Positions 1-47,969 of a stretch of 47,969 nt of DNA are shown here, one piece after another. This DNA comes from Candidatus Bathyarchaeum sp. GTDB lineage: Archaea; Thermoproteota; Bathyarchaeia; Bathyarchaeales; Bathyarchaeaceae. The position numbers and the translations under genes are program-made. Numbering within the stretch: position 1 is the first letter of the stretch; the number at the start of each line of letters is the position of its first letter. The stretch lies in assembly GCA_026014495.1 (NCBI GenBank), contig JAOZIF010000021.1:33249-81217 (forward strand), given 5' to 3'. A model generated the notes under the pieces. The model saw nothing but the letters and a program-made list of their open reading frames with translations. It was not told the DNA's origin and ran no database searches.

Positions 1-37
1 CTAGCTCTTCATTTTCAGATGGTTCTTCACCTGACAT
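1..37 (-). CDS. Possible 5' end of a gene running off the window (MSGEEPSENEEL...)
   Basis: ATG at 37 on the minus strand, open to position 1, divergent from rtcB. Only 12 codons are visible. Confidence 0.3.
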   Translation of the reverse strand, partial: MSGEEPSENEEL

Positions 38-182
38 TTCATCTACATCCGATTTATATGGTCATTGCTTAGAGCGGTTCTTAAAGATTGTGGTATCAAC
101 ATTTACGACAAAAATACCCTAAGTTTGATGAATCAACAGTTGAAAATAAAATGAAACACAGCACGTAGCATGCCACTCACAA

Positions 183-190
183 TTTATAAG
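183..190 (+). promoter_or_regulatory. Putative TATA box of rtcB
   Basis: TTTATAAG about 35 nt upstream of the ATG at 225. Confidence 0.45.
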
Positions 191-224
191 TTCCCTCTCC
201 AAGACAATACCTAAAGGTGTTTTC

Positions 225-1709
225 ATGAGCAGGCCCAGAAATTTCCGCGAACGCGCACCATCGGTTCCCATTGAAAAAATTGACGAATACAGTTGGCGAA
301 TACCCAAAAGCTACAAACAGGGTATGCGTGTTCCAGGAATAGTGTTTGCTGATGAACAGCTCATAGAAAAAATAAAACTTGATAGAACACTTGACCAGTG
401 TGCAAACGTTGCTCATTTGCCGGGCATCTATACGCATGCAATTACTCTACCGGATGGCCATGAAGGATACGGTTTTCCAATAGGTGGTGTGGCTGCTACA
501 GACTATAACGAAGGCGTCATAAGTCCAGGAGGAGTAGGTTACGATATTAACTGTGGAGTCCGCCTGTTAACCACTAACCTTTCTGAAAGCGATGTTAGAC
601 CGTATCTTGCTGCGCTTACCGACAAGATATTCAAAAATGTTCCCAGTGGGCTGGGTAGCTGTCGCAAAGATTTCAGACTAAACATGCATGACCTTGAAGA
701 GTTGATAACACAGGGCGTGTCATGGGCAGTAGAAAAAGGGCTTGGTAGACCTGAAGATATTGAGCATTGTGAAGAAAGAGGCTGTATGGAAGGTGCTAAC
801 CCAGATAAGGTTTCATCTAAAGCAAAGTCAAGAGGTCTTCCCCAAAGCGGTACACTTGGTTCAGGGAACCACTTCTTGGAAATTGGAAAGGTTGACAAGA
901 TTTATGACAAAAAAGTAGCCAAAACCTGCGGGGTTACTCATGAAGGACAGATTACAGTTTTGATTCACTGTGGCTCCCGTGGGTTAGGGCATCAGACTTG
1001 CTCCGATTATCTGCGTGTCATGGAACGCGCAGTGCAAAAATACAATATTTCAATACCTGACCGAGAGCTTGCTTGCGCACCAGCTACAAGCAATGAAGCA
1101 CAAGATTACTATCAGGCTATGGCGTGTGCAGTTAACTATGCTTTTGTTAATCGTCAAGTTATCACTCATTGGGTTCGCCAGAGTTTTGAAGAGGTTCTCA
1201 AGAAATCGTCTGACGATTTGGGATTAGATTTGGTTTACGATGTTGCTCATAACATAGCAAAAATTGAAGAGCACACCATAGAAGGAAAAAGAACCAAAGT
1301 TTGGACCCATAGAAAAGGTGCAACACGATGCTTCCCACCTGACCACAAAGATGTTCCATTAGATTACCGAACTATAGGGCAGCCTGTAATTATACCTGGA
1401 AGCATGGGCACCAGTTCGTGGCTGCTGGTGGGGACACATAAGGCTATGGAGCTTTCTTTTGGTTCCACAGCTCACGGAGCAGGACGCATGATGAGCAGGT
1501 CAGCTGCGAAACGAAAATTCTGGGGTGCAGACGTAAAACAGGCACTAGAAGGCAGAGGCATTTCTGTTAGAGCAGCTAGTTCTGTTATTTTGGCTGAAGA
1601 AGCTGACCCCGCATACAAGAATGTGGATAAAGTCGTGGAAGTAAGTGACCGTGCTGGAATCGCAACAAAGGCTGTTCGGCTGGTTCCGTTGGGCGTAGTA
1701 AAAGGATAA
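225..1709 (+). CDS. rtcB: RNA-splicing ligase RtcB
   Basis: Motifs PDGHEGYGFPIGG, GYDINCGVR, GSGNHFLE, HCGSRGLGH, YDVAHN, HRKGAT, PGSMG, HGAGR and the C-terminal GVVKG. Colinear with archaeal RtcB; no intein seen. Confidence 0.98.
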   Translation: MSRPRNFRERAPSVPIEKIDEYSWRIPKSYKQGMRVPGIVFADEQLIEKIKLDRTLDQCANVAHLPGIYTHAITLPDGHEGYGFPIGGVAATDYNEGVISPGGVGYDINCGVRLLTTNLSESDVRPYLAALTDKIFKNVPSGLGSCRKDFRLNMHDLEELITQGVSWAVEKGLGRPEDIEHCEERGCMEGANPDKVSSKAKSRGLPQSGTLGSGNHFLEIGKVDKIYDKKVAKTCGVTHEGQITVLIHCGSRGLGHQTCSDYLRVMERAVQKYNISIPDRELACAPATSNEAQDYYQAMACAVNYAFVNRQVITHWVRQSFEEVLKKSSDDLGLDLVYDVAHNIAKIEEHTIEGKRTKVWTHRKGATRCFPPDHKDVPLDYRTIGQPVIIPGSMGTSSWLLVGTHKAMELSFGSTAHGAGRMMSRSAAKRKFWGADVKQALEGRGISVRAASSVILAEEADPAYKNVDKVVEVSDRAGIATKAVRLVPLGVVKG

Positions 1710-1725
1710 GCACACTTTGGCATAG

Positions 1726-2619
1726 TCAAAGTTGGTTCAATGTTCTTAGATAATGAAACAGGTACTCCTGCGCGTAACCAGCATATTCTCCAAAATAGTC
1801 TCTTCCAAAAGAGCTGACTGTCTCGTATTCTTTTGGTGTAAGTGAGCCTTTGCCTGTGATTCTTTGAATAAATGAGGAGTCAAAGTGGTTAGCATACAGT
1901 TTTGTGGCTGCACGTTTCATCCACACATCAATCGGAAATGCCTCAAGTTTTTCTAAAGAAAACAACAAAACACAGTCAGCAACTTTATGTCCCACCCCAG
2001 GCACACCCAACAGCTTTCGCTTAGCTTTGTGGTAATCTAAATGTTTCAAATCTTCCAGAATTAGTTCTCCGTTGTCAATCAGTTGTGCTGTCTTCAAGAC
2101 TCGTTCAGCCCTAAACCCTAAGCCGCAGCTTCGCAAGTCTTTGGGGCTGATTTGAGCTAGTTTGTTTGGTTTTGGGAACGTGTAAAAGTTTGTGCCGTCA
2201 AAGGTTAGCTTTTTTCCAAAGCATCTGGAGATGTTGGCTATCATTTTTTTGATGGCTGGGATGCTCTTGTATGTTGCACAGATGTAGCTGATGAGGCATT
2301 CCCACGGTTCTTGTCGGCATAGTCTGAGTCCACAAAAACGGTCAACTGCTTTTTGCATGTAACTGTCTTTGCATATTTTGGACAAAACAGAATTCAAATT
2401 GTCGTCTAATCTTAGATAATTCTCGATGAAACCATGGTTTTTTGTTTCTGGAAAACACTGGAAACATAATGTTTGGTTGTTTTGTTTTATTTTGACTACA
2501 CGGTCTGTGACAACGCCATACCACCAGTCATTTAGTTTTTGCCATCTGAAAAGTTGCCCACAATCTAAGGTGTGTTCTAAGCTGAATGGACCATTTGATC
2601 TGTTCAGCTCAAGTTCCAT
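1726..2619 (-). CDS. ogg1: 8-oxoguanine DNA glycosylase/AP lyase (OGG_N + HhH-GPD)
   Basis: TLDCGQLFRW, GLRLCRQEPWECLISYI, HhH GVGHKVADCVLLF with the catalytic Lys, FPIDVW with the catalytic Asp, and YAGYAQEYLF. Confidence 0.93.
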   Translation of the reverse strand: MELELNRSNGPFSLEHTLDCGQLFRWQKLNDWWYGVVTDRVVKIKQNNQTLCFQCFPETKNHGFIENYLRLDDNLNSVLSKICKDSYMQKAVDRFCGLRLCRQEPWECLISYICATYKSIPAIKKMIANISRCFGKKLTFDGTNFYTFPKPNKLAQISPKDLRSCGLGFRAERVLKTAQLIDNGELILEDLKHLDYHKAKRKLLGVPGVGHKVADCVLLFSLEKLEAFPIDVWMKRAATKLYANHFDSSFIQRITGKGSLTPKEYETVSSFGRDYFGEYAGYAQEYLFHYLRTLNQL

Positions 2620-2640
2620 AGTTCTTCCTCAGCAGTTTGG

Positions 2641-3222
2641 TTAGGTCTGCAAAAACGGGTTGTATTTCTTTTCGTCGCCTATAGTGGAAAATGATTCGTG
2701 TCCTGGGTAAACTTTGAAGCTGTCGGGCAAGGGCAAAAGCTTGGTCTTTATTGAAGCCATCAACTCGTTAAAAGAGCCGCCAGGAAAGTCTGTTCGTCCT
2801 ATGGAACCTGCAAACAAGGTGTCTCCTGTGAAAACAACATTATCTCCCAAGAGGCATATGCCGCTTTTTGTGTGTCCCGGAGTGTGCAAAACAACTAGTT
2901 TGAAGTTGCCTACGTGTATTACGTCTCCGTCGCGGAGTTTTTTGTCGGCGTTAGCGCGTCCTTTGTGGTTTTCGTGAATTAGAATAGATGCACCTGTTGC
3001 CTGTTTTATCGTCATGTTTCCTGATATGTGGTCAGGGTGACCATGAGTGTTAATTATGTATTTGATGCTTAGGCGGTTTTGTTTGATGTAATCCAATATG
3101 GGTTCAGCTTCTCTTTCGCTTTCTAGTCCAGGGTCGATAACAGCTGCTTGTTTGGTTTTTTCACAGCTTACAACATAACAGTTAGTAGACAAGTATCCAA
3201 CCTTGAAACATTTCACGTTCAT
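2641..3222 (-). CDS. MBL-fold metallo-hydrolase (glyoxalase II-like)
   Basis: THGHPDH, HTPGHT, FTGDTLF, GRTDFPGG, YPGH and NPFL motifs. Start moved to ATG 3222 (GAGGT just upstream); the ORF-track extension to 3330 runs into intergenic repeat sequence. Confidence 0.92.
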   Translation of the reverse strand: MNVKCFKVGYLSTNCYVVSCEKTKQAAVIDPGLESEREAEPILDYIKQNRLSIKYIINTHGHPDHISGNMTIKQATGASILIHENHKGRANADKKLRDGDVIHVGNFKLVVLHTPGHTKSGICLLGDNVVFTGDTLFAGSIGRTDFPGGSFNELMASIKTKLLPLPDSFKVYPGHESFSTIGDEKKYNPFLQT

Positions 3223-3340
3223 CAGATTTACCTCACTAGGCAACAACAACTCATACCAAAAAGCAAACCAAACTATAAAAACTATCCAAAAAAAGTCAGT
3301 TCTACTCGTTACCAAGTTTTTGTGATGCATACAATTTTTT

Positions 3341-3387
3341 GAAAAAAGGTTGTTTTCAACAATGCACCTCTATTAGGATACTAATAG
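3341..3387 (-). repeat. Dispersed intergenic repeat, copy 1 (core only)
   Basis: Minus strand reads CTATTAG-tatc-CTAATAG-AGGTGCATTGTTGAAAACAACCTTTTTTC, matching the copies at 31618, 34091 and 47969. Confidence 0.85.
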
Positions 3388-3407
3388 ACTGCAAATCTGC
3401 TGAAAGT

Positions 3408-3718
3408 GGCGGGTCACCTTGGTTCGACGCCCAGTTTTCGCCAGTTTCCTCAACCTCTGAACTCGTATCCGCGGTCCCCTAAGCGCTGAACGTCCAAGCT
3501 TAGGTTGCTCCCTCCCGGGCCTGGCCAGGTTCGCCTGGTAGACACGGTGAACTGCATCCCTACGAAGGCAGCTCCATGACCGCCAGCCTAAGAGGACGGA
3601 TAGTCACGGTTAGAGGACTGAGGTGCCTGACGGTCTTTGACGCCTCGCCAAAGCATTCAGCCCGTCGTGTAGAGGGTTTACGGTTCAGGGGACCCCTAGC
3701 CCCCCGCCTAGACCCGCC
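3408..3718 (-). ncRNA. ffs: Archaeal SRP (7S) RNA
   Basis: Helix 8 GGCCAGGCCCGGGAGGGAGCAACC. The 5' GGCGGGUC (3718-3711) pairs with the 3' GACCCGCC (3415-3408). Alu-like 5' domain, 311 nt long, TATA-like TTTTAAT about 25-30 nt upstream. Confidence 0.96.
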
Positions 3719-3949
3719 AACCAAAACAGATACTATTGAAAGATTAAAAGTTTGTCACAAAAACTGTGGGACTTTTGTGATGTGCAGTGAATTAAGGTTA
3801 GTTGTTTTTTGTTGGTGTTGTATTTTGGTTTGATTTTTGAGTTTGATTTTATGTGGATTTTGACTAATGTATAGTGCTCCTTATTGGTTTTTCACATGTT
3901 TTATATCGACTTGGGGCACCAGTTTTTGTAAACATCGAGTGTGCATTAA

Positions 3950-4399
3950 ATGAGTAAAGCTGCAAGAATTCTAATTATTGATGATGATAAAACAATAAGG
4001 CAGACTTTGGTGCTGACGCTGGAAGATCAAGGTTTTGTTGTAGATTCTGCCAAAGATGGAAAAGAAGCAATCGCCAAGTCTTTTGCAAATTTTTATAACA
4101 TGGCTATTGTTGACTGGCGTTTGCCTGATATTGATGGAACTAAACTCTTAGGTCAGCTAAAGGAGACCACACCTAAGATGATGAAAATAATGCTGACTGG
4201 CTTTCCGTCAATGGACAACGCTATAGAGGCAGTGAATAATAGTGCTGACGCGTTTCTTGTTAAACCTGTTCATGTTGAGGAGTTGTTGAAAAAAATCAGA
4301 GAGCTTCTCAAAAAGCAGGAATCAGAAAAGGAATACAATGAAGAAAAAATAACAAGTTTCATCGAAACGCGCGTGAAGATGTTAACAAAAAAGGATTGA
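3950..4399 (+). CDS. Response regulator, single REC domain with a short C-terminal helix
   Basis: ILIIDDD, phospho-acceptor region IVDWRLPDIDG, MLTG and FLVKP. Confidence 0.92.
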   Translation: MSKAARILIIDDDKTIRQTLVLTLEDQGFVVDSAKDGKEAIAKSFANFYNMAIVDWRLPDIDGTKLLGQLKETTPKMMKIMLTGFPSMDNAIEAVNNSADAFLVKPVHVEELLKKIRELLKKQESEKEYNEEKITSFIETRVKMLTKKD

Positions 4400-4412
4400 C
4401 ACATAACACCTT

Positions 4413-4736
4413 TTGGTGCCTAAATTGCCACGTCATTATGTTGATACGCTGATTCTAGAAGTAATTGAGAAAGGACTAGATTCGCTAGGGAATAGTCCAA
4501 AACGGGCAATTTGGGTTTTTCTAGAAACAGACTTCAATGTTAAACGGAATGATCTGCCCGGAAACATTAGAGAGTTTCACGAGGGATTGCAAAAAATCTT
4601 TGGTTTAGGGTACAAGTTTTTGGACAAGCTTTTTTGTCATTATCTGCAGGAGGCAACAAAAAAGCGGTTTGATGAAAATCAATGTTTTGCGGATTGTGTT
4701 GAATCACTGTTAGAAAGTGAGAACAACAGCAAATAA
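4413..4736 (+). CDS. DUF3227/NitrOD5-like small protein
   Basis: Pattern LILEVIEKGLDSLG..KRAIW.FLE..F.VKR.DLP..I.EF.EGLQKIFGLG..FL resembles this archaeal family as recalled. Lies directly downstream of the REC gene. Confidence 0.6.
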   Translation: MVPKLPRHYVDTLILEVIEKGLDSLGNSPKRAIWVFLETDFNVKRNDLPGNIREFHEGLQKIFGLGYKFLDKLFCHYLQEATKKRFDENQCFADCVESLLESENNSK

Positions 4737-4787
4737 CAAGCATGCGTTTGCGTTTAACCACTCATCATTGATGCTTTAATTTGTTGC

Positions 4788-4826
4788 CGTTCTATTAATA
4801 GAACGAAACTGTTCTATAATCAGAGC
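4788..4826. promoter_or_regulatory. Perfect 18-bp palindrome CGTTCTATTAATAGAACG plus a degenerate second site (GTTC-N8-GAAC class)
   Basis: Perfect palindrome at 4788-4805. The second site at 4811-4826 matches 12/16 and lies 22 bp further on. Both are upstream of the 4866/5906 operon. Confidence 0.65.
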
Positions 4827-4865
4827 TAATAATCACTTTTTGGCAAGGCTAAAGTGGTGAATTAA

Positions 4866-5909
4866 ATGAAAAACGGAACAAAATTTGTCATCATTGGAAT
4901 ACTTTCGCTACTAGTTGGGACTACCTTTGCTTCTCCTCTGCTAATTGCAGAACTGTCCCCAGGTAACATCAAGCCATACCTAAAACCTCCTTCTGAGGCT
5001 TTTACGTCTGACATAACCAGTGAAGTGTTGTATGCCAACTTCAGCGTTACTCCTGACGTTGAAAACGACAAAAGGGTTAACCTTTCCTACTTTGTTGTCC
5101 TTAACGTTACCAACAACTCTGATGAACCTGCCAACGTTTCTTCTGTGACGTTTGATGCTCAGTTACAGGATTACACATTGCCAGAAGACAATTCAGGCGG
5201 CTACTCAAGCTCGGAGTCTGGTCGGACATGGACGGCAAAAGAAGCATGGGTAGACGGCGTTCACTATACTGTGTCGTGGGTTCCTAACAATAGAGGCGCT
5301 GGTTTCGAAGAAAGCTTTGATTACCAAGGTGACCCAGAACTTGATGGCGAGTGGATAGAAGGTGTGAAAATCCAAGAATACTACATCAACTACGAGCTAG
5401 CTTATACAAAAATCAACATGAACGGAACATGGGTAGACGTAACCGGTAGAATCGAAGTAGAACGCCCAGCCTATTGGCCACCCAACGAACAGCCGATGGA
5501 CGCAGTGCTCATTTGGGACAGCAGAAGTTTACTGCAAGAATCAGCATTGGATACTCATGGCTTCGCAGTTCTGGAAATACCACCTAGAGGTACGCCTGAA
5601 GCATTCAACGAAATTTGGGCACCTCATGAGTCACGGCTAATTGCAGTAACAGACGCACGAGCAGTGCAAAGCAAGTACTTTGAAGCTGAAAAGCTTGAGA
5701 AGCTGAAGACTGAAGAAATCGTGTTCAACACCATAATAAACACTCGGGTAACAGTTGACAACTGGACGGATTCTGCACTCTCAGAAGACAGCATACAAGT
5801 TTTCGTGGAACAAACAGCTGACGGATACGTATACAGTGTTTTGCCTGAAGACACAACATTCACACTTGACGAGTTTGGCGTGGAAGTATTCATTGAACCG
5901 AGGAAATGA
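4866..5909 (+). CDS. Exported hypothetical protein (signal peptide, acidic beta-rich body)
   Basis: N-terminal MKNGTKFVIIGILSLLVGTTFA and many NxS/T sequons. ATGA overlap with the next gene. Confidence 0.8.
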   Translation: MKNGTKFVIIGILSLLVGTTFASPLLIAELSPGNIKPYLKPPSEAFTSDITSEVLYANFSVTPDVENDKRVNLSYFVVLNVTNNSDEPANVSSVTFDAQLQDYTLPEDNSGGYSSSESGRTWTAKEAWVDGVHYTVSWVPNNRGAGFEESFDYQGDPELDGEWIEGVKIQEYYINYELAYTKINMNGTWVDVTGRIEVERPAYWPPNEQPMDAVLIWDSRSLLQESALDTHGFAVLEIPPRGTPEAFNEIWAPHESRLIAVTDARAVQSKYFEAEKLEKLKTEEIVFNTIINTRVTVDNWTDSALSEDSIQVFVEQTADGYVYSVLPEDTTFTLDEFGVEVFIEPRK

Positions 5910-6379
5910 ACGTGAATACTACAGTAGGACAAGAGCCTGAAGGCACAACACTGAACGTGTACTCGTATGTGGTGAAAAAGGGCAAACCTGTGGGTCCACG
6001 AGAAGTCATGAGAGGCGCAAACCTGAGTAGTCCAAGCGTAGCATACTGGCATTTGCAAAAACTCGAAAACTCGGGATTACTTGAGAAAAACAAAACTGGA
6101 GAATACGTCGTCAAAGAAAAAACAAGCATCAGCGGACACATCTGGATTGGACGAAACCTAGTTCCAAGACTAATGTGCTATTCCCTATTTTTTCTAGGCA
6201 TTCTAATCGTAGAGACCATCATCATTTCTGTTCAATTCTTCACAACGGGCCAAATCCCAAACCTTGCCCTATTCTATCTGCTAGCAACAAACGCAATCGC
6301 GTTTATTATGTTCCTTGGAGAAGGCTTACTCCTACGGAAAAAAGCGCATTCAGAAAAAACAGCAACTAACAGCAGCTAA
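5906..6379 (+). CDS. Membrane-anchored winged-HTH regulator (wHTH + 2 TM)
   Basis: TTLNVYSYVVKKGKPVGPREVMRGANLSSPSVAYWHLQKLENSGLL followed by two hydrophobic segments. Paralog at 32945-33373. Confidence 0.85.
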   Translation: MNVNTTVGQEPEGTTLNVYSYVVKKGKPVGPREVMRGANLSSPSVAYWHLQKLENSGLLEKNKTGEYVVKEKTSISGHIWIGRNLVPRLMCYSLFFLGILIVETIIISVQFFTTGQIPNLALFYLLATNAIAFIMFLGEGLLLRKKAHSEKTATNSS

Positions 6380-6408
6380 CACAAACACAATACCTGATTC
6401 AAGCTGGG

Positions 6409-7191
6409 CTACTTTGCTCGTGCGTATGCCTCTACCAAGTCACGCGCCGAAAGAATGCCCACCAGTTTTCCTTTTTTGGTAATCGGTAATCTCTTGATGT
6501 GTTTTGACGTCATGATGGCAGCGGCATCTTGAATACTAATGCCTATGGGCGCAGTGATGAGTGGCGATGAGCAGGATGTCCCTACTTCTACCTTCAATGA
6601 GCGGTCTTTTGCCAAGAACTTGGTGAGCAAGTCCCTTTCAGTGAAGATTCCTATTGGCGCTCCATTTCGGGTTACAATAATGCTGCCTATGCTTTTTTCA
6701 CCCATAACTTTTGCTACAGTTTCTACTGGCGTTTCTTCACCAGCAGTTATGACCTCTTTGCTCATGAAATAGTCAACTTCAAACCACGCCCGCATGGGCT
6801 CTTGGCTTTCAGGCAAACTCCTGATAAGGTCAGCGGCGGTTATGATGCCCACGACCTTTCCGTGTTCACTAACTGGGAGGCGCCGAATTCTCTTCTCAAT
6901 CATCTTTTGAGCCGCCTCTTTTATGCTGGAGTTTATTGATATAGCAATCAGCGGATAAGACATAATTTTCTCAACTTTTTCCTCTTTTATGCTTGCGCCT
7001 CCAGCTAACCAATCTTTCTCTAGGGCAATCTCTTTGTCCACAACTTCACGCAATAGGTCTCTTTCTGTGATTATGCCTACTGGCGTTTTGTATTTTACAA
7101 CTATCAGGCTTCCGATGTGTTGTTCACCCATTATTCGGGCGGCCTCATACAATGTGCTTTCAGGAGGTATAGTGACAACGTTTTGAATCAT
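6409..7191 (-). CDS. CBS-domain protein (two CBS pairs)
   Basis: Repeated GIITERDL, GIITAADL, GIFTERDL and GILSARDL motifs, with RRLPV and KRLPI. Confidence 0.93.
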   Translation of the reverse strand: MIQNVVTIPPESTLYEAARIMGEQHIGSLIVVKYKTPVGIITERDLLREVVDKEIALEKDWLAGGASIKEEKVEKIMSYPLIAISINSSIKEAAQKMIEKRIRRLPVSEHGKVVGIITAADLIRSLPESQEPMRAWFEVDYFMSKEVITAGEETPVETVAKVMGEKSIGSIIVTRNGAPIGIFTERDLLTKFLAKDRSLKVEVGTSCSSPLITAPIGISIQDAAAIMTSKHIKRLPITKKGKLVGILSARDLVEAYARAK

Positions 7192-7372
7192 GATATTTTT
7201 TAGTTCTTGGTGTCGTGGGCTGTCCTGTTTGGGTTTTATGCGTACAGTGTTTTGCTCGCTTGATTCTTTAAGCAGCTTTATCTCCCTCCCTTTGGGCTAT
7301 ATAATATATTGATGCTTAAAGTATATACGTTTGTTCCTAAATGAATTTAACGTAAATACCTGATTAAATGGT

Positions 7373-8383
7373 TTAATCCAAGTACCATTCGCCGACAAAA
7401 AAGACTTTTGAGTCATCTTTTGAAAAAATTGGATGCTGGCACAAAAATTCTGTCGGAAAATAGTCGGGAGTAATGTTACACTGTTCTGAACCGTCAGAAT
7501 TCATCATGTAAAGGTCATAATAGCCTTCAGTTCCTATAGCACTTACCATGTACACGATTTTTTCGTCTGAATGCGACCAAGAAGCTATGCCCTGAGTGTA
7601 ACGCGTATTTGTTAGTGAAGTTTCGTTAGAGCCATCAACATTAACCATGTAAATCTCGTAGATGCCATGAGTGGTTTCATCGTCAACCAGTCGCTCGAAA
7701 ATTATCTTTGTTCCATCAGAATTAAAGTTAGGGTCGTAATCTCCAAACGGCAAAACAGCGGCGCCCCATTCGCCTGCTCGAGGCGGATCAGTAACCTGAG
7801 TTAGCCCTGTCCCGTCCTCGTTGATTATCCATATTTGGCTGTCTCTTGTGAAAGCCATCTTTCCATTAGAGTAGTGCAGGTCGACGTCGTGACCGCCAGA
7901 ATCATAAACAAACACAGTATTGCTTCCGTCAGCATCCATAATGAAGAGGTCTAAGGTTTCACGGTAAGAAAGAAAAACGATTTGAGAATCATCTTCAGTC
8001 CAGCATGGAATCAAGTCCCAAAAATTGTTGTTCGTAATTCGTTTGTAGTTTTCGCCGTTAACATCGATGCTGCAAATTTCTTGACAAAGATTCACAGGTG
8101 AACCTTCTGTTACGCATTCGGCGCTGTTGCCAAACTCGTGAGCAAAAACTAGTTGACTCCCAGAATTGGATAGTCGTATCTTTGTAATCTTGTTTTCCGA
8201 TGAATAGATTAAGTCCGTTTTTTGTGTTTCTAAATCTAGGGCATAGATTCCCCATTTCTTTTCATGAACTAGTTCATTGGGTTCTGGAGTTGGTGATTCG
8301 TTGTTTGCGGTGAATGTAACAAAAACTAAAGCAACTACTACAAATACAACAGCTAAAATGGTAATCTTCGTGTTTATTGGCAT
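7373..8383 (-). CDS. Membrane-anchored TolB-like (PD40) beta-propeller protein
   Basis: N-terminal TM (ITILAVVFVVVALVFVTF), repeats PCWTEDDSQIVF, PNFNSDGTKIIF, ASWSHSDEKIVY and PIFSKDDSKVFF, and DLFIMDADGS-type segments. Start set at ATG 8383. Confidence 0.85.
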   Translation of the reverse strand: MPINTKITILAVVFVVVALVFVTFTANNESPTPEPNELVHEKKWGIYALDLETQKTDLIYSSENKITKIRLSNSGSQLVFAHEFGNSAECVTEGSPVNLCQEICSIDVNGENYKRITNNNFWDLIPCWTEDDSQIVFLSYRETLDLFIMDADGSNTVFVYDSGGHDVDLHYSNGKMAFTRDSQIWIINEDGTGLTQVTDPPRAGEWGAAVLPFGDYDPNFNSDGTKIIFERLVDDETTHGIYEIYMVNVDGSNETSLTNTRYTQGIASWSHSDEKIVYMVSAIGTEGYYDLYMMNSDGSEQCNITPDYFPTEFLCQHPIFSKDDSKVFFVGEWYLD

Positions 8384-8553
8384 TTTACTTAATATCCACA
8401 CCTTGCAAAGAAACATTAAATTTGATGTTAGATTAGCTATTTTAGTCAATATATTATGTAAATTTTATGTAAGAAATCAATCCCATGAGCAGTTAACTTG
8501 TCCAATGTGTAGGAGATAGATAAATAAAAACCGCAAGTGTAAATCTTACGAGG

Positions 8554-10707
8554 ATGGAAATAACAGTGTCGTTCTTTTTAGGCAAACAACAGGGAACCGA
8601 AACAAAGGTTGAATTACCTGTAGAAGCTCTTCACAGACACTTGATGGCGCTTGGAGCCAGCGGCTCAGGCAAAACTGTGCTCTGCAAATGCATTATGGAA
8701 GAAGCGATACGTCATGACATTCCACTGGTCATAGTTGACCCTCAAGGCGACATTTCTTCTCTTGCCCTAAAAGGAGACCCTGAAGAACTGGAGCGCCATG
8801 GAATACCTTTGAGTATACAGGAAGAGTACTTCGAAAAGGCGCGAGTAGCAATATTTACGCCTGCAAGCAGCAAAGGTATCCCCATCAGCGTTAATCCGCT
8901 CTCGTTTCCATCAGAAGACACTCCCCACGAAGAAGCTATTCTAGCCATTGACTTGACGGCTACTTCACTTTCAAGCTTTCTTGGATACGACCTATCTTCA
9001 GATGCTGGAAAAGGAGCTAAAGCATACCTGTTCACAATTCTGGAGTATTTGTGGCGCAAAGGCGAAACAATCAGGGATATGGGGCACATGGCTGAAATCG
9101 TTCTAAAACCGCCTACAGAAATTGCTGATACGCTGCAGAGTTTTGTTACAAAACGGGAGCCACAAGAGATTGCCCGTAAACTAAGGTTTCTTACTGTGGG
9201 AACGCCTTCACTCATGTTTCAGAAGGGAGTGCAAATCGACATGGACATGTTCATGGACAAGAGCGATGGAAAGGTGCCGCTCAACATTATTTACATGAAC
9301 ACTCTTAGTTCCACAAACGACAAACAGTTCTTTTTAGCTACCCTTCTAAGGGAACTTTATTGCTGGATGCTAAAAAATCCCTCAGAGGATATCCAGTTGC
9401 TCTTTTACGTAGACGAGATTGCTCCATACATTCCGCCTTATCCACGAAATCCTCCCCCTAAAGAGGCATACGCCTTTTTGTTTAAGCAGGCACGAAAATA
9501 TGGAGTTGGACTTGTAGCAGCCACCCAAAACATAACAGACATTGACTACAAAGCCCTTGCACAGGTTAACACTTGGTGTTTGGGGAGAATGATGACCCAG
9601 CAAGACATCGCACGAGTAAAACAAATCATCCAATCAATAGACCCCACACACGCCGAAACTGTTCTGCAAAAACTTCCAAGCCTTCGAACAGGAGAATTTC
9701 TTATGCTGTCTCCAGACGTTTACGATGACGTAGTGAACTTTCAGGTCAGATGGCTAGTAACTGAGCACAAGACACTTGATGAACAAGAAATCCCCGCCTC
9801 GATATCTGCTGAAACAAAACAGTTCTTCAACAAGTTCCAAACCCCAGTGCAACAAAAAAAGCAAAAGTCAGTAAAGACCACCCAACAGACCCTTGTTCCA
9901 GAAAAATCGCTTACAGAACGAATAAAACTACTGCTCAACTCGGTCAGACAAAGCGTCTCCGCAGAATACATTGCAACAAACCTGAATGTGCTTGTTAAAG
10001 ACGTTGAAAAGGCACTTAACTCGCTTGTCAGAACCAAAGATGTAAAGAAAAGCAAAGTAAAAGGCGACGAAGAATACCTGTACTGGCTATCCAAATTCGG
10101 CTTTGAGCCATCCAAGAACGTTCTGGGAGAAGTTTTAGCTGTTCCTACACGAATAACTCAAGTTGAAGCATTTAAGAAAGCTAAAACATGGCTAGAAGGG
10201 GGATTCTTTAGCAAAAAAGAAGAATTTTATGATGCAAGCTTTTCTCACATGCCCCTCTGGAAGGTTACTGCAACTCGCAAAGCAAAACATCTTTTCTTTT
10301 TCAGAAAAGAAGAAGTGGACACTTACTACTTAAGCGCAACAACAGGGGCAATGGTTTCTCTTGAAAAAGATGCAATGCTGTTTCAGAAGGTGATGACAAA
10401 GAGTGCCGGAAAACTCAAAGACTTAGATGATGACGAAGACATCACGTTTATTCCACGGCTTCCCAAGGAAATTCCCCGAATACCTAAAGTAAAGATGGGA
10501 CGAGACAAAGTTTACTCGATATTAAGATTAACGTTAGGCGTTATCCCTGTATCTTCTGAACTTGTTTTGTTGCCCGTGTGGACCCTAAAAGTAAGGCATA
10601 AAAAGAAACAGAAAAAACGTACAATAATACTTGACGCCGCTACAGGACGCAGAATAGGTGGACAATTTCGACAAAGCCGCCGCTCTACAAAAAAGACCAA
10701 AAAATAA
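8554..10707 (+). CDS. HerA/FtsK-superfamily ATPase (DUF87-type) with a C-terminal wHTH-like region and an uncharacterised tail
   Basis: Walker A GASGSGKT, Walker B LLFYVDE and ARKYGVGLVAATQ. Confidence 0.85.
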   Translation: MEITVSFFLGKQQGTETKVELPVEALHRHLMALGASGSGKTVLCKCIMEEAIRHDIPLVIVDPQGDISSLALKGDPEELERHGIPLSIQEEYFEKARVAIFTPASSKGIPISVNPLSFPSEDTPHEEAILAIDLTATSLSSFLGYDLSSDAGKGAKAYLFTILEYLWRKGETIRDMGHMAEIVLKPPTEIADTLQSFVTKREPQEIARKLRFLTVGTPSLMFQKGVQIDMDMFMDKSDGKVPLNIIYMNTLSSTNDKQFFLATLLRELYCWMLKNPSEDIQLLFYVDEIAPYIPPYPRNPPPKEAYAFLFKQARKYGVGLVAATQNITDIDYKALAQVNTWCLGRMMTQQDIARVKQIIQSIDPTHAETVLQKLPSLRTGEFLMLSPDVYDDVVNFQVRWLVTEHKTLDEQEIPASISAETKQFFNKFQTPVQQKKQKSVKTTQQTLVPEKSLTERIKLLLNSVRQSVSAEYIATNLNVLVKDVEKALNSLVRTKDVKKSKVKGDEEYLYWLSKFGFEPSKNVLGEVLAVPTRITQVEAFKKAKTWLEGGFFSKKEEFYDASFSHMPLWKVTATRKAKHLFFFRKEEVDTYYLSATTGAMVSLEKDAMLFQKVMTKSAGKLKDLDDDEDITFIPRLPKEIPRIPKVKMGRDKVYSILRLTLGVIPVSSELVLLPVWTLKVRHKKKQKKRTIILDAATGRRIGGQFRQSRRSTKKTKK

Positions 10708-10750
10708 ACAACAGCTATAAGCCTTTTTGTATAATTAAACCATCAGTTAA

Positions 10751-10933
10751 ATGGAGCCAAAAACCTTGAATGCTGAAGATGAATTGATTTCTAAACTTAA
10801 AACAGAAATAGGCAAAACCGTTCCAGCCATGTTCGCAGGGATGGCAGAGGACATGATGGAAAAGAACAAATCGGTAATCATCAATTGGCTAAAAGAAAAC
10901 AAGGACTTAGTGAAGCAAGTAATTGAAGACTAG
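10751..10933 (+). CDS. Small helical hypothetical protein (60 aa)
   Basis: Fills the gap after the ATPase on the same strand, has an amphipathic helical pattern and no competing ORF. Confidence 0.6.
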   Translation: MEPKTLNAEDELISKLKTEIGKTVPAMFAGMAEDMMEKNKSVIINWLKENKDLVKQVIED

Positions 10934-11020
10934 TTGGAGTTTTTGGTAGTTATCTTTTGAGATGTTTGCCTTTTTGTATTTATTTTAATTATATTTTTGG
11001 CGCATTATATGCATTCTTTG

Positions 11021-13315
11021 TTATTCGTTTTTCCATAAGAACACTGCTGCGGCTGCTACGGCTACCATTACTACAAGTATTATTATAATCACGTAAAACA
11101 GCGGGAATTCTTCGGGCAACTTTGCTGTTACGGTTATTTGGTGTGTGCCTGTGTTGCCTGAAGCGTCTTTGACTGTTAGCGCAACTGTGTATTCGCCTTC
11201 GGCAGTATAGGTGTGAGTTGTTGTTTCGCCTGTGCCTGTAGAGTTGTCTCCAAAGTCCCATTCATAGCTGACTATGGCTAGATTGTCGCTGGACGCGCTA
11301 GCGTTGAACGTTACGGGCATGTCTACAGTTACTGTTTGGTCTTGTCCAGCGTCGGCTGTAGGCTTGGTGGTGTCTAATATGATGGTGTCTGTGTATGATT
11401 CTGAAACCAGACCAGCGTTGTCCTTGAACTGCACATAAACTGTTCGTGTTCCACCAGTAGCTACTAGAGTCCACGCTTTAGACGTTGAATATGTTTCCCA
11501 ACTGCTCCATTCTATGTCACTATTACTAAATCGCATCTGAGAAATACCTGAAACATCATCATCTCCAGACAGTGTCAAATTTATGGACACCAAGTTTGTG
11601 TATGTTGCATCGTCATTAATCAGAACAGACCCAAAAGGAACCGTCTTGTCCAACTTCACAGTTTCAGTTTTTGTTGCTTCAACATTCCCAGCTTGGTCTA
11701 TTGACCTGTAGTAAACTACGGTAGCTTCTTCATCTGTGATTTCAAAGGGGGCAGTATAAATGTCCCATGCGCTGTTGTCTAAGTTGTATTCTGTTCGATC
11801 AACTTCAGAAACTGCATCAGATGAGAGCAGTGACACTGTAACATCTGATGTAAACCATCCATCTGTTCCTTGTGTGCCATCTAAATTAATCGAAGAAACA
11901 GGAGACGACTTGTCCAACTTTATTCCAGATACTGTATTTACTGGCTCCTCGTTTCCTGCAACATCAACACTCCAGTACTCCAAAATATTGTTTGCACCTT
12001 CAGTAGTGATGAATGGGTAGCCATCAGCACTAACTGTCTTTGTTGCACCACCATTAATTCGATAATATGTTTCTGCAACACCGCTTTCTTGGTCAGAAGC
12101 AGTCAAAAGTATGGGAATGTTTGCTTTATACCATAAGTCTTCATAGTCGTCAACTGTGCTCGGAGCCGTTTCATCTTGAACAACACTTACACTTTTTGTG
12201 GTGCTGCTTGTAAAGCCATGCTCATCAGTAACTGTCAACGTCACATCATAACTGCCTGAAGCATCATACGTGTATTGGATTGACGTAGAATCGGTTCGAA
12301 TAGTTACTCCATCACCAAAATCCCAAGCATATTCAGCACTTACACTGTATGTACCATAGTAGCTTGCTGTTGCTTGAAGAGTTAATTCTTCATTTACATA
12401 AACCACAGCAGGAGAATAGTCGAAATTAACAATGATTGGAAGTGTGGGTGCATCTGGGTGCGGTTCCGTTAGAATTGGCAAATATTCTATTGCTCCAGGA
12501 CTATTGATGTCATCATTTGCATCATAAATCAGTGAATCGATTAAATCTGTGTTTGATGTTCCCCAATAGTTTTCTATCGCGTTGATTGCTGCGTGATTAC
12601 CCCCATTTTGCTGTATGAAAATTCCACTTGGGTCAACAAACGAATTGTAATTAACGATAAATTCTGTACTATTGCGATTCGAAATACAATCCAAAAAGGT
12701 GTCTTTGTTTCCTTTAACAAGATTATATCTGATGTAGTATCTCAAAGCAGGTGCGCTTGTGTCTTCCCACCAATCATATAAGGTAAAGCCAGCTGTGTTC
12801 ATGAAGATGTTGAATTCAATATAGTTGTCTGTTTTTGTCTGACTGAACTGCGAATAGCTTGTAATATTTACCAGTTCAGAATAACGCAAGATAACTTGTG
12901 CATTACCCCCAGTAATCTGCCATAATCTACCCCCATCTTTAATTACACAATACTCAAAATCAAAAATAGCACTGCGTGCTTCAGCGTTAAAGAAGGTTGT
13001 TGCTCCATTACCGTTAAAAGAAATTTTGTTGTCAACTGTTCCGTGGGCAAAGATTGTTCCATGTACCAAAAACATGTCACCATCTCCTGCAAAATTCACT
13101 GTTACGCCAGACTGGATAGTGAGCACGACGCCTTCTGGTATTTGAACAGTAGTTGTTATGAGGTAGGGGCTGTTTTCTAGGGTCCATGTTGTGTCGGAAT
13201 TTATTATGCCCCCAACCTCTGTGTAGTCTTGTGCGGTGCAAAAGTTCACGTTAAAACCTAAAACAAATCCACTAACAAGTAGTAAAATTAAGAGCTTACC
13301 TGACCCGAATTTCAT
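11021..13315 (-). CDS. Cell-surface protein: signal peptide, beta-helix-like N-domain, PKD, Ig-like repeats, PKD, C-terminal TM
   Basis: PKD motifs YAWDFGDG and YEWDFGD..GETTTHTYTAEGEYTVALTV. Repeats ending YWSVDVAGNEE, YYRSIDQAGNVE and YVQFKDNAGLVS. C-terminal hydrophobic anchor. Confidence 0.88.
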   Translation of the reverse strand: MKFGSGKLLILLLVSGFVLGFNVNFCTAQDYTEVGGIINSDTTWTLENSPYLITTTVQIPEGVVLTIQSGVTVNFAGDGDMFLVHGTIFAHGTVDNKISFNGNGATTFFNAEARSAIFDFEYCVIKDGGRLWQITGGNAQVILRYSELVNITSYSQFSQTKTDNYIEFNIFMNTAGFTLYDWWEDTSAPALRYYIRYNLVKGNKDTFLDCISNRNSTEFIVNYNSFVDPSGIFIQQNGGNHAAINAIENYWGTSNTDLIDSLIYDANDDINSPGAIEYLPILTEPHPDAPTLPIIVNFDYSPAVVYVNEELTLQATASYYGTYSVSAEYAWDFGDGVTIRTDSTSIQYTYDASGSYDVTLTVTDEHGFTSSTTKSVSVVQDETAPSTVDDYEDLWYKANIPILLTASDQESGVAETYYRINGGATKTVSADGYPFITTEGANNILEYWSVDVAGNEEPVNTVSGIKLDKSSPVSSINLDGTQGTDGWFTSDVTVSLLSSDAVSEVDRTEYNLDNSAWDIYTAPFEITDEEATVVYYRSIDQAGNVEATKTETVKLDKTVPFGSVLINDDATYTNLVSINLTLSGDDDVSGISQMRFSNSDIEWSSWETYSTSKAWTLVATGGTRTVYVQFKDNAGLVSESYTDTIILDTTKPTADAGQDQTVTVDMPVTFNASASSDNLAIVSYEWDFGDNSTGTGETTTHTYTAEGEYTVALTVKDASGNTGTHQITVTAKLPEEFPLFYVIIIILVVMVAVAAAAVFLWKNE

Positions 13316-13536
13316 CTGTTCAGACCCCAGACATAATATGTATTTTTTTGGGTGTTTATTCCTTTTGCTCTTTACTCGCTTTCAAATAACAAAATTCAAA
13401 TTCAAACTATATTCAACACATACTAAATAAATGCACTAAAATAACGTAACTAAAGCATAATTGAATTTTCAGTCTGCAGATAAAAGTTTAATATACTACT
13501 AGCAAACATGCAAATTAATACTAGGAGATAAAAAAA

Positions 13537-13776
13537 ATGAATGAATCTTTAGTAAAATTTGTAGAGGGCTTTTCCAAGAATCAACTTATAGGATACTTCC
13601 TGTTACTATGGGCTGCAACATTTCTTTTCAGTTCAATAAGTGGCTTCATATGGCTAGCAGAAGGATACGGTTCTATACTTGACGTCATAGTTGATGGCCT
13701 TTGGAATTTAGCAGACTTAGGCTGCGCTGCCGTTCTTGCAATGCTGGGACTAAAAATCCTAAACAACCAAGAATAA
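13537..13776 (+). CDS. Small 2-TM membrane protein
   Basis: GGAGA SD-like element before the ATG and two hydrophobic segments. Confidence 0.7.
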   Translation: MNESLVKFVEGFSKNQLIGYFLLLWAATFLFSSISGFIWLAEGYGSILDVIVDGLWNLADLGCAAVLAMLGLKILNNQE

Positions 13777-13900
13777 ACTAATGAAACCTTTTTGCGTTTC
13801 ATTTCTTTCTACTTTTTTAAAGCATAACTTTTGAGGGTACATTGTTTTCGTGGTTTAGGCTCTTGAACTGCAGAAAACCATATTATTCAATGCACAAACA

Positions 13901-14335
13901 TCAAAGCAGGTCTGATTCTACCTGACTTAGCTCTAGCTTTGCTTTCACAAGTTTTTCATACAAAGCCGCAACTTTAGCGGCATCTTTGCTGACAACTGCC
14001 TTCAGAAGGTCACCCTCGATTTCAGCCACTTCTAAACGCTGATAATAATCTAGCGATTCCTTAAAGTGTGCAAACACGATTTTTCCCGTTAATATGGGAT
14101 GGTTATTGGTAACGTTTGCTTCAGGAAAACGAATTCCATGTTCAAGTTCAACTTCAAGTCCTAACTTAAAATCTTCAAGCCTGATTTTCAGGTCTCCAGT
14201 TTCAAGCTCAGCCAATACTGCTTTAGCCTCTTCAGGTAACACTTCAGCCTTTTTTAGTAAAGTCCAGTCTCTGATTTTAAGTTCAGCACAGACTCTTTTT
14301 ACTTCCTGTACAGAAACATATTCTGGGAGTTTCAT
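13901..14335 (-). CDS. DUF5661-like protein
   Basis: FKLGLEVELEHG...NVTNNHPILTGKIVFAHFKESLDYYQRL matches the recalled family pattern. Confidence 0.7.
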   Translation of the reverse strand: MKLPEYVSVQEVKRVCAELKIRDWTLLKKAEVLPEEAKAVLAELETGDLKIRLEDFKLGLEVELEHGIRFPEANVTNNHPILTGKIVFAHFKESLDYYQRLEVAEIEGDLLKAVVSKDAAKVAALYEKLVKAKLELSQVESDLL

Positions 14336-14666
14336 ACAAAATCACTACTAAACAATTTGTTTCGCAACAAATTAAAGAGTTGCCATCTAGACTGCATGAA
14401 TCACTCAGGTTAGGTTAGTGTTAGCTTAACCAAATTTTTGTCTCAACAAATCAGGAGATGCCCATTTTGTCACCGAACAGCATTCACACTTCGCAATTAC
14501 TCGCATTTTTACTCAAATCTTAATGAATCACTGTATCAGATTCCTACATAGTAAGGTTAATAGGTCAGCTTATCGTCTAGCATGCTAGTTCACATTCCAA
14601 AAGTGTAGGGATTCCCCTTCACACTGTGAAAGAATATATCAGCAAGACTTTAGGAGATAAAAAACA

Positions 14667-14933
14667 ATGGGAAAGATAATTATTGTTTACAAAATTTTTC
14701 CAACAGAATCAACAATTGACCTTGAAGTGTTGAAAGAAAAAATAACAAAGCAATTATCAGATATTGCTTCAATAAAACGATTTGCTGAAGAACCCATAGC
14801 TTTCGGGCTATGTGCACTGAAAGTCAACATGGTTCTAGAGGAAAAAGAAGGAATTGCAGACGAAACAGAAAAAAGAATGGCCGCCATTGAAGGAGTCGGT
14901 CAAATACAGACCTTGGGATTAACTAGGCTCTAG
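14667..14933 (+). CDS. ef1b: Translation elongation factor aEF-1beta
   Basis: 88 aa; [11 protein letters not shown] and [11 protein letters not shown]; GGAGA upstream. Confidence 0.95.
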
Positions 14934-15012
14934 TTTCGTCAAAGCTTATATACGAATGGCTTCCTTCGAAAAACGTGAAGCTTCACGATCACACACAAAG
15001 GAAGGAAAACAA

Positions 15013-17184
15013 GTGAGCGAAGTACAACTTAGAGTAGAAGACGCTAGACAGCGTGACGTTTATCGTGGAATCGCCCGAATTGACCAGCCAACCATGCAAA
15101 AACTGGGAATTTCAGCGGGCGACGTAATCGAAATTACTGGAAAAAGAAAAACCGCAGCCATAGCATGGCCTGCATATTCTGAAGACCAAAACAGAGACAT
15201 AATCCGAATTGATGGATTCACACGCAAAAACGCGGGAGTTGCAATGCACGAAGTAGTTGTAATTCGTCCAGCACAAGTAACAAACGCAACAACCGTAGTT
15301 CTAGCCCCAATAGACATGAAACTAAACGTTGATGACGACTTCACAAACTTTGTGAAAAACAGGCTTATGGAAAGAACATTCGTGGAGGGCGACACAACAC
15401 TAGTCATGATGCTGGGACATGCCATACCCTTCAGAGTAACCAAATCACGTCCACATGGAATCGTGAGAATCGGTCACGGCACAAGCGTTCAAATCTTAGC
15501 TGAACCCGCCCCTGAAACAGAAGGATTACCACGTACCACCTATGAGGACATAGGCGGACTTCATGAGGAAATTCAGCGAATCCGAGAGATGGTTGAACTC
15601 CCATTACGTCACCCAGAGCTATTCCAAAGGCTTGGAATCGAACCCCCAAAAGGCGTATTGCTCCATGGTCCACCTGGATGTGGAAAAACCCTTCTAGCTC
15701 GTGCAGTTGCAAACGAGTCAGAGGCAAACTTTTACTCAATTAATGGCCCAGAGATAATGAGCAAATTTTACGGCGAATCTGAAGCAAGACTCCGTGAAAT
15801 GTTCCAGCAGGCTCAGAAAAATGCTCCAAGCATAGTCTTTATCGATGAGCTTGACGCTATTGCACCTAAACGAGAAGAGGTAACTGGAGAAGTTGAAAGA
15901 CGAGTTGTGGCTCAGCTTCTCGCTTTGATGGATGGACTTTCAGGAAGAGGCTACCTTATTGTTATAGGCGCTACAAACAGGCCTGAGGCGCTTGACCCTG
16001 CTTTGAGACGTCCTGGACGCTTTGACCGAGAAATTGAGATAGGTGTACCTGACCAAAAAGGACGCTTTGAAGTGCTTCAGATTCACACTAGAGGCATGCC
16101 GCTAAAAGACGATGTTGACATGGAAAAGTTAGCCAAGATGTCTCATGGTTACACGGGCGCAGATTTGTCTTCTTTGGGACGAGAAACCGCCATGAAAGCA
16201 TTACGCAGATACCTCCCAGAAATAAACTTGGAAGAAGAGCGTATTCCTCCTAGTGTTCTAGAGAAAATGGAGGTTCGAATGGAAGACTTCTTGAATGCTT
16301 ACAGGGAAATCACGCCCACAGCCATGAGGGAAGTTTACATAGAAGTTCCTAGTGTTCACTGGACTGAAATAGGCGGTTTAGACGAAATAAAAGAGGATAT
16401 CAGAGAAGCTGTTGAGTGGCCACTCAAGAATCCTGAGGTTTTCATTCGCATGGGCATACGACCCCCAAAGGGCATTATGCTCTATGGACCTCCCGGATGC
16501 GGAAAGACTTTGCTGGCCAGAGCAGTTGCCACAGAAAGTGAAGCAAACTTCATAACAATAAAGGGTCCAGAAGTCTTTTCTAAGTGGGTAGGCGAATCAG
16601 AGAAGGCTATTAGGGAAGTTTTCAGGAAAGCGCGGATGGCTTCTCCAACGGTCATATTCTTTGACGAGTTTGATTCCCTAGTTCCTGGAAGAGGCATGGG
16701 TTACACAGACAGTGGCGTTACAGAACGTGTCATCAGCCAACTTCTAACCGAGATGGATGGGTTAGTCTCGTTGGAGGATGTTGTTATTATCGCTGCAACA
16801 AACAGACCTGACATTGTGGACCCTGCGATTCTTCGACCTGGAAGGTTTGACCGCTTGATTTACGTTCCAGAACCTGACCAAGATAGCAGGCTAAAAATCT
16901 TCAAAATATACACTGAAAAAATGCCGCTGGCAAAAGATGTGGATTTGCCGCAGTTAGTTATTTTGACAAAGAAGTATTCAGGTGCAGACATCGAGGCGCT
17001 TTGTAGAGAGGCTGGACTAAATGCGTTACGGCGGGACATTAATGCTAAGGAAGTTGATGCGACTGACTTTAAGAAAGCTATTGAGAAGATTGGTCCGTCT
17101 ATAATGCCTAACATGGAGAGTTGGTATAAGAGCTTCATGAAGCATGTTCGCCAGTTGAAAAAGTCCACTACGCCTGTGGCTTAG
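15013..17184 (+). CDS. cdc48: Cdc48/VAT AAA+ ATPase
   Basis: N-domain followed by two AAA modules (GPPGCGKT twice, IDELD and FDEFD, RPGRFDR twice). Likely start is GTG 15013; the ORF extends to 14956. Confidence 0.97.
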
Positions 17185-17209
17185 TTTGGTTTAGGAGTGA
17201 AGGATTGAA

Positions 17210-17443
17210 ATGATGAAAACTTGGAAGTCTCATCCTCTGTATACGCAGATAAAGGAGCTTTTGGAGCGGAAGGGTCCAATGACAGATGCGGATTTGTTTG
17301 ATTTAGTGAAGGGAACTCATGAAGGCGTAGGATTCAGTGAACTAAACAAGACTCTGATGAGGATGGAGATTGAAGGTCTCATATATGTGTCAGAGCGCAC
17401 AAAAGGGAAAAGAAGAGTTGAATTAACTGAACCGAGCAAATAG
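17210..17443 (+). CDS. Small winged-helix protein
   Basis: 77 aa; IKELLERKGPMTDADLF...ELNKTLMRMEIEGLIYV followed by a beta wing. Lies between cdc48 and fen1. Confidence 0.75.
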   Translation: MMKTWKSHPLYTQIKELLERKGPMTDADLFDLVKGTHEGVGFSELNKTLMRMEIEGLIYVSERTKGKRRVELTEPSK

Positions 17444-17504
17444 TTGCTCTTAAGTTTCTTCTCTTCTTTGGGTGCCTTTAACCAGTGTCTGGTGGCGCAG
17501 AGCT

Positions 17505-18539
17505 TTGGGTGTAAATTTAAGGACGTTGGTGTCTAAAACAAAGGTTGATTTCAAGAGTCTGAGTGGGAAATCTGTAGCTATTGATGCGTATAATGCTCTT
17601 TATCAGTTTTTGGCGATAATTCGTCAGCCAGATGGAACGCCATTAAAGGATTATTCTGGCAGGATAACTAGTCATTTGAGTGGGTTATTTTATCGAACTG
17701 CTAATCTAGTTGAGATGGGTGTAAAGGTTGCTTATGTTTTTGATGGGGTGCCGCCTGCTCTTAAAGAGGCTGAGATTAAACGGCGAGCCAAAGTCAAGGC
17801 TGAGGCTCTGGTGAAGTATGAGCAGGCTGTGCGGGAAGGAAAAATGGAGAAGGCTCGAAGTTATGCTCAGATGACTTCTAAGCTTAAGGATTACATGCCT
17901 GAAGATTCGAAGCGGCTGCTCACGGAGTTGGGTGTTCCTTGGATTCAAGCGCCGTCTGAAGGCGAATCCCAAGCTGCTTACATGACAACAAAGGGCGATG
18001 CTGACTACTGTGGTAGCCAAGATTATGATAGTTTGCTTTTTGGTGCAACTGCTCTGGTGAGAAATGTGACTGTAAGTGGTAGGCGCAAGGTTCCGCGAAA
18101 GCGTGTTTATGTTGAAGTTGTGCCTGAGGTCATGAAGCTAGAGCAGGTGCTCAAAGAGCTTGAGATTACGCGTGAGCAGCTCATAGATGTGGCTATGCTT
18201 GTGGGCACAGACTTTAATCCTGATGGTGTGAAGGGTGTTGGACCCAAGACTGCTTTGAAACTGATAAAAAAGCATGGAAGCATCGAGGATGTGTTGCCTA
18301 GGCTGGAAGATGTAGAGTTTAATGCTGACCCTAACGAGATTCGGAAAATCTTTTTGCATCCAAAAGTTACGGATAACTATCAGCTGGAATGGAAAGCACC
18401 TAATGTTGATGGTGTTATAGATTTTCTTTGTCGTGAAAGAGACTTTTCAGAAGACAGGGTACGTAAAGCACTAGCTAGAATGAGCGCAGGAATAAAGGAG
18501 TCGAAGAGCAAAACAACTCTTGAGTCATGGTTTGGGTAA
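17505..18539 (+). CDS. fen1: Flap endonuclease 1
   Basis: TTG start giving MGVNL; AIDAYNALYQFL, EGESQAA, SQDYDSLLFG, VGTDFN and the C-terminal PIP box KTTLESWF. Confidence 0.97.
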   Translation: MGVNLRTLVSKTKVDFKSLSGKSVAIDAYNALYQFLAIIRQPDGTPLKDYSGRITSHLSGLFYRTANLVEMGVKVAYVFDGVPPALKEAEIKRRAKVKAEALVKYEQAVREGKMEKARSYAQMTSKLKDYMPEDSKRLLTELGVPWIQAPSEGESQAAYMTTKGDADYCGSQDYDSLLFGATALVRNVTVSGRRKVPRKRVYVEVVPEVMKLEQVLKELEITREQLIDVAMLVGTDFNPDGVKGVGPKTALKLIKKHGSIEDVLPRLEDVEFNADPNEIRKIFLHPKVTDNYQLEWKAPNVDGVIDFLCRERDFSEDRVRKALARMSAGIKESKSKTTLESWFG

Positions 18540-18545
18540 ATCTAG

Positions 18546-19253
18546 CTATTGCTGCTGGAAGCCATGCTTACCAATTAAGGGCACAAATGCGACTCCGCCC
18601 AAGTTTTCCGTAATCAGTTTGCCGTTAATCTTTCTGACTCTGACCAATGTTTGATAGAATTGGGCGCCGCCCACAGGAACAAGAAGAACTCCATCATCTT
18701 TTAGTTGTTCAACCAAGGGTTCTGGGACTTGTGGACCAGCCGCTGCAACTATTATGCGGTTATATGGTGCTTGTTCGGGGTAACCTAAAGTTCCGTCTTG
18801 GTGAATTACTGTAACTCGGTCGGCGTAGCCTGCTTTTTCAAGGTTGTCTTTGGCGAATGCAGCTAACTCGGGTATTCTTTCCACGGTGTAAACGTGACCC
18901 CATTTTGTTTTAGGTGCGTCTGAGGGTGCCACTATTTCTGCTATGGTTGCGGCGTGCCAGCCACAGCCTGCACCTACTTCTAGTACTGTGTGTCCAACTT
19001 TTAGTTCGAGGGCTTCATCCATTATGGATACCATGTTTCGCCTAGTTGACCGCACGTGTCAACCAAGAGGCGCAGAAGCTGTTTGCCCCGAACCTATCGG
19101 AAGCGGACAATCCAATGCTGCATTCGCTTTCACGTTTTTGGGAACAAACGATTCACGCGGAACCCTCCGCAACGCCCTAATAACATCAGGTGACCCAAGA
19201 ACACCACTACTAACCAATTTTTGAATCAAAACATCCCAAGACTGCCGACCCAT
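18546..19253 (-). CDS. pcm: Protein-L-isoaspartate O-methyltransferase, split by a 30-nt BHB intron (exons 19253-19067 and 19036-18546; 225 aa spliced)
   Basis: The two ORF-track pieces are in the same frame. Motifs VPRESF, PLPIG.GQT.SAP[H]M, VLEVGAGCG, DGTLGY, PYNRIIVAAA and VAFVPL. Confidence 0.92.
19037..19066 (-). other. Putative bulge-helix-bulge mRNA intron (30 nt, phase 1, contains an in-frame UGA)
   Basis: mRNA reads GCGCCUC|UUGGUUGACACGUGCGGUCAACUAGGCGAA|ACAUG. Central helix CGCC/GGCG, 3-nt bulges UCU and AAA, 8-bp intron stem UGGUUGAC/GUCAACUA. Cutting after the second bulge nucleotide on each side gives GCG CCU CAC AUG = A-P-H-M. Confidence 0.85.
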
Positions 19254-19424
19254 ACAACACCCCATTAAAATATGTACACACAAGAGCCTTAAAGTTTAAC
19301 CAAAAACAACTGACGTGCCCATACGAACGGTTAACAGGTGGTAAAAATGGGGGTATACGATTTTTTGTTCCCACGCACAAAGGGTACCAAAATGAATTGG
19401 AATGTTATCCACTTAAACTATTGT

Positions 19425-19637
19425 CTAATATATTATTTGCATCACTTCTCGTGGGCAAGCTTCTACGCATTTCATGCATCTTGTACAAAGAGAGTGATTG
19501 ATAGTTGGAGGCATCCACTCTTTTATTGCACGTTCTGGACAAGCATTTGCACAAAAGTAGCAACCGCCGCACTTTCCGGTTACAGCCACAAAGACGTTTT
19601 TGTCGTACTTGAATTTTTCAACTACGTCTGATTTCAA
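19425..19637 (-). CDS. 2x[4Fe-4S] ferredoxin-like protein
   Basis: CGGCYFCANACP and CTRCMKCVEACP. Confidence 0.85.
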   Translation of the reverse strand: MKSDVVEKFKYDKNVFVAVTGKCGGCYFCANACPERAIKEWMPPTINHSLCTRCMKCVEACPREVMQIIY

Positions 19638-19927
19638 AAATTATTTCTCCCAACAAGAGTGTTCTTAACTGAAAAATTAACTGAGTTAATCTATCAATGG
19701 AAAGGTTGTTTTGAGTTCTTAATCTTTTTGGGAGCATAGCGTTCTGAACGCGAGGTTTTTAGGGTTTAAGGAAATGAGAGGTGGATAAAAATAAGAAAAT
19801 ATGAGATAAGCTACATAAGAAAGGCGCGTTTTTCAAAAAAGAGGGAAACTTTGAAAGGGATTAGTTGATATTTAAGTCAAGAATTAACGAAAAAATTTAA
19901 TTGATTAATTGTCTATTCTATCTATCA

Positions 19928-20881
19928 ATGAAAACAGAAAAAAAGTTACTTATTGTGTCTGTTCTTTGTTTCCTACTCATTTTGCCCGTTTGGATAAAAT
20001 GCACTGAAGATAAGACATCTTTCACTTTCGCGCACATAAGCGATCCCCATATGTTTGCAGCAGGAAGCAGTACAGATGAACAGGGCAACAACTCAACTCA
20101 ACGCCTCAGTTACCTTGTAAATAAACTCAACACACGTAATCTAGACTTCACCATATTAACAGGCGATTTTGCATCAGTCGACGGTAACAACACCGCAGAA
20201 TGGGACAACTTTAACGAAACCATAAGCGAACTTAATACAATTAAATACTTCTGCAAAGGCAATCATGATGGAATTGATAATGATTATTTTTATGAATATA
20301 CAGGACAAAACACAACATACTACTTCGATGTAAACAACATACGCTTTCTCGTAATAGGCAACGAAGAAACTTTCCTCGTCAGCGGAACATGTGGAATAAA
20401 CATAACAAAAGTACAAGCAGAATACATTAAAGACGCAATAGAAGGTCAAGACAACATCTGGCTCGTAGCACACTACCCCGAAAAAGTATCCGCCTCAAGC
20501 TACTGGAACGATGTAACTCTCATCGAAGACCTCAAATCCAAGCTCATAGGCTGGAGCAGCGGGCACGAACACAACGGACGAGCCATAAGCAATTCAAGCG
20601 GATACATTGAAGACCAACCACGCTCCCCAACATTGTATAGCAACGACAACACCTCCATCTTGGTATGGAGCGAAATTAGTGTTACACCGACTTCAATAAA
20701 CGTAACTCAATACGATGCATATACAAACAAAATAATTGACACCGCAGTCTATTCAGTTGACCTTAGCTATCCATCAGCCTTTCCGTGCGTAGAATTGATT
20801 GTTGGTTCGATAATAGCAACGGTTAGTTTACTCCTTATTTTTGCTATAGTATCGCACAGGAATAAATCACATAAAATTTAG
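19928..20881 (+). CDS. Exported metallophosphoesterase (calcineurin-like) with C-terminal TM
   Basis: SDPH, GDF, GNHD and GHEH motifs; N-terminal signal and C-terminal hydrophobic anchor. Start set at ATG 19928. Confidence 0.87.
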   Translation: MKTEKKLLIVSVLCFLLILPVWIKCTEDKTSFTFAHISDPHMFAAGSSTDEQGNNSTQRLSYLVNKLNTRNLDFTILTGDFASVDGNNTAEWDNFNETISELNTIKYFCKGNHDGIDNDYFYEYTGQNTTYYFDVNNIRFLVIGNEETFLVSGTCGINITKVQAEYIKDAIEGQDNIWLVAHYPEKVSASSYWNDVTLIEDLKSKLIGWSSGHEHNGRAISNSSGYIEDQPRSPTLYSNDNTSILVWSEISVTPTSINVTQYDAYTNKIIDTAVYSVDLSYPSAFPCVELIVGSIIATVSLLLIFAIVSHRNKSHKI

Positions 20882-21216
20882 TTGTTAATCCAATCTGCAA
20901 AAAAGTAAACTTTGGAGTTAGAATTAGTTTGAAATATTTCATTAGGTGCTTCAGTTTAGGCTTCATTAACTATGGCTAAATGGTTAGAACCACAAACTCA
21001 ATAATCGCGAAAATATGGCGTTTAGAACAGCTTTTTCAGATATAGGGTTTGGGCTTAAAATCTAACTCCAAATTCACGTGCTAACGCTCAAACTGATTTT
21101 TTTGTAGCTCTTTTTGTTCAACAATTTCCTTAAAAAACTGGGCAAAACTAAATTGTCAACATTGGGTATGGGGTGTAAATGAAAAATTATATCTAGCATA
21201 AAGGGCTAACGTAGTT

Positions 21217-21804
21217 TTGGGGGAGTTGTGTTTGTCTTTTGTGCCTGCTTTTGAGTTAGGTTTATGGAACGCTTGGATTCTTATTGTTCCTATACTAATC
21301 ATTATGTTCTCTGACATGAGAGCAACAAGTATTAGAGAATCAGGAAAGGCAGGAGATTTTCAGTTAACCAAACAGGAGAACAGATTCACCTATTTTGTTT
21401 TCTTGCCTATGTTAGTTTCTTTTGTTTATTCTGTTTTCTTACCGTTACAAGTTGATGCAATATGGCTGTACAGCGGTCTAAGTATCTATGTGCTTGGAAT
21501 AGTTTTTACAATTGTTGCAATTCGGAATTTTTCCACTAGCCCAAAAGACAAAGTCATCACTAGGGGGCTCTATCGTTTTACCCGAAACCCCACATATGTT
21601 GGCATGATTCTAATTCAAACGGGTATCGGAATAGCTTGTGCGTCTTGGCTGTATCTTGTCTTGACCGTAGCTTTGTTGATTTTATTCAACGTTAATTTGT
21701 CAGCTGAAGAACGTTATTGTCTTTACAGGTATGGAGAAAACTATCAAAAATACAAGAATAGCACCCCAAGATGGATAGGAATACCAAAATCGAAAAAAGA
21801 CTAA
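21217..21804 (+). CDS. Isoprenylcysteine carboxyl methyltransferase / PEMT-family membrane methyltransferase
   Basis: ITRGLYRFTRNPTYVG, EERYC and YQKYKNSTPRW; multiple TMs. Confidence 0.85.
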   Translation: MGELCLSFVPAFELGLWNAWILIVPILIIMFSDMRATSIRESGKAGDFQLTKQENRFTYFVFLPMLVSFVYSVFLPLQVDAIWLYSGLSIYVLGIVFTIVAIRNFSTSPKDKVITRGLYRFTRNPTYVGMILIQTGIGIACASWLYLVLTVALLILFNVNLSAEERYCLYRYGENYQKYKNSTPRWIGIPKSKKD

Positions 21805-21822
21805 ATGGCTGGTGGTGTCCAG

Positions 21823-22359
21823 TTACTTATCTTTAATTTTTCGAATAATTCCAAGCAGGAAATTTGCCCTAGGAACTTTTTTCATGTAAGATTTGTAGGC
21901 ATCTCCAAACTTTTCAATAGCGTCTTTATCAGCGGTGAATAAATCAAGGTACGTTAAAGGGAAAATAGGAACACCCAGTAAAACAACAATCCAATGTTGA
22001 AAAAGCAGCATACCTGCTATTGCCCACAGCATGAACGTCACATATTGGGGATGCCTAACAATAGAGTAGATGCCCGTTTCTACAACTTGAGTAGTGTGAA
22101 TGTAGCTTTTTCCACTTTTCACTCTTCCTTTTTTGCGAAATTCAATTACTGGAAGGCACCCAAAAACTATACCAGATAAAACATAAAGTCCCACTCCAAT
22201 ATATGCCAAAAACTCAATTTGAGACACAGTTGATAGTAAATAAATACCGACAACAATCTGTAAGATGAAAAGAATTGTAACAAGCGTTACTGGAACAAAA
22301 CCGAACCGAGAAGAACGATTCTTAGACGTTCTGTTTCCCCCTTGTGGTTTTATGCACAT
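21823..22359 (-). CDS. ICMT/PEMT-family membrane methyltransferase
   Basis: VETGIYSIVRHPQY and FGDAYKSYMKKVPR; multiple TMs. Confidence 0.85.
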   Translation of the reverse strand: MCIKPQGGNRTSKNRSSRFGFVPVTLVTILFILQIVVGIYLLSTVSQIEFLAYIGVGLYVLSGIVFGCLPVIEFRKKGRVKSGKSYIHTTQVVETGIYSIVRHPQYVTFMLWAIAGMLLFQHWIVVLLGVPIFPLTYLDLFTADKDAIEKFGDAYKSYMKKVPRANFLLGIIRKIKDK

Positions 22360-22502
22360 TTACTATTATGGTTTGTGTTTAAAATCTAAACAACTAACAA
22401 ATAATCTGCCCGTTAGTTGGGCTTTTTTGGAGACTAAACTTTGTTGCTAAACCCAAAAAAGGGGGTTTTGTTTGAAGATATCACTCTTCTTCCTGATGAC
22501 TT

Positions 22503-23117
22503 TTAGATCCACTTAGTCACAGGTTCTTTTTTGATTGGCCCAATTTTTTCAAGTGCATTAGCTACTTCAGTGCTAATGTTAACTTTTGGATACCCCAGCA
22601 AGATAGGTCCGTATATTGCTTCATCCTCTTTTAGTTCAAGGGCTTGTATGACTTCAGCGTTGCCCTTGATCATTGCACCAAATCCTACGTAACAGCTTCC
22701 AAGACCCAAAGATTGTGCGGCAATCATTATGTTCTCGCAGGCAAGCGCACAACTTGTAGCGCCACCAGATGCTGGACCTATAACAAAGAGGATTGCAGGT
22801 GCATTATAGTAAATTACGTCTTTGGGCTCGTCCATTGCATCATAAAGGCACGTAGCCATTTTGTAAAGCTCAGGGGCGGCTTCTTTCATGCCGTCGATGG
22901 CATTTTTCCAAAATGGAAATGCGGTCTGAAACAGTTTTTGCTTGAACTCTGGGTTTTGGACAACAACAAACCGCCACGGCTGAGAGCGCGTCATTGATGT
23001 ATAAGGTGCCTGATTGCCAGCTTCTATGATTGTGTTAATGATATCTTTTGGAATTGGTTTTTGCTCATATGCCCTGACAGACCGTCTGTTGTTTATAGCT
23101 TCAATAACTGGGTTCAT
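22503..23117 (-). CDS. Nitroreductase-family protein
   Basis: INNRRSVRAYEQKPIP, QPWRFVVV and ENIMIAAQSLGLGSCYVG. Confidence 0.92.
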   Translation of the reverse strand: MNPVIEAINNRRSVRAYEQKPIPKDIINTIIEAGNQAPYTSMTRSQPWRFVVVQNPEFKQKLFQTAFPFWKNAIDGMKEAAPELYKMATCLYDAMDEPKDVIYYNAPAILFVIGPASGGATSCALACENIMIAAQSLGLGSCYVGFGAMIKGNAEVIQALELKEDEAIYGPILLGYPKVNISTEVANALEKIGPIKKEPVTKWI

Positions 23118-23329
23118 ATTTACTTCACTGTCACAGACTATAATCTAACAGACATAAAAAACTTAAGCGAATGAAAAATATGAACCCGTGACCATTAGAA
23201 TTAATTATTTTTATGAATAAAATCGCTATTGCATGCACAAACATTTGTTCTTGGCCGCGTAACTGACAAGTTTTATATGTTGGTAAACGCAAAGGTCAAG
23301 AAATCAATTATTTTTAAAGGTAGTTAACA

Positions 23330-24016
23330 ATGGATTCAAACAGAAAAACTGCAATAATTGTGGGCGTATTATTTCTAATTGCAACAGTTGTTCTGGTGAT
23401 TGGCGGCGTCTTTTCACTGTGTATATACGAGTCAAATTATCTTACTGCAGTTTCTGCAAACGAAAATCAAGTGATACTTGGAGCGCTTTGTGAATTAATC
23501 TCAACATCTGCAATCGTTGGTATCCCAATCGCGATGTTTCCAATATTAAAAAAGTATAACGAAGGATTAGCTCTTGGATATGTTGGCACCCGAATATTTG
23601 AGGGCTTAACCATTTTCCTGAATACTTTCGCCTTGTTGGCAATATTGTCCTTAAGTAAAGAATTCGTAAGCGTCACATCTCCAGACGTTTCCTATTTTCA
23701 AACTTCAGGCGCTTTACTACTAGCAGCACGAGATTGGGGCAGTATTCTGGTTGACTTTTCTTTTCCGATTGGTGCTGTGATATTCAATTACTTGCTGTAT
23801 AAAACAAAACTCACTCCTCGATGGTTAGCAGTTCTAGGTATTATTGGCGGCGCATTATGGTTGACAACAGCTCCTGTGCGCATGTTTGGCTTCAGTCCAG
23901 AATGGATAGACTTTTTGGCTGCTCCAATAGGATTGCAAGAAATGATTTTGGCAGCATGGCTTATAATTAAAGGATTTAACGCATCTGCAGTTGATTGCTT
24001 GTCTAATAAAACATGA
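23330..24016 (+). CDS. DUF4386-like membrane protein
   Basis: RKTAIIVGVLFLIAT, PILKKYNEGLALGYVG.R..E, LLYKTKL.PRWL..LG and EMILAAWLIIKGF. Confidence 0.8.
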   Translation: MDSNRKTAIIVGVLFLIATVVLVIGGVFSLCIYESNYLTAVSANENQVILGALCELISTSAIVGIPIAMFPILKKYNEGLALGYVGTRIFEGLTIFLNTFALLAILSLSKEFVSVTSPDVSYFQTSGALLLAARDWGSILVDFSFPIGAVIFNYLLYKTKLTPRWLAVLGIIGGALWLTTAPVRMFGFSPEWIDFLAAPIGLQEMILAAWLIIKGFNASAVDCLSNKT

Positions 24017-24054
24017 GAACAAAAAAAGGAAACAATATAAAAAGGTGACAGAAT

Positions 24055-24429
24055 GTGGAACTCACATGGAATGGTAAAGCATTAGTTGTTACACTGCTTT
24101 TTCGTTTGCTCTTTGGCGGCTATGTAGTAGGAATGGACCAATACAACTTCAATGACCTTGAAAGCGCACTAACAGTTGTAGTGATATATGCACTAATAGC
24201 AATATTCGCCACACTGTTCTTGTTCGGTAAAAGAATTGGACTCATAGGCGTGATTGGCCTTGAGGGAATTCTCATCATATTAAATTCGGTGTTTCTTATC
24301 TTAACTTTAGGTCAAATCACAGACGCAGGTATGCATGACCCGCTGGACAACTGGTGGGCCACCTTTCTACGGTATGGGTTCTCAATATTAACACTTGTAT
24401 TCTCCATCAGAGCATACAAAGAAACATAA
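24055..24429 (+). CDS. Membrane protein (about 4 TM), function unknown
   Basis: Hydrophobic segments; co-directional with its neighbours. Confidence 0.7.
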   Translation: MELTWNGKALVVTLLFRLLFGGYVVGMDQYNFNDLESALTVVVIYALIAIFATLFLFGKRIGLIGVIGLEGILIILNSVFLILTLGQITDAGMHDPLDNWWATFLRYGFSILTLVFSIRAYKET

Positions 24430-24462
24430 TGCGATAATCTTGAACCGGAAGATTCCAAAATA

Positions 24463-25455
24463 ATGAAAATGAAAGCAATTGTATACGAAAAATATGGGCC
24501 ACCGGACGTTCTTGTGCTCAAAGAGGTAGAAAAACCAACTCCAAATGACAACGCAGTATTGGTGAAAGTGTGTGCAGCATCCGTAAATGTAGAAGACTTG
24601 GATTACCTAAGAGGTAATTCATGGGCGGTCCGCATGCTGGGGCCATTAAAACCAAAATATTCGACACTTGGATTTGACGTAGCAGGGTGTGTTGAAGCGG
24701 TTGGCAGAAACGTAAAGGCGTTTCAGCCCGGAGACAACGTAATGGGTGACTTGTTCAATTATGGTTTTGGCGCTTTTGCTGAATACGTGTGTGCTCCTGA
24801 AGAAGCGTTAGTGCTAAAACCAGCCAGCATTACATTTGCGCAAGCATCAACCGTACCTTCAAGGGCAATTCTCGCTTTGCAGGGGCTTTGCGGTAAAAGA
24901 CAGCTTCAGCCAGGACAGAAGGTTTTGATTAATGGTGCGGGTGGTGGTGTAGGTCCGTTTGCTGTGCAGATTGCCAAGTATTTTAGGGCTGAAGTTACTG
25001 CCGTAGACAGCACAACGAAATTGGGTATGCTGCGTTCGATTGGTGCAGACCATGTTATTGATTATACTCAAGAAGACTTCACTAAAAATGGTCGCCGTTA
25101 TGATTTGATTCTTGATGTTTCAGCACGTCATTCGATTTTTGATTATAAACGTTCATTGTGTCCTAAAGGACTTTATGTTATGGTTGGAGGTTCAAGGGCT
25201 ACAATTTTCCAAGTTTTGTTTTTAGGTCCATTGATTTCAATGCTTGGAGATAAGAAAATGGGGCTTATTGCGTGGAAACCAAACAAAAAAGAGGATTTGG
25301 AGGTTATAACAGAGCTTATTGAATCCGGAAAAATAGTACCTGTTATAGATAGATGCTACCCATTAAATGCGGTTGCTAAAGCTCTCAGATACTTTGAAGA
25401 AGGAGCCCCGAAAGGAAAAACAGTCATAACTGTGGACCCTGATAACAAAATCTAA
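24463..25455 (+). CDS. MDR-family NAD(P)-dependent oxidoreductase (quinone-reductase-like)
   Basis: MKAIVYEKYGPPDVL, GFDVAGCVEAVG, VLINGAGGGVG, LRSIGADHVIDY and GKIVPVIDRCYPL. The structural-Zn Cys cluster is absent. Confidence 0.9.
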   Translation: MKMKAIVYEKYGPPDVLVLKEVEKPTPNDNAVLVKVCAASVNVEDLDYLRGNSWAVRMLGPLKPKYSTLGFDVAGCVEAVGRNVKAFQPGDNVMGDLFNYGFGAFAEYVCAPEEALVLKPASITFAQASTVPSRAILALQGLCGKRQLQPGQKVLINGAGGGVGPFAVQIAKYFRAEVTAVDSTTKLGMLRSIGADHVIDYTQEDFTKNGRRYDLILDVSARHSIFDYKRSLCPKGLYVMVGGSRATIFQVLFLGPLISMLGDKKMGLIAWKPNKKEDLEVITELIESGKIVPVIDRCYPLNAVAKALRYFEEGAPKGKTVITVDPDNKI

Positions 25456-25737
25456 CACACTTATTGTTTTAGGTAATATTGTGTTTCATCCTCAATGATG
25501 GAACAATGAAAGCAGTTAATTAACTGAGTATTGCCGCCTTTTGCTCAGTACGGCAAGCTAGCTAAATGGAACATGAATGTATATTGTGGCGCCTAGAAAT
25601 TAACACTGATAATTACATTAGTTGTGATGTGCTTTTTCATGCACTAAGCATGAGGCGTATAGAATTGGGGGATTTTTCAGTCAAACTTGAGCGATTTTTG
25701 TAAGAACAGGCGTTTATTCTTGTCTAGAATGCAAGAG

Positions 25738-25761
25738 CGAAATGTTTTTATAAACATATCG
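25738..25761 (+). promoter_or_regulatory. Palindromic operator over the TATA box, copy 1
   Basis: CGAAATGTTTTTATAAACATATCG; 10 of 12 positions self-complementary; identical to 26682-26705. Confidence 0.75.
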
Positions 25762-25840
25762 TGAACACGTGATAGTCAGGAGGCAATGTTCATCGTTTGG
25801 GCTGATGTTCCACAAGAACATATTTTCCGGAGTTGGTTAG

Positions 25841-26380
25841 ATGAAAAAAATGATTATATTCTCAATAGTAATTATTGTAACGATTTTAAGCATGGTTACA
25901 TCCAATGTTACATCAGACCAAAATGGGTTTGCAATTGGACCTGCTCAACTTGATGTTACAGTTCCAGCGAATGGAAGCGTCACAACTTATGTCTACATTA
26001 CATCATACATTGACGGAGAACTTGTCGTCGGCACAGAAAACTTGGCGTTCAGCATCGAACCAAATACAATTCAAATCACACCAACAGACCTAAACCGAAA
26101 AGTTGAGATTACAGTGCACGGTAACGCTTCCTTGGCTGCAGCACAATATTCAGGCAAACTGACGTTCCTTCTTCACGCTGGAAACAATGTTGCTTATGGC
26201 GTGAAAACCGGAATCAACATCAACCAAGAAGGCGGATCAAAAAACGAGTCTGATTGGATTTTCACAGATATTATAGAGCCGATACAGCAGAATTTATTTG
26301 TGATTCTCGTAGTTGCTGGAATAGTTATCGCTCTAACCATGGGCATATTCATAGGCAAGCGAACAAAGAAAACCACCTGA
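25841..26380 (+). CDS. Exported single beta-sandwich protein with C-terminal TM anchor
   Basis: Signal peptide, FAIGPAQLDVTV...YSGKLTFL beta-rich domain and a C-terminal TM followed by KRTKKTT. Confidence 0.8.
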   Translation: MKKMIIFSIVIIVTILSMVTSNVTSDQNGFAIGPAQLDVTVPANGSVTTYVYITSYIDGELVVGTENLAFSIEPNTIQITPTDLNRKVEITVHGNASLAAAQYSGKLTFLLHAGNNVAYGVKTGININQEGGSKNESDWIFTDIIEPIQQNLFVILVVAGIVIALTMGIFIGKRTKKTT

Positions 26381-26681
26381 GTTTATTTTGATTTAATCAA
26401 AAACCGTTTGTTCTACTGTGCGAGTAATTTGTAGGGCTCATTAAGGGTTACCGAGTCTCTCTCTATAATGATGCTTGTGATGGGTTCTGCTGAAAAGGGT
26501 AAATTTGACAGTTGAGACAATTGTTTCTGTAAAGTAACAGACGTCGAAGAGCTTTGTGAACTTGGTGATACACGATCTGGTCATTTGAGTAATCATATTT
26601 ACTTCATTGGGGCTATAATACATCAAATTGTTGATTATTTAGTGTATGGGCAATAAAAACAGACATTTTGTCCATAAAAAC

Positions 26682-26705
26682 CGAAATGTTTTTATAAACA
26701 TATCG
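26682..26705 (+). promoter_or_regulatory. Palindromic operator over the TATA box, copy 2
   Basis: Identical 24-mer to 25738-25761. Confidence 0.75.
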
Positions 26706-26823
26706 CTCATCACGAATACGTGAGAGAAAGGAGTAGATAATGTGATGTTTGTGAAAACAAATTGTCTCATAAATAACAGTGTGAAACAAAAACAAGTGAC
26801 TATCACAAGAGGGGGGACGTGAC

Positions 26824-28362
26824 ATGAAGACAAAAACAATGACATCAATACTAATGTGTATACTGCTGATTTCTATGGTTTCATTAGCTATAGTTCCAGT
26901 AATGGCATCTGACGTCACAACGGAGATTACTGTTACAAAGCTAGCCAACGACGGCACTACAATCATCGAGCAGGTTACGATAACTGTGGAGGAAATGATG
27001 GCAGGCACTTCAGAACTACCAATATATGGCGATGGAGTGACGCATTACTACCACCAAGGACCCACATTTGACGAAGAAAACATGTGGGACCCTGATGAAC
27101 TCGTAAACGTTGATAGCCGGGATTATGGTGCATGTCAAGGAACAGCTGTCGTAGACCTGTGTGAACAGCTCTCTACTGGCGGAGCTGCAGTTGGAGACGA
27201 AATCGTTATCAAAGCAATTGATGGCTTCAAAAAAACGTTTGATTATAACGATGTCTACGAGCCCGAGCCGGAACTGGGTACAATGGTCATAACGTGGTCC
27301 ACCGTGGACAATGCAGACGGCACAACAGGCGACGTAACTGATGGCAGTTACGATACTGGTATGCGTTTGGTCTTCTTCGCTGATACAACAAACTCAGAAG
27401 GAAAATACGTATATGGCAACTGGGATATGCATGAGACTTTGGCTGAAGATCGAATTCACTACTACTATGGTAGCGGTATTTTGTGGCCATCTTCAAGTGG
27501 TCTTTCTGTGAAGTGGGTAAACGAAATTATAATCTACAGTTCAGAGGATGCACCAGAGGAATCTTCATGGCCCATAACTCTAACTGGCGCTAGTGCATAC
27601 ACAATGGAGCAAACAGAGTTTGAAGAAGGAGCTGAATGTCACAGTGCAACTTGGACTGATGACACTGATGTCTGGAGCGGTATTCCTTTGTGGCGCCTGG
27701 TGGGCTACGTTGATGACGAAATACAGCATGGAGAAGACGCCTTTAACGATGAACTGGCAGCGCTCGGATACGAGGTAAAGATTGTCGCTTTTGACGGGTA
27801 TTCCACAACCTTTGCAAGTGCCGATATCGCCCGTAACGACGACATAATTGTCTCCAATGAACTAAACGATGCAGAACTATCAGGTGACTATTATCCACTA
27901 CGATTGGTTGGACCTGATCTTACTGGCAGTCAGAAAGTGGGGATGATCAAAGAGATTCAGTTGATCGGTCTACCAGAAGTCAATAATCAGGCCTCATTAA
28001 ATGCAACAGTTAACATATTCATCGCGTCTGTAGGTATCGATATTGATCGGGATAACATTGACTATGGTGATGTTGCTGCAGGCAGAAATTCCACGATAGA
28101 AACAGTAGGAATTACCAATACAGGTAACATTGATTGTGATGTAACCCTACAAGTTGACGGTGCTGATGCAGTTGCCCAAGACTTCTATGAACAGTCTCTA
28201 TACATAGATGATGGCATCTATAACATTGATACAGTGATTGCAAGTATCGCGGTTGAAGACACAGATTATGTTGACACTCAGCTTCAAGTGCCAGCGACAT
28301 GGATCGAAGAAATTGGAACCCAAGAAGCGACATTCATCTTCTGGGCCGAAGCTTCCGACTAG
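26824..28362 (+). CDS. Secreted protein: two divergent Cys-less sulfite-oxidase-like (Oxidored_molyb-like) domains plus a shared C-terminal beta domain
   Basis: GTAVVDLC..IKAIDGFKKTF..GMRLVF..SVKWVNEI and VWSGIPLW..VAFDGYSTTF..YPLRLVG align by eye with 42927-44801. Signal peptide present; no TM anchor. Confidence 0.7.
   Translation: MKTKTMTSILMCILLISMVSLAIVPVMASDVTTEITVTKLANDGTTIIEQVTITVEEMMAGTSELPIYGDGVTHYYHQGPTFDEENMWDPDELVNVDSRDYGACQGTAVVDLCEQLSTGGAAVGDEIVIKAIDGFKKTFDYNDVYEPEPELGTMVITWSTVDNADGTTGDVTDGSYDTGMRLVFFADTTNSEGKYVYGNWDMHETLAEDRIHYYYGSGILWPSSSGLSVKWVNEIIIYSSEDAPEESSWPITLTGASAYTMEQTEFEEGAECHSATWTDDTDVWSGIPLWRLVGYVDDEIQHGEDAFNDELAALGYEVKIVAFDGYSTTFASADIARNDDIIVSNELNDAELSGDYYPLRLVGPDLTGSQKVGMIKEIQLIGLPEVNNQASLNATVNIFIASVGIDIDRDNIDYGDVAAGRNSTIETVGITNTGNIDCDVTLQVDGADAVAQDFYEQSLYIDDGIYNIDTVIASIAVEDTDYVDTQLQVPATWIEEIGTQEATFIFWAEASD
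28033..28356 (+). repeat. Duplicated C-terminal domain, copy A
   Basis: 108 aa; 90/108 identical (manual count) to 29648-29971. Confidence 0.9.
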
Positions 28363-28429
28363 ATATCCAAGCAAAAGGTGAATCAGAGTTATATCACCTC
28401 TAATCTCCCTCTTTTTATGTTCCTCATTT

Positions 28430-29974
28430 ATGAGCAGGAATAAAAAAAGGGTGTCCGTGTTTTCCGTTTTTTTTCTAGTTAGTATGTTATTGCTGATTAT
28501 GCCCTTACATGCAGTTTCCGAAAATTATGAAGTGGTTCCGTTGTGGGGACCATACCTTACTGATGTTAGTGAGACAAGCATAACGGTCAACTGGCGAACA
28601 GAAAGCGTCACAAACGGTACTGTTTTCTATGCTACTGATGATTACTTTGATAGTTATGAAAGTTATAACATGTCTATTGACGACTATGATAAAGAACTAC
28701 ATCATGTTCAGTTGACTGGGCTAGCTCCCAACACTACTTACCACTACTGCGTGTTAATTGGAGAAGAGTTTACCGCCGACCACAAGTTCACGACGTTTGG
28801 TAGTGATTCATTCACTTTCATTGTTTATGGAGATACTCAAGAGCAACTTCCCATGTTTACCCAGTTGGAGAGACACAAAATTGTTGCCGAAAGTATTGCT
28901 GCAGAAACTGACATTTCTTTCATTTTACACTGCGGAGACGTGGTTGGCGATGTTGACAACCCAGAAGAATGGGACAGATTTTTCGAAGCAACCCGTTCCA
29001 CACTTGCTGAAACCCCAATATTCACTGTGTTAGGCAATCATGAGGAAAACTCCTCCAACTACTATGACGCCTTTGGAGTATCACAGTGGTATTCTTTTGA
29101 TTGCAGTAACGCACACTTTGCCCTGCTAGATAGCAACAGGTTAAATGCAATTCAGGCAGAGTGGCTTACCGAAGACCTTAGTTGCGATGCAACTTGGAAA
29201 TTCGCCATATTCCACCATCCACCATACAGTTCGACTAGCAGTCATTGGGGTGGATGGATTGACTTGCGTACTACTTGGGAACCCGTGTTCATTGATAATA
29301 GCGTGAATGCCGTCTTTAATGGCCATGTACATGCCTACGAGAGATGCTATGAAAATGGTATTCACTATGCGGTCTTAGGAATTGGCGGTGGACCCTGTTA
29401 TGTGTTAGCCGAGGAGAAGGTGGAGGGCTATTGCAATAGCTTTGAAGACACACTCGGTTATGCCAAAGTGACAGTGAACGGAAACGAAGCGTATATGGAA
29501 ATAATCAAGGTAGCTGATGTTTCCGGCGATGAAGTGACATATGTTTACCCGCCAAACACCGTCTTTGAAACGGTTAGTCTGGGTTCAGAACCGCCGTCAT
29601 CAAGTGCTTCAGTTAGGGCATCCGCAAATTTGATTGTGTCTACGGTGGGTGTTGAGATTGATCGGGATAGCATTGATTATGGTGATGTTACGGCGGGCAG
29701 AAATTCCACTATAGAAACAGTGGGCATTACCAATACGGGTAATGTTGATTGTGAGGTGACACTGGAGGTTAACGGTGTAAATGAAGTTGCCCAGAATTTC
29801 TATGAAAAATCATTGTACATAGACGACAGCATCTACAACATTGATACAGTAATTGCCAGTATCTCGGTTGAAAACACAGATTATGTTGACACCCAGCTTC
29901 AAGTGCCATCAACATGGATCGAAGAAATTGGAGCCCAGGAAGCGACATTCATTTTCTGGGCTGAAGCGTCATGA
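28430..29974 (+). CDS. Secreted purple-acid-phosphatase-like metallophosphoesterase (FN3-like N-domain) plus the shared C-terminal domain
   Basis: GPYL..V....ITVNWRT, HHVQLTGLAPNTTYHY, GDTQ, GDVV, GNHE, HHPPY and GHVHAYER. Confidence 0.9.
   Translation: MSRNKKRVSVFSVFFLVSMLLLIMPLHAVSENYEVVPLWGPYLTDVSETSITVNWRTESVTNGTVFYATDDYFDSYESYNMSIDDYDKELHHVQLTGLAPNTTYHYCVLIGEEFTADHKFTTFGSDSFTFIVYGDTQEQLPMFTQLERHKIVAESIAAETDISFILHCGDVVGDVDNPEEWDRFFEATRSTLAETPIFTVLGNHEENSSNYYDAFGVSQWYSFDCSNAHFALLDSNRLNAIQAEWLTEDLSCDATWKFAIFHHPPYSSTSSHWGGWIDLRTTWEPVFIDNSVNAVFNGHVHAYERCYENGIHYAVLGIGGGPCYVLAEEKVEGYCNSFEDTLGYAKVTVNGNEAYMEIIKVADVSGDEVTYVYPPNTVFETVSLGSEPPSSSASVRASANLIVSTVGVEIDRDSIDYGDVTAGRNSTIETVGITNTGNVDCEVTLEVNGVNEVAQNFYEKSLYIDDSIYNIDTVIASISVENTDYVDTQLQVPSTWIEEIGAQEATFIFWAEAS
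29648..29971 (+). repeat. Duplicated C-terminal domain, copy B
   Basis: Near-identical to 28033-28356. Confidence 0.9.
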
Positions 29975-30087
29975 AAACAAAGGAGTGTTTTGAGCATGAA
30001 ATTTAACACAAAAAAAGAGATGAAAAAGATATGAAAAATAATTGGAAACAAAACGAAAAAAATAAACAAAAAAGGAGAAAAAATCAC

Positions 30088-30921
30088 GTGAAAACGAAAA
30101 TACTGGAGTTAACCCTGATCTTAACACTGATAGTGTCTGTAATTCCGTTCACTGTATATCCTGTAATGGCATCCAATGCCACATCATCCGTTCGCATCGT
30201 CAAATATGCTGCAGATAATACGATAATTTCAGAAACCACCAAAACTTATGAGTGGTTACGAGATAACCTGCCTCAGCAAGGAGACGGAGTGACCCATTAT
30301 TATCACCAAGGGCCTATTTTTGAGGGCGACATGTGGGACCCAACAGAAACACAAAACCTGAAAGACAAAGGGGCCGTCATGGGCACTGCCCTGAAAGACC
30401 TCTGTGAACTTGTAGGAGGTATGTCCCCAGGAAATGAAATTATGCTGAGTGCCGTGGATGGCTGGCACACCGAGTTTGCTTATGAGAACATCTATGAACC
30501 CTTGGATGAACAGGGGGTAATCGCGCTGTGCTGGTATAACGGTGAAGATGCACTGTTTGGAGAACGCTACGGCGATGGCTATACAGGAAACTATTACACT
30601 GCCATGCAAATCGTCTTTTTGGCGGGTACAACTAATGTGAATGGAGAGTATGTTTTCGGTAACTCAGATATGGCGGTGTGTCTGCCAGACGAAAAATACC
30701 AACATTTCTACGAAGGGCTTCCCAGCACAAACGGACTTTCCGGCAAGTGGATTTGTGAAGTGTCAATATTCAGCGGTGAAGCGCCAGTGACACCCGGTGA
30801 AAAGCTGACAGATGGCACATCTGAAGACAGCTCTGAGTTACCCGTAATCCCGATAGTAATTGGCGTTGTTGGAGTGCTGATTATTGCAACTAGTGTGATA
30901 GTCATTTTCAGGAGAAAATAA
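30088..30921 (+). CDS. Exported protein, one insert-bearing Cys-less sulfite-oxidase-like domain plus C-terminal TM
   Basis: GDGVTHYYHQGP, GAVMGTALKDLCELVGG, SAVDGWHTEF and GLSGKWICEV; paralogous to domain 1 of 26824. GTG start at 30088 after AAAGGAG. Confidence 0.75.
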   Translation: MKTKILELTLILTLIVSVIPFTVYPVMASNATSSVRIVKYAADNTIISETTKTYEWLRDNLPQQGDGVTHYYHQGPIFEGDMWDPTETQNLKDKGAVMGTALKDLCELVGGMSPGNEIMLSAVDGWHTEFAYENIYEPLDEQGVIALCWYNGEDALFGERYGDGYTGNYYTAMQIVFLAGTTNVNGEYVFGNSDMAVCLPDEKYQHFYEGLPSTNGLSGKWICEVSIFSGEAPVTPGEKLTDGTSEDSSELPVIPIVIGVVGVLIIATSVIVIFRRK

Positions 30922-30923
30922 AA

Positions 30924-31511
30924 ATGAAGAACAGCAAAAGCAAAAACAAGTGGGCTATTTTGGCACTTATCATCGGCATCACCTTCATTGGTAGTGCAGG
31001 TGCATACTACATATTGGAGTATGTTATCGAAGAACCGATTGACTGGGAAGTTACGCTAATTGGCAGTAACGGCGAGCAGAAAGTAATTACTTACAATGAC
31101 ATACGCAGTTTGCCTTATCAAGACGCCAGTGGCGGATATTTCACGTCAGGCGGTATAGTTTATGGACCCTATGATGTTAGAGGAGTGCTTCTGCAAGACC
31201 TATGCGATCTTGTCGGGGGGATATCTTCTGATGACTATGTTTCTGTAACAGCGCCGGACGGGTACTCCATGGCGTTTGGCTATGAGCAAGTTTGTTTTGG
31301 GGGTTTCCCAGCTTGGGAACCTGGAACAATGGATGAAGTGACAACTGAAACGCAGATGATATTGCTTACGTACAAATGGGAAGGCAAAACTATTGCTCAC
31401 AATGACGGTGGACCACTGAGACTGGCGGTTGTCACTAACGAGACGCTCCTGACTGAAGGACATAACTGGGTTATGTGGGTGAATGAAATAGAAATAAAGA
31501 ACCGTGATTAA
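30924..31511 (+). CDS. N-terminally anchored Cys-less Oxidored_molyb-like domain protein
   Basis: GGYFTSGG, GVLLQDLCDLVGG, TAPDGYSMAF, GGPLRLAVV and LLTEGHNWVMWVNEIEI. Confidence 0.82.
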   Translation: MKNSKSKNKWAILALIIGITFIGSAGAYYILEYVIEEPIDWEVTLIGSNGEQKVITYNDIRSLPYQDASGGYFTSGGIVYGPYDVRGVLLQDLCDLVGGISSDDYVSVTAPDGYSMAFGYEQVCFGGFPAWEPGTMDEVTTETQMILLTYKWEGKTIAHNDGGPLRLAVVTNETLLTEGHNWVMWVNEIEIKNRD

Positions 31512-31617
31512 ACTAGCGCTAGGTGGTTAGAGTTACGTTTTCCAAGTTAACTCTATAAACCAACATTTTTTCTTAAAATCCAAATATCACCCTTATTTTA
31601 TTCACATGTTTGTGCGG

Positions 31618-31733
31618 CATATTAGTCTCCTAATAGTAGTTCATTGTTGAAAACTAGCTTTTTTTCTGAAATTTTCAGCACTGCGCACGTTTGTTCCAAA
31701 GAGTTCACACAAGCATTAGCATAGCAAAAACAG
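31618..31733 (+). repeat. Dispersed intergenic repeat, copy 2 (long form)
   Basis: CATATTAG-tctc-CTAATAG...CATTGTTGAAAACTAGCTTTTTTTCTGAAATTTTCAGCACTGC...AGTTCACA...CATTAG; colinear with copy 4. Confidence 0.88.
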
Positions 31734-31776
31734 AACCCATTTTTTCTAAAAACAAAAGAAATGGTTCGTTACAGGC

Positions 31777-31887
31777 TTAATTTTTGGTGGGCGCAATCCA
31801 CTTGAAGATTTCTTGTATTGCCTTTTCGGAGTATCCCATCTCAACAAGTTTTTGTTTTAGCTCTTTTTTTGTTTCGAGCGTGCTCAC
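31777..31887 (-). CDS. Small protein missed by the ORF track (36 aa, MSTLETKKELKQKLVEMGYSEKAIQEIFKWIAPTKN)
   Basis: GTG start with GAGGGG upstream, protein-like helical sequence, same strand as the upstream operon. Confidence 0.6.
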   Translation of the reverse strand: MSTLETKKELKQKLVEMGYSEKAIQEIFKWIAPTKN

Positions 31888-31924
31888 CTAGTTTTTCCCC
31901 TCTTAAAAATGTTGAAAGAGGGCT

Positions 31925-32221
31925 TTAAGCCCCAAAATTAACCAAAGGTCGTTCTTGTAGATGCTGGTAACCACACTCGCAGGTGTATCCAACTATTGTC
32001 TTTCCCCTCATTATGGGCTCAAAGGTTTTAGCACTGCAGTTATTGAATTGCTTGTGTGTCTTCCACAGCATCTTTAGGTCTTTTTTGTCAATCGCATGGT
32101 GTCTTTTTGCTGAAAGCAAAAACCATGCCAAGACACATCCAAACGCAACCCACACAGTGGGAACCAGAAACTCTGGATGCAAAAAGAACGACTGAAGCGT
32201 AGAAAAAAGCGCCTCAAGCAT
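31925..32221 (-). CDS. Small membrane protein with a possible C-terminal Zn-binding motif
   Basis: One TM, then H...C(x)n-CEC-x2-H; overlaps the stop of the DUF4382 gene. Confidence 0.7.
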   Translation of the reverse strand: MLEALFSTLQSFFLHPEFLVPTVWVAFGCVLAWFLLSAKRHHAIDKKDLKMLWKTHKQFNNCSAKTFEPIMRGKTIVGYTCECGYQHLQERPLVNFGA

Positions 32222-32837
32222 CTGTGTTTTCCTCCTTAGCTTGGGATACAGTGGCTTTTAGAACTGGTCGTAGATTGTTACTGTGACTAATTGACACCCA
32301 ATCGGGTTGCATGTCAATGAGGACAACGACTTCTTCTGCTGCGGTAATATTGAAGTTTGTGATAACATCTATGTGACCAGACGGAACCTTCAAGGGCACT
32401 TCCTCGATGTATTCGTTACCTTCATCGTCAACTCTGTAATACGTCGCGTTTGCCTCAAGCACACTCATCCGAATCTTGTTATAACTTCCTGCATCAAGCT
32501 CAACATCAGCCAAAGGCAGCGTCTCACCATCCTGATACGTAAGAAGATCAAAAGTCAAAGTTGGACCTACCACTGAAAAATCAATAGGAACCCATTCACC
32601 ATCACCATCCCCAGCACTGTGCACTGCAAGGTCACTTATTTCAATCCAAAGCTCATCAACATCAACAGGCGCATCCGTCAACAACACCGTTAACCGCCCA
32701 GTATCCATAGCAACACTAGAAAGAGATTGGGTGCTAGGCAACTCAATCCCAGAAGCAAAAACAGCAACAATTATCGTTGCCGCAATAAGAACACCAGCTG
32801 CTACTCTTAAACCGACTGTTTTCGATTTAACTTCCAT
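32214..32837 (-). CDS. DUF4382-like exported protein
   Basis: N-terminal TM; GRLTVLLTDAP, FDLL, LDAGSYNKIRM, LKVPSG and NNLRPVL. Confidence 0.82.
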   Translation of the reverse strand: MEVKSKTVGLRVAAGVLIAATIIVAVFASGIELPSTQSLSSVAMDTGRLTVLLTDAPVDVDELWIEISDLAVHSAGDGDGEWVPIDFSVVGPTLTFDLLTYQDGETLPLADVELDAGSYNKIRMSVLEANATYYRVDDEGNEYIEEVPLKVPSGHIDVITNFNITAAEEVVVLIDMQPDWVSISHSNNLRPVLKATVSQAKEENTDA

Positions 32838-32896
32838 TTTAATCACTCAAAAAGATATCTGACGAAACAAGATATAAAACAACGTTTTTGAACACC

Positions 32897-32916
32897 CTGT
32901 TCAACTAATTGAACAG
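32897..32916. promoter_or_regulatory. Palindrome CTGTTCAA-ctaa-TTGAACAG (GTTC-N8-GAAC class)
   Basis: Perfect 8-bp arms between the wHTH-TM gene and the DUF4382 gene; same core and spacing as 4789-4804. Confidence 0.65.
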
Positions 32917-32944
32917 AGCCACAACTACCAAAAAAACAGCAATA

Positions 32945-33373
32945 CTACGGGCGACTTCGCCAAACTCTGAAGGTTTCAAACCAAAAAATCACAGTGCTCA
33001 AGGTTCCAAAAATCAAAGCAAAAAGACTGTAAAAATTAACTTCCCGAAACTGAGAAAGAAAAAACACAAAAAGCACAGAAATCATCGACGCATAAGTCAC
33101 GTACCTCGGAACCATGAAACTGCCGACCTTCATAAACTGCTTAAGAACACCCACCTCAACAACCTCCACAACACGATAAACGCCATTCACGTTATCAACC
33201 AAACCCAACTCCACCAACTTATCCAAATGGTACACAGCCAAAGCAGGACTCTTAAAACCAAGCTCCCGCTGAATCTGCCTAGGACCCGCACTGCTCCCAG
33301 AGCACTGCACCAAATACCAGTAAACACGCAATGTGTTTCCTTTCAAGTCACTAGCAACATTTTCTTTAGACAT
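32945..33373 (-). CDS. Membrane-anchored winged-HTH regulator (wHTH + 2 TM)
   Basis: GNTLRVYWYLV...GPRQIQRELGFKSPALAVYHLDKLVELGLV plus two TMs; paralog of 5906-6379. Confidence 0.85.
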   Translation of the reverse strand: MSKENVASDLKGNTLRVYWYLVQCSGSSAGPRQIQRELGFKSPALAVYHLDKLVELGLVDNVNGVYRVVEVVEVGVLKQFMKVGSFMVPRYVTYASMISVLFVFFLSQFREVNFYSLFALIFGTLSTVIFWFETFRVWRSRP

Positions 33374-33388
33374 ACAAAACAACCAACA

Positions 33389-33979
33389 CTACCTACTCCC
33401 CCGAGGAGGCACATACCAAGAATCTGGACTTTGATACTTCACAACCGGAGCATCACTCCTAAACGACAACTTCCGGTCACACAACCGAGTCAACGACAGC
33501 AAAATCTGCTGATGACGCTCTTCATCACCAACAATCAAACTAAAAATATTCAAATCACCCTCACCTTTACCGGACTCATACCCCGCCAAACACGCATACT
33601 CCAAATGAAAAGCCCTCTTATACTCAGCAAACAACAATGTCTCAAACCCAACAAGCATATCCAACAAAGAAAGCAACTCCTCCCGACCAACACACTTGCG
33701 TTGCCCCACATCCTTTGAAAGCGCCTTAATCAATTCCTTATTATACACAATGTTCTCATCACAATCTTTCTCCTGCACCTTAGAACCATTAACCTCATCA
33801 ATTATCGCAACCAATATTGTGGAATGCTTCAAACTATCAGTTGCAATGTAACAGAGCAAAGTTTTTGCTGCTACATCCTCGACTTTCTCAGACAAATTTG
33901 TGTATAACTGAAACAATTCCTTCTCGATGAGTGCTAAAGAAAGAACCTGTCTTTCAAAAATCACAATTTCACTACTCAT
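33389..33979 (-). CDS. Ferritin-like / rubrerythrin-like protein
   Basis: Duplicated helix pairs E(x)6Y...DSLKH and E(x)6Y...DEERH. Confidence 0.7.
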   Translation of the reverse strand: MSSEIVIFERQVLSLALIEKELFQLYTNLSEKVEDVAAKTLLCYIATDSLKHSTILVAIIDEVNGSKVQEKDCDENIVYNKELIKALSKDVGQRKCVGREELLSLLDMLVGFETLLFAEYKRAFHLEYACLAGYESGKGEGDLNIFSLIVGDEERHQQILLSLTRLCDRKLSFRSDAPVVKYQSPDSWYVPPRGSR

Positions 33980-34090
33980 TGGTTATCCCTGTACAATACA
34001 TAAATGGGTGGTCAGTAGTTTCTACAACAAACATTTTATTAAATATTACGACTCAATAAGAGATGACTTATGGAGCACCCATTTTCAACA

Positions 34091-34140
34091 CATATTAGGA
34101 AACTAATAGAGGTTCATTGTTGAAAACTAGCTTTTTTCAG
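34091..34140 (+). repeat. Dispersed intergenic repeat, copy 3 (core only)
   Basis: CATATTAG-gaaa-CTAATAG-AGGTTCATTGTTGAAAACTAGCTTTTTTCAG. Confidence 0.88.
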
Positions 34141-34168
34141 GAAAACATGAACTCAAATGAAAAGTCAG

Positions 34169-34768
34169 TTAAGATTGCGTTTCTTGTTGCATTAGCAAAA
34201 ACTTTTGCAGAGCAATTATTGTTGGAGCGTGAGTTATCTTAAGCGAGTTTAGCATTTCTTTTATGTCTTCAATTGGTACAAGTTTGACGTTTATTTGTTC
34301 GGTTGCTTCTAGCTGTTGTGTTCCCTTTGTTAGGTTTTTGGCTAAAAACAGGTGAGCTTGTTGGGTGCTTCTTGACAGTGGATTAAACCTTCCAATGCAT
34401 TCAATTTTCTCCGCGCTGTAGCCTGTTTCTTCTTTTAGTTCACGAACTGCACTATCTTTGGGGGTTTCTCCTTTTTCGACGTGTCCGCTTGGAATTTCAA
34501 GGCTTAAACAGTTTCTGGGGTACCGCAAAATCTCAATCATTACAATGTTGTTGTCTGTAACGGGGACAACAGATACGAAATCTATTAGCTCCATTTTTGT
34601 GAACGTTATATGTTTGCCGTTGGGCAACATCACTTTGTCGTCGAATACTTTTAGAAAGCTTGAACTACAGATAAGCTTCGTTTCAATGAGTTTCCACTTT
34701 TCCAATATGCTCAACATCCATTGCATTTGTAAACGAAAGGAGCAGATATTAAGGTGATTGCGCGCCAA
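34169..34768 (-). CDS. NUDIX hydrolase (ADP-ribose pyrophosphatase-like)
   Basis: Nudix box GHVEKGETPKDSAVRELKEETGY. The true start may be a downstream Met. Confidence 0.9.
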   Translation of the reverse strand: MARNHLNICSFRLQMQWMLSILEKWKLIETKLICSSSFLKVFDDKVMLPNGKHITFTKMELIDFVSVVPVTDNNIVMIEILRYPRNCLSLEIPSGHVEKGETPKDSAVRELKEETGYSAEKIECIGRFNPLSRSTQQAHLFLAKNLTKGTQQLEATEQINVKLVPIEDIKEMLNSLKITHAPTIIALQKFLLMQQETQS

Positions 34769-34799
34769 TAAACTATAGCAAAGTCGGGAATCCTGAACG

Positions 34800-36335
34800 A
34801 TGACTAAAGCTCTAATTTCAAGTTATAAGCAGCTACTGGAAAAGACCAAGAACATAACAACTCTTCATTCGGCAGCTGCGATTCTTCACTGGGACATGGA
34901 AACAATGATGCCTCCAAAAGGAATCAAAATGCGAAGCCTACAGCTCGCTATGCTCAGCAGAATTGGGCACAAAATGAGTACCGCCCCAGAGATTGGACGA
35001 CTTTTACAAGAAACAATAAATCATCCAGACTACAGCAGCCTAGACTTGGTTCACAAAAGAAACCTGTACCTAATAAAGAAAAGCTACGACGAACAAACAA
35101 AGCTGCCCGAAGAGCTTGTAGTTGAAACCTCAAAACAACAAGCAATAACAATCAACATGTGGAAAAAAGCTAAAGCGACAAAAGACTTCGCCAAGTTCAA
35201 GCCTGAACTCGAAAAACTCTTTGAACTAAAAAAACAGGCAGCCGAAATATTAATGCAAGTCAAAGAAACAGCCACACCATACGATGCACTGGTAGACATT
35301 TTTGAACCTAAAATGAGTTCTGAAGCCATCAGCAAAGTCTTCAAAAAACTCAGAGAAGGACTAGTTTTGTTGCTGAAAAAATGTGAGACTGCACAAAAGC
35401 AGCCTGACACGTCGATTCTTGAGCGCCCAGTTCCTGTTGAACCTCAGCAGAAAATTGGCAAGTTACTTGCCGAGTTCATTGGCTACGACGTAACGTCAGG
35501 CGAGTCTGGAGGCAGAATCGACGAAACAGAGCATCCATTCACAACAGGTTACTATGATGATGTGCGAATCACAACACACTACTACCCACACAGGTTCGCT
35601 TCCTCAATCTTTTCTATATTGCATGAAGGCGGACACGCCATATACGAACAAAATCTAAAACCCGAATGGATGTTTCAGCCCGTTGGAGACGCCTGCTCCA
35701 TGGGATTCCACGAGTCCCAGTCCCGCTTCGTAGAAAACATCATAGGACGCTCCCACGAATTCTGGACCTACTTTTTGCCAGCACTAAAAAAACTCACAGG
35801 CAACGTGCTTTCTGATGTAACTGTAGACGATTTTGTTCATGCAATAAATCATGTTCAATCATCGAAAATTCGGGTTGAAGCAGACGAAGTCACTTATGGT
35901 CTACACGTGATAATACGCTTCAATCTTGAACAAGACCTGTTCGCAGACAAAATCTCGATAGATGAGCTTCCGCAGGTCTGGAACAAAAACTACAACAAAT
36001 ATCTGGGCGTAACCATCAAAGACGATTCTGAGGGCGTGATGCAGGACACGCACTGGGCAAGCGGATTATACGGCTACTTCCCAAGCTACGCACTGGGAAA
36101 CATCTACAGCGGACAATTATTAGCCTGCATGGATACACAACTTCAGGGCTGGCGCGACCAGATAGCTAGGGGCGAATTTGGAACCGTGAAACAGTGGTTA
36201 AACGGCAACGTTCATAGACACGGAAACCTATACAGCCCACCAGAATTAATCAAAACAATCACGGGAAAAGAACTGTCTGTTAAACCATTCATTGATTACC
36301 TGAACAACAAATATTCACAGCTCTACCAATTCTAA
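34800..36335 (+). CDS. Carboxypeptidase Taq family (M32)
   Basis: ETEHPF, HEGGHAIYEQ, HESQSRF, IRVEADEVTY, QDTHW and GYFPSYALG. Confidence 0.96.
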   Translation: MTKALISSYKQLLEKTKNITTLHSAAAILHWDMETMMPPKGIKMRSLQLAMLSRIGHKMSTAPEIGRLLQETINHPDYSSLDLVHKRNLYLIKKSYDEQTKLPEELVVETSKQQAITINMWKKAKATKDFAKFKPELEKLFELKKQAAEILMQVKETATPYDALVDIFEPKMSSEAISKVFKKLREGLVLLLKKCETAQKQPDTSILERPVPVEPQQKIGKLLAEFIGYDVTSGESGGRIDETEHPFTTGYYDDVRITTHYYPHRFASSIFSILHEGGHAIYEQNLKPEWMFQPVGDACSMGFHESQSRFVENIIGRSHEFWTYFLPALKKLTGNVLSDVTVDDFVHAINHVQSSKIRVEADEVTYGLHVIIRFNLEQDLFADKISIDELPQVWNKNYNKYLGVTIKDDSEGVMQDTHWASGLYGYFPSYALGNIYSGQLLACMDTQLQGWRDQIARGEFGTVKQWLNGNVHRHGNLYSPPELIKTITGKELSVKPFIDYLNNKYSQLYQF

Positions 36336-36490
36336 TCTAAACCAATGTTTTACCCCCCTGTTAGTCACATACCAAAGCCCAAAAAATAGACTAAACAAAA
36401 CATGGCAACAAGCAAAAATAGCGGTTCTCACAATAAGATTTAAAAGAGGATGTTTGAATAAAAGCTGTAATCTTATTGGAGGAACAGGAA

Positions 36491-36763
36491 ATGGTTGAAT
36501 TTCCCGAAGAAGTTGTAAAGAAAGCGTTCGGCGCTTCAGACGGCAGATGCGAATGCCTAATGGTAGAACACGGTCACGTCTACAATTCTCAGTGTATGAG
36601 AGTACTTAGTTGGGATAAACGAGGACAGTCTTTCGTTGCACCTGACGGTCAAAAAGGCTGGGAAGCACATTGGATAGTGAGCCCAGAAAACGGCGGAAAA
36701 CCGACACAAGAAAACTGCGAAATACTCTGCTGGGACTGCTACATCAAAAAGAACAAGAAATAA
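36491..36763 (+). CDS. Small HNH-like zinc-binding protein, probably degenerate
   Basis: FPEEVVKKAF...GRCEC...C...WEAHW....GG....NCEILCWDCY. Confidence 0.7.
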   Translation: MVEFPEEVVKKAFGASDGRCECLMVEHGHVYNSQCMRVLSWDKRGQSFVAPDGQKGWEAHWIVSPENGGKPTQENCEILCWDCYIKKNKK

Positions 36764-36925
36764 ACTAATTCCCACTTCTCTTTTTTATCAAATTCACTAG
36801 TCTAATTTAACGTAGACTAGGTTTAGAAGATGTTTTAAGGTAACTTAAACCATATTTTGCATTACATACAGGGGGAGACTAAGTTATCATACGCAGAAAA
36901 GGGGCATAAACTATTAAACCGATCA

Positions 36926-38947
36926 TTACTGCTTCATTTTTCCTCTGCCTAACGGAATAAAACGCTGAATATCCTCTATTGGAATCGCAGTAACACTTCT
37001 TTTCATTTCTTCAGAAACCTTAGTTGATACCTGATGACGTATCTTTTTGGCAAGATAACTGCTCTTCATATCTCCCGGAACAACCTTTACATAAGCATCC
37101 GTTTGACTAGCAATAGCCTCCACAGGTCCCCCGATAATCATAATTGAATCATCTTCAATTTTTACCCCAATAGCAACCTGCAAAGGTACACCACGAACAA
37201 AATTTTTTGTTCCACGAATCATAAAGGACCCCTTCGCCAGAGACTGCCCCGATGGAGGAGTCTTACTCACCTGATTTGGGTGTATCCAATAAACGTTTAT
37301 TGCGCTCAGCATTTCCTTCCACGCTCGAGAATATGACCCCGCAAGCTGCGCTGCCTCATTAATGGTTTGTTCTGATGCAGTTTTTCCTTCTGTTTTAATC
37401 AAGACAAATGGGGCTCCCACAATCTCGGCATGAAAAACAATGTCGTCGGGTTCCATGCGCTTTTTGATTAGCAATTCGTTTGTTGTGGCGTCTCTGCCTC
37501 CAATAACAAGAAAACCCTCCGAAGAGTAAACCCACCTGAATTTTTCGAACCACTCCTTTTTTCTTTTCTTGACAAGAGGCTGTTGGGCATCTTTGGCTAT
37601 TGTGACCTGTTTTTTTGCTTTCTCGATTTTGGCTCTAGTTTCATGCAGTTGTTTCTCAGCACCTTGGAGCTTTTTTTCAGCCTTCTTTGAGCGCAAATAA
37701 TATTTGTTAGCATTGGCTTGGATTGACTCGCGAAGGTTAAGCGAGAACACTTTTCCTTCAACTGAAACATGCAAAACTTGGTTTGCGGGCTCCAGAGCAT
37801 GGAAATAAATCTCAGGATGACTTTTTGTTTTCTTTGATGCTTCAATGCTTGACGTTATTTCTTGCCACGCTTTTCCGCTTCTTTTTTGATTCAAAATTTT
37901 CTGGAGAAGAGCTTGGAGGTCTCCAAAATGCTGGTAAATTAAATCTCCAACATTCCTGTTTTTTATTATGGGCTCCTTTAACTCCTCCAAAGCCCTCTCT
38001 TGTCTTTGAAGCATTCGCATATATCTGGCAACCTCGCTCTCAACATCTCCAGTTGCCTCGTCGCTTCTTGTTGCATCTGTTATTTTAGCGTAGTATTCAT
38101 CAAGGGCACTGTTGAAACTCTCGTAGTTCTTTTGAGCGAATTGTTCATACTTTTTCAGTGGCACCGCAGTTACGTCAATCCATGCACCCGTTTCGTCACT
38201 TACAATGCTGGCTTGAATGTTTCCTGATTTGATAACAAAAAGCTTCTGAAGCTGATTAAACAGCCCATCAATTTCAGGTTCAGTGAGGGCACTACATTTT
38301 GTCTTTTTGTTAACATCTGTACGAATCAGTAATTCTTCTGCATAGGTTCCGCTGATGCTCAAAAATCGAGTTAAAGCCTTAACTATCTCCATTTCCCCAA
38401 GTTGCTGAATTTCCCTAAAATCCTCAATTCTCATGTTAATCGGATTTTTTCCTCTTGCAGGCGGGTGCTCAAAAAGTTCACCACGCAAAATGTTTCTGTC
38501 ACGCATTCTCTTGTAACTCATGGCTTGCAGAATCTTGCATTCAGGGTCAACAAGAAGAATGTTTCCTCCACCAAACAGCTCTGAGACCAACTGAAAGACT
38601 CCTTGTCGGGTGCTGATTTCTAGGATTGCTATTCGCTCAAATTCATGTTGCCTAACTGCTTTGACTACGCCATTGTCAAGATATTTTCTGAGGGACATGC
38701 AAAAAGCAGAGGGCGTTTGTGGAGTTTCATGAGTGTAAACGGTTAGATGCAGCCGTTTTCCAGCTTCAATAAGCAACTGGATTCGAGGCATACCAGATTT
38801 ACGGAGCTTAAAGAGCAAAGTTTTGGTACCAATTTGATAAATCTTGGACACGTAAGCACCCTCAATACGCTCATTGATTTCCTGGGTGACTGCAGCAACA
38901 TCAAAACTTGTCATAACATCTTTCAACATGCTTCCCTCAACAGACAA
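36926..38947 (-). CDS. rqcH: Ribosome quality-control protein Rqc2/aRqcH (NFACT/NEMF family)
   Basis: MTSFDV, FCMSLRKYL, ELFGGGNILL, KEWFEKFRW, GGRDATTNE, VFHAEIVGAP and GSFMIRG. Confidence 0.95.
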   Translation of the reverse strand: MSVEGSMLKDVMTSFDVAAVTQEINERIEGAYVSKIYQIGTKTLLFKLRKSGMPRIQLLIEAGKRLHLTVYTHETPQTPSAFCMSLRKYLDNGVVKAVRQHEFERIAILEISTRQGVFQLVSELFGGGNILLVDPECKILQAMSYKRMRDRNILRGELFEHPPARGKNPINMRIEDFREIQQLGEMEIVKALTRFLSISGTYAEELLIRTDVNKKTKCSALTEPEIDGLFNQLQKLFVIKSGNIQASIVSDETGAWIDVTAVPLKKYEQFAQKNYESFNSALDEYYAKITDATRSDEATGDVESEVARYMRMLQRQERALEELKEPIIKNRNVGDLIYQHFGDLQALLQKILNQKRSGKAWQEITSSIEASKKTKSHPEIYFHALEPANQVLHVSVEGKVFSLNLRESIQANANKYYLRSKKAEKKLQGAEKQLHETRAKIEKAKKQVTIAKDAQQPLVKKRKKEWFEKFRWVYSSEGFLVIGGRDATTNELLIKKRMEPDDIVFHAEIVGAPFVLIKTEGKTASEQTINEAAQLAGSYSRAWKEMLSAINVYWIHPNQVSKTPPSGQSLAKGSFMIRGTKNFVRGVPLQVAIGVKIEDDSIMIIGGPVEAIASQTDAYVKVVPGDMKSSYLAKKIRHQVSTKVSEEMKRSVTAIPIEDIQRFIPLGRGKMKQ

Positions 38948-39172
38948 AGAACTTGCTTTCCAACCTTGAAAGGGGGAGTCTTCCCTATTCCCTTTCTGTT
39001 TTATGTTACTACGTAAAAAGGATGACGCCTTAACACTAAATCAAAGTGAATATTTGCTCTTACAAAAATTGGAAAATGAGCTTGCCGAAAGCGCTGCTGT
39101 TTATGAAAAACTCATCGTGTTTGTGCTAGCAGTTACTATAAACATTTACTGTAAAGACTATACTTCACACGT

Positions 39173-39325
39173 TCATTGTCTTTTGCTGGCTGTTTTTGAG
39201 ACCATTTTCTGCTCACCTATCCACTGCAATGTCCAACCAACAGTCCAAAGAAAAATAATGAGCGGCAAAAGAACAACGCTTGCTACCTTACGCAGAGCAT
39301 ATTCGTTTCTATTCAAGTTGCTCAT
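39173..39325 (-). CDS. Small single-TM protein missed by the ORF track (50 aa)
   Basis: MSNLNRNEYALRKVASVVLLPLIIFLWTVGWTLQWIGEQKMVSKTASKRQ; clean TM with periodic Trp residues. Confidence 0.6.
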   Translation of the reverse strand: MSNLNRNEYALRKVASVVLLPLIIFLWTVGWTLQWIGEQKMVSKTASKRQ

Positions 39326-39414
39326 CTTAATTCACAACTAAACCACAGCACACAAAATATGTATAACACTTATGAAAACAGACTACAGATTTGCAGTATA
39401 ACCTAGCGCTTATG

Positions 39415-39648
39415 TTACATTTTTTTGAAAACCTTACGGCTAGGGAGCGCGAACAAAAGGAGCCAAAAGTATATCATTAAAATTATCTGGAGAAAAATTC
39501 CTGCAGGAGTGAACAGAATCATCATTGGCGTTTTGCCTATAATGATTAGGGTGACAACAAGAAATAGAAGAACAATAAAAAAGATCAGAATGATTTGCAA
39601 TACAAACGTATACAGCGAACTTGTTTTAACCCCATTTTGGGTCATCAC
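39415..39648 (-). CDS. Small 2-TM membrane protein
   Basis: Two long hydrophobic segments and a basic C-terminus. Confidence 0.55.
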   Translation of the reverse strand: MMTQNGVKTSSLYTFVLQIILIFFIVLLFLVVTLIIIGKTPMMILFTPAGIFLQIILMIYFWLLLFALPSRKVFKKM

Positions 39649-39918
39649 CTCTGTTCTAAAGCTTTTTTGTTTGATATGATTTATAATGTTAACCCTCTTG
39701 TTTAATCATCAGGTGCTAAAAATCTTCTGATAGTTTTACAACAAAACAGCCCCAGAACAGCTAGCCTCAAAAAATAAGCTCGAAACTCAGAAATCCCGTT
39801 TTTGAAAAGGGTTTAAGTAACCGAAAATAGATTATGCGGATGAAAACGTTTCTGAAAGCGAAACCAAGATAAACCACAACTGGAAAAGTATGATATTCAA
39901 CAAAACAGGGGATGCAAC

Positions 39919-40452
39919 TTGAAGACACTAAATATTATTTATATAATCAGAGTCTGCCTAGGAATCTTCGCTGCTCTCATAGCTGCCTTAGTGGTGGACC
40001 TTAAAGTAGGCGACCCACTCATAAATGGCATAACTGTTGCATTAGCTGTATATCTTATCACATATTATCTTCTTAAATGGCAGTTTGGAACCAAAGTGGA
40101 AAAGCCAACCAAGATTCTTTCAATGGGAATCTTTGTTTACTTTATCGTGTTTATCATGTGCTGGGTTCTATTTGTCACGCCTTCCCTTTCCGCTCCAACC
40201 GTAGCATTCACTGTAGACCCACAAACGGCCGCAGTTGATGAAGCTATAACCTTCACATCAACCAGCGAAGACGCAGATGGGGAAATAGTCAAGTATGTTT
40301 GGGACTTTGGAGACGAAACCACCAGTGAAGAAATGAATCCCACTCACACGTATAGCGTAGCTGGAGAATATACAGTTAAACTAAAAGTGGTAGATGACCA
40401 CGGAATAAGCATGACTAACACAACAACCCTGACAGTAAATGCTCTTGGTTAA
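39919..40452 (+). CDS. Three-TM (EMC6/DUF5379-like) protein fused to a C-terminal PKD domain
   Basis: Three TMs ending K.LSMGIFVYFIVFIMCWVLF, then FTSTSEDADGEIVKYVWDFGD...PTHTYSVAGEYTVKLKVVDDHG. Confidence 0.75.
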   Translation: MKTLNIIYIIRVCLGIFAALIAALVVDLKVGDPLINGITVALAVYLITYYLLKWQFGTKVEKPTKILSMGIFVYFIVFIMCWVLFVTPSLSAPTVAFTVDPQTAAVDEAITFTSTSEDADGEIVKYVWDFGDETTSEEMNPTHTYSVAGEYTVKLKVVDDHGISMTNTTTLTVNALG

Positions 40453-40586
40453 CAATTGGTTGATGTTGGTTTATAGCTAACTGATTTTTTGTTGCTTTTC
40501 AGCTTTCTTAGAAAAAGCTCTGGTCTTGATTATTTAACAGCTCATGCTCTTTTATCATGAAAACTTGGAAAATACGCCAAGGAGCT

Positions 40587-41513
40587 TTAGTACACTCTTA
40601 TCTCAGTGACGAACTTAACCCAGAACTGTGCCCATTTGTATTTGTCAACTGGAAGAAACATTCTGAAAGGCCCGCCCTTATTTTGTGAAAGAGGCTCACC
40701 GTTCTCTTGGTACCCTACCAGCATCTGTGCTTCTTCTATTTCTTGAAGCGTATAATTTCGTGAATAGTCGTCAATGGCAAACACAACTATTTTTTCTGCT
40801 CTATAGGACATGTTTGCTGCTTCAAGTATGTCCATTACTGACAAGCCCGTCCAGTCTGATGTTCGGCTTCCGTCTCCTGGGACAAACTCGGCTTCTACTG
40901 TGACTTGTTGAAATAGTGTCATGTTTTTGCTGCTAATTGTTATCGGGTTTTTAACAGCTCCAGTGATTGATACTGTCCATAATCCTATGTTTATTGTGGA
41001 AACGTGCTCGACTTGGTGTTCTTTCGAAAAGTAAGGTGCAATCAGTTTTACTGGGCCTCCGGTTTGTTCAGTCATCCACTGATCGTCTTTTACGAAGACT
41101 AACGTGATTTTGTTGATGTCTTGAAAATATGGGTAAGTTGTGCTGTTCCATGCTTGGAAAACATTTAATGTGGCGCTGTGTCCATCCGATGCTATTACTT
41201 CAATTTGTCCTGCGTCCCAGAGCATTCCGCTCATGTTGCAAAAGTCAAAAAGTGTTACTCCTGTGTAGGTCACGTTTTCGCCGTTAACTTTTGTGACAAC
41301 AGTGGTCAGTGGCATTTCAGAGATTTCGTTTAGTGTCAAAGTTTTTTGTTGCTCAACATTGCCTGTAACTGTCACTTGCCACTGTGGAGGCTCACCTTCA
41401 GGTAGACTAATTGCTTCGTTTTGAGAAGGCAGATACTGGATAACTAAAACTGCGGCTAATACAATTACTGCGGCAAGGCAGATGGCCATTGCCATTTTTA
41501 TGTTTTGCTTCAT
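40587..41513 (-). CDS. N-terminally anchored protein with two Cys-less Oxidored_molyb-like domains
   Basis: WQVTVTGNV..YTGVTL..ASDGH..GGPVKLIAP and WTVSITGAV..WTGLSV..AIDDY..GGPFRMFLP..FWVKFVTEI. Confidence 0.85.
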   Translation of the reverse strand: MKQNIKMAMAICLAAVIVLAAVLVIQYLPSQNEAISLPEGEPPQWQVTVTGNVEQQKTLTLNEISEMPLTTVVTKVNGENVTYTGVTLFDFCNMSGMLWDAGQIEVIASDGHSATLNVFQAWNSTTYPYFQDINKITLVFVKDDQWMTEQTGGPVKLIAPYFSKEHQVEHVSTINIGLWTVSITGAVKNPITISSKNMTLFQQVTVEAEFVPGDGSRTSDWTGLSVMDILEAANMSYRAEKIVVFAIDDYSRNYTLQEIEEAQMLVGYQENGEPLSQNKGGPFRMFLPVDKYKWAQFWVKFVTEIRVY

Positions 41514-41596
41514 TTCTTTATTCTTTTCCTAAACAGTTGTTGATTTTGTGTTTTTTGTTTCTGTGACATCCTGATTTACTTAGTAATTCACAGCAC

Positions 41597-41620
41597 CGAT
41601 ATGTTTTAGTATGAATAACG
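41597..41620 (-). promoter_or_regulatory. Degenerate operator, copy 4
   Basis: Minus strand reads CGTTATTCATACTAAAACATATCG; the right half AAACATATCG is identical to copies 1 and 2. Lies 84 nt upstream of 41513. Confidence 0.5.
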
Positions 41621-41680
41621 TAGCCAATTTAATAAGTTTTAGTAACCCACACCAAAAGTTCACAAAAAAGGCAGGAAAAA

Positions 41681-42793
41681 ATGTTGAAGAAAAACTGGAC
41701 AACCTTTGGCTTTTTCACGCTTCTCATAACACTTGCTCTGTTACCTGTCCAAGTTAGCTGCTCAAACTCCATTTCTGCAACACAACCGCTTTTTGCATCA
41801 GCTGGTTTGTATGAGTTGCCGTCAGGAGCAAACTTTTCGATAATTTGGATAACAGACACACAGTATCTTTCTGAAAGTTATCCAACTTATTATGACAGTC
41901 TTTGTCGTTGGATTGTCAATCACGCAGAAGAGTACAAAGTTGAAATGGTAATTCACACCGGAGATATTGTTGAAGATGAATTCAATCGTACACATTGGGA
42001 AAACGCTAACCAGTCAATGAGTATCCTGTTAGATGCTGGTATTCCGTACTGTTGGAATGCGGGAAACCATGACTATAACGAAACATGCTGGATCGGCAAC
42101 CAATATGCAGCATTTAACCCCGAGGCTTTGTCAACAAAAACTTACTGGATTGATGACGCCGTGGATGGACAAAACACCGCTGTTCAGTTCAGCGTCAATA
42201 ATTGGACTTGTCTAATAATAAACATTGCATACGAGGCAAGCGATGATGTTTTGGATTGGGCTAACAACCTTTTGGATGCCTGTCCCGAATCTCATGCAAT
42301 TGTTGGAGCACATGTTTACTTGAACACCACGGGCGGATACGACGGTAAAGGACGCGATGACCCTGATTGGCCAACTAATCTCAAGACTAACGTGTTAGAC
42401 ACACATTCGAACGTGTTCTTGACTTTGAGTGGTCATCATTATCCTGCTTCTGGGAGCAGAACAACACTTGGCGGTCGACATGAGTTAATGTATAATCGCC
42501 AAGACACTGACAATCAACTGGGTGCTGCGAGTCTAAGAATTATGGCTTTCAATTTGGTTGAGGGCACAATTGAGGTAGAAACGTATTATCTGTATGCCAA
42601 TCACTTCTTAGACGATTCTAACAATCAGTTTACGTTAACCACAACATTTCGTAATAAAGATCTTCCCGAAGCAAATGAAGCTACAGAGTTTCCAATGATA
42701 ACAGTTATTTTTGTTTCAGTAATTGTGGTTGTGGTTGTTTTAAGTGTTAGTTATTGGTTGTCACAGAGACATCATTCTTATGATGCCATATAA
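41681..42793 (+). CDS. Exported metallophosphoesterase with C-terminal TM
   Basis: TDTQY, HTGDIV, GNHD and SGHH motifs; signal peptide and C-terminal anchor. Confidence 0.88.
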   Translation: MLKKNWTTFGFFTLLITLALLPVQVSCSNSISATQPLFASAGLYELPSGANFSIIWITDTQYLSESYPTYYDSLCRWIVNHAEEYKVEMVIHTGDIVEDEFNRTHWENANQSMSILLDAGIPYCWNAGNHDYNETCWIGNQYAAFNPEALSTKTYWIDDAVDGQNTAVQFSVNNWTCLIINIAYEASDDVLDWANNLLDACPESHAIVGAHVYLNTTGGYDGKGRDDPDWPTNLKTNVLDTHSNVFLTLSGHHYPASGSRTTLGGRHELMYNRQDTDNQLGAASLRIMAFNLVEGTIEVETYYLYANHFLDDSNNQFTLTTTFRNKDLPEANEATEFPMITVIFVSVIVVVVVLSVSYWLSQRHHSYDAI

Positions 42794-42866
42794 AATAATG
42801 TAAATAATATGCTAAAAAACGTAATAGAATGCATTTTATCCATTATTCCAAACGGTATCATACTTC

Positions 42867-42890
42867 CGAAATGCTTTTATGTGCATATCG
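42867..42890 (+). promoter_or_regulatory. Palindromic operator, copy 3
   Basis: CGAAATGCTTTTATGTGCATATCG; 20/24 identical to copies 1 and 2, with both 7-bp arms intact. Confidence 0.72.
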
Positions 42891-42926
42891 TTTGAATGTG
42901 AGCATAGAACAAAGGGTGAATTCACA

Positions 42927-44801
42927 ATGGATAAAAAGATTATAGCAATCGCAACCGTCATCATAGTTATCGTAGCAGCTGTTGCTTCGTGGCAACTTCT
43001 ACTTCAACCAAACCAAGACACAATTGACCTTGAACCACTGACACTAACTGTTATTGGCGTTAATGGAGAACAAGTGGTCTTAGATGAAAACAACATAACA
43101 GACATTGAATCAATCACTTCCCCTGGAGGATACAAAACCAGCGGTGGACTAATTGCACTTGTTGGAAACTTTACTGGCATACCCATTTCATCGCTTCTTG
43201 ACTTAGTTGGAGGGATGACAAGCGACTCTACCTTGACAATTACTGCTTCAGATGGCTATTCGATGGTTTTCACTTATGATCAAATAAGCGGAAAGGGTTA
43301 CAACACTTATGATCCTGTTAATGGAAGTGAAGTATCCTCCGATGAGACCTTGACTTTGATGGTCAATTACTTGTGCAATGGTGAAGTATTGCCTGAAGAT
43401 AAAGGCCCTCTGAGGATGGCTATTGTAGGTTCTTCAGGTTTGCTTACTGAAGGTCACTTCTGGGTCAAGTATGTATCTCAAATACAGGTCACGCCCAACG
43501 TAAGGGATTGGACCGTTGCAGTTTGCGCTACAGCAGATTTGTACATGGATCGTCAAGCATACACCGCAGACTTTAATCACTTTGGTATAAGCTGGACAGA
43601 TGATAGCGGCGATGTTTGGACCGGAACCGCATTGTGGCGGTGGGTTTCGTGGAGCAACTATAATGGTGGAGTCAGCAATCAGTCTCTTGATGCTGGATAC
43701 CAAGTGGAGCTTGTTTCTGGAGATGGCTATTCAGTTATAATTGATGATAGCATAGTGAAGATGAACGACAACATCATTGTTGCATCGCATCTAAATGCTG
43801 AAACACTTCCGAATCCTTACTGGCCTTTAACTCTTGTTGGCTCAGAGCTTTCATCCAGTGAGTCAATCAAGAACATTGTGCAAATGAACATACTGCTAGA
43901 TGCTGAATCAAACGATACTTCTAGTGATGCGTGGACTTTGACCGTTAATGGAACAAACGCGGTAGATATGTCTCAAGGTGTTTTTGAGACTCAGGTTAGT
44001 TCGGTTAGTGCTTCTTGGACGGACGATGACGGTGATGTGTGGACAGGGACTCCCCTTTGTAGGATAGTGGATTGGGGAATGACTAATGGTGTCATCAGCA
44101 GTGAAGCTTTAGCGGATGGATATGTTGTTAAAGTCATGGCTGGCGATGGCTACACGGTCATACTTGATGGAGCACGCATCGAAGGCAACTCTAACATCTT
44201 TATTGCCAACCAAATAAATGGTGAAGCTCTATCTGGTTCTAGTTATCCTCTGAAACTTACAGGACCTGACCTATCAAAGAAAGAGTCAGTTAAAGGCGTT
44301 GCACAAGTTGAAATAATGCCCCTTTCAATGGACATGAGCCTAACTTTGGTAGCGGCTAATGGCACTGAAGTTGTTTTGTCTGCAACTGACATTGCTGGTC
44401 TAGACTCTTACACCGCGGGTGGAGGAACCCGATCAAGCAGCGGTTCAATCAAAAACATTGGCACCTACACTGGAGTTCCCATCTTGACTTTGCTTGACTT
44501 GGTTGGTGGCGTTTCAACTGGAGACACCGTTACTGTTACTGCTTCAGACGGTTACGCTTCATCTGTTACATATGAGCAATTGAACGGACAGGACATAGCC
44601 ACCTATGGTGCTGAAGGAAATCCAGTAGAAGCTAACGAAACTTTGACAATGATTGTCGCTTATCACTTGGATGGAGCCATTCTATCTGCAGAGGATGTTG
44701 GAAATCTAAGGATTGCTGTTGTTGGACCTGAGGGCGTAATTACCTCGGGTAGCGTTTGGGCAAAGTTCGTGGTGGAAATCGAAATCGTTCCAGCAGAATA
44801 A
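42927..44801 (+). CDS. N-terminally anchored protein with four Cys-less Oxidored_molyb-like domains (A-B-B-A)
   Basis: Four repeats of (F/W/Y)TG.P(I/L), (A/S)(S/G)DGY and P/N-L(R/T/K)(M/L/I). Start set at ATG 42927. Confidence 0.85.
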   Translation: MDKKIIAIATVIIVIVAAVASWQLLLQPNQDTIDLEPLTLTVIGVNGEQVVLDENNITDIESITSPGGYKTSGGLIALVGNFTGIPISSLLDLVGGMTSDSTLTITASDGYSMVFTYDQISGKGYNTYDPVNGSEVSSDETLTLMVNYLCNGEVLPEDKGPLRMAIVGSSGLLTEGHFWVKYVSQIQVTPNVRDWTVAVCATADLYMDRQAYTADFNHFGISWTDDSGDVWTGTALWRWVSWSNYNGGVSNQSLDAGYQVELVSGDGYSVIIDDSIVKMNDNIIVASHLNAETLPNPYWPLTLVGSELSSSESIKNIVQMNILLDAESNDTSSDAWTLTVNGTNAVDMSQGVFETQVSSVSASWTDDDGDVWTGTPLCRIVDWGMTNGVISSEALADGYVVKVMAGDGYTVILDGARIEGNSNIFIANQINGEALSGSSYPLKLTGPDLSKKESVKGVAQVEIMPLSMDMSLTLVAANGTEVVLSATDIAGLDSYTAGGGTRSSSGSIKNIGTYTGVPILTLLDLVGGVSTGDTVTVTASDGYASSVTYEQLNGQDIATYGAEGNPVEANETLTMIVAYHLDGAILSAEDVGNLRIAVVGPEGVITSGSVWAKFVVEIEIVPAE

Positions 44802-44826
44802 ACAATAAAGGGATAATGAGGCAAAA

Positions 44827-45915
44827 TTGAAACGACTACACATCGCATTTGCAGTCCTTGCAATTGCACTTCTTTTCTCTTCTACCTATTTTTTTGTTAT
44901 AACATACGTTTTTGTAGATTCGCCTAAGACCGTTCTTAATATTCACTGTGCTACCAGTCTTCAATATCCGCTTGCAAGTGTAGAGGCAGATTTTGAGGCT
45001 GTTCATCCTGAGGTTGATGTGCAAATTGAGGGTCATGGAACAATACAGGTAATACGGCATGTTACAGAGTTGGGTCAAAACAACGATTTGTTGTTTGTTG
45101 CAGATTACGGGCTGATACCCGTTATGATGTATGACACAAAGATGCCTGACAGTGACGAGAGTTATGCCGATTATTACATCCGTTTTGCAACTAACACTCT
45201 TGTTTTGGCATACACGAACACTAGCAGATATGCTGACGAAATTAATGCGGATAATTGGTATTCAATTTTGGTTCGCTCTGACGTAACCTTGGGTTTGGGT
45301 AATCCGCAGGTGGCTTCAATTGGTTATCGCGCAATAACTGCGATTCAGTTAGCCGAAATATATTATGATAGTCCAAGCCTGTTTCATGACCTTATCAGCG
45401 CAAATTTGAATCCGCCTATAAACTCAATATCTGATGGCGAAACTTACACCATTACTGTTCCAGAAGTTCAGAATCCTGTGGGTGATAAACTGAAGTTGAG
45501 GACAAGTGAAGTAGACCTGACAGCTTTGCTTGATTCGGGGCACCTTGACTATTGTCTGATTTATCTTAGCAACGCGCAACAGTATGGTTTTAATTACATT
45601 AAGCTTCCTGACGAAGTTAACATGGGTTCATCTGAATGTGAAAGCATCTACCAGCAAGTTGAAGTTGTGTATGAACATCAAAGATTTGCTACTATTTCAC
45701 TTGACCGAACTGGTGAAACAATATACTATGGGGTGACGATACCAAAAAATGCGCCCAATGCTGAGTTAGCAGAGGACTTCATCAAATTCCTGTTAGAAGG
45801 AACCGGAAAAGATGATTTCGAGTTAGCTCATCATCCTGTTTTCAGTTCATCTTACACTGACAACCTTGCGGCGGTTCCAGAAAGTCTAAAATCACTGGTT
45901 ATTCAAGAACCCTAA
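44827..45915 (+). CDS. wtpA: Tungstate/molybdate ABC transporter binding protein, WtpA-like with an altered pocket
   Basis: VADYGLIP, FATNTLVLAYT, NWYSIL, GYRA, R.SEVDL..LL.SG..DY..IY and IYYGVTIPKNAPNAELA. Confidence 0.85.
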   Translation: MKRLHIAFAVLAIALLFSSTYFFVITYVFVDSPKTVLNIHCATSLQYPLASVEADFEAVHPEVDVQIEGHGTIQVIRHVTELGQNNDLLFVADYGLIPVMMYDTKMPDSDESYADYYIRFATNTLVLAYTNTSRYADEINADNWYSILVRSDVTLGLGNPQVASIGYRAITAIQLAEIYYDSPSLFHDLISANLNPPINSISDGETYTITVPEVQNPVGDKLKLRTSEVDLTALLDSGHLDYCLIYLSNAQQYGFNYIKLPDEVNMGSSECESIYQQVEVVYEHQRFATISLDRTGETIYYGVTIPKNAPNAELAEDFIKFLLEGTGKDDFELAHHPVFSSSYTDNLAAVPESLKSLVIQEP

Positions 45916-45958
45916 CTGTTAACAAGTTTCCTAGTAATCTAATTACGAGGGCGAAAGT

Positions 45959-46759
45959 TTGACTTGGCTAAAAGAAAAGTCACCATTCGTTATTGTGTCC
46001 TTTCTTTTAGGTTCAGTTTTGGTTCTGTTTTTGGTGATTCCTATTTTCAGTTCGTTAGGGAGTTCTGCTTCGGGGCTGTTGGATGTTTTAACTGATGGAA
46101 GAACTCTTAACGCCATTTGGGTGAGCTTTTACTGCGCTTTTCTGGCAACAGTGTTCATGTTTATCTTGGGAATTCCGTTTGCTTACCTGTTTGTTCGTCA
46201 CAGTTTTCTGGGTAAGAACATTCTTGACTCGTTAATTGACATACCTATTTTGATTCCTCATAACACTGCGGGTATTGCTTTGCTTTTTGTTCTCAGACCA
46301 GACGCTTCAATCGGCGCAGCCTTTTCAATGTTGGGCATCACTTTTTTGGATACAGTATGGGGAATTGTTATTGCTATGGCTTTTGTTAGTGCACCTTTCA
46401 TGATTAGAAGTGCTCAAGAAGCGTTCTTGTCAATAGACCCTGAGATGGAAAAGATTGGCAGAAGCCTAGGGGCAACAAGATTCAAAGTTTTTTTGAACAT
46501 AACTTTTCCGTTGGCATCAAGAGGAATACTAACAGGGTGTCTGCTTACGTGGGCACGAGCAGTAAGCGAGTTTGGAGCAGTTGTGTTGATTGCATATTTT
46601 CCAAAGACAGCCCCCGTCCATTTGTATGACGTGTTTGTCAGTGAAGGCTTGAGTGCTGCGTTGCCAATTAATGCGTTGCTAATTTTGCTTGCTATTGTAA
46701 TTCTTGTGGTCTTCAGGGTTATAGTTGCTAAACCAGCAAAGCTCATGTACAGAGGGTAG
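45959..46759 (+). CDS. wtpB: ABC transporter permease, WtpB/ModB-like
   Basis: DIPILIPHNTAGIALL, EAA loop DPEMEKIGRSLGAT and WARAVSEFGA. Confidence 0.9.
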   Translation: MTWLKEKSPFVIVSFLLGSVLVLFLVIPIFSSLGSSASGLLDVLTDGRTLNAIWVSFYCAFLATVFMFILGIPFAYLFVRHSFLGKNILDSLIDIPILIPHNTAGIALLFVLRPDASIGAAFSMLGITFLDTVWGIVIAMAFVSAPFMIRSAQEAFLSIDPEMEKIGRSLGATRFKVFLNITFPLASRGILTGCLLTWARAVSEFGAVVLIAYFPKTAPVHLYDVFVSEGLSAALPINALLILLAIVILVVFRVIVAKPAKLMYRG

Positions 46760-46771
46760 ATGTGAAACAAA

Positions 46772-47821
46772 ATGGGACTTGAACTTGAAAACATATCAAA
46801 AACTTGGCAGGGCTTCGAGCTAAAAAATATTGAACTAAAAGCCGAGACTGGTGACTACTTTATAATACTTGGTCCTACAGGAGCAGGCAAAACCCTTCTT
46901 CTTGAAACAATAATGGGCTTTCACCATCCAGATAACGGAAAAATTGTTCTAGACGGATTAGACATAACACGAGCACCGCCAGAAAAGCGACACATCGGTT
47001 ATGTTTCTCAAAATTGTGTTCTGTTTCCACACTTGAACGTTCGCCAAAACATTGAGTTTGGTCTAAAAATGAGGGGAACCCAAAAAACTGAACGCACAAA
47101 ATTAGTCAATCAGATTCTTGAGGTTACTGGGCTTACGTTAATACAACACCGCAGACCTGCAACCCTGAGTGGCGGAGAAAAACAAAAAGTTGTTCTTGCA
47201 CGTGTATTAGCAACCAGCCCCAAAACAATACTGTTTGACGAGCCATTAACGGGGATAGACCCAGAAGCCGCTCGTGAACTCAAAAAAGAATTGAAACGAA
47301 TCAGTAGCAACACAGTAACAATAGTTCACGTTACCCACAATCAAGTTGAAGGATTTAGTTTAGGCAATAAAATGGCAATAATAAAATCTGGAGAAATTGT
47401 ACAAACTGGAAAACCAAAAGAAATTTTTGCAAACCCCAAAACCGAGTTTGTTGCAAAGTTTCTTGGTTACGAAAACGTTTTCAAGGCTCAACTGGTAAGT
47501 CAACAAGATTCATTTTTTGTTGTAAACGTAGAAGGCGTTACAATTAAAGTGTCAGAAAATGTAAACAAGCCCGAATGTACAATCGCAATTAGACCAGAAG
47601 AAATCAGTATACACTTTTCGCAGATACAGGATACATCCATGAATGTTCTGAACGGGACTATCACCGAATTTGCAGACCAAGGACCCGCCGTTTTGTTAAC
47701 TGTAGACGCTCCACTGCCTTTTCAAGCCCTTGTAACCAAACGTTTTTTTGTTGAAAAAAATCTTGAAATTGGGCAAAACGTGTGGCTTGCATTCAAAAGC
47801 AATTCAGTTAAAGTGATGTAA
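46772..47821 (+). CDS. wtpC: ABC transporter ATPase with C-terminal TOBE region, WtpC-like
   Basis: GPTGAGKT, LSGGEKQ, ILFDEP, HVTH, IRPEEI and a TOBE-like tail. Confidence 0.92.
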   Translation: MGLELENISKTWQGFELKNIELKAETGDYFIILGPTGAGKTLLLETIMGFHHPDNGKIVLDGLDITRAPPEKRHIGYVSQNCVLFPHLNVRQNIEFGLKMRGTQKTERTKLVNQILEVTGLTLIQHRRPATLSGGEKQKVVLARVLATSPKTILFDEPLTGIDPEAARELKKELKRISSNTVTIVHVTHNQVEGFSLGNKMAIIKSGEIVQTGKPKEIFANPKTEFVAKFLGYENVFKAQLVSQQDSFFVVNVEGVTIKVSENVNKPECTIAIRPEEISIHFSQIQDTSMNVLNGTITEFADQGPAVLLTVDAPLPFQALVTKRFFVEKNLEIGQNVWLAFKSNSVKVM

Positions 47822-47848
47822 ACTGTGTGGTTAACAGTTTTCCAGACC

Positions 47849-47969
47849 CTGTATTTTTGCTATTATACTAATGTGCATGTGAACTTTTGGCATCAAACTT
47901 GTGCAGTGCTGAAATTTTCAGAAAAAAAGTTAGTTTTCAACAATGTACCTCTATTTGTATCCTAATATG
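47849..47969 (-). repeat. Dispersed intergenic repeat, copy 4 (long form); the window ends at its 5' end
   Basis: Minus strand reads CATATTAG-gata-CAAATAG-AGGTACATTGTTGAAAACTAACTTTTTTTCTGAAAATTTCAGCACTGC...AGTTCACA...CATTAG. Confidence 0.88.

What the first reader, a model, noticed from the sequence alone, without database searches (positions are those of the whole stretch)
19037..19066. Bulge-helix-bulge intron inside the protein-coding gene pcm
Seen in the sequence: pcm reads ...GQTASAP-LG*HVRSTRRN-MVSIM where homologues have SAPHMV. The insert folds into exon pairs (G-C, U-A), a 4-bp helix CGCC/GGCG, two 3-nt bulges (UCU, AAA) and an 8-bp stem UGGUUGAC/GUCAACUA. Established: archaeal splicing endonuclease EndA cuts after the second nucleotide of each bulge and RtcB ligates; cbf5 is the classic mRNA-intron case. 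Applying that rule removes exactly 30 nt including the UGA and rebuilds CCU CAC AUG (P-H-M), giving 225 aa. The alternative register (GCCU/AGGC) would remove 28 nt and frameshift, so structure and conservation agree on one solution. Inference: this is a spliced mRNA intron that makes a protein-repair enzyme depend on tRNA-splicing capacity; the unspliced RNA encodes only 64 aa. I do not know of a reported pcm intron but cannot check the literature.
Basis: partly seen in the sequence, partly recalled or inferred. Interest (0 to 1): 0.92.

Follow-up and report, generated by a model that had tools for sequence, protein, structure and literature searches.

The report
tRNA-type intron inside archaeal pcm gene
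The protein-repair gene pcm of this uncultured sediment archaeon (Bathyarchaeia) is broken by a 30-base hairpin shaped like a tRNA intron. Dozens of relatives keep that shape at the same codon, so the messenger RNA is very probably cut and rejoined by the tRNA-splicing enzymes, which in print is shown for the coding region of only one other archaeal gene (cbf5).

Summary
The insert folds as two 3-nt bulges around a 4-bp helix, with an 8-bp inner stem. Cutting after the second bulge base rebuilds CCU-CAC-AUG (P-H-M).

- **Protein continuity.** Pfam PCMT covers positions 5-59 in exon 1 and 61-208 in exon 2, so one split codon is missing.
- **Conservation.** 38 distinct alleles from relatives carry a 28-33 nt insert at this codon (up to 40 nt in further loci). 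All are unreadable unspliced. The central helix pairs in 100% of cells, and all eight inner-stem pairs covary.
- **Intronless alleles.** Eight congeners lack the insert and read exactly the predicted ligated junction. The gene tree needs at least three losses.
- **Machinery.** The genome has two EndA paralogs and RtcB (inside this window). It also has a 21-nt intron in cbf5 at the position published for Crenarchaeota.

Splicing itself is not shown, because no RNA run holds this organism. No paper in the library reports a pcm intron. This scan had already noted the same pcm intron on other Bathyarchaeia and Asgard DNA. Any regulatory role is unsupported. Verdict: a real feature and a new member of a known kind.

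The parts
19067..19253 (-). pcm exon 1 (62 codons plus the first base, C19067, of the split His codon). ATG at 19253; alternative starts at ATG 19265 and TTG 19283.
   Evidence: ORF list and translation. Pfam PF01135 PCMT profile 5-59, E 2.9e-09.
19037..19066 (-). Predicted 30-nt bulge-helix-bulge intron. It contains the in-frame UGA (19061-19059), the 8-bp inner stem (19065-19058 with 19050-19043), the 7-nt loop (19057-19051) and the 3' strand of the central helix (19042-19039).
   Evidence: Sequence, fold, covariation in 38 alleles. Intronless alleles match the predicted junction.
18546..19036 (-). pcm exon 2. It starts with A19036 C19035 (the last two bases of the His codon), then 162 codons from ATG 19034, then stop TAG at 18548-18546.
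   Evidence: Pfam PF01135 PCMT profile 61-208, E 5.4e-41.
19069..19074 (-). Exon-1 part of the splice motif: outer-helix bases U19074 and G19073, and the 5' strand of the 4-bp central helix, CGCC (19072-19069). These bases also encode Ala-Pro.
   Evidence: Central helix paired in 38/38 alleles, with one compensated G-C to A-U change. Outer G-C pair invariant; second outer pair formed in 18/38.
19034..19035 (-). Exon-2 part of the outer helix (C19035, A19034).
   Evidence: pairs 7-48 and 6-49.
225..1709 (+). rtcB (494 aa ORF), the 3'-phosphate RNA ligase expected to join the two exons. It lies in the same window, 17 kb from pcm.
   Evidence: PF01139 RtcB, E 3.5e-174, at G000:C146:33644-34954 = window 396-1706. 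ORF limits.

Best explanation
The 30 nt at 19037-19066 (minus strand) are a bulge-helix-bulge (BHB) intron in the pcm pre-mRNA.

- Fold: in the transcript, the Ala-Pro codons (CGCC) pair with GGCG at the 3' end of the insert. This 4-bp helix is flanked by the bulges UCU and AAA and by an 8-bp intron stem.
- Cutting: the archaeal splicing endonuclease is present here as two EndA paralogs, so it is probably a heteromeric, broad-specificity enzyme. It cuts after the second base of each bulge.
- Joining: RtcB joins ...GCGCCUC to ACAUGG..., which restores the His codon of the conserved SAPHM motif and gives a 225-aa PIMT. The 30-nt intron is released, probably as a circle.
- Unspliced RNA stops after 64 codons.
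- History: the intron is old. It is shared by most families of the order and by three further families of the phylum. It has been lost precisely several times, as was proposed for cbf5 (reverse transcription of spliced RNA plus recombination).

Shown here: the anatomy, conservation, covariation, precise-loss alleles and presence of the enzymes. Inferred: cleavage, ligation and circularisation in vivo, and the mechanism of loss.
For: 1. Anatomy and frame restoration.
2. 38 distinct intron-bearing alleles, 28-33 nt. The central helix pairs in 100% of cells and the inner stem in 95.4%. All 8 inner pairs have changes on both sides. Slid controls give 21-36% paired, and 0/500 shuffles reach the observed values.
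3. Every allele is unreadable unspliced. All 14 with a length divisible by 3 carry an in-frame stop, and the other 24 shift the frame.
4. All predicted spliced products read GQT-x-SAPHM.
5. 8 of 22 congeners lack the insert at the orthologous locus, which keeps its FEN1 neighbour. They read exactly the predicted junction. The gene tree needs at least 3 changes.
6. A pattern scan of 401 genomes of the phylum gives 39 structured matches, 26 in the own order plus families f28 (8/8), f39 and f43.
7. The machinery is present: two EndA paralogs, one closest to crenarchaeal catalytic subunits 2CV8, 3P1Z_B and 2ZYZ_B, and RtcB.
8. The same genome has tRNA introns at non-canonical positions. It also has a cbf5 intron at the position that was validated experimentally in Crenarchaeota.
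9. DNA contigs of an independent sediment metagenome span the insert without a gap, so it is not an assembly artefact.
10. pcm is single-copy, with no intronless paralog.
Against: - No RNA evidence: no sequencing run on record as RNA holds this organism.
- The outer helix is weak: 2 bp here, and only one invariant G-C pair across relatives. The motif is therefore at the relaxed end of hBHBh'.
- The single-sequence fold is not significantly more stable than shuffles (z = -1.56).
- Exon 2 happens to begin with an AUG two bases after the cut, so a separately translated C-terminal fragment cannot be excluded from sequence alone. Gene callers routinely report such 157-161 aa proteins.
Confidence: 0.9

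Rival explanations
1. Split gene. The insert is never removed, and pcm is made as two polypeptides that assemble into an active enzyme: 64 aa ending at the UGA, and 162 aa starting at AUG 19034.
For: Exon 2 starts with AUG immediately after the insert. Public gene calls list many 157-161 aa exon-2-only proteins. GGCGA upstream of the AUG could be a weak ribosome-binding site.
Against: This gives no reason for a conserved, covarying BHB geometry with 3-nt bulges. It would lose the conserved His, whose three bases are invariant on either side of the insert. In 4 of 38 alleles exon 1 has no stop in the insert and runs on out of frame. Intronless alleles encode one continuous protein.
Confidence: 0.04
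2. Cleavage without ligation. EndA cuts the BHB as a way to inactivate or down-regulate the pcm message, and the gene is functionally silenced in intron-bearing lineages.
For: EndA also processes non-intron substrates such as rRNA precursors (PMC7714728).
Against: Both exons stay under purifying selection with no stops across many families that carry the insert, with 62-84% protein identity. The cut sites restore the frame in every allele. pcm is single-copy.
Confidence: 0.03
3. Translational bypass or recoding. Ribosomes hop over, or read through, the insert.
For: Short structured gaps with a stop codon at their start are bypassed in phage T4 gene 60 (from my own knowledge).
Against: Insert lengths range from 28 to 40 nt, and most shift the frame. 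There are no matching take-off and landing codons. The His codon exists only after joining C to AC, so no hop yields SAPHM.
Confidence: 0.01
4. Pseudogene or assembly artefact. The insert is a decay product or a misassembly.
For: The genome is a 196-contig MAG.
Against: The same insert occurs in dozens of independent assemblies, including closed chromosomes. Metagenome contigs of another run span it. The exons are intact everywhere.
Confidence: 0.01

Closest known systems
cbf5 pre-mRNA BHB intron of Desulfurococcales and Sulfolobales (Watanabe 2002; Yoshinari 2006; Yokobori 2009, PMC2738675)
   Same: Both are short BHB introns inside a coding sequence. Both split a codon in the most conserved motif of an enzyme. 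The unspliced message is unreadable in both. Both occur in hosts with a two-gene EndA, and both show lineage-specific precise losses.
   Different: The gene is different (pcm, a protein-repair methyltransferase), and so is the lineage (Bathyarchaeia and neighbours). The intron sits between the first and second base of a His codon, not the catalytic Asp codon. Splicing has not been shown experimentally. The same genome also carries a cbf5 intron of the classical position.
BHB introns of archaeal pre-tRNAs at canonical and non-canonical positions (Marck and Grosjean 2003; Fujishima and Kanai 2014, PMC4033280)
   Same: The motif is the same: two 3-nt bulges, a 4-bp helix and an intron stem. The presumed enzymes are the same (EndA, RtcB). 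The size range is similar, and this genome has many such tRNA introns.
   Different: The host RNA is an mRNA. Here the central helix uses coding bases (Ala-Pro codons) instead of anticodon-arm bases. The outer helix is only 1-2 bp.
BHB intron in the 5' UTR of Haloferax volcanii HVO_1309 mRNA (Schwarz et al. 2020, PMC7714728)
   Same: It is an mRNA substrate of the splicing endonuclease, and it was confirmed in vivo and in vitro.
   Different: It lies in the untranslated leader, so the reading frame does not depend on it.
IRE1/RtcB unconventional splicing of XBP1 and HAC1 mRNA in eukaryotes
   Same: A protein endonuclease cuts two stem-loop or bulge sites in an mRNA. An RNA ligase then rejoins the exons and changes the reading frame; the ligase is RtcB in animals (PMC8718801 abstract). 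It works in a similar way.
   Different: The endonuclease (IRE1) and the recognition motif are different, and the process is regulated by ER stress. No regulation is shown for pcm.

Membership tests
Archaeal splicing-endonuclease (BHB) introns | Two 3-nt bulges on opposite strands separated by a 4-bp helix | tested here: met
   CGCC/GGCG flanked by UCU and AAA. The helix is paired in 38/38 alleles, and bulge length is constant across relatives.
Archaeal splicing-endonuclease (BHB) introns | Flanking helices h and h' (strict hBHBh' form) | tested here: inconclusive
   The inner helix h' is 8 bp here, 95.4% paired across alleles, and all its pairs covary. The outer helix h is 2 bp here, with only one invariant G-C pair; the second pair forms in 18/38. 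The motif is therefore at the relaxed end.
Archaeal splicing-endonuclease (BHB) introns | Cuts at the symmetric bulge positions give a functional joined RNA | tested here: met
   The cut after the second bulge base restores P-H-M in all alleles. It equals the sequence of intronless alleles. Pfam PCMT becomes continuous, 5-59 plus 61-208.
Archaeal splicing-endonuclease (BHB) introns | Host encodes EndA and an RNA ligase (RtcB) | tested here: met
   Two PF01974 genes on C115 and C16 (PDB relatives). RtcB at window 225-1709.
Archaeal splicing-endonuclease (BHB) introns | Excision and ligation observed (spliced RNA, circular intron, in vitro cleavage) | not testable with these tools
   No RNA holder is listed for this stretch. 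Only DNA contigs could be laid.
cbf5 mRNA intron family | Located in cbf5 between the first and second base of the catalytic Asp codon | tested here: not met
   The host gene is pcm and the split codon is His. A separate intron that does meet this feature exists in this genome's cbf5, at L094:842-862 minus.
Protein-L-isoaspartate O-methyltransferase (PCMT, PF01135), for the host gene | Full-length match to the family profile over the curated cut-off | tested here: met
   Exon 1 scores 37.5 bits and exon 2 scores 141.1 bits; the cut-off is 20.3.

The most novel reading that the evidence does not exclude
pcm is not an isolated oddity. Instead, mRNA splicing by EndA/RtcB is a regular, ancient layer of gene expression in Bathyarchaeia and neighbouring lineages. 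This genome alone has pcm and cbf5 introns, and earlier scan notes name further genes and an Asgard pcm intron. Splicing of these messages would be rate-limiting, so that tRNA-splicing capacity gates enzymes of protein repair and ribosome modification.
Probability: 0.15. Interest if true: 0.85.

Novelty: new member of a known kind. Interest (0 to 1): 0.65.

Why it matters
- **A second coding-region case.** In the searched literature, cbf5 has since 2002 been the only archaeal protein-coding sequence shown to need tRNA-type splicing (PMC2738675; PMC7714728 says so in 2020).
- **Wider reach for the enzymes.** A second gene is interrupted at one codon across a large uncultured group, with natural intronless alleles that confirm the splice junction. 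This suggests that the endonuclease/ligase pathway acts on messages more widely than assumed.
- **A practical cost for annotation.** Public gene calls for these organisms mostly list a truncated 157-161 aa PIMT (about 90 of the best 120 clusters). Introns of this kind therefore make annotation pipelines miscall genes.
- **A system for studying intron turnover.** The presence/absence polymorphism inside one genus is well suited to studying how such introns are lost.

Tried and rejected
- RNA evidence: the look-up of sequencing runs listed no RNA holder, only one DNA sediment run with a 0.17 share of words. Laying it showed contigs spanning the insert, but nothing on expression.
- Single-sequence thermodynamics: z = -1.56, not informative.
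- De novo scan of the genome for other mRNA introns:
  - A pure-Python scan timed out.
  - An ORF-length filter wrongly rejected pcm itself, because a longer antisense ORF overlaps exon 1.
  - A codon-usage score did not separate true from false; pcm ranked 94th of 309.
  - Ranking by helix strength worked better; pcm ranked 2nd of 770.
  - Most other ORF-joining candidates are junctions of neighbouring genes (for example aroA/aroC, nadC/nadB, L29 and the next gene) or have non-protein-like 'exons'. They were rejected by eye and not all were tested with Pfam.
- Alternative 28-nt register: rejected on comparative grounds.
- Literature: no paper holds both 'bulge-helix-bulge' and 'isoaspartate'. 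Searches on Bathyarchaeota/Bathyarchaeia plus intron found nothing on mRNA introns. A 2026 review of non-canonical splicing does not mention archaeal mRNA introns.
- Spliced-transcript search: I did not search metagenome contigs for the spliced junction. Intronless DNA alleles exist in the genus, so a hit would be ambiguous.
- Rfam: no family overlaps the insert.

Full report
**What is there.** The window lies in a 2.19-Mb, 196-contig genome with 40.9% G+C. Its close relatives in public records are named Candidatus Bathyarchaeota/Bathyarchaeia, one of them Ca. Bathyarchaeum sp.. pcm lies on the minus strand. Its frame reads ...GQTASAPLG, then UGA (19061-19059), then HVRSTRRNMVSIM.... Pfam PCMT (PF01135) matches the upstream part over profile positions 5-59 and the downstream part over 61-208. 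Exactly one profile position is therefore missing, and 30 nt are extra. On the RNA strand the bases are:
- outer pairs U19074-A19034 and G19073-C19035
- central helix 19072-19069 (CGCC) with 19042-19039 (GGCG)
- bulges 19068-19066 (UCU) and 19038-19036 (AAA)
- inner stem 19065-19058 with 19050-19043
- loop 19057-19051

Cutting after the second base of each bulge removes 19066..19037. This joins C19067 to A19036 C19035 and gives CCU-CAC-AUG, so the product is 225 aa from ATG 19253.

**Is it more than chance?** The fold of this one sequence is not significantly better than shuffles (z = -1.56), so the case rests on comparison. A search of 40 relatives with exon 2 found pcm in 39 of 41 genomes. 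Reading the DNA upstream of the Met codon gave two groups:
- 14 of 22 loci of the same genus, and all 8 loci from other families of the order, carry an insert at the same codon.
- 8 congeners have none.

With named records added, 38 distinct intron-bearing alleles were collected, 28-33 nt long. Further loci reach 34 and 40 nt. On the MAFFT alignment A1:
- The proposed structure is paired in 93.6% of cells, against 21-36% when 3' partners are slid by 1-3 columns.
- 9 of 14 pairs have changes on both sides.
- No shuffle of 500 reaches any observed measure.
- The central helix is paired in 100% of cells, with one compensated G-C to A-U change.
- All eight inner-stem pairs covary, for example pair 18-37 with C-G 17, U-A 17 and U-G 3.

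A count anchored on the coding frame, without any alignment, gives the same result: 97.4% paired in the first six stem pairs against 5-42% when slid.

The outer helix is weak. One G-C pair is invariant, and the second pair forms in 18 of 38 alleles.

**Unspliced messages are broken everywhere.** All 14 alleles whose insert length is divisible by three carry an in-frame UGA or UAG. The other 24 shift the frame. After the predicted excision every allele reads GQT-x-SAPHM.

The pattern of invariant bases fits the predicted borders. The second base of the 5' bulge (C) and the third base of the 3' bulge (A), plus the following C, are invariant, as the three letters of the His codon. The adjacent intron bases vary.

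The pair it gains forms in only 26/38, mostly as U.G.

**Natural controls.** The eight intronless congeners read GCGCCTCACATGG or synonymous variants, which is exactly the predicted ligated junction. They sit at the orthologous locus, next to the same convergent FEN1 gene. A maximum-likelihood tree of the joined coding sequences needs at least three changes of state within the genus, also on starred branches. Because all outgroup families carry the insert, these are most simply three or more precise losses. This is a single-gene tree, so recombination cannot be excluded.

**Distribution.** A pattern scan of 401 genomes of the phylum found 40 matches, of which 39 show the hairpin:
- 26 are in the own order.
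- 8 of 8 genomes in family f28 match, 3 genomes in f39 and 2 in f43. All three families are labelled only 'same phylum'.

Four families labelled 'same class', and family f6 of the own order, have continuous pcm. In a protein tree the intron-bearing genes lie on one side, but with weak support. This is compatible with one gain followed by losses, though it does not show it.

DNA contigs of an independent sediment metagenome span the insert without a gap.

**Machinery and context.** The genome encodes two EndA-family proteins:
- One is closest to the catalytic subunits of crenarchaeal heterotetramers (2CV8, 3P1Z_B, 2ZYZ_B).
- The other is closest to M. kandleri and M. jannaschii enzymes.

Two paralogs suggest a heteromeric enzyme. 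According to PMC5829648 (abstract), that type and the epsilon2 type are the ones able to cut non-canonical introns. The subunit composition is inferred.

RtcB is encoded in this very window (225-1709). ARAGORN finds tRNA introns at non-canonical positions in the genome. pcm is single-copy.

**A second mRNA intron in the same genome.** A relaxed BHB scan combined with open-frame joining brought up cbf5 on contig C93. A 21-nt insert (L094:842-862, minus) with an in-frame UAA splits GHGGTL | D | PKVTG between the first and second base of the catalytic Asp codon. Exon 1 carries the DKCLD domain. Exon 2 carries TruB_N from profile position 17, then TruB_C_2 and PUA. This is the position published for the crenarchaeal cbf5 intron (PMC2738675).

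A pattern scan found such inserts in 44 of 81 genomes of the order. The stems and also the central helix show compensating changes (CCCU/GGGG, CUCU/AGAG, CCUU/AAGG).

So the only experimentally validated type of archaeal coding-region intron is present in this organism as well. This makes mRNA splicing by its enzymes more credible.

**What it is, and how sure.** The best explanation is a genuine EndA/RtcB-spliced pre-mRNA intron (confidence 0.9). Four rivals were weighed:
- A split gene translated as two polypeptides.
- Cleavage without ligation.
- Ribosomal bypass.
- Pseudogene or assembly artefact.

The rivals explain neither the conserved bulge geometry, nor the covariation, nor the invariant split His codon, nor the intronless alleles. 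The missing piece is direct RNA evidence, since no RNA run holding this organism was listed.

That dependence follows trivially from the intron, but it is not supported as a regulatory device. Repeated loss argues for a tolerated passenger, kept where invariant codons can supply the exon half of the motif.

**Novelty.** In the searched library, cbf5 is the only coding-region case and Haloferax HVO_1309 the only 5'-UTR case. No paper links BHB with isoaspartate methyltransferase or reports mRNA introns in Bathyarchaeia.

Earlier notes of this scan had already described the same pcm intron on other Bathyarchaeia genomes and on one Asgard genome, and other split genes in Bathyarchaeia. I treated these as leads. 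My own tests on this genome agree with them and add three things:
- the presence/absence polymorphism within the genus, with at least three losses
- the register test
- the cbf5 intron at the classical position in the same genome

I file it as a new member of a known kind.

Noticed in passing
G000 contig C93 = L094:842-862 (minus); exons L094:864-1136 and L094:72-839: cbf5 of this genome is split by a 21-nt BHB insert with an in-frame UAA, between the first and second base of the catalytic Asp codon (GHGGTL|D|PKVTG). This is the same position as the published crenarchaeal cbf5 intron, which the 2009 paper placed in the ancestor of Desulfurococcales and Sulfolobales only. A pattern scan finds it in 44 of 81 genomes of the order, with compensating changes in the stem and central helix.
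   Followed up: partly
window 225-1709 (+): rtcB, the RNA ligase expected to seal BHB-spliced exons, lies in the same window as the split pcm, 17 kb away. No functional link is implied.
   Followed up: partly
P0001-P0120: Among the 120 best public protein clusters for exon 2, about 90 are 157-166 aa and start at the Met of HMV, so only exon 2 was called. About 26 are 223-224 aa. Gene callers therefore systematically truncate this gene in intron-bearing lineages.
   Followed up: partly
L044 (JAEOSI010000127.1, 6.6-kb contig): A contig filed under Candidatus Wukongarchaeum yapensis (an Asgard name) carries the same pcm intron. Its junction region is identical to that of a Bathyarchaeia contig (L045). 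This is either bin contamination or real presence outside Bathyarchaeia. An earlier scan note reports a pcm intron in an Asgard genome.
   Followed up: no
G000 contig C102:16458-16560 (minus): This is the strongest strict BHB motif in the genome-wide scan: helices GCUG/CAGC and an 8-bp stem, both bulges AAA, and a 103-nt 'intron'. Its flanking 'exons' do not look like protein. It may belong to a non-coding RNA gene.
   Followed up: no
whole genome G000: ARAGORN finds only 20 tRNA genes in a genome estimated 93% complete, and many have introns, some at non-canonical positions. Many tRNA genes are probably missed because of multiple or unusual introns (earlier scan notes describe three such tRNAs in this genome).
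   Followed up: no
window 3407-3719 (-): Archaeal SRP RNA, a full-length Rfam match at 168 bits, uninterrupted.
   Followed up: no
window 17472-18539 (+): The FEN1 flap endonuclease gene converges on pcm, with the two stop codons 7 nt apart. This neighbourhood is conserved in 26 of 30 relatives examined, with or without the intron.
   Followed up: partly

Follow-up and report, generated by a model that had tools for sequence, protein, structure and literature searches.

We find that five proteins of the sulfite oxidase (SUOX) fold, two phosphatase-like enzymes and the importer WtpABC of Candidatus Bathyarchaeum sp. make up, as judged from sequence, one molybdate/tungstate-controlled gene set. 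Many other anaerobes, bacterial and archaeal, have the same cassette, of which our literature search found no description. The window, by which we mean the whole stretch of DNA analysed, comprises 47,969 nt (GCA_026014495.1, contig JAOZIF010000021.1, 33,249-81,217; Table 1). We propose, with a probability of about 0.6, that the set is a surface apparatus induced by Mo/W starvation, in which non-catalytic binding modules and phosphoesterases would capture and process extracellular Mo/W species and the oxyanion would pass to an unusual WtpA.

Table 1. Genes and ModE-type boxes discussed in the text, with their positions in the window
Feature	Position	Strand	Remarks
ModE-type box 1, CGAAATG-N10-CATATCG	25738..25761	.	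~80 bp 5' of the 25841 gene; exact
P0006, 179 aa, exported, C-terminal TM anchor	25841..26380	+	No Pfam family
ModE-type box 2	26682..26705	.	Sequence as box 1; ~119 bp 5' of the 26824 gene
P0001, secreted: type-C domain, type-B domain (C272-H273), C-terminal Ig-like module	26824..28362	+	
P0216, secreted purple-acid-phosphatase-like metallophosphoesterase	28430..29974	+	C-terminal module common to P0001
P0002: signal peptide, type-C SUOX-like domain, C-terminal TM anchor	30031..30921	+	
P0003: N-terminal TM anchor, one type-A SUOX-like domain	30924..31511	+	
P0004: N-terminal TM anchor, two SUOX-like domains	40587..41513	-	Ligand position without Cys
ModE-type box 3, 2 mismatches	41597..41620	.	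Divergent promoter region 40587(-)/41681(+)
P0217, second exported metallophosphoesterase, C-terminal TM anchor	41681..42793	+	
ModE-type box 4, exact	42867..42890	.	37 bp 5' of the likely start 42927
P0005: N-terminal TM anchor, four SUOX-like domains A-B-B-A	42927..44801	+	Heads the wtpABC operon
WtpA-family binding protein, altered pocket	44827..45915	+	GHGT; NPQVASIGYR
WtpB-like permease	45959..46759	+	
WtpC-like ATPase with TOBE domain	46772..47821	+	

All ten SUOX-like domains that the first-pass annotation had recognised in five exported or membrane-anchored proteins align with the canonical YedY-like protein of the genome (contig C81), which keeps its Cys within 'HCVEGW'. A PF00174 profile check placed four of the five proteins above the Pfam cut-off, P0004 being the best match among the five (3e-29); P0002, for which no Pfam match was found, is 42% identical to the N-terminal half of P0001. 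The predicted structures of P0003 and P0001 (pLDDT 90 and 74) match SUOX enzymes and the protein PruR, which rules out an unrelated fold: Foldseek E values are ~1e-7 against 1sox, 2blf, 1ogp and 1xdq, and PruR is the best small structural match (TM 0.65-0.74 on the PruR side) as well as the best PDB sequence match for P0004. Besides the fold, the window proteins share with sulfite oxidase and YedY (MsrP) the core motifs WxG, DGY, PLR and KWV. Each of the five begins with a hydrophobic segment, to which P0002 adds its C-terminal anchor, and the predicted signals establish a Sec-type route of export.

Unlike sulfite oxidase and YedY, the window proteins have at least nine domains without the Mo-ligand Cys; the column of the Cys in the canonical 'HCVxxW' holds other residues, and the loops read GGYxTSGG, WTDDxGD or HYYHQGP. 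All ten domains had been described as Cys-less, which is borne out for nine but not for domain 2 of P0001, because its C272-H273 adjoins the canonical Cys column. In an hhalign comparison a Ser falls on that column, preceded by the His (i-1) and the Cys (i-2); position 272 is a Cys in 17 of 20 orthologues and otherwise a His, and H273 is invariant. Four domains have a conserved Cys in the helix 'DLCxLVGG' past the WxG strand, which is invariant in the type-A family. It is unlikely to be a substitute Mo ligand, as it aligns with a hydrophobic helix position ('KDLL' in locus L008) after this strand.

A non-enzymatic, pterin-binding SUOX-fold protein without the Cys is already known, namely PruR of Agrobacterium (Atu3496), with homologues in Vibrio and Klebsiella (PDB 7kos, 7kou, 7kom, 7kp2, 7rkb; PMC11194511). 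The likeness consists in a small, exported SUOX fold that lacks the Mo-ligand Cys and appears to retain the ligand-stacking Tyr. In sequence alignments the Tyr of DGY, invariant in the type-A family, falls on the stacking Tyr of PruR (DDY/DGY versus NDY) and the C-terminal aromatic (WVKW) on the region of its stacking Trp; types A and C and domain 2 of P0004 have an aromatic in the last strand, which type B lacks. We infer that the SUOX-fold domains act as PruR-like binding modules and not as enzymes. The two systems also differ. PruR is a periplasmic protein of Proteobacteria with Pro-Trp where the Cys would be; its ligand is monapterin/neopterin and its partner the c-di-GMP enzyme DcpA. The hosts of the cassette are single-membrane anaerobes, and its SUOX-like proteins are associated, under Mo/W control, with WtpA, phosphoesterases and an ABC importer.

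That the largest SUOX-like protein heads a wtpABC operon was confirmed. Its open reading frame has possible starts at 42879 and 42927, the latter being likelier, and wtpA starts 25 nt past its end. The binding protein scores 295 bits against TIGR03730 (cut-off 243) and matches the WtpA structures of A. fulgidus and M. acetivorans with an E value of 1e-67; the permease and the TOBE-bearing ATPase have WtpB and WtpC as their top NCBIfam matches, both under the equivalog cut-offs. WtpA reportedly (Hollenstein and colleagues, 2009) shows octahedral coordination with two carboxylates, the Asp of DPCGYR and the Glu of R-x-x-E. Of these, the window protein retains the Glu (LRTSEVDL) but has another residue instead of the Asp (NPQVASIGYR); most SUOX-linked relatives show the opposite, with the Asp kept and the Glu lost. 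The SUOX-linked proteins are a subtype with a universal 'HGS' His in which one carboxylate ligand, if the ligands are those reported, is lost; compared with described WtpA, their metal pocket appears changed. Importer genes, ModE-type boxes and riboswitches are the standard parts of Mo/W homeostasis with WtpABC, ModABC, TupABC and MolBC-A importers, as they are here. To our knowledge, neither phosphoesterases nor accessory binding proteins outside the cell belong to any Mo/W importer system described so far, and the same combination was not found in the literature searched.

Of the two phosphatase-like enzymes, P0216 matches PF16656 and PF00149 (N-terminal domain of purple acid phosphatases, PAPs, and metallophosphoesterase core), and its top PDB matches are plant PAPs. 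The Tyr ligand of the GDxxY motif is the source of the purple colour of PAPs; P0216 does not have this ligand of true PAPs, the motif reading GDVVG. The gene order around P0217 is also found in locus L089. Phosphate scavenging by a PAP-like enzyme and an anion importer was rejected, because the binding protein belongs to the WtpA family and control is by a Moco riboswitch or a ModE box. In loci L004 and L005 the position of P0006 is occupied by cohesin proteins. P6-like genes recur within the cassette of other genomes and P0006 is a possible surface anchor; we rejected its assignment as a cohesin, for which Pfam gives no support. No tie to the SUOX/Wtp system was found for the genes between 31511 and 40587 (DUF4382, NUDIX, M32 peptidase, NFACT, PKD).

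Four 24-bp ModE-type boxes precede gene blocks in the window, compared with 0.46 expected by chance, and only two occur in the genome outside it. The fifth lies 20 bp 5' of a ModE-like gene (HTH and Mop), divergent from a tupA-like operon, whereas the sixth (contig C148, 1 mismatch) is taken as a chance match because its neighbours encode ribosomal L10e and KsgA. The geometry of the window boxes is that of the validated TATG-N10-CATA motif of M. acetivorans ModE (PMC12327845) and of other published ModE motifs (PMC545781). Palindromes of the form TAT(G/A)-N10-(C/T)ATA before Mo/W genes, together with the ModE-like regulator, point to a putative ModE regulon, and similar boxes lie 5' of the cassette in loci from Methanosarcinaceae, Moorellaceae, Methanobacteriota and Bathyarchaeota. 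In 17 bacterial loci the Moco/Wco riboswitch RF01055 is located just 5' of the first SUOX-like gene. Regulski et al. in 2008 reported Moco RNAs lacking P3 before 'putative sulphite oxidase' genes of Syntrophomonas wolfei, took the products for Moco/Tuco-using enzymes and flagged the association as an unexplained exception (PMC2408646); these genes are probably of the same family as those of the cassette.

The proposed tie of the SUOX-like proteins to WtpABC and Mo/W homeostasis proved very strong, given the synteny, the riboswitches and the ModE boxes, and unrelated transporters are ruled out as the main partners. The comparison covered 52 loci, in species genomes with enough contig past the type-A gene, from Dehalococcoidia, Anaerolineales, Bacillota, Methanosarcinales, ANME, Methanomicrobiales and Bathyarchaeia; 50 of them have a WtpA-type gene directly 3' of the type-A or A-B-B-A gene, while none of 25 Nitrospira SUOX loci has such a gene after the canonical SUOX. 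In 42 of 54 loci a P2-like gene directly precedes the type-A gene, and P0004 homologues of other Bathyarchaeia adjoin the same Wtp operon. The arrangement demonstrates that the cassette genes are co-inherited with the importer, and the boxes and riboswitches predict that they are co-regulated with it. Three loci contain a FecCD/Peripla_BP_2 operon with a SUOX-like gene of its own. We rejected a cobalamin or siderophore link and regard these loci as another Mo/W route that does not refute the association, because in one of them (L016) the FecCD operon lies behind a Moco riboswitch and its binding protein resembles MolA.

The system had been read as a cofactor-salvage apparatus. In its strict form, which is a sub-case of our explanation with the ligand specified, the modules bind environmental Moco, Wco or molybdopterin, the phosphoesterases cleave the phosphate or dinucleotide, and metal or cofactor is imported. 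The SUOX fold is known to hold a single molybdopterin and the pterin-stacking Tyr of PruR (N-x-Y) seems to be kept as D-G-Y, with an aromatic of WVKW in the PruR Trp region, but the type-B domains are without the C-terminal aromatic. The phosphoesterase would gain a natural substrate, but free Moco is very labile. In related loci a Moco riboswitch precedes genes for a FecCD-type importer and a small SUOX-like protein; the binding protein of that importer, however, resembles the oxyanion binder MolA, and WtpABC itself imports oxyanions. Moreover, the genome makes its own cofactor: as MoaC, two MoeA and two AOR are encoded, import of intact cofactor is not supported, and we consider strict salvage doubtful. 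We are equally tentative about the thought that single-membrane anaerobes 'bind, hydrolyse, import' W/Mo at their surface, the source being either pterin-bound cofactor that dead cells have released or a pterin-dithiolene chelator that is secreted. Degenerate SUOX domains would then be the receptors, and PAP-like enzymes would set the metal free.

It is improbable that the proteins are genuine extracellular Mo/W-cofactor oxidoreductases with a non-canonical ligand, regulated by the cofactor because they consume it. Genes of Moco enzymes, too, lie behind Moco riboswitches, which is how the S. wolfei examples were read (PMC2408646), domain 2 of P0001 retains its C/H-H dyad and the hairpin loop of type-A domains has a near-invariant Thr; yet at least nine of the ten domains are without the Cys, the small proteins nearest to them in structure are those of the PruR type, which are not enzymes, and translational coupling to the binding-protein gene extends over 50 of the 52 loci. 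In addition, unlike sulfite oxidase and YedY the window proteins have no dimerisation or haem partner or other redox partner domain and no Tat signal. The twin-arginine consensus is absent from all five, P0002 having only 'KRRK', and TatC was not found in the genome, which at 93% completeness leaves that absence unproven.

Buffering or storage of Mo/W or a competing anion at the surface, for protection or as a reserve that is not passed on to the importer, would suit the numerous tandem binding modules and the Mop/TOBE storage-type proteins of 10 loci, but it is a poor candidate, as the importer genes are tightly coupled and a ModE box or an OFF-type riboswitch would fit induction by scarcity and not by excess. 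Signalling of extracellular pterins to a partner without feeding a transporter is hardly credible in spite of the structural similarity to PruR, since the PW motif is missing, the loci examined show no GGDEF/EAL partner of the DcpA type and the partner gene encodes a WtpA-type binding protein.

For the starvation-induced surface apparatus that we favour, we envisage that P0002-P0005 are membrane-anchored and that P0001 and the phosphatase would dock at the surface through their common C-terminal module. The SUOX-fold modules would capture extracellular Mo/W-containing species, conceivably an oxyanion, inorganic or thiolated, or else metal that decayed cofactor has left bound to a pterin dithiolene, which the two dinuclear-metal enzymes would process, so that the oxyanion could reach WtpBC by way of the specialised WtpA. 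A ModE-like repressor would switch the set off when molybdate/tungstate is plentiful, a task that the Moco/Wco riboswitch may perform in bacteria. Against this reading count the 11 kb that separate the P0001-P0003 block from wtpABC in the window, the Cys/His-His dyad near the ligand position of P0001 domain 2, and the riboswitch/ModE control, which fits Moco-using enzymes too.

Mo and W limit key anaerobic processes, among them methanogenesis, methane oxidation, acetogenesis, syntrophy and aldehyde oxidation, and their uptake is thought to require a binding protein and an ABC importer only. Conserved, cofactor-regulated extracellular modules and phosphoesterases in front of the importer would imply an unrecognised first step of uptake, which may matter in sulfidic sediments where the metals are scarce or chemically masked. 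This would solve the puzzle, dating from 2008, of why 'sulfite oxidase' genes follow tungsten-type riboswitches, and would correct the widespread annotations 'molybdopterin-dependent oxidoreductase' and 'YedY catalytic subunit'. If 'bind, hydrolyse, import' were true, cells would have a previously unknown way of acquiring trace metals, and the molybdopterin-binding fold a function not described before. With the apparatus as proposed, the idea from PruR that SUOX folds can serve as ligand receptors would also hold for archaea and for the uptake of nutrients.

The first-pass annotation had tied the sulfite-oxidase-like (SUOX-like) proteins to WtpABC, and the comparison across genomes supports it: in both Bacteria and Archaea, SUOX-like domains are inherited together with an importer of the WtpA type. 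With an alignment of type-A (P0003-like) genes as query and one genome per species scanned, we found 55 relatives in Dehalococcoidia, Anaerolineales, Moorellaceae, Peptococcaceae, Methanosarcinales, ANME-1/2, Methanomicrobiales, Methanotrichaceae and Bathyarchaeota, plus 25 distant canonical Nitrospira SUOX genes. When the loci were searched as six-frame ORFs using the window's proteins as queries, a WtpA-type ORF, frequently overlapping, began <=400 bp past the end of the type-A gene, or of the gene with the A-B-B-A domain order of P0005, at 50 of 52 loci whose contig left room for one. A P0002-like gene lay immediately 5' of the type-A gene in 42/54 loci, and P0001-like (33/54), purple-acid-phosphatase (PAP)-like (24/54), WtpB (31/54), WtpC (31/54) and Mop/TOBE (10/54) genes accompanied it; none of these, nor a WtpA-type gene, occurred at the 25 Nitrospira loci. 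The same order of genes recurs on metagenome contigs, and P0004 homologues of other Bathyarchaeia adjoin the same row of metallophosphoesterase, SUOX-like, binding-protein, permease and ATPase genes. Within the class the type-A family is patchy (8 of 151 sampled genomes).

At three Methanomicrobiales loci (L049, L050, L051) the WtpA, WtpC and PAP-like frames are broken into several overlapping fragments, which could be assembly frameshift errors or pseudogenes. A second SUOX operon, found in L016, L055 and L057 and preceded in L016 by its own Moco riboswitch, encodes in L016 a small SUOX-like protein (162 aa), a FecCD-type permease, an ABC ATPase, a Peripla_BP_2 protein whose third-best PDB match is MolA HI_1472 (E 1e-19) and an unknown protein of 247 aa. 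SUOX-like modules are thus found with a type II, MolBC-A-like importer as well.

The window belongs to a MAG of 2.19 Mb, 93% complete, and its closest protein relatives are from Candidatus Bathyarchaeota/Bathyarchaeum. The cassette lies there in two blocks (table), and the genes between them (DUF4382, rubrerythrin-like, NUDIX, M32 carboxypeptidase, NFACT, PKD) showed no tie to the system. The start first proposed for P0005 is retained as the better one, since the fourth ModE box overlaps the extension of the longer ORF.

Features of the two blocks and of the loci compared
Feature	Position	Strand	Description
Block 1	25841-31511	+	order: P0006 (small anchored protein), P0001 (512 aa), P0216, P0002 (296 aa), P0003 (195 aa)
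P0216	Block 1, between P0001 and P0002	+	purple-acid-phosphatase-like metallophosphoesterase
P0001 C-terminal module	28018-28362
P0216 C-terminal module	29630-29974
P0004	40587-41513	-	Block 2; divergent from metallophosphoesterase P0217
Block 2, downstream			order: P0217 (second metallophosphoesterase), P0005, wtpA, wtpB, wtpC
P0005 likely start	42927
P0005 N-terminal extension	42879-42926		longest ORF begins 48 nt 5' of the likely start
Second SUOX operon	L016:4033-8460	-	FecCD-type importer genes
Canonical SUOX protein	contig C81 (L008:1315-2103)		YedY-like
ModE-like gene and divergent operon	contig C58 (L006:380-4734)		preceded by an extra box
Other extra box	C148:10539-10562 (L007:4040-4063)		one mismatch

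That five proteins carry ten SUOX-like domains was borne out. P0001, P0003, P0004 and P0005 match PF00174 above cut-off; P0002 has no Pfam match but shows 42% identity to P0001's N-terminal half. Aligned with the canonical SUOX protein of the same genome (motif 'TLHCVEGW'), all ten share the skeleton WxG, A-x-DGY, PLR and (V)K(W)V-x-EI. At the Cys hairpin they form three sequence classes: type A, GGYxTSGG (P0003, P0005 domains 1 and 4), type B, SWTDDxGDVW (P0005 domains 2 and 3, P0001 domain 2), and type C, GDGVTHYYHQGP (P0001 domain 1, P0002), while the two domains of P0004, the nearest to the Pfam model, fall outside all three. Each of the five proteins begins with a hydrophobic segment, in agreement with the signal peptide or anchor first assigned to them; none has a twin-arginine consensus, and TatC was not found in the genome, which at 93% completeness may still encode it. 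The predicted export route is of the Sec type. The canonical protein is itself membrane-anchored, with its 'HCVEGW' motif intact and no obvious twin-arginine signal.

In the alignment, nine or more of the domains have lost the canonical Cys. The earlier claim that all ten lack it stands to that extent and falters at P0001 domain 2, which has C272-H273 near the canonical position; across 20 orthologues residue 273 is always His, and residue 272 is either Cys (17) or His (3). In a profile-profile alignment (probability 95%) with canonical 'H-C-V-x-x-W' proteins, H273 falls on the conserved His and the catalytic Cys is matched by a variable Ser, with C272 two residues ahead of that column. The helix 'DLCxLVGG' contains a further Cys, which does not vary within the type-A family, occurs also in P0001, P0002 and P0004, and aligns by sequence to a hydrophobic helix position ('KDLL') of the canonical protein. 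The possibility that the SUOX-like proteins are true cofactor-bearing enzymes is a minor one.

Structure prediction agrees with the SUOX fold first assigned. The AlphaFold model of P0003 (pLDDT 89.6) matches sulfite oxidases, SorA, nitrate reductase and YedY at E of about 1e-7 and, among small proteins, the PruR structures 7kom, 7rkb (with neopterin), 7kp2 and 7kos, with a TM of 0.65-0.74 on the PruR side; the P0001 model (pLDDT 74) matches the same families and a FimA-like protein. PruR, the closest known protein to these modules, is periplasmic, has the SUOX fold and lacks the Cys; it sandwiches pterins between one Tyr and one Trp and regulates a c-di-GMP enzyme (PMC11194511). A Cys-less SUOX fold acting as ligand receptor thus has published precedent, one that the first-pass annotation did not mention. 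The pterin-binding Tyr of PruR aligns to the Tyr of D-G-Y in the SUOX-like domains. PruR-like signalling by these importer-linked proteins is likewise a minor alternative.

The C-terminal modules of P0001 and P0216 are 80% identical over 115 residues, and we would ascribe the FimA-like (Ig-like) match to the former. This common module may act as a tag for docking or assembly; together with the cohesin or dockerin domains on homologues in other genomes, it suggests that P0001 and the PAP-like enzyme dock into one surface complex.

Every SUOX-linked binding protein tested passes the WtpA equivalog model. These proteins share an 'HGS' His that is absent from solved WtpA proteins and from second, non-adjacent WtpA copies, and in most the R-x-x-E motif is without an acidic residue; in the window's WtpA and its nearest relative the Glu is still there and it is the Asp of 'DPCGYR' that is gone. 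This Asp and the Glu of R-x-x-E are reportedly the metal's carboxylate ligands in WtpA (Hollenstein et al. 2009). Given these altered pocket motifs, the SUOX-linked proteins may bind something other than the oxyanion that classical WtpA coordinates octahedrally. Six loci (L014, L019, L022, L031, L044, L063) have two WtpA genes. The one next to the SUOX-like gene is of the 'GHGS' subtype; the other has a different set of pocket motifs without these changes, with 'FHAGSL', no His ahead of G-S and an acidic position within IRPKSVEL. At some of these loci one WtpBC pair sits between the two WtpA genes, and L014 has a riboswitch there.

Two independent lines show the cassette to be under predicted control of Mo/W-sensing elements, riboswitches in bacteria and ModE boxes in the archaeon. 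At 17 bacterial loci a Moco/Wco riboswitch (RF01055; 62-85 bits, gathering score 36) lies directly 5' of the first SUOX-like gene, five times as a tandem pair. The P3 stem, whose absence marks the tungsten-associated variant (Regulski et al. 2008, PMC2408646), is absent in L047 and present in L059, the two alignments inspected, and riboswitch lengths of about 120 nt and about 140 nt suggest that both types are common. In the window, the palindrome CGAWATG-N10-CATWTCG occurs four times (three exact) against 0.46 expected, each copy 5' of one gene block; a reversed control pattern had zero matches genome-wide, and at one mismatch only two further copies exist in the genome. One is located 20 bp upstream of the gene of a ModE-like regulator (ModE HTH and one Mop domain), divergent from an operon of TupA-like binding protein, permease and TOBE ATPase that would be a second Mo/W importer of this genome. 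The other, between the ribosomal protein L10e and KsgA genes, is probably chance. The same TAT(G/A)-N10-(C/T)ATA geometry is found in the motif validated in Methanosarcina acetivorans, RTTATGT-N8-RCATAAY (PMC12327845), and in the E. coli consensus (PMC545781), and similar boxes precede the cassette in Methanosarcinaceae (exact M. acetivorans-type motif), Moorellaceae, Methanobacteriota and Bathyarchaeota loci.

We propose, with a probability of about 0.6, a surface capture-and-relay system: on the outside of cells with a single membrane, the SUOX-like domains would serve as non-catalytic receptors, the phosphatase-like enzymes would process the captured species and the oxyanion would be handed on to WtpA. 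The genome has genes for MoaC, for two MoeA proteins and for two AOR enzymes of the tungsten type, so that the metal is needed rather than the finished cofactor. Within this relay a pterin-bound ligand, which keeps the salvage idea of the first-pass annotation with the metal as the imported item, is a rather doubtful option, and an inorganic or thiolated species carries similar weight. Surface buffering by the same exported proteins is a minor alternative to the relay.

The closest known systems are the WtpABC, ModABC, TupABC and MolBC-A importers under ModE or riboswitch control, for which the literature searched contains no description of extracellular SUOX-fold or phosphoesterase partners. 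The cassette probably explains the 'putative sulphite oxidase' genes of Syntrophomonas wolfei, an unexplained exception behind P3-lacking riboswitches (Regulski et al. 2008, PMC2408646). To this the window adds an archaeal ModE-box regulon replacing the riboswitch, the split arrangement of the cassette, a Cys/His-His dyad in one domain (P0001 domain 2) and the reciprocal loss of the two putative carboxylate ligands between WtpA subtypes.
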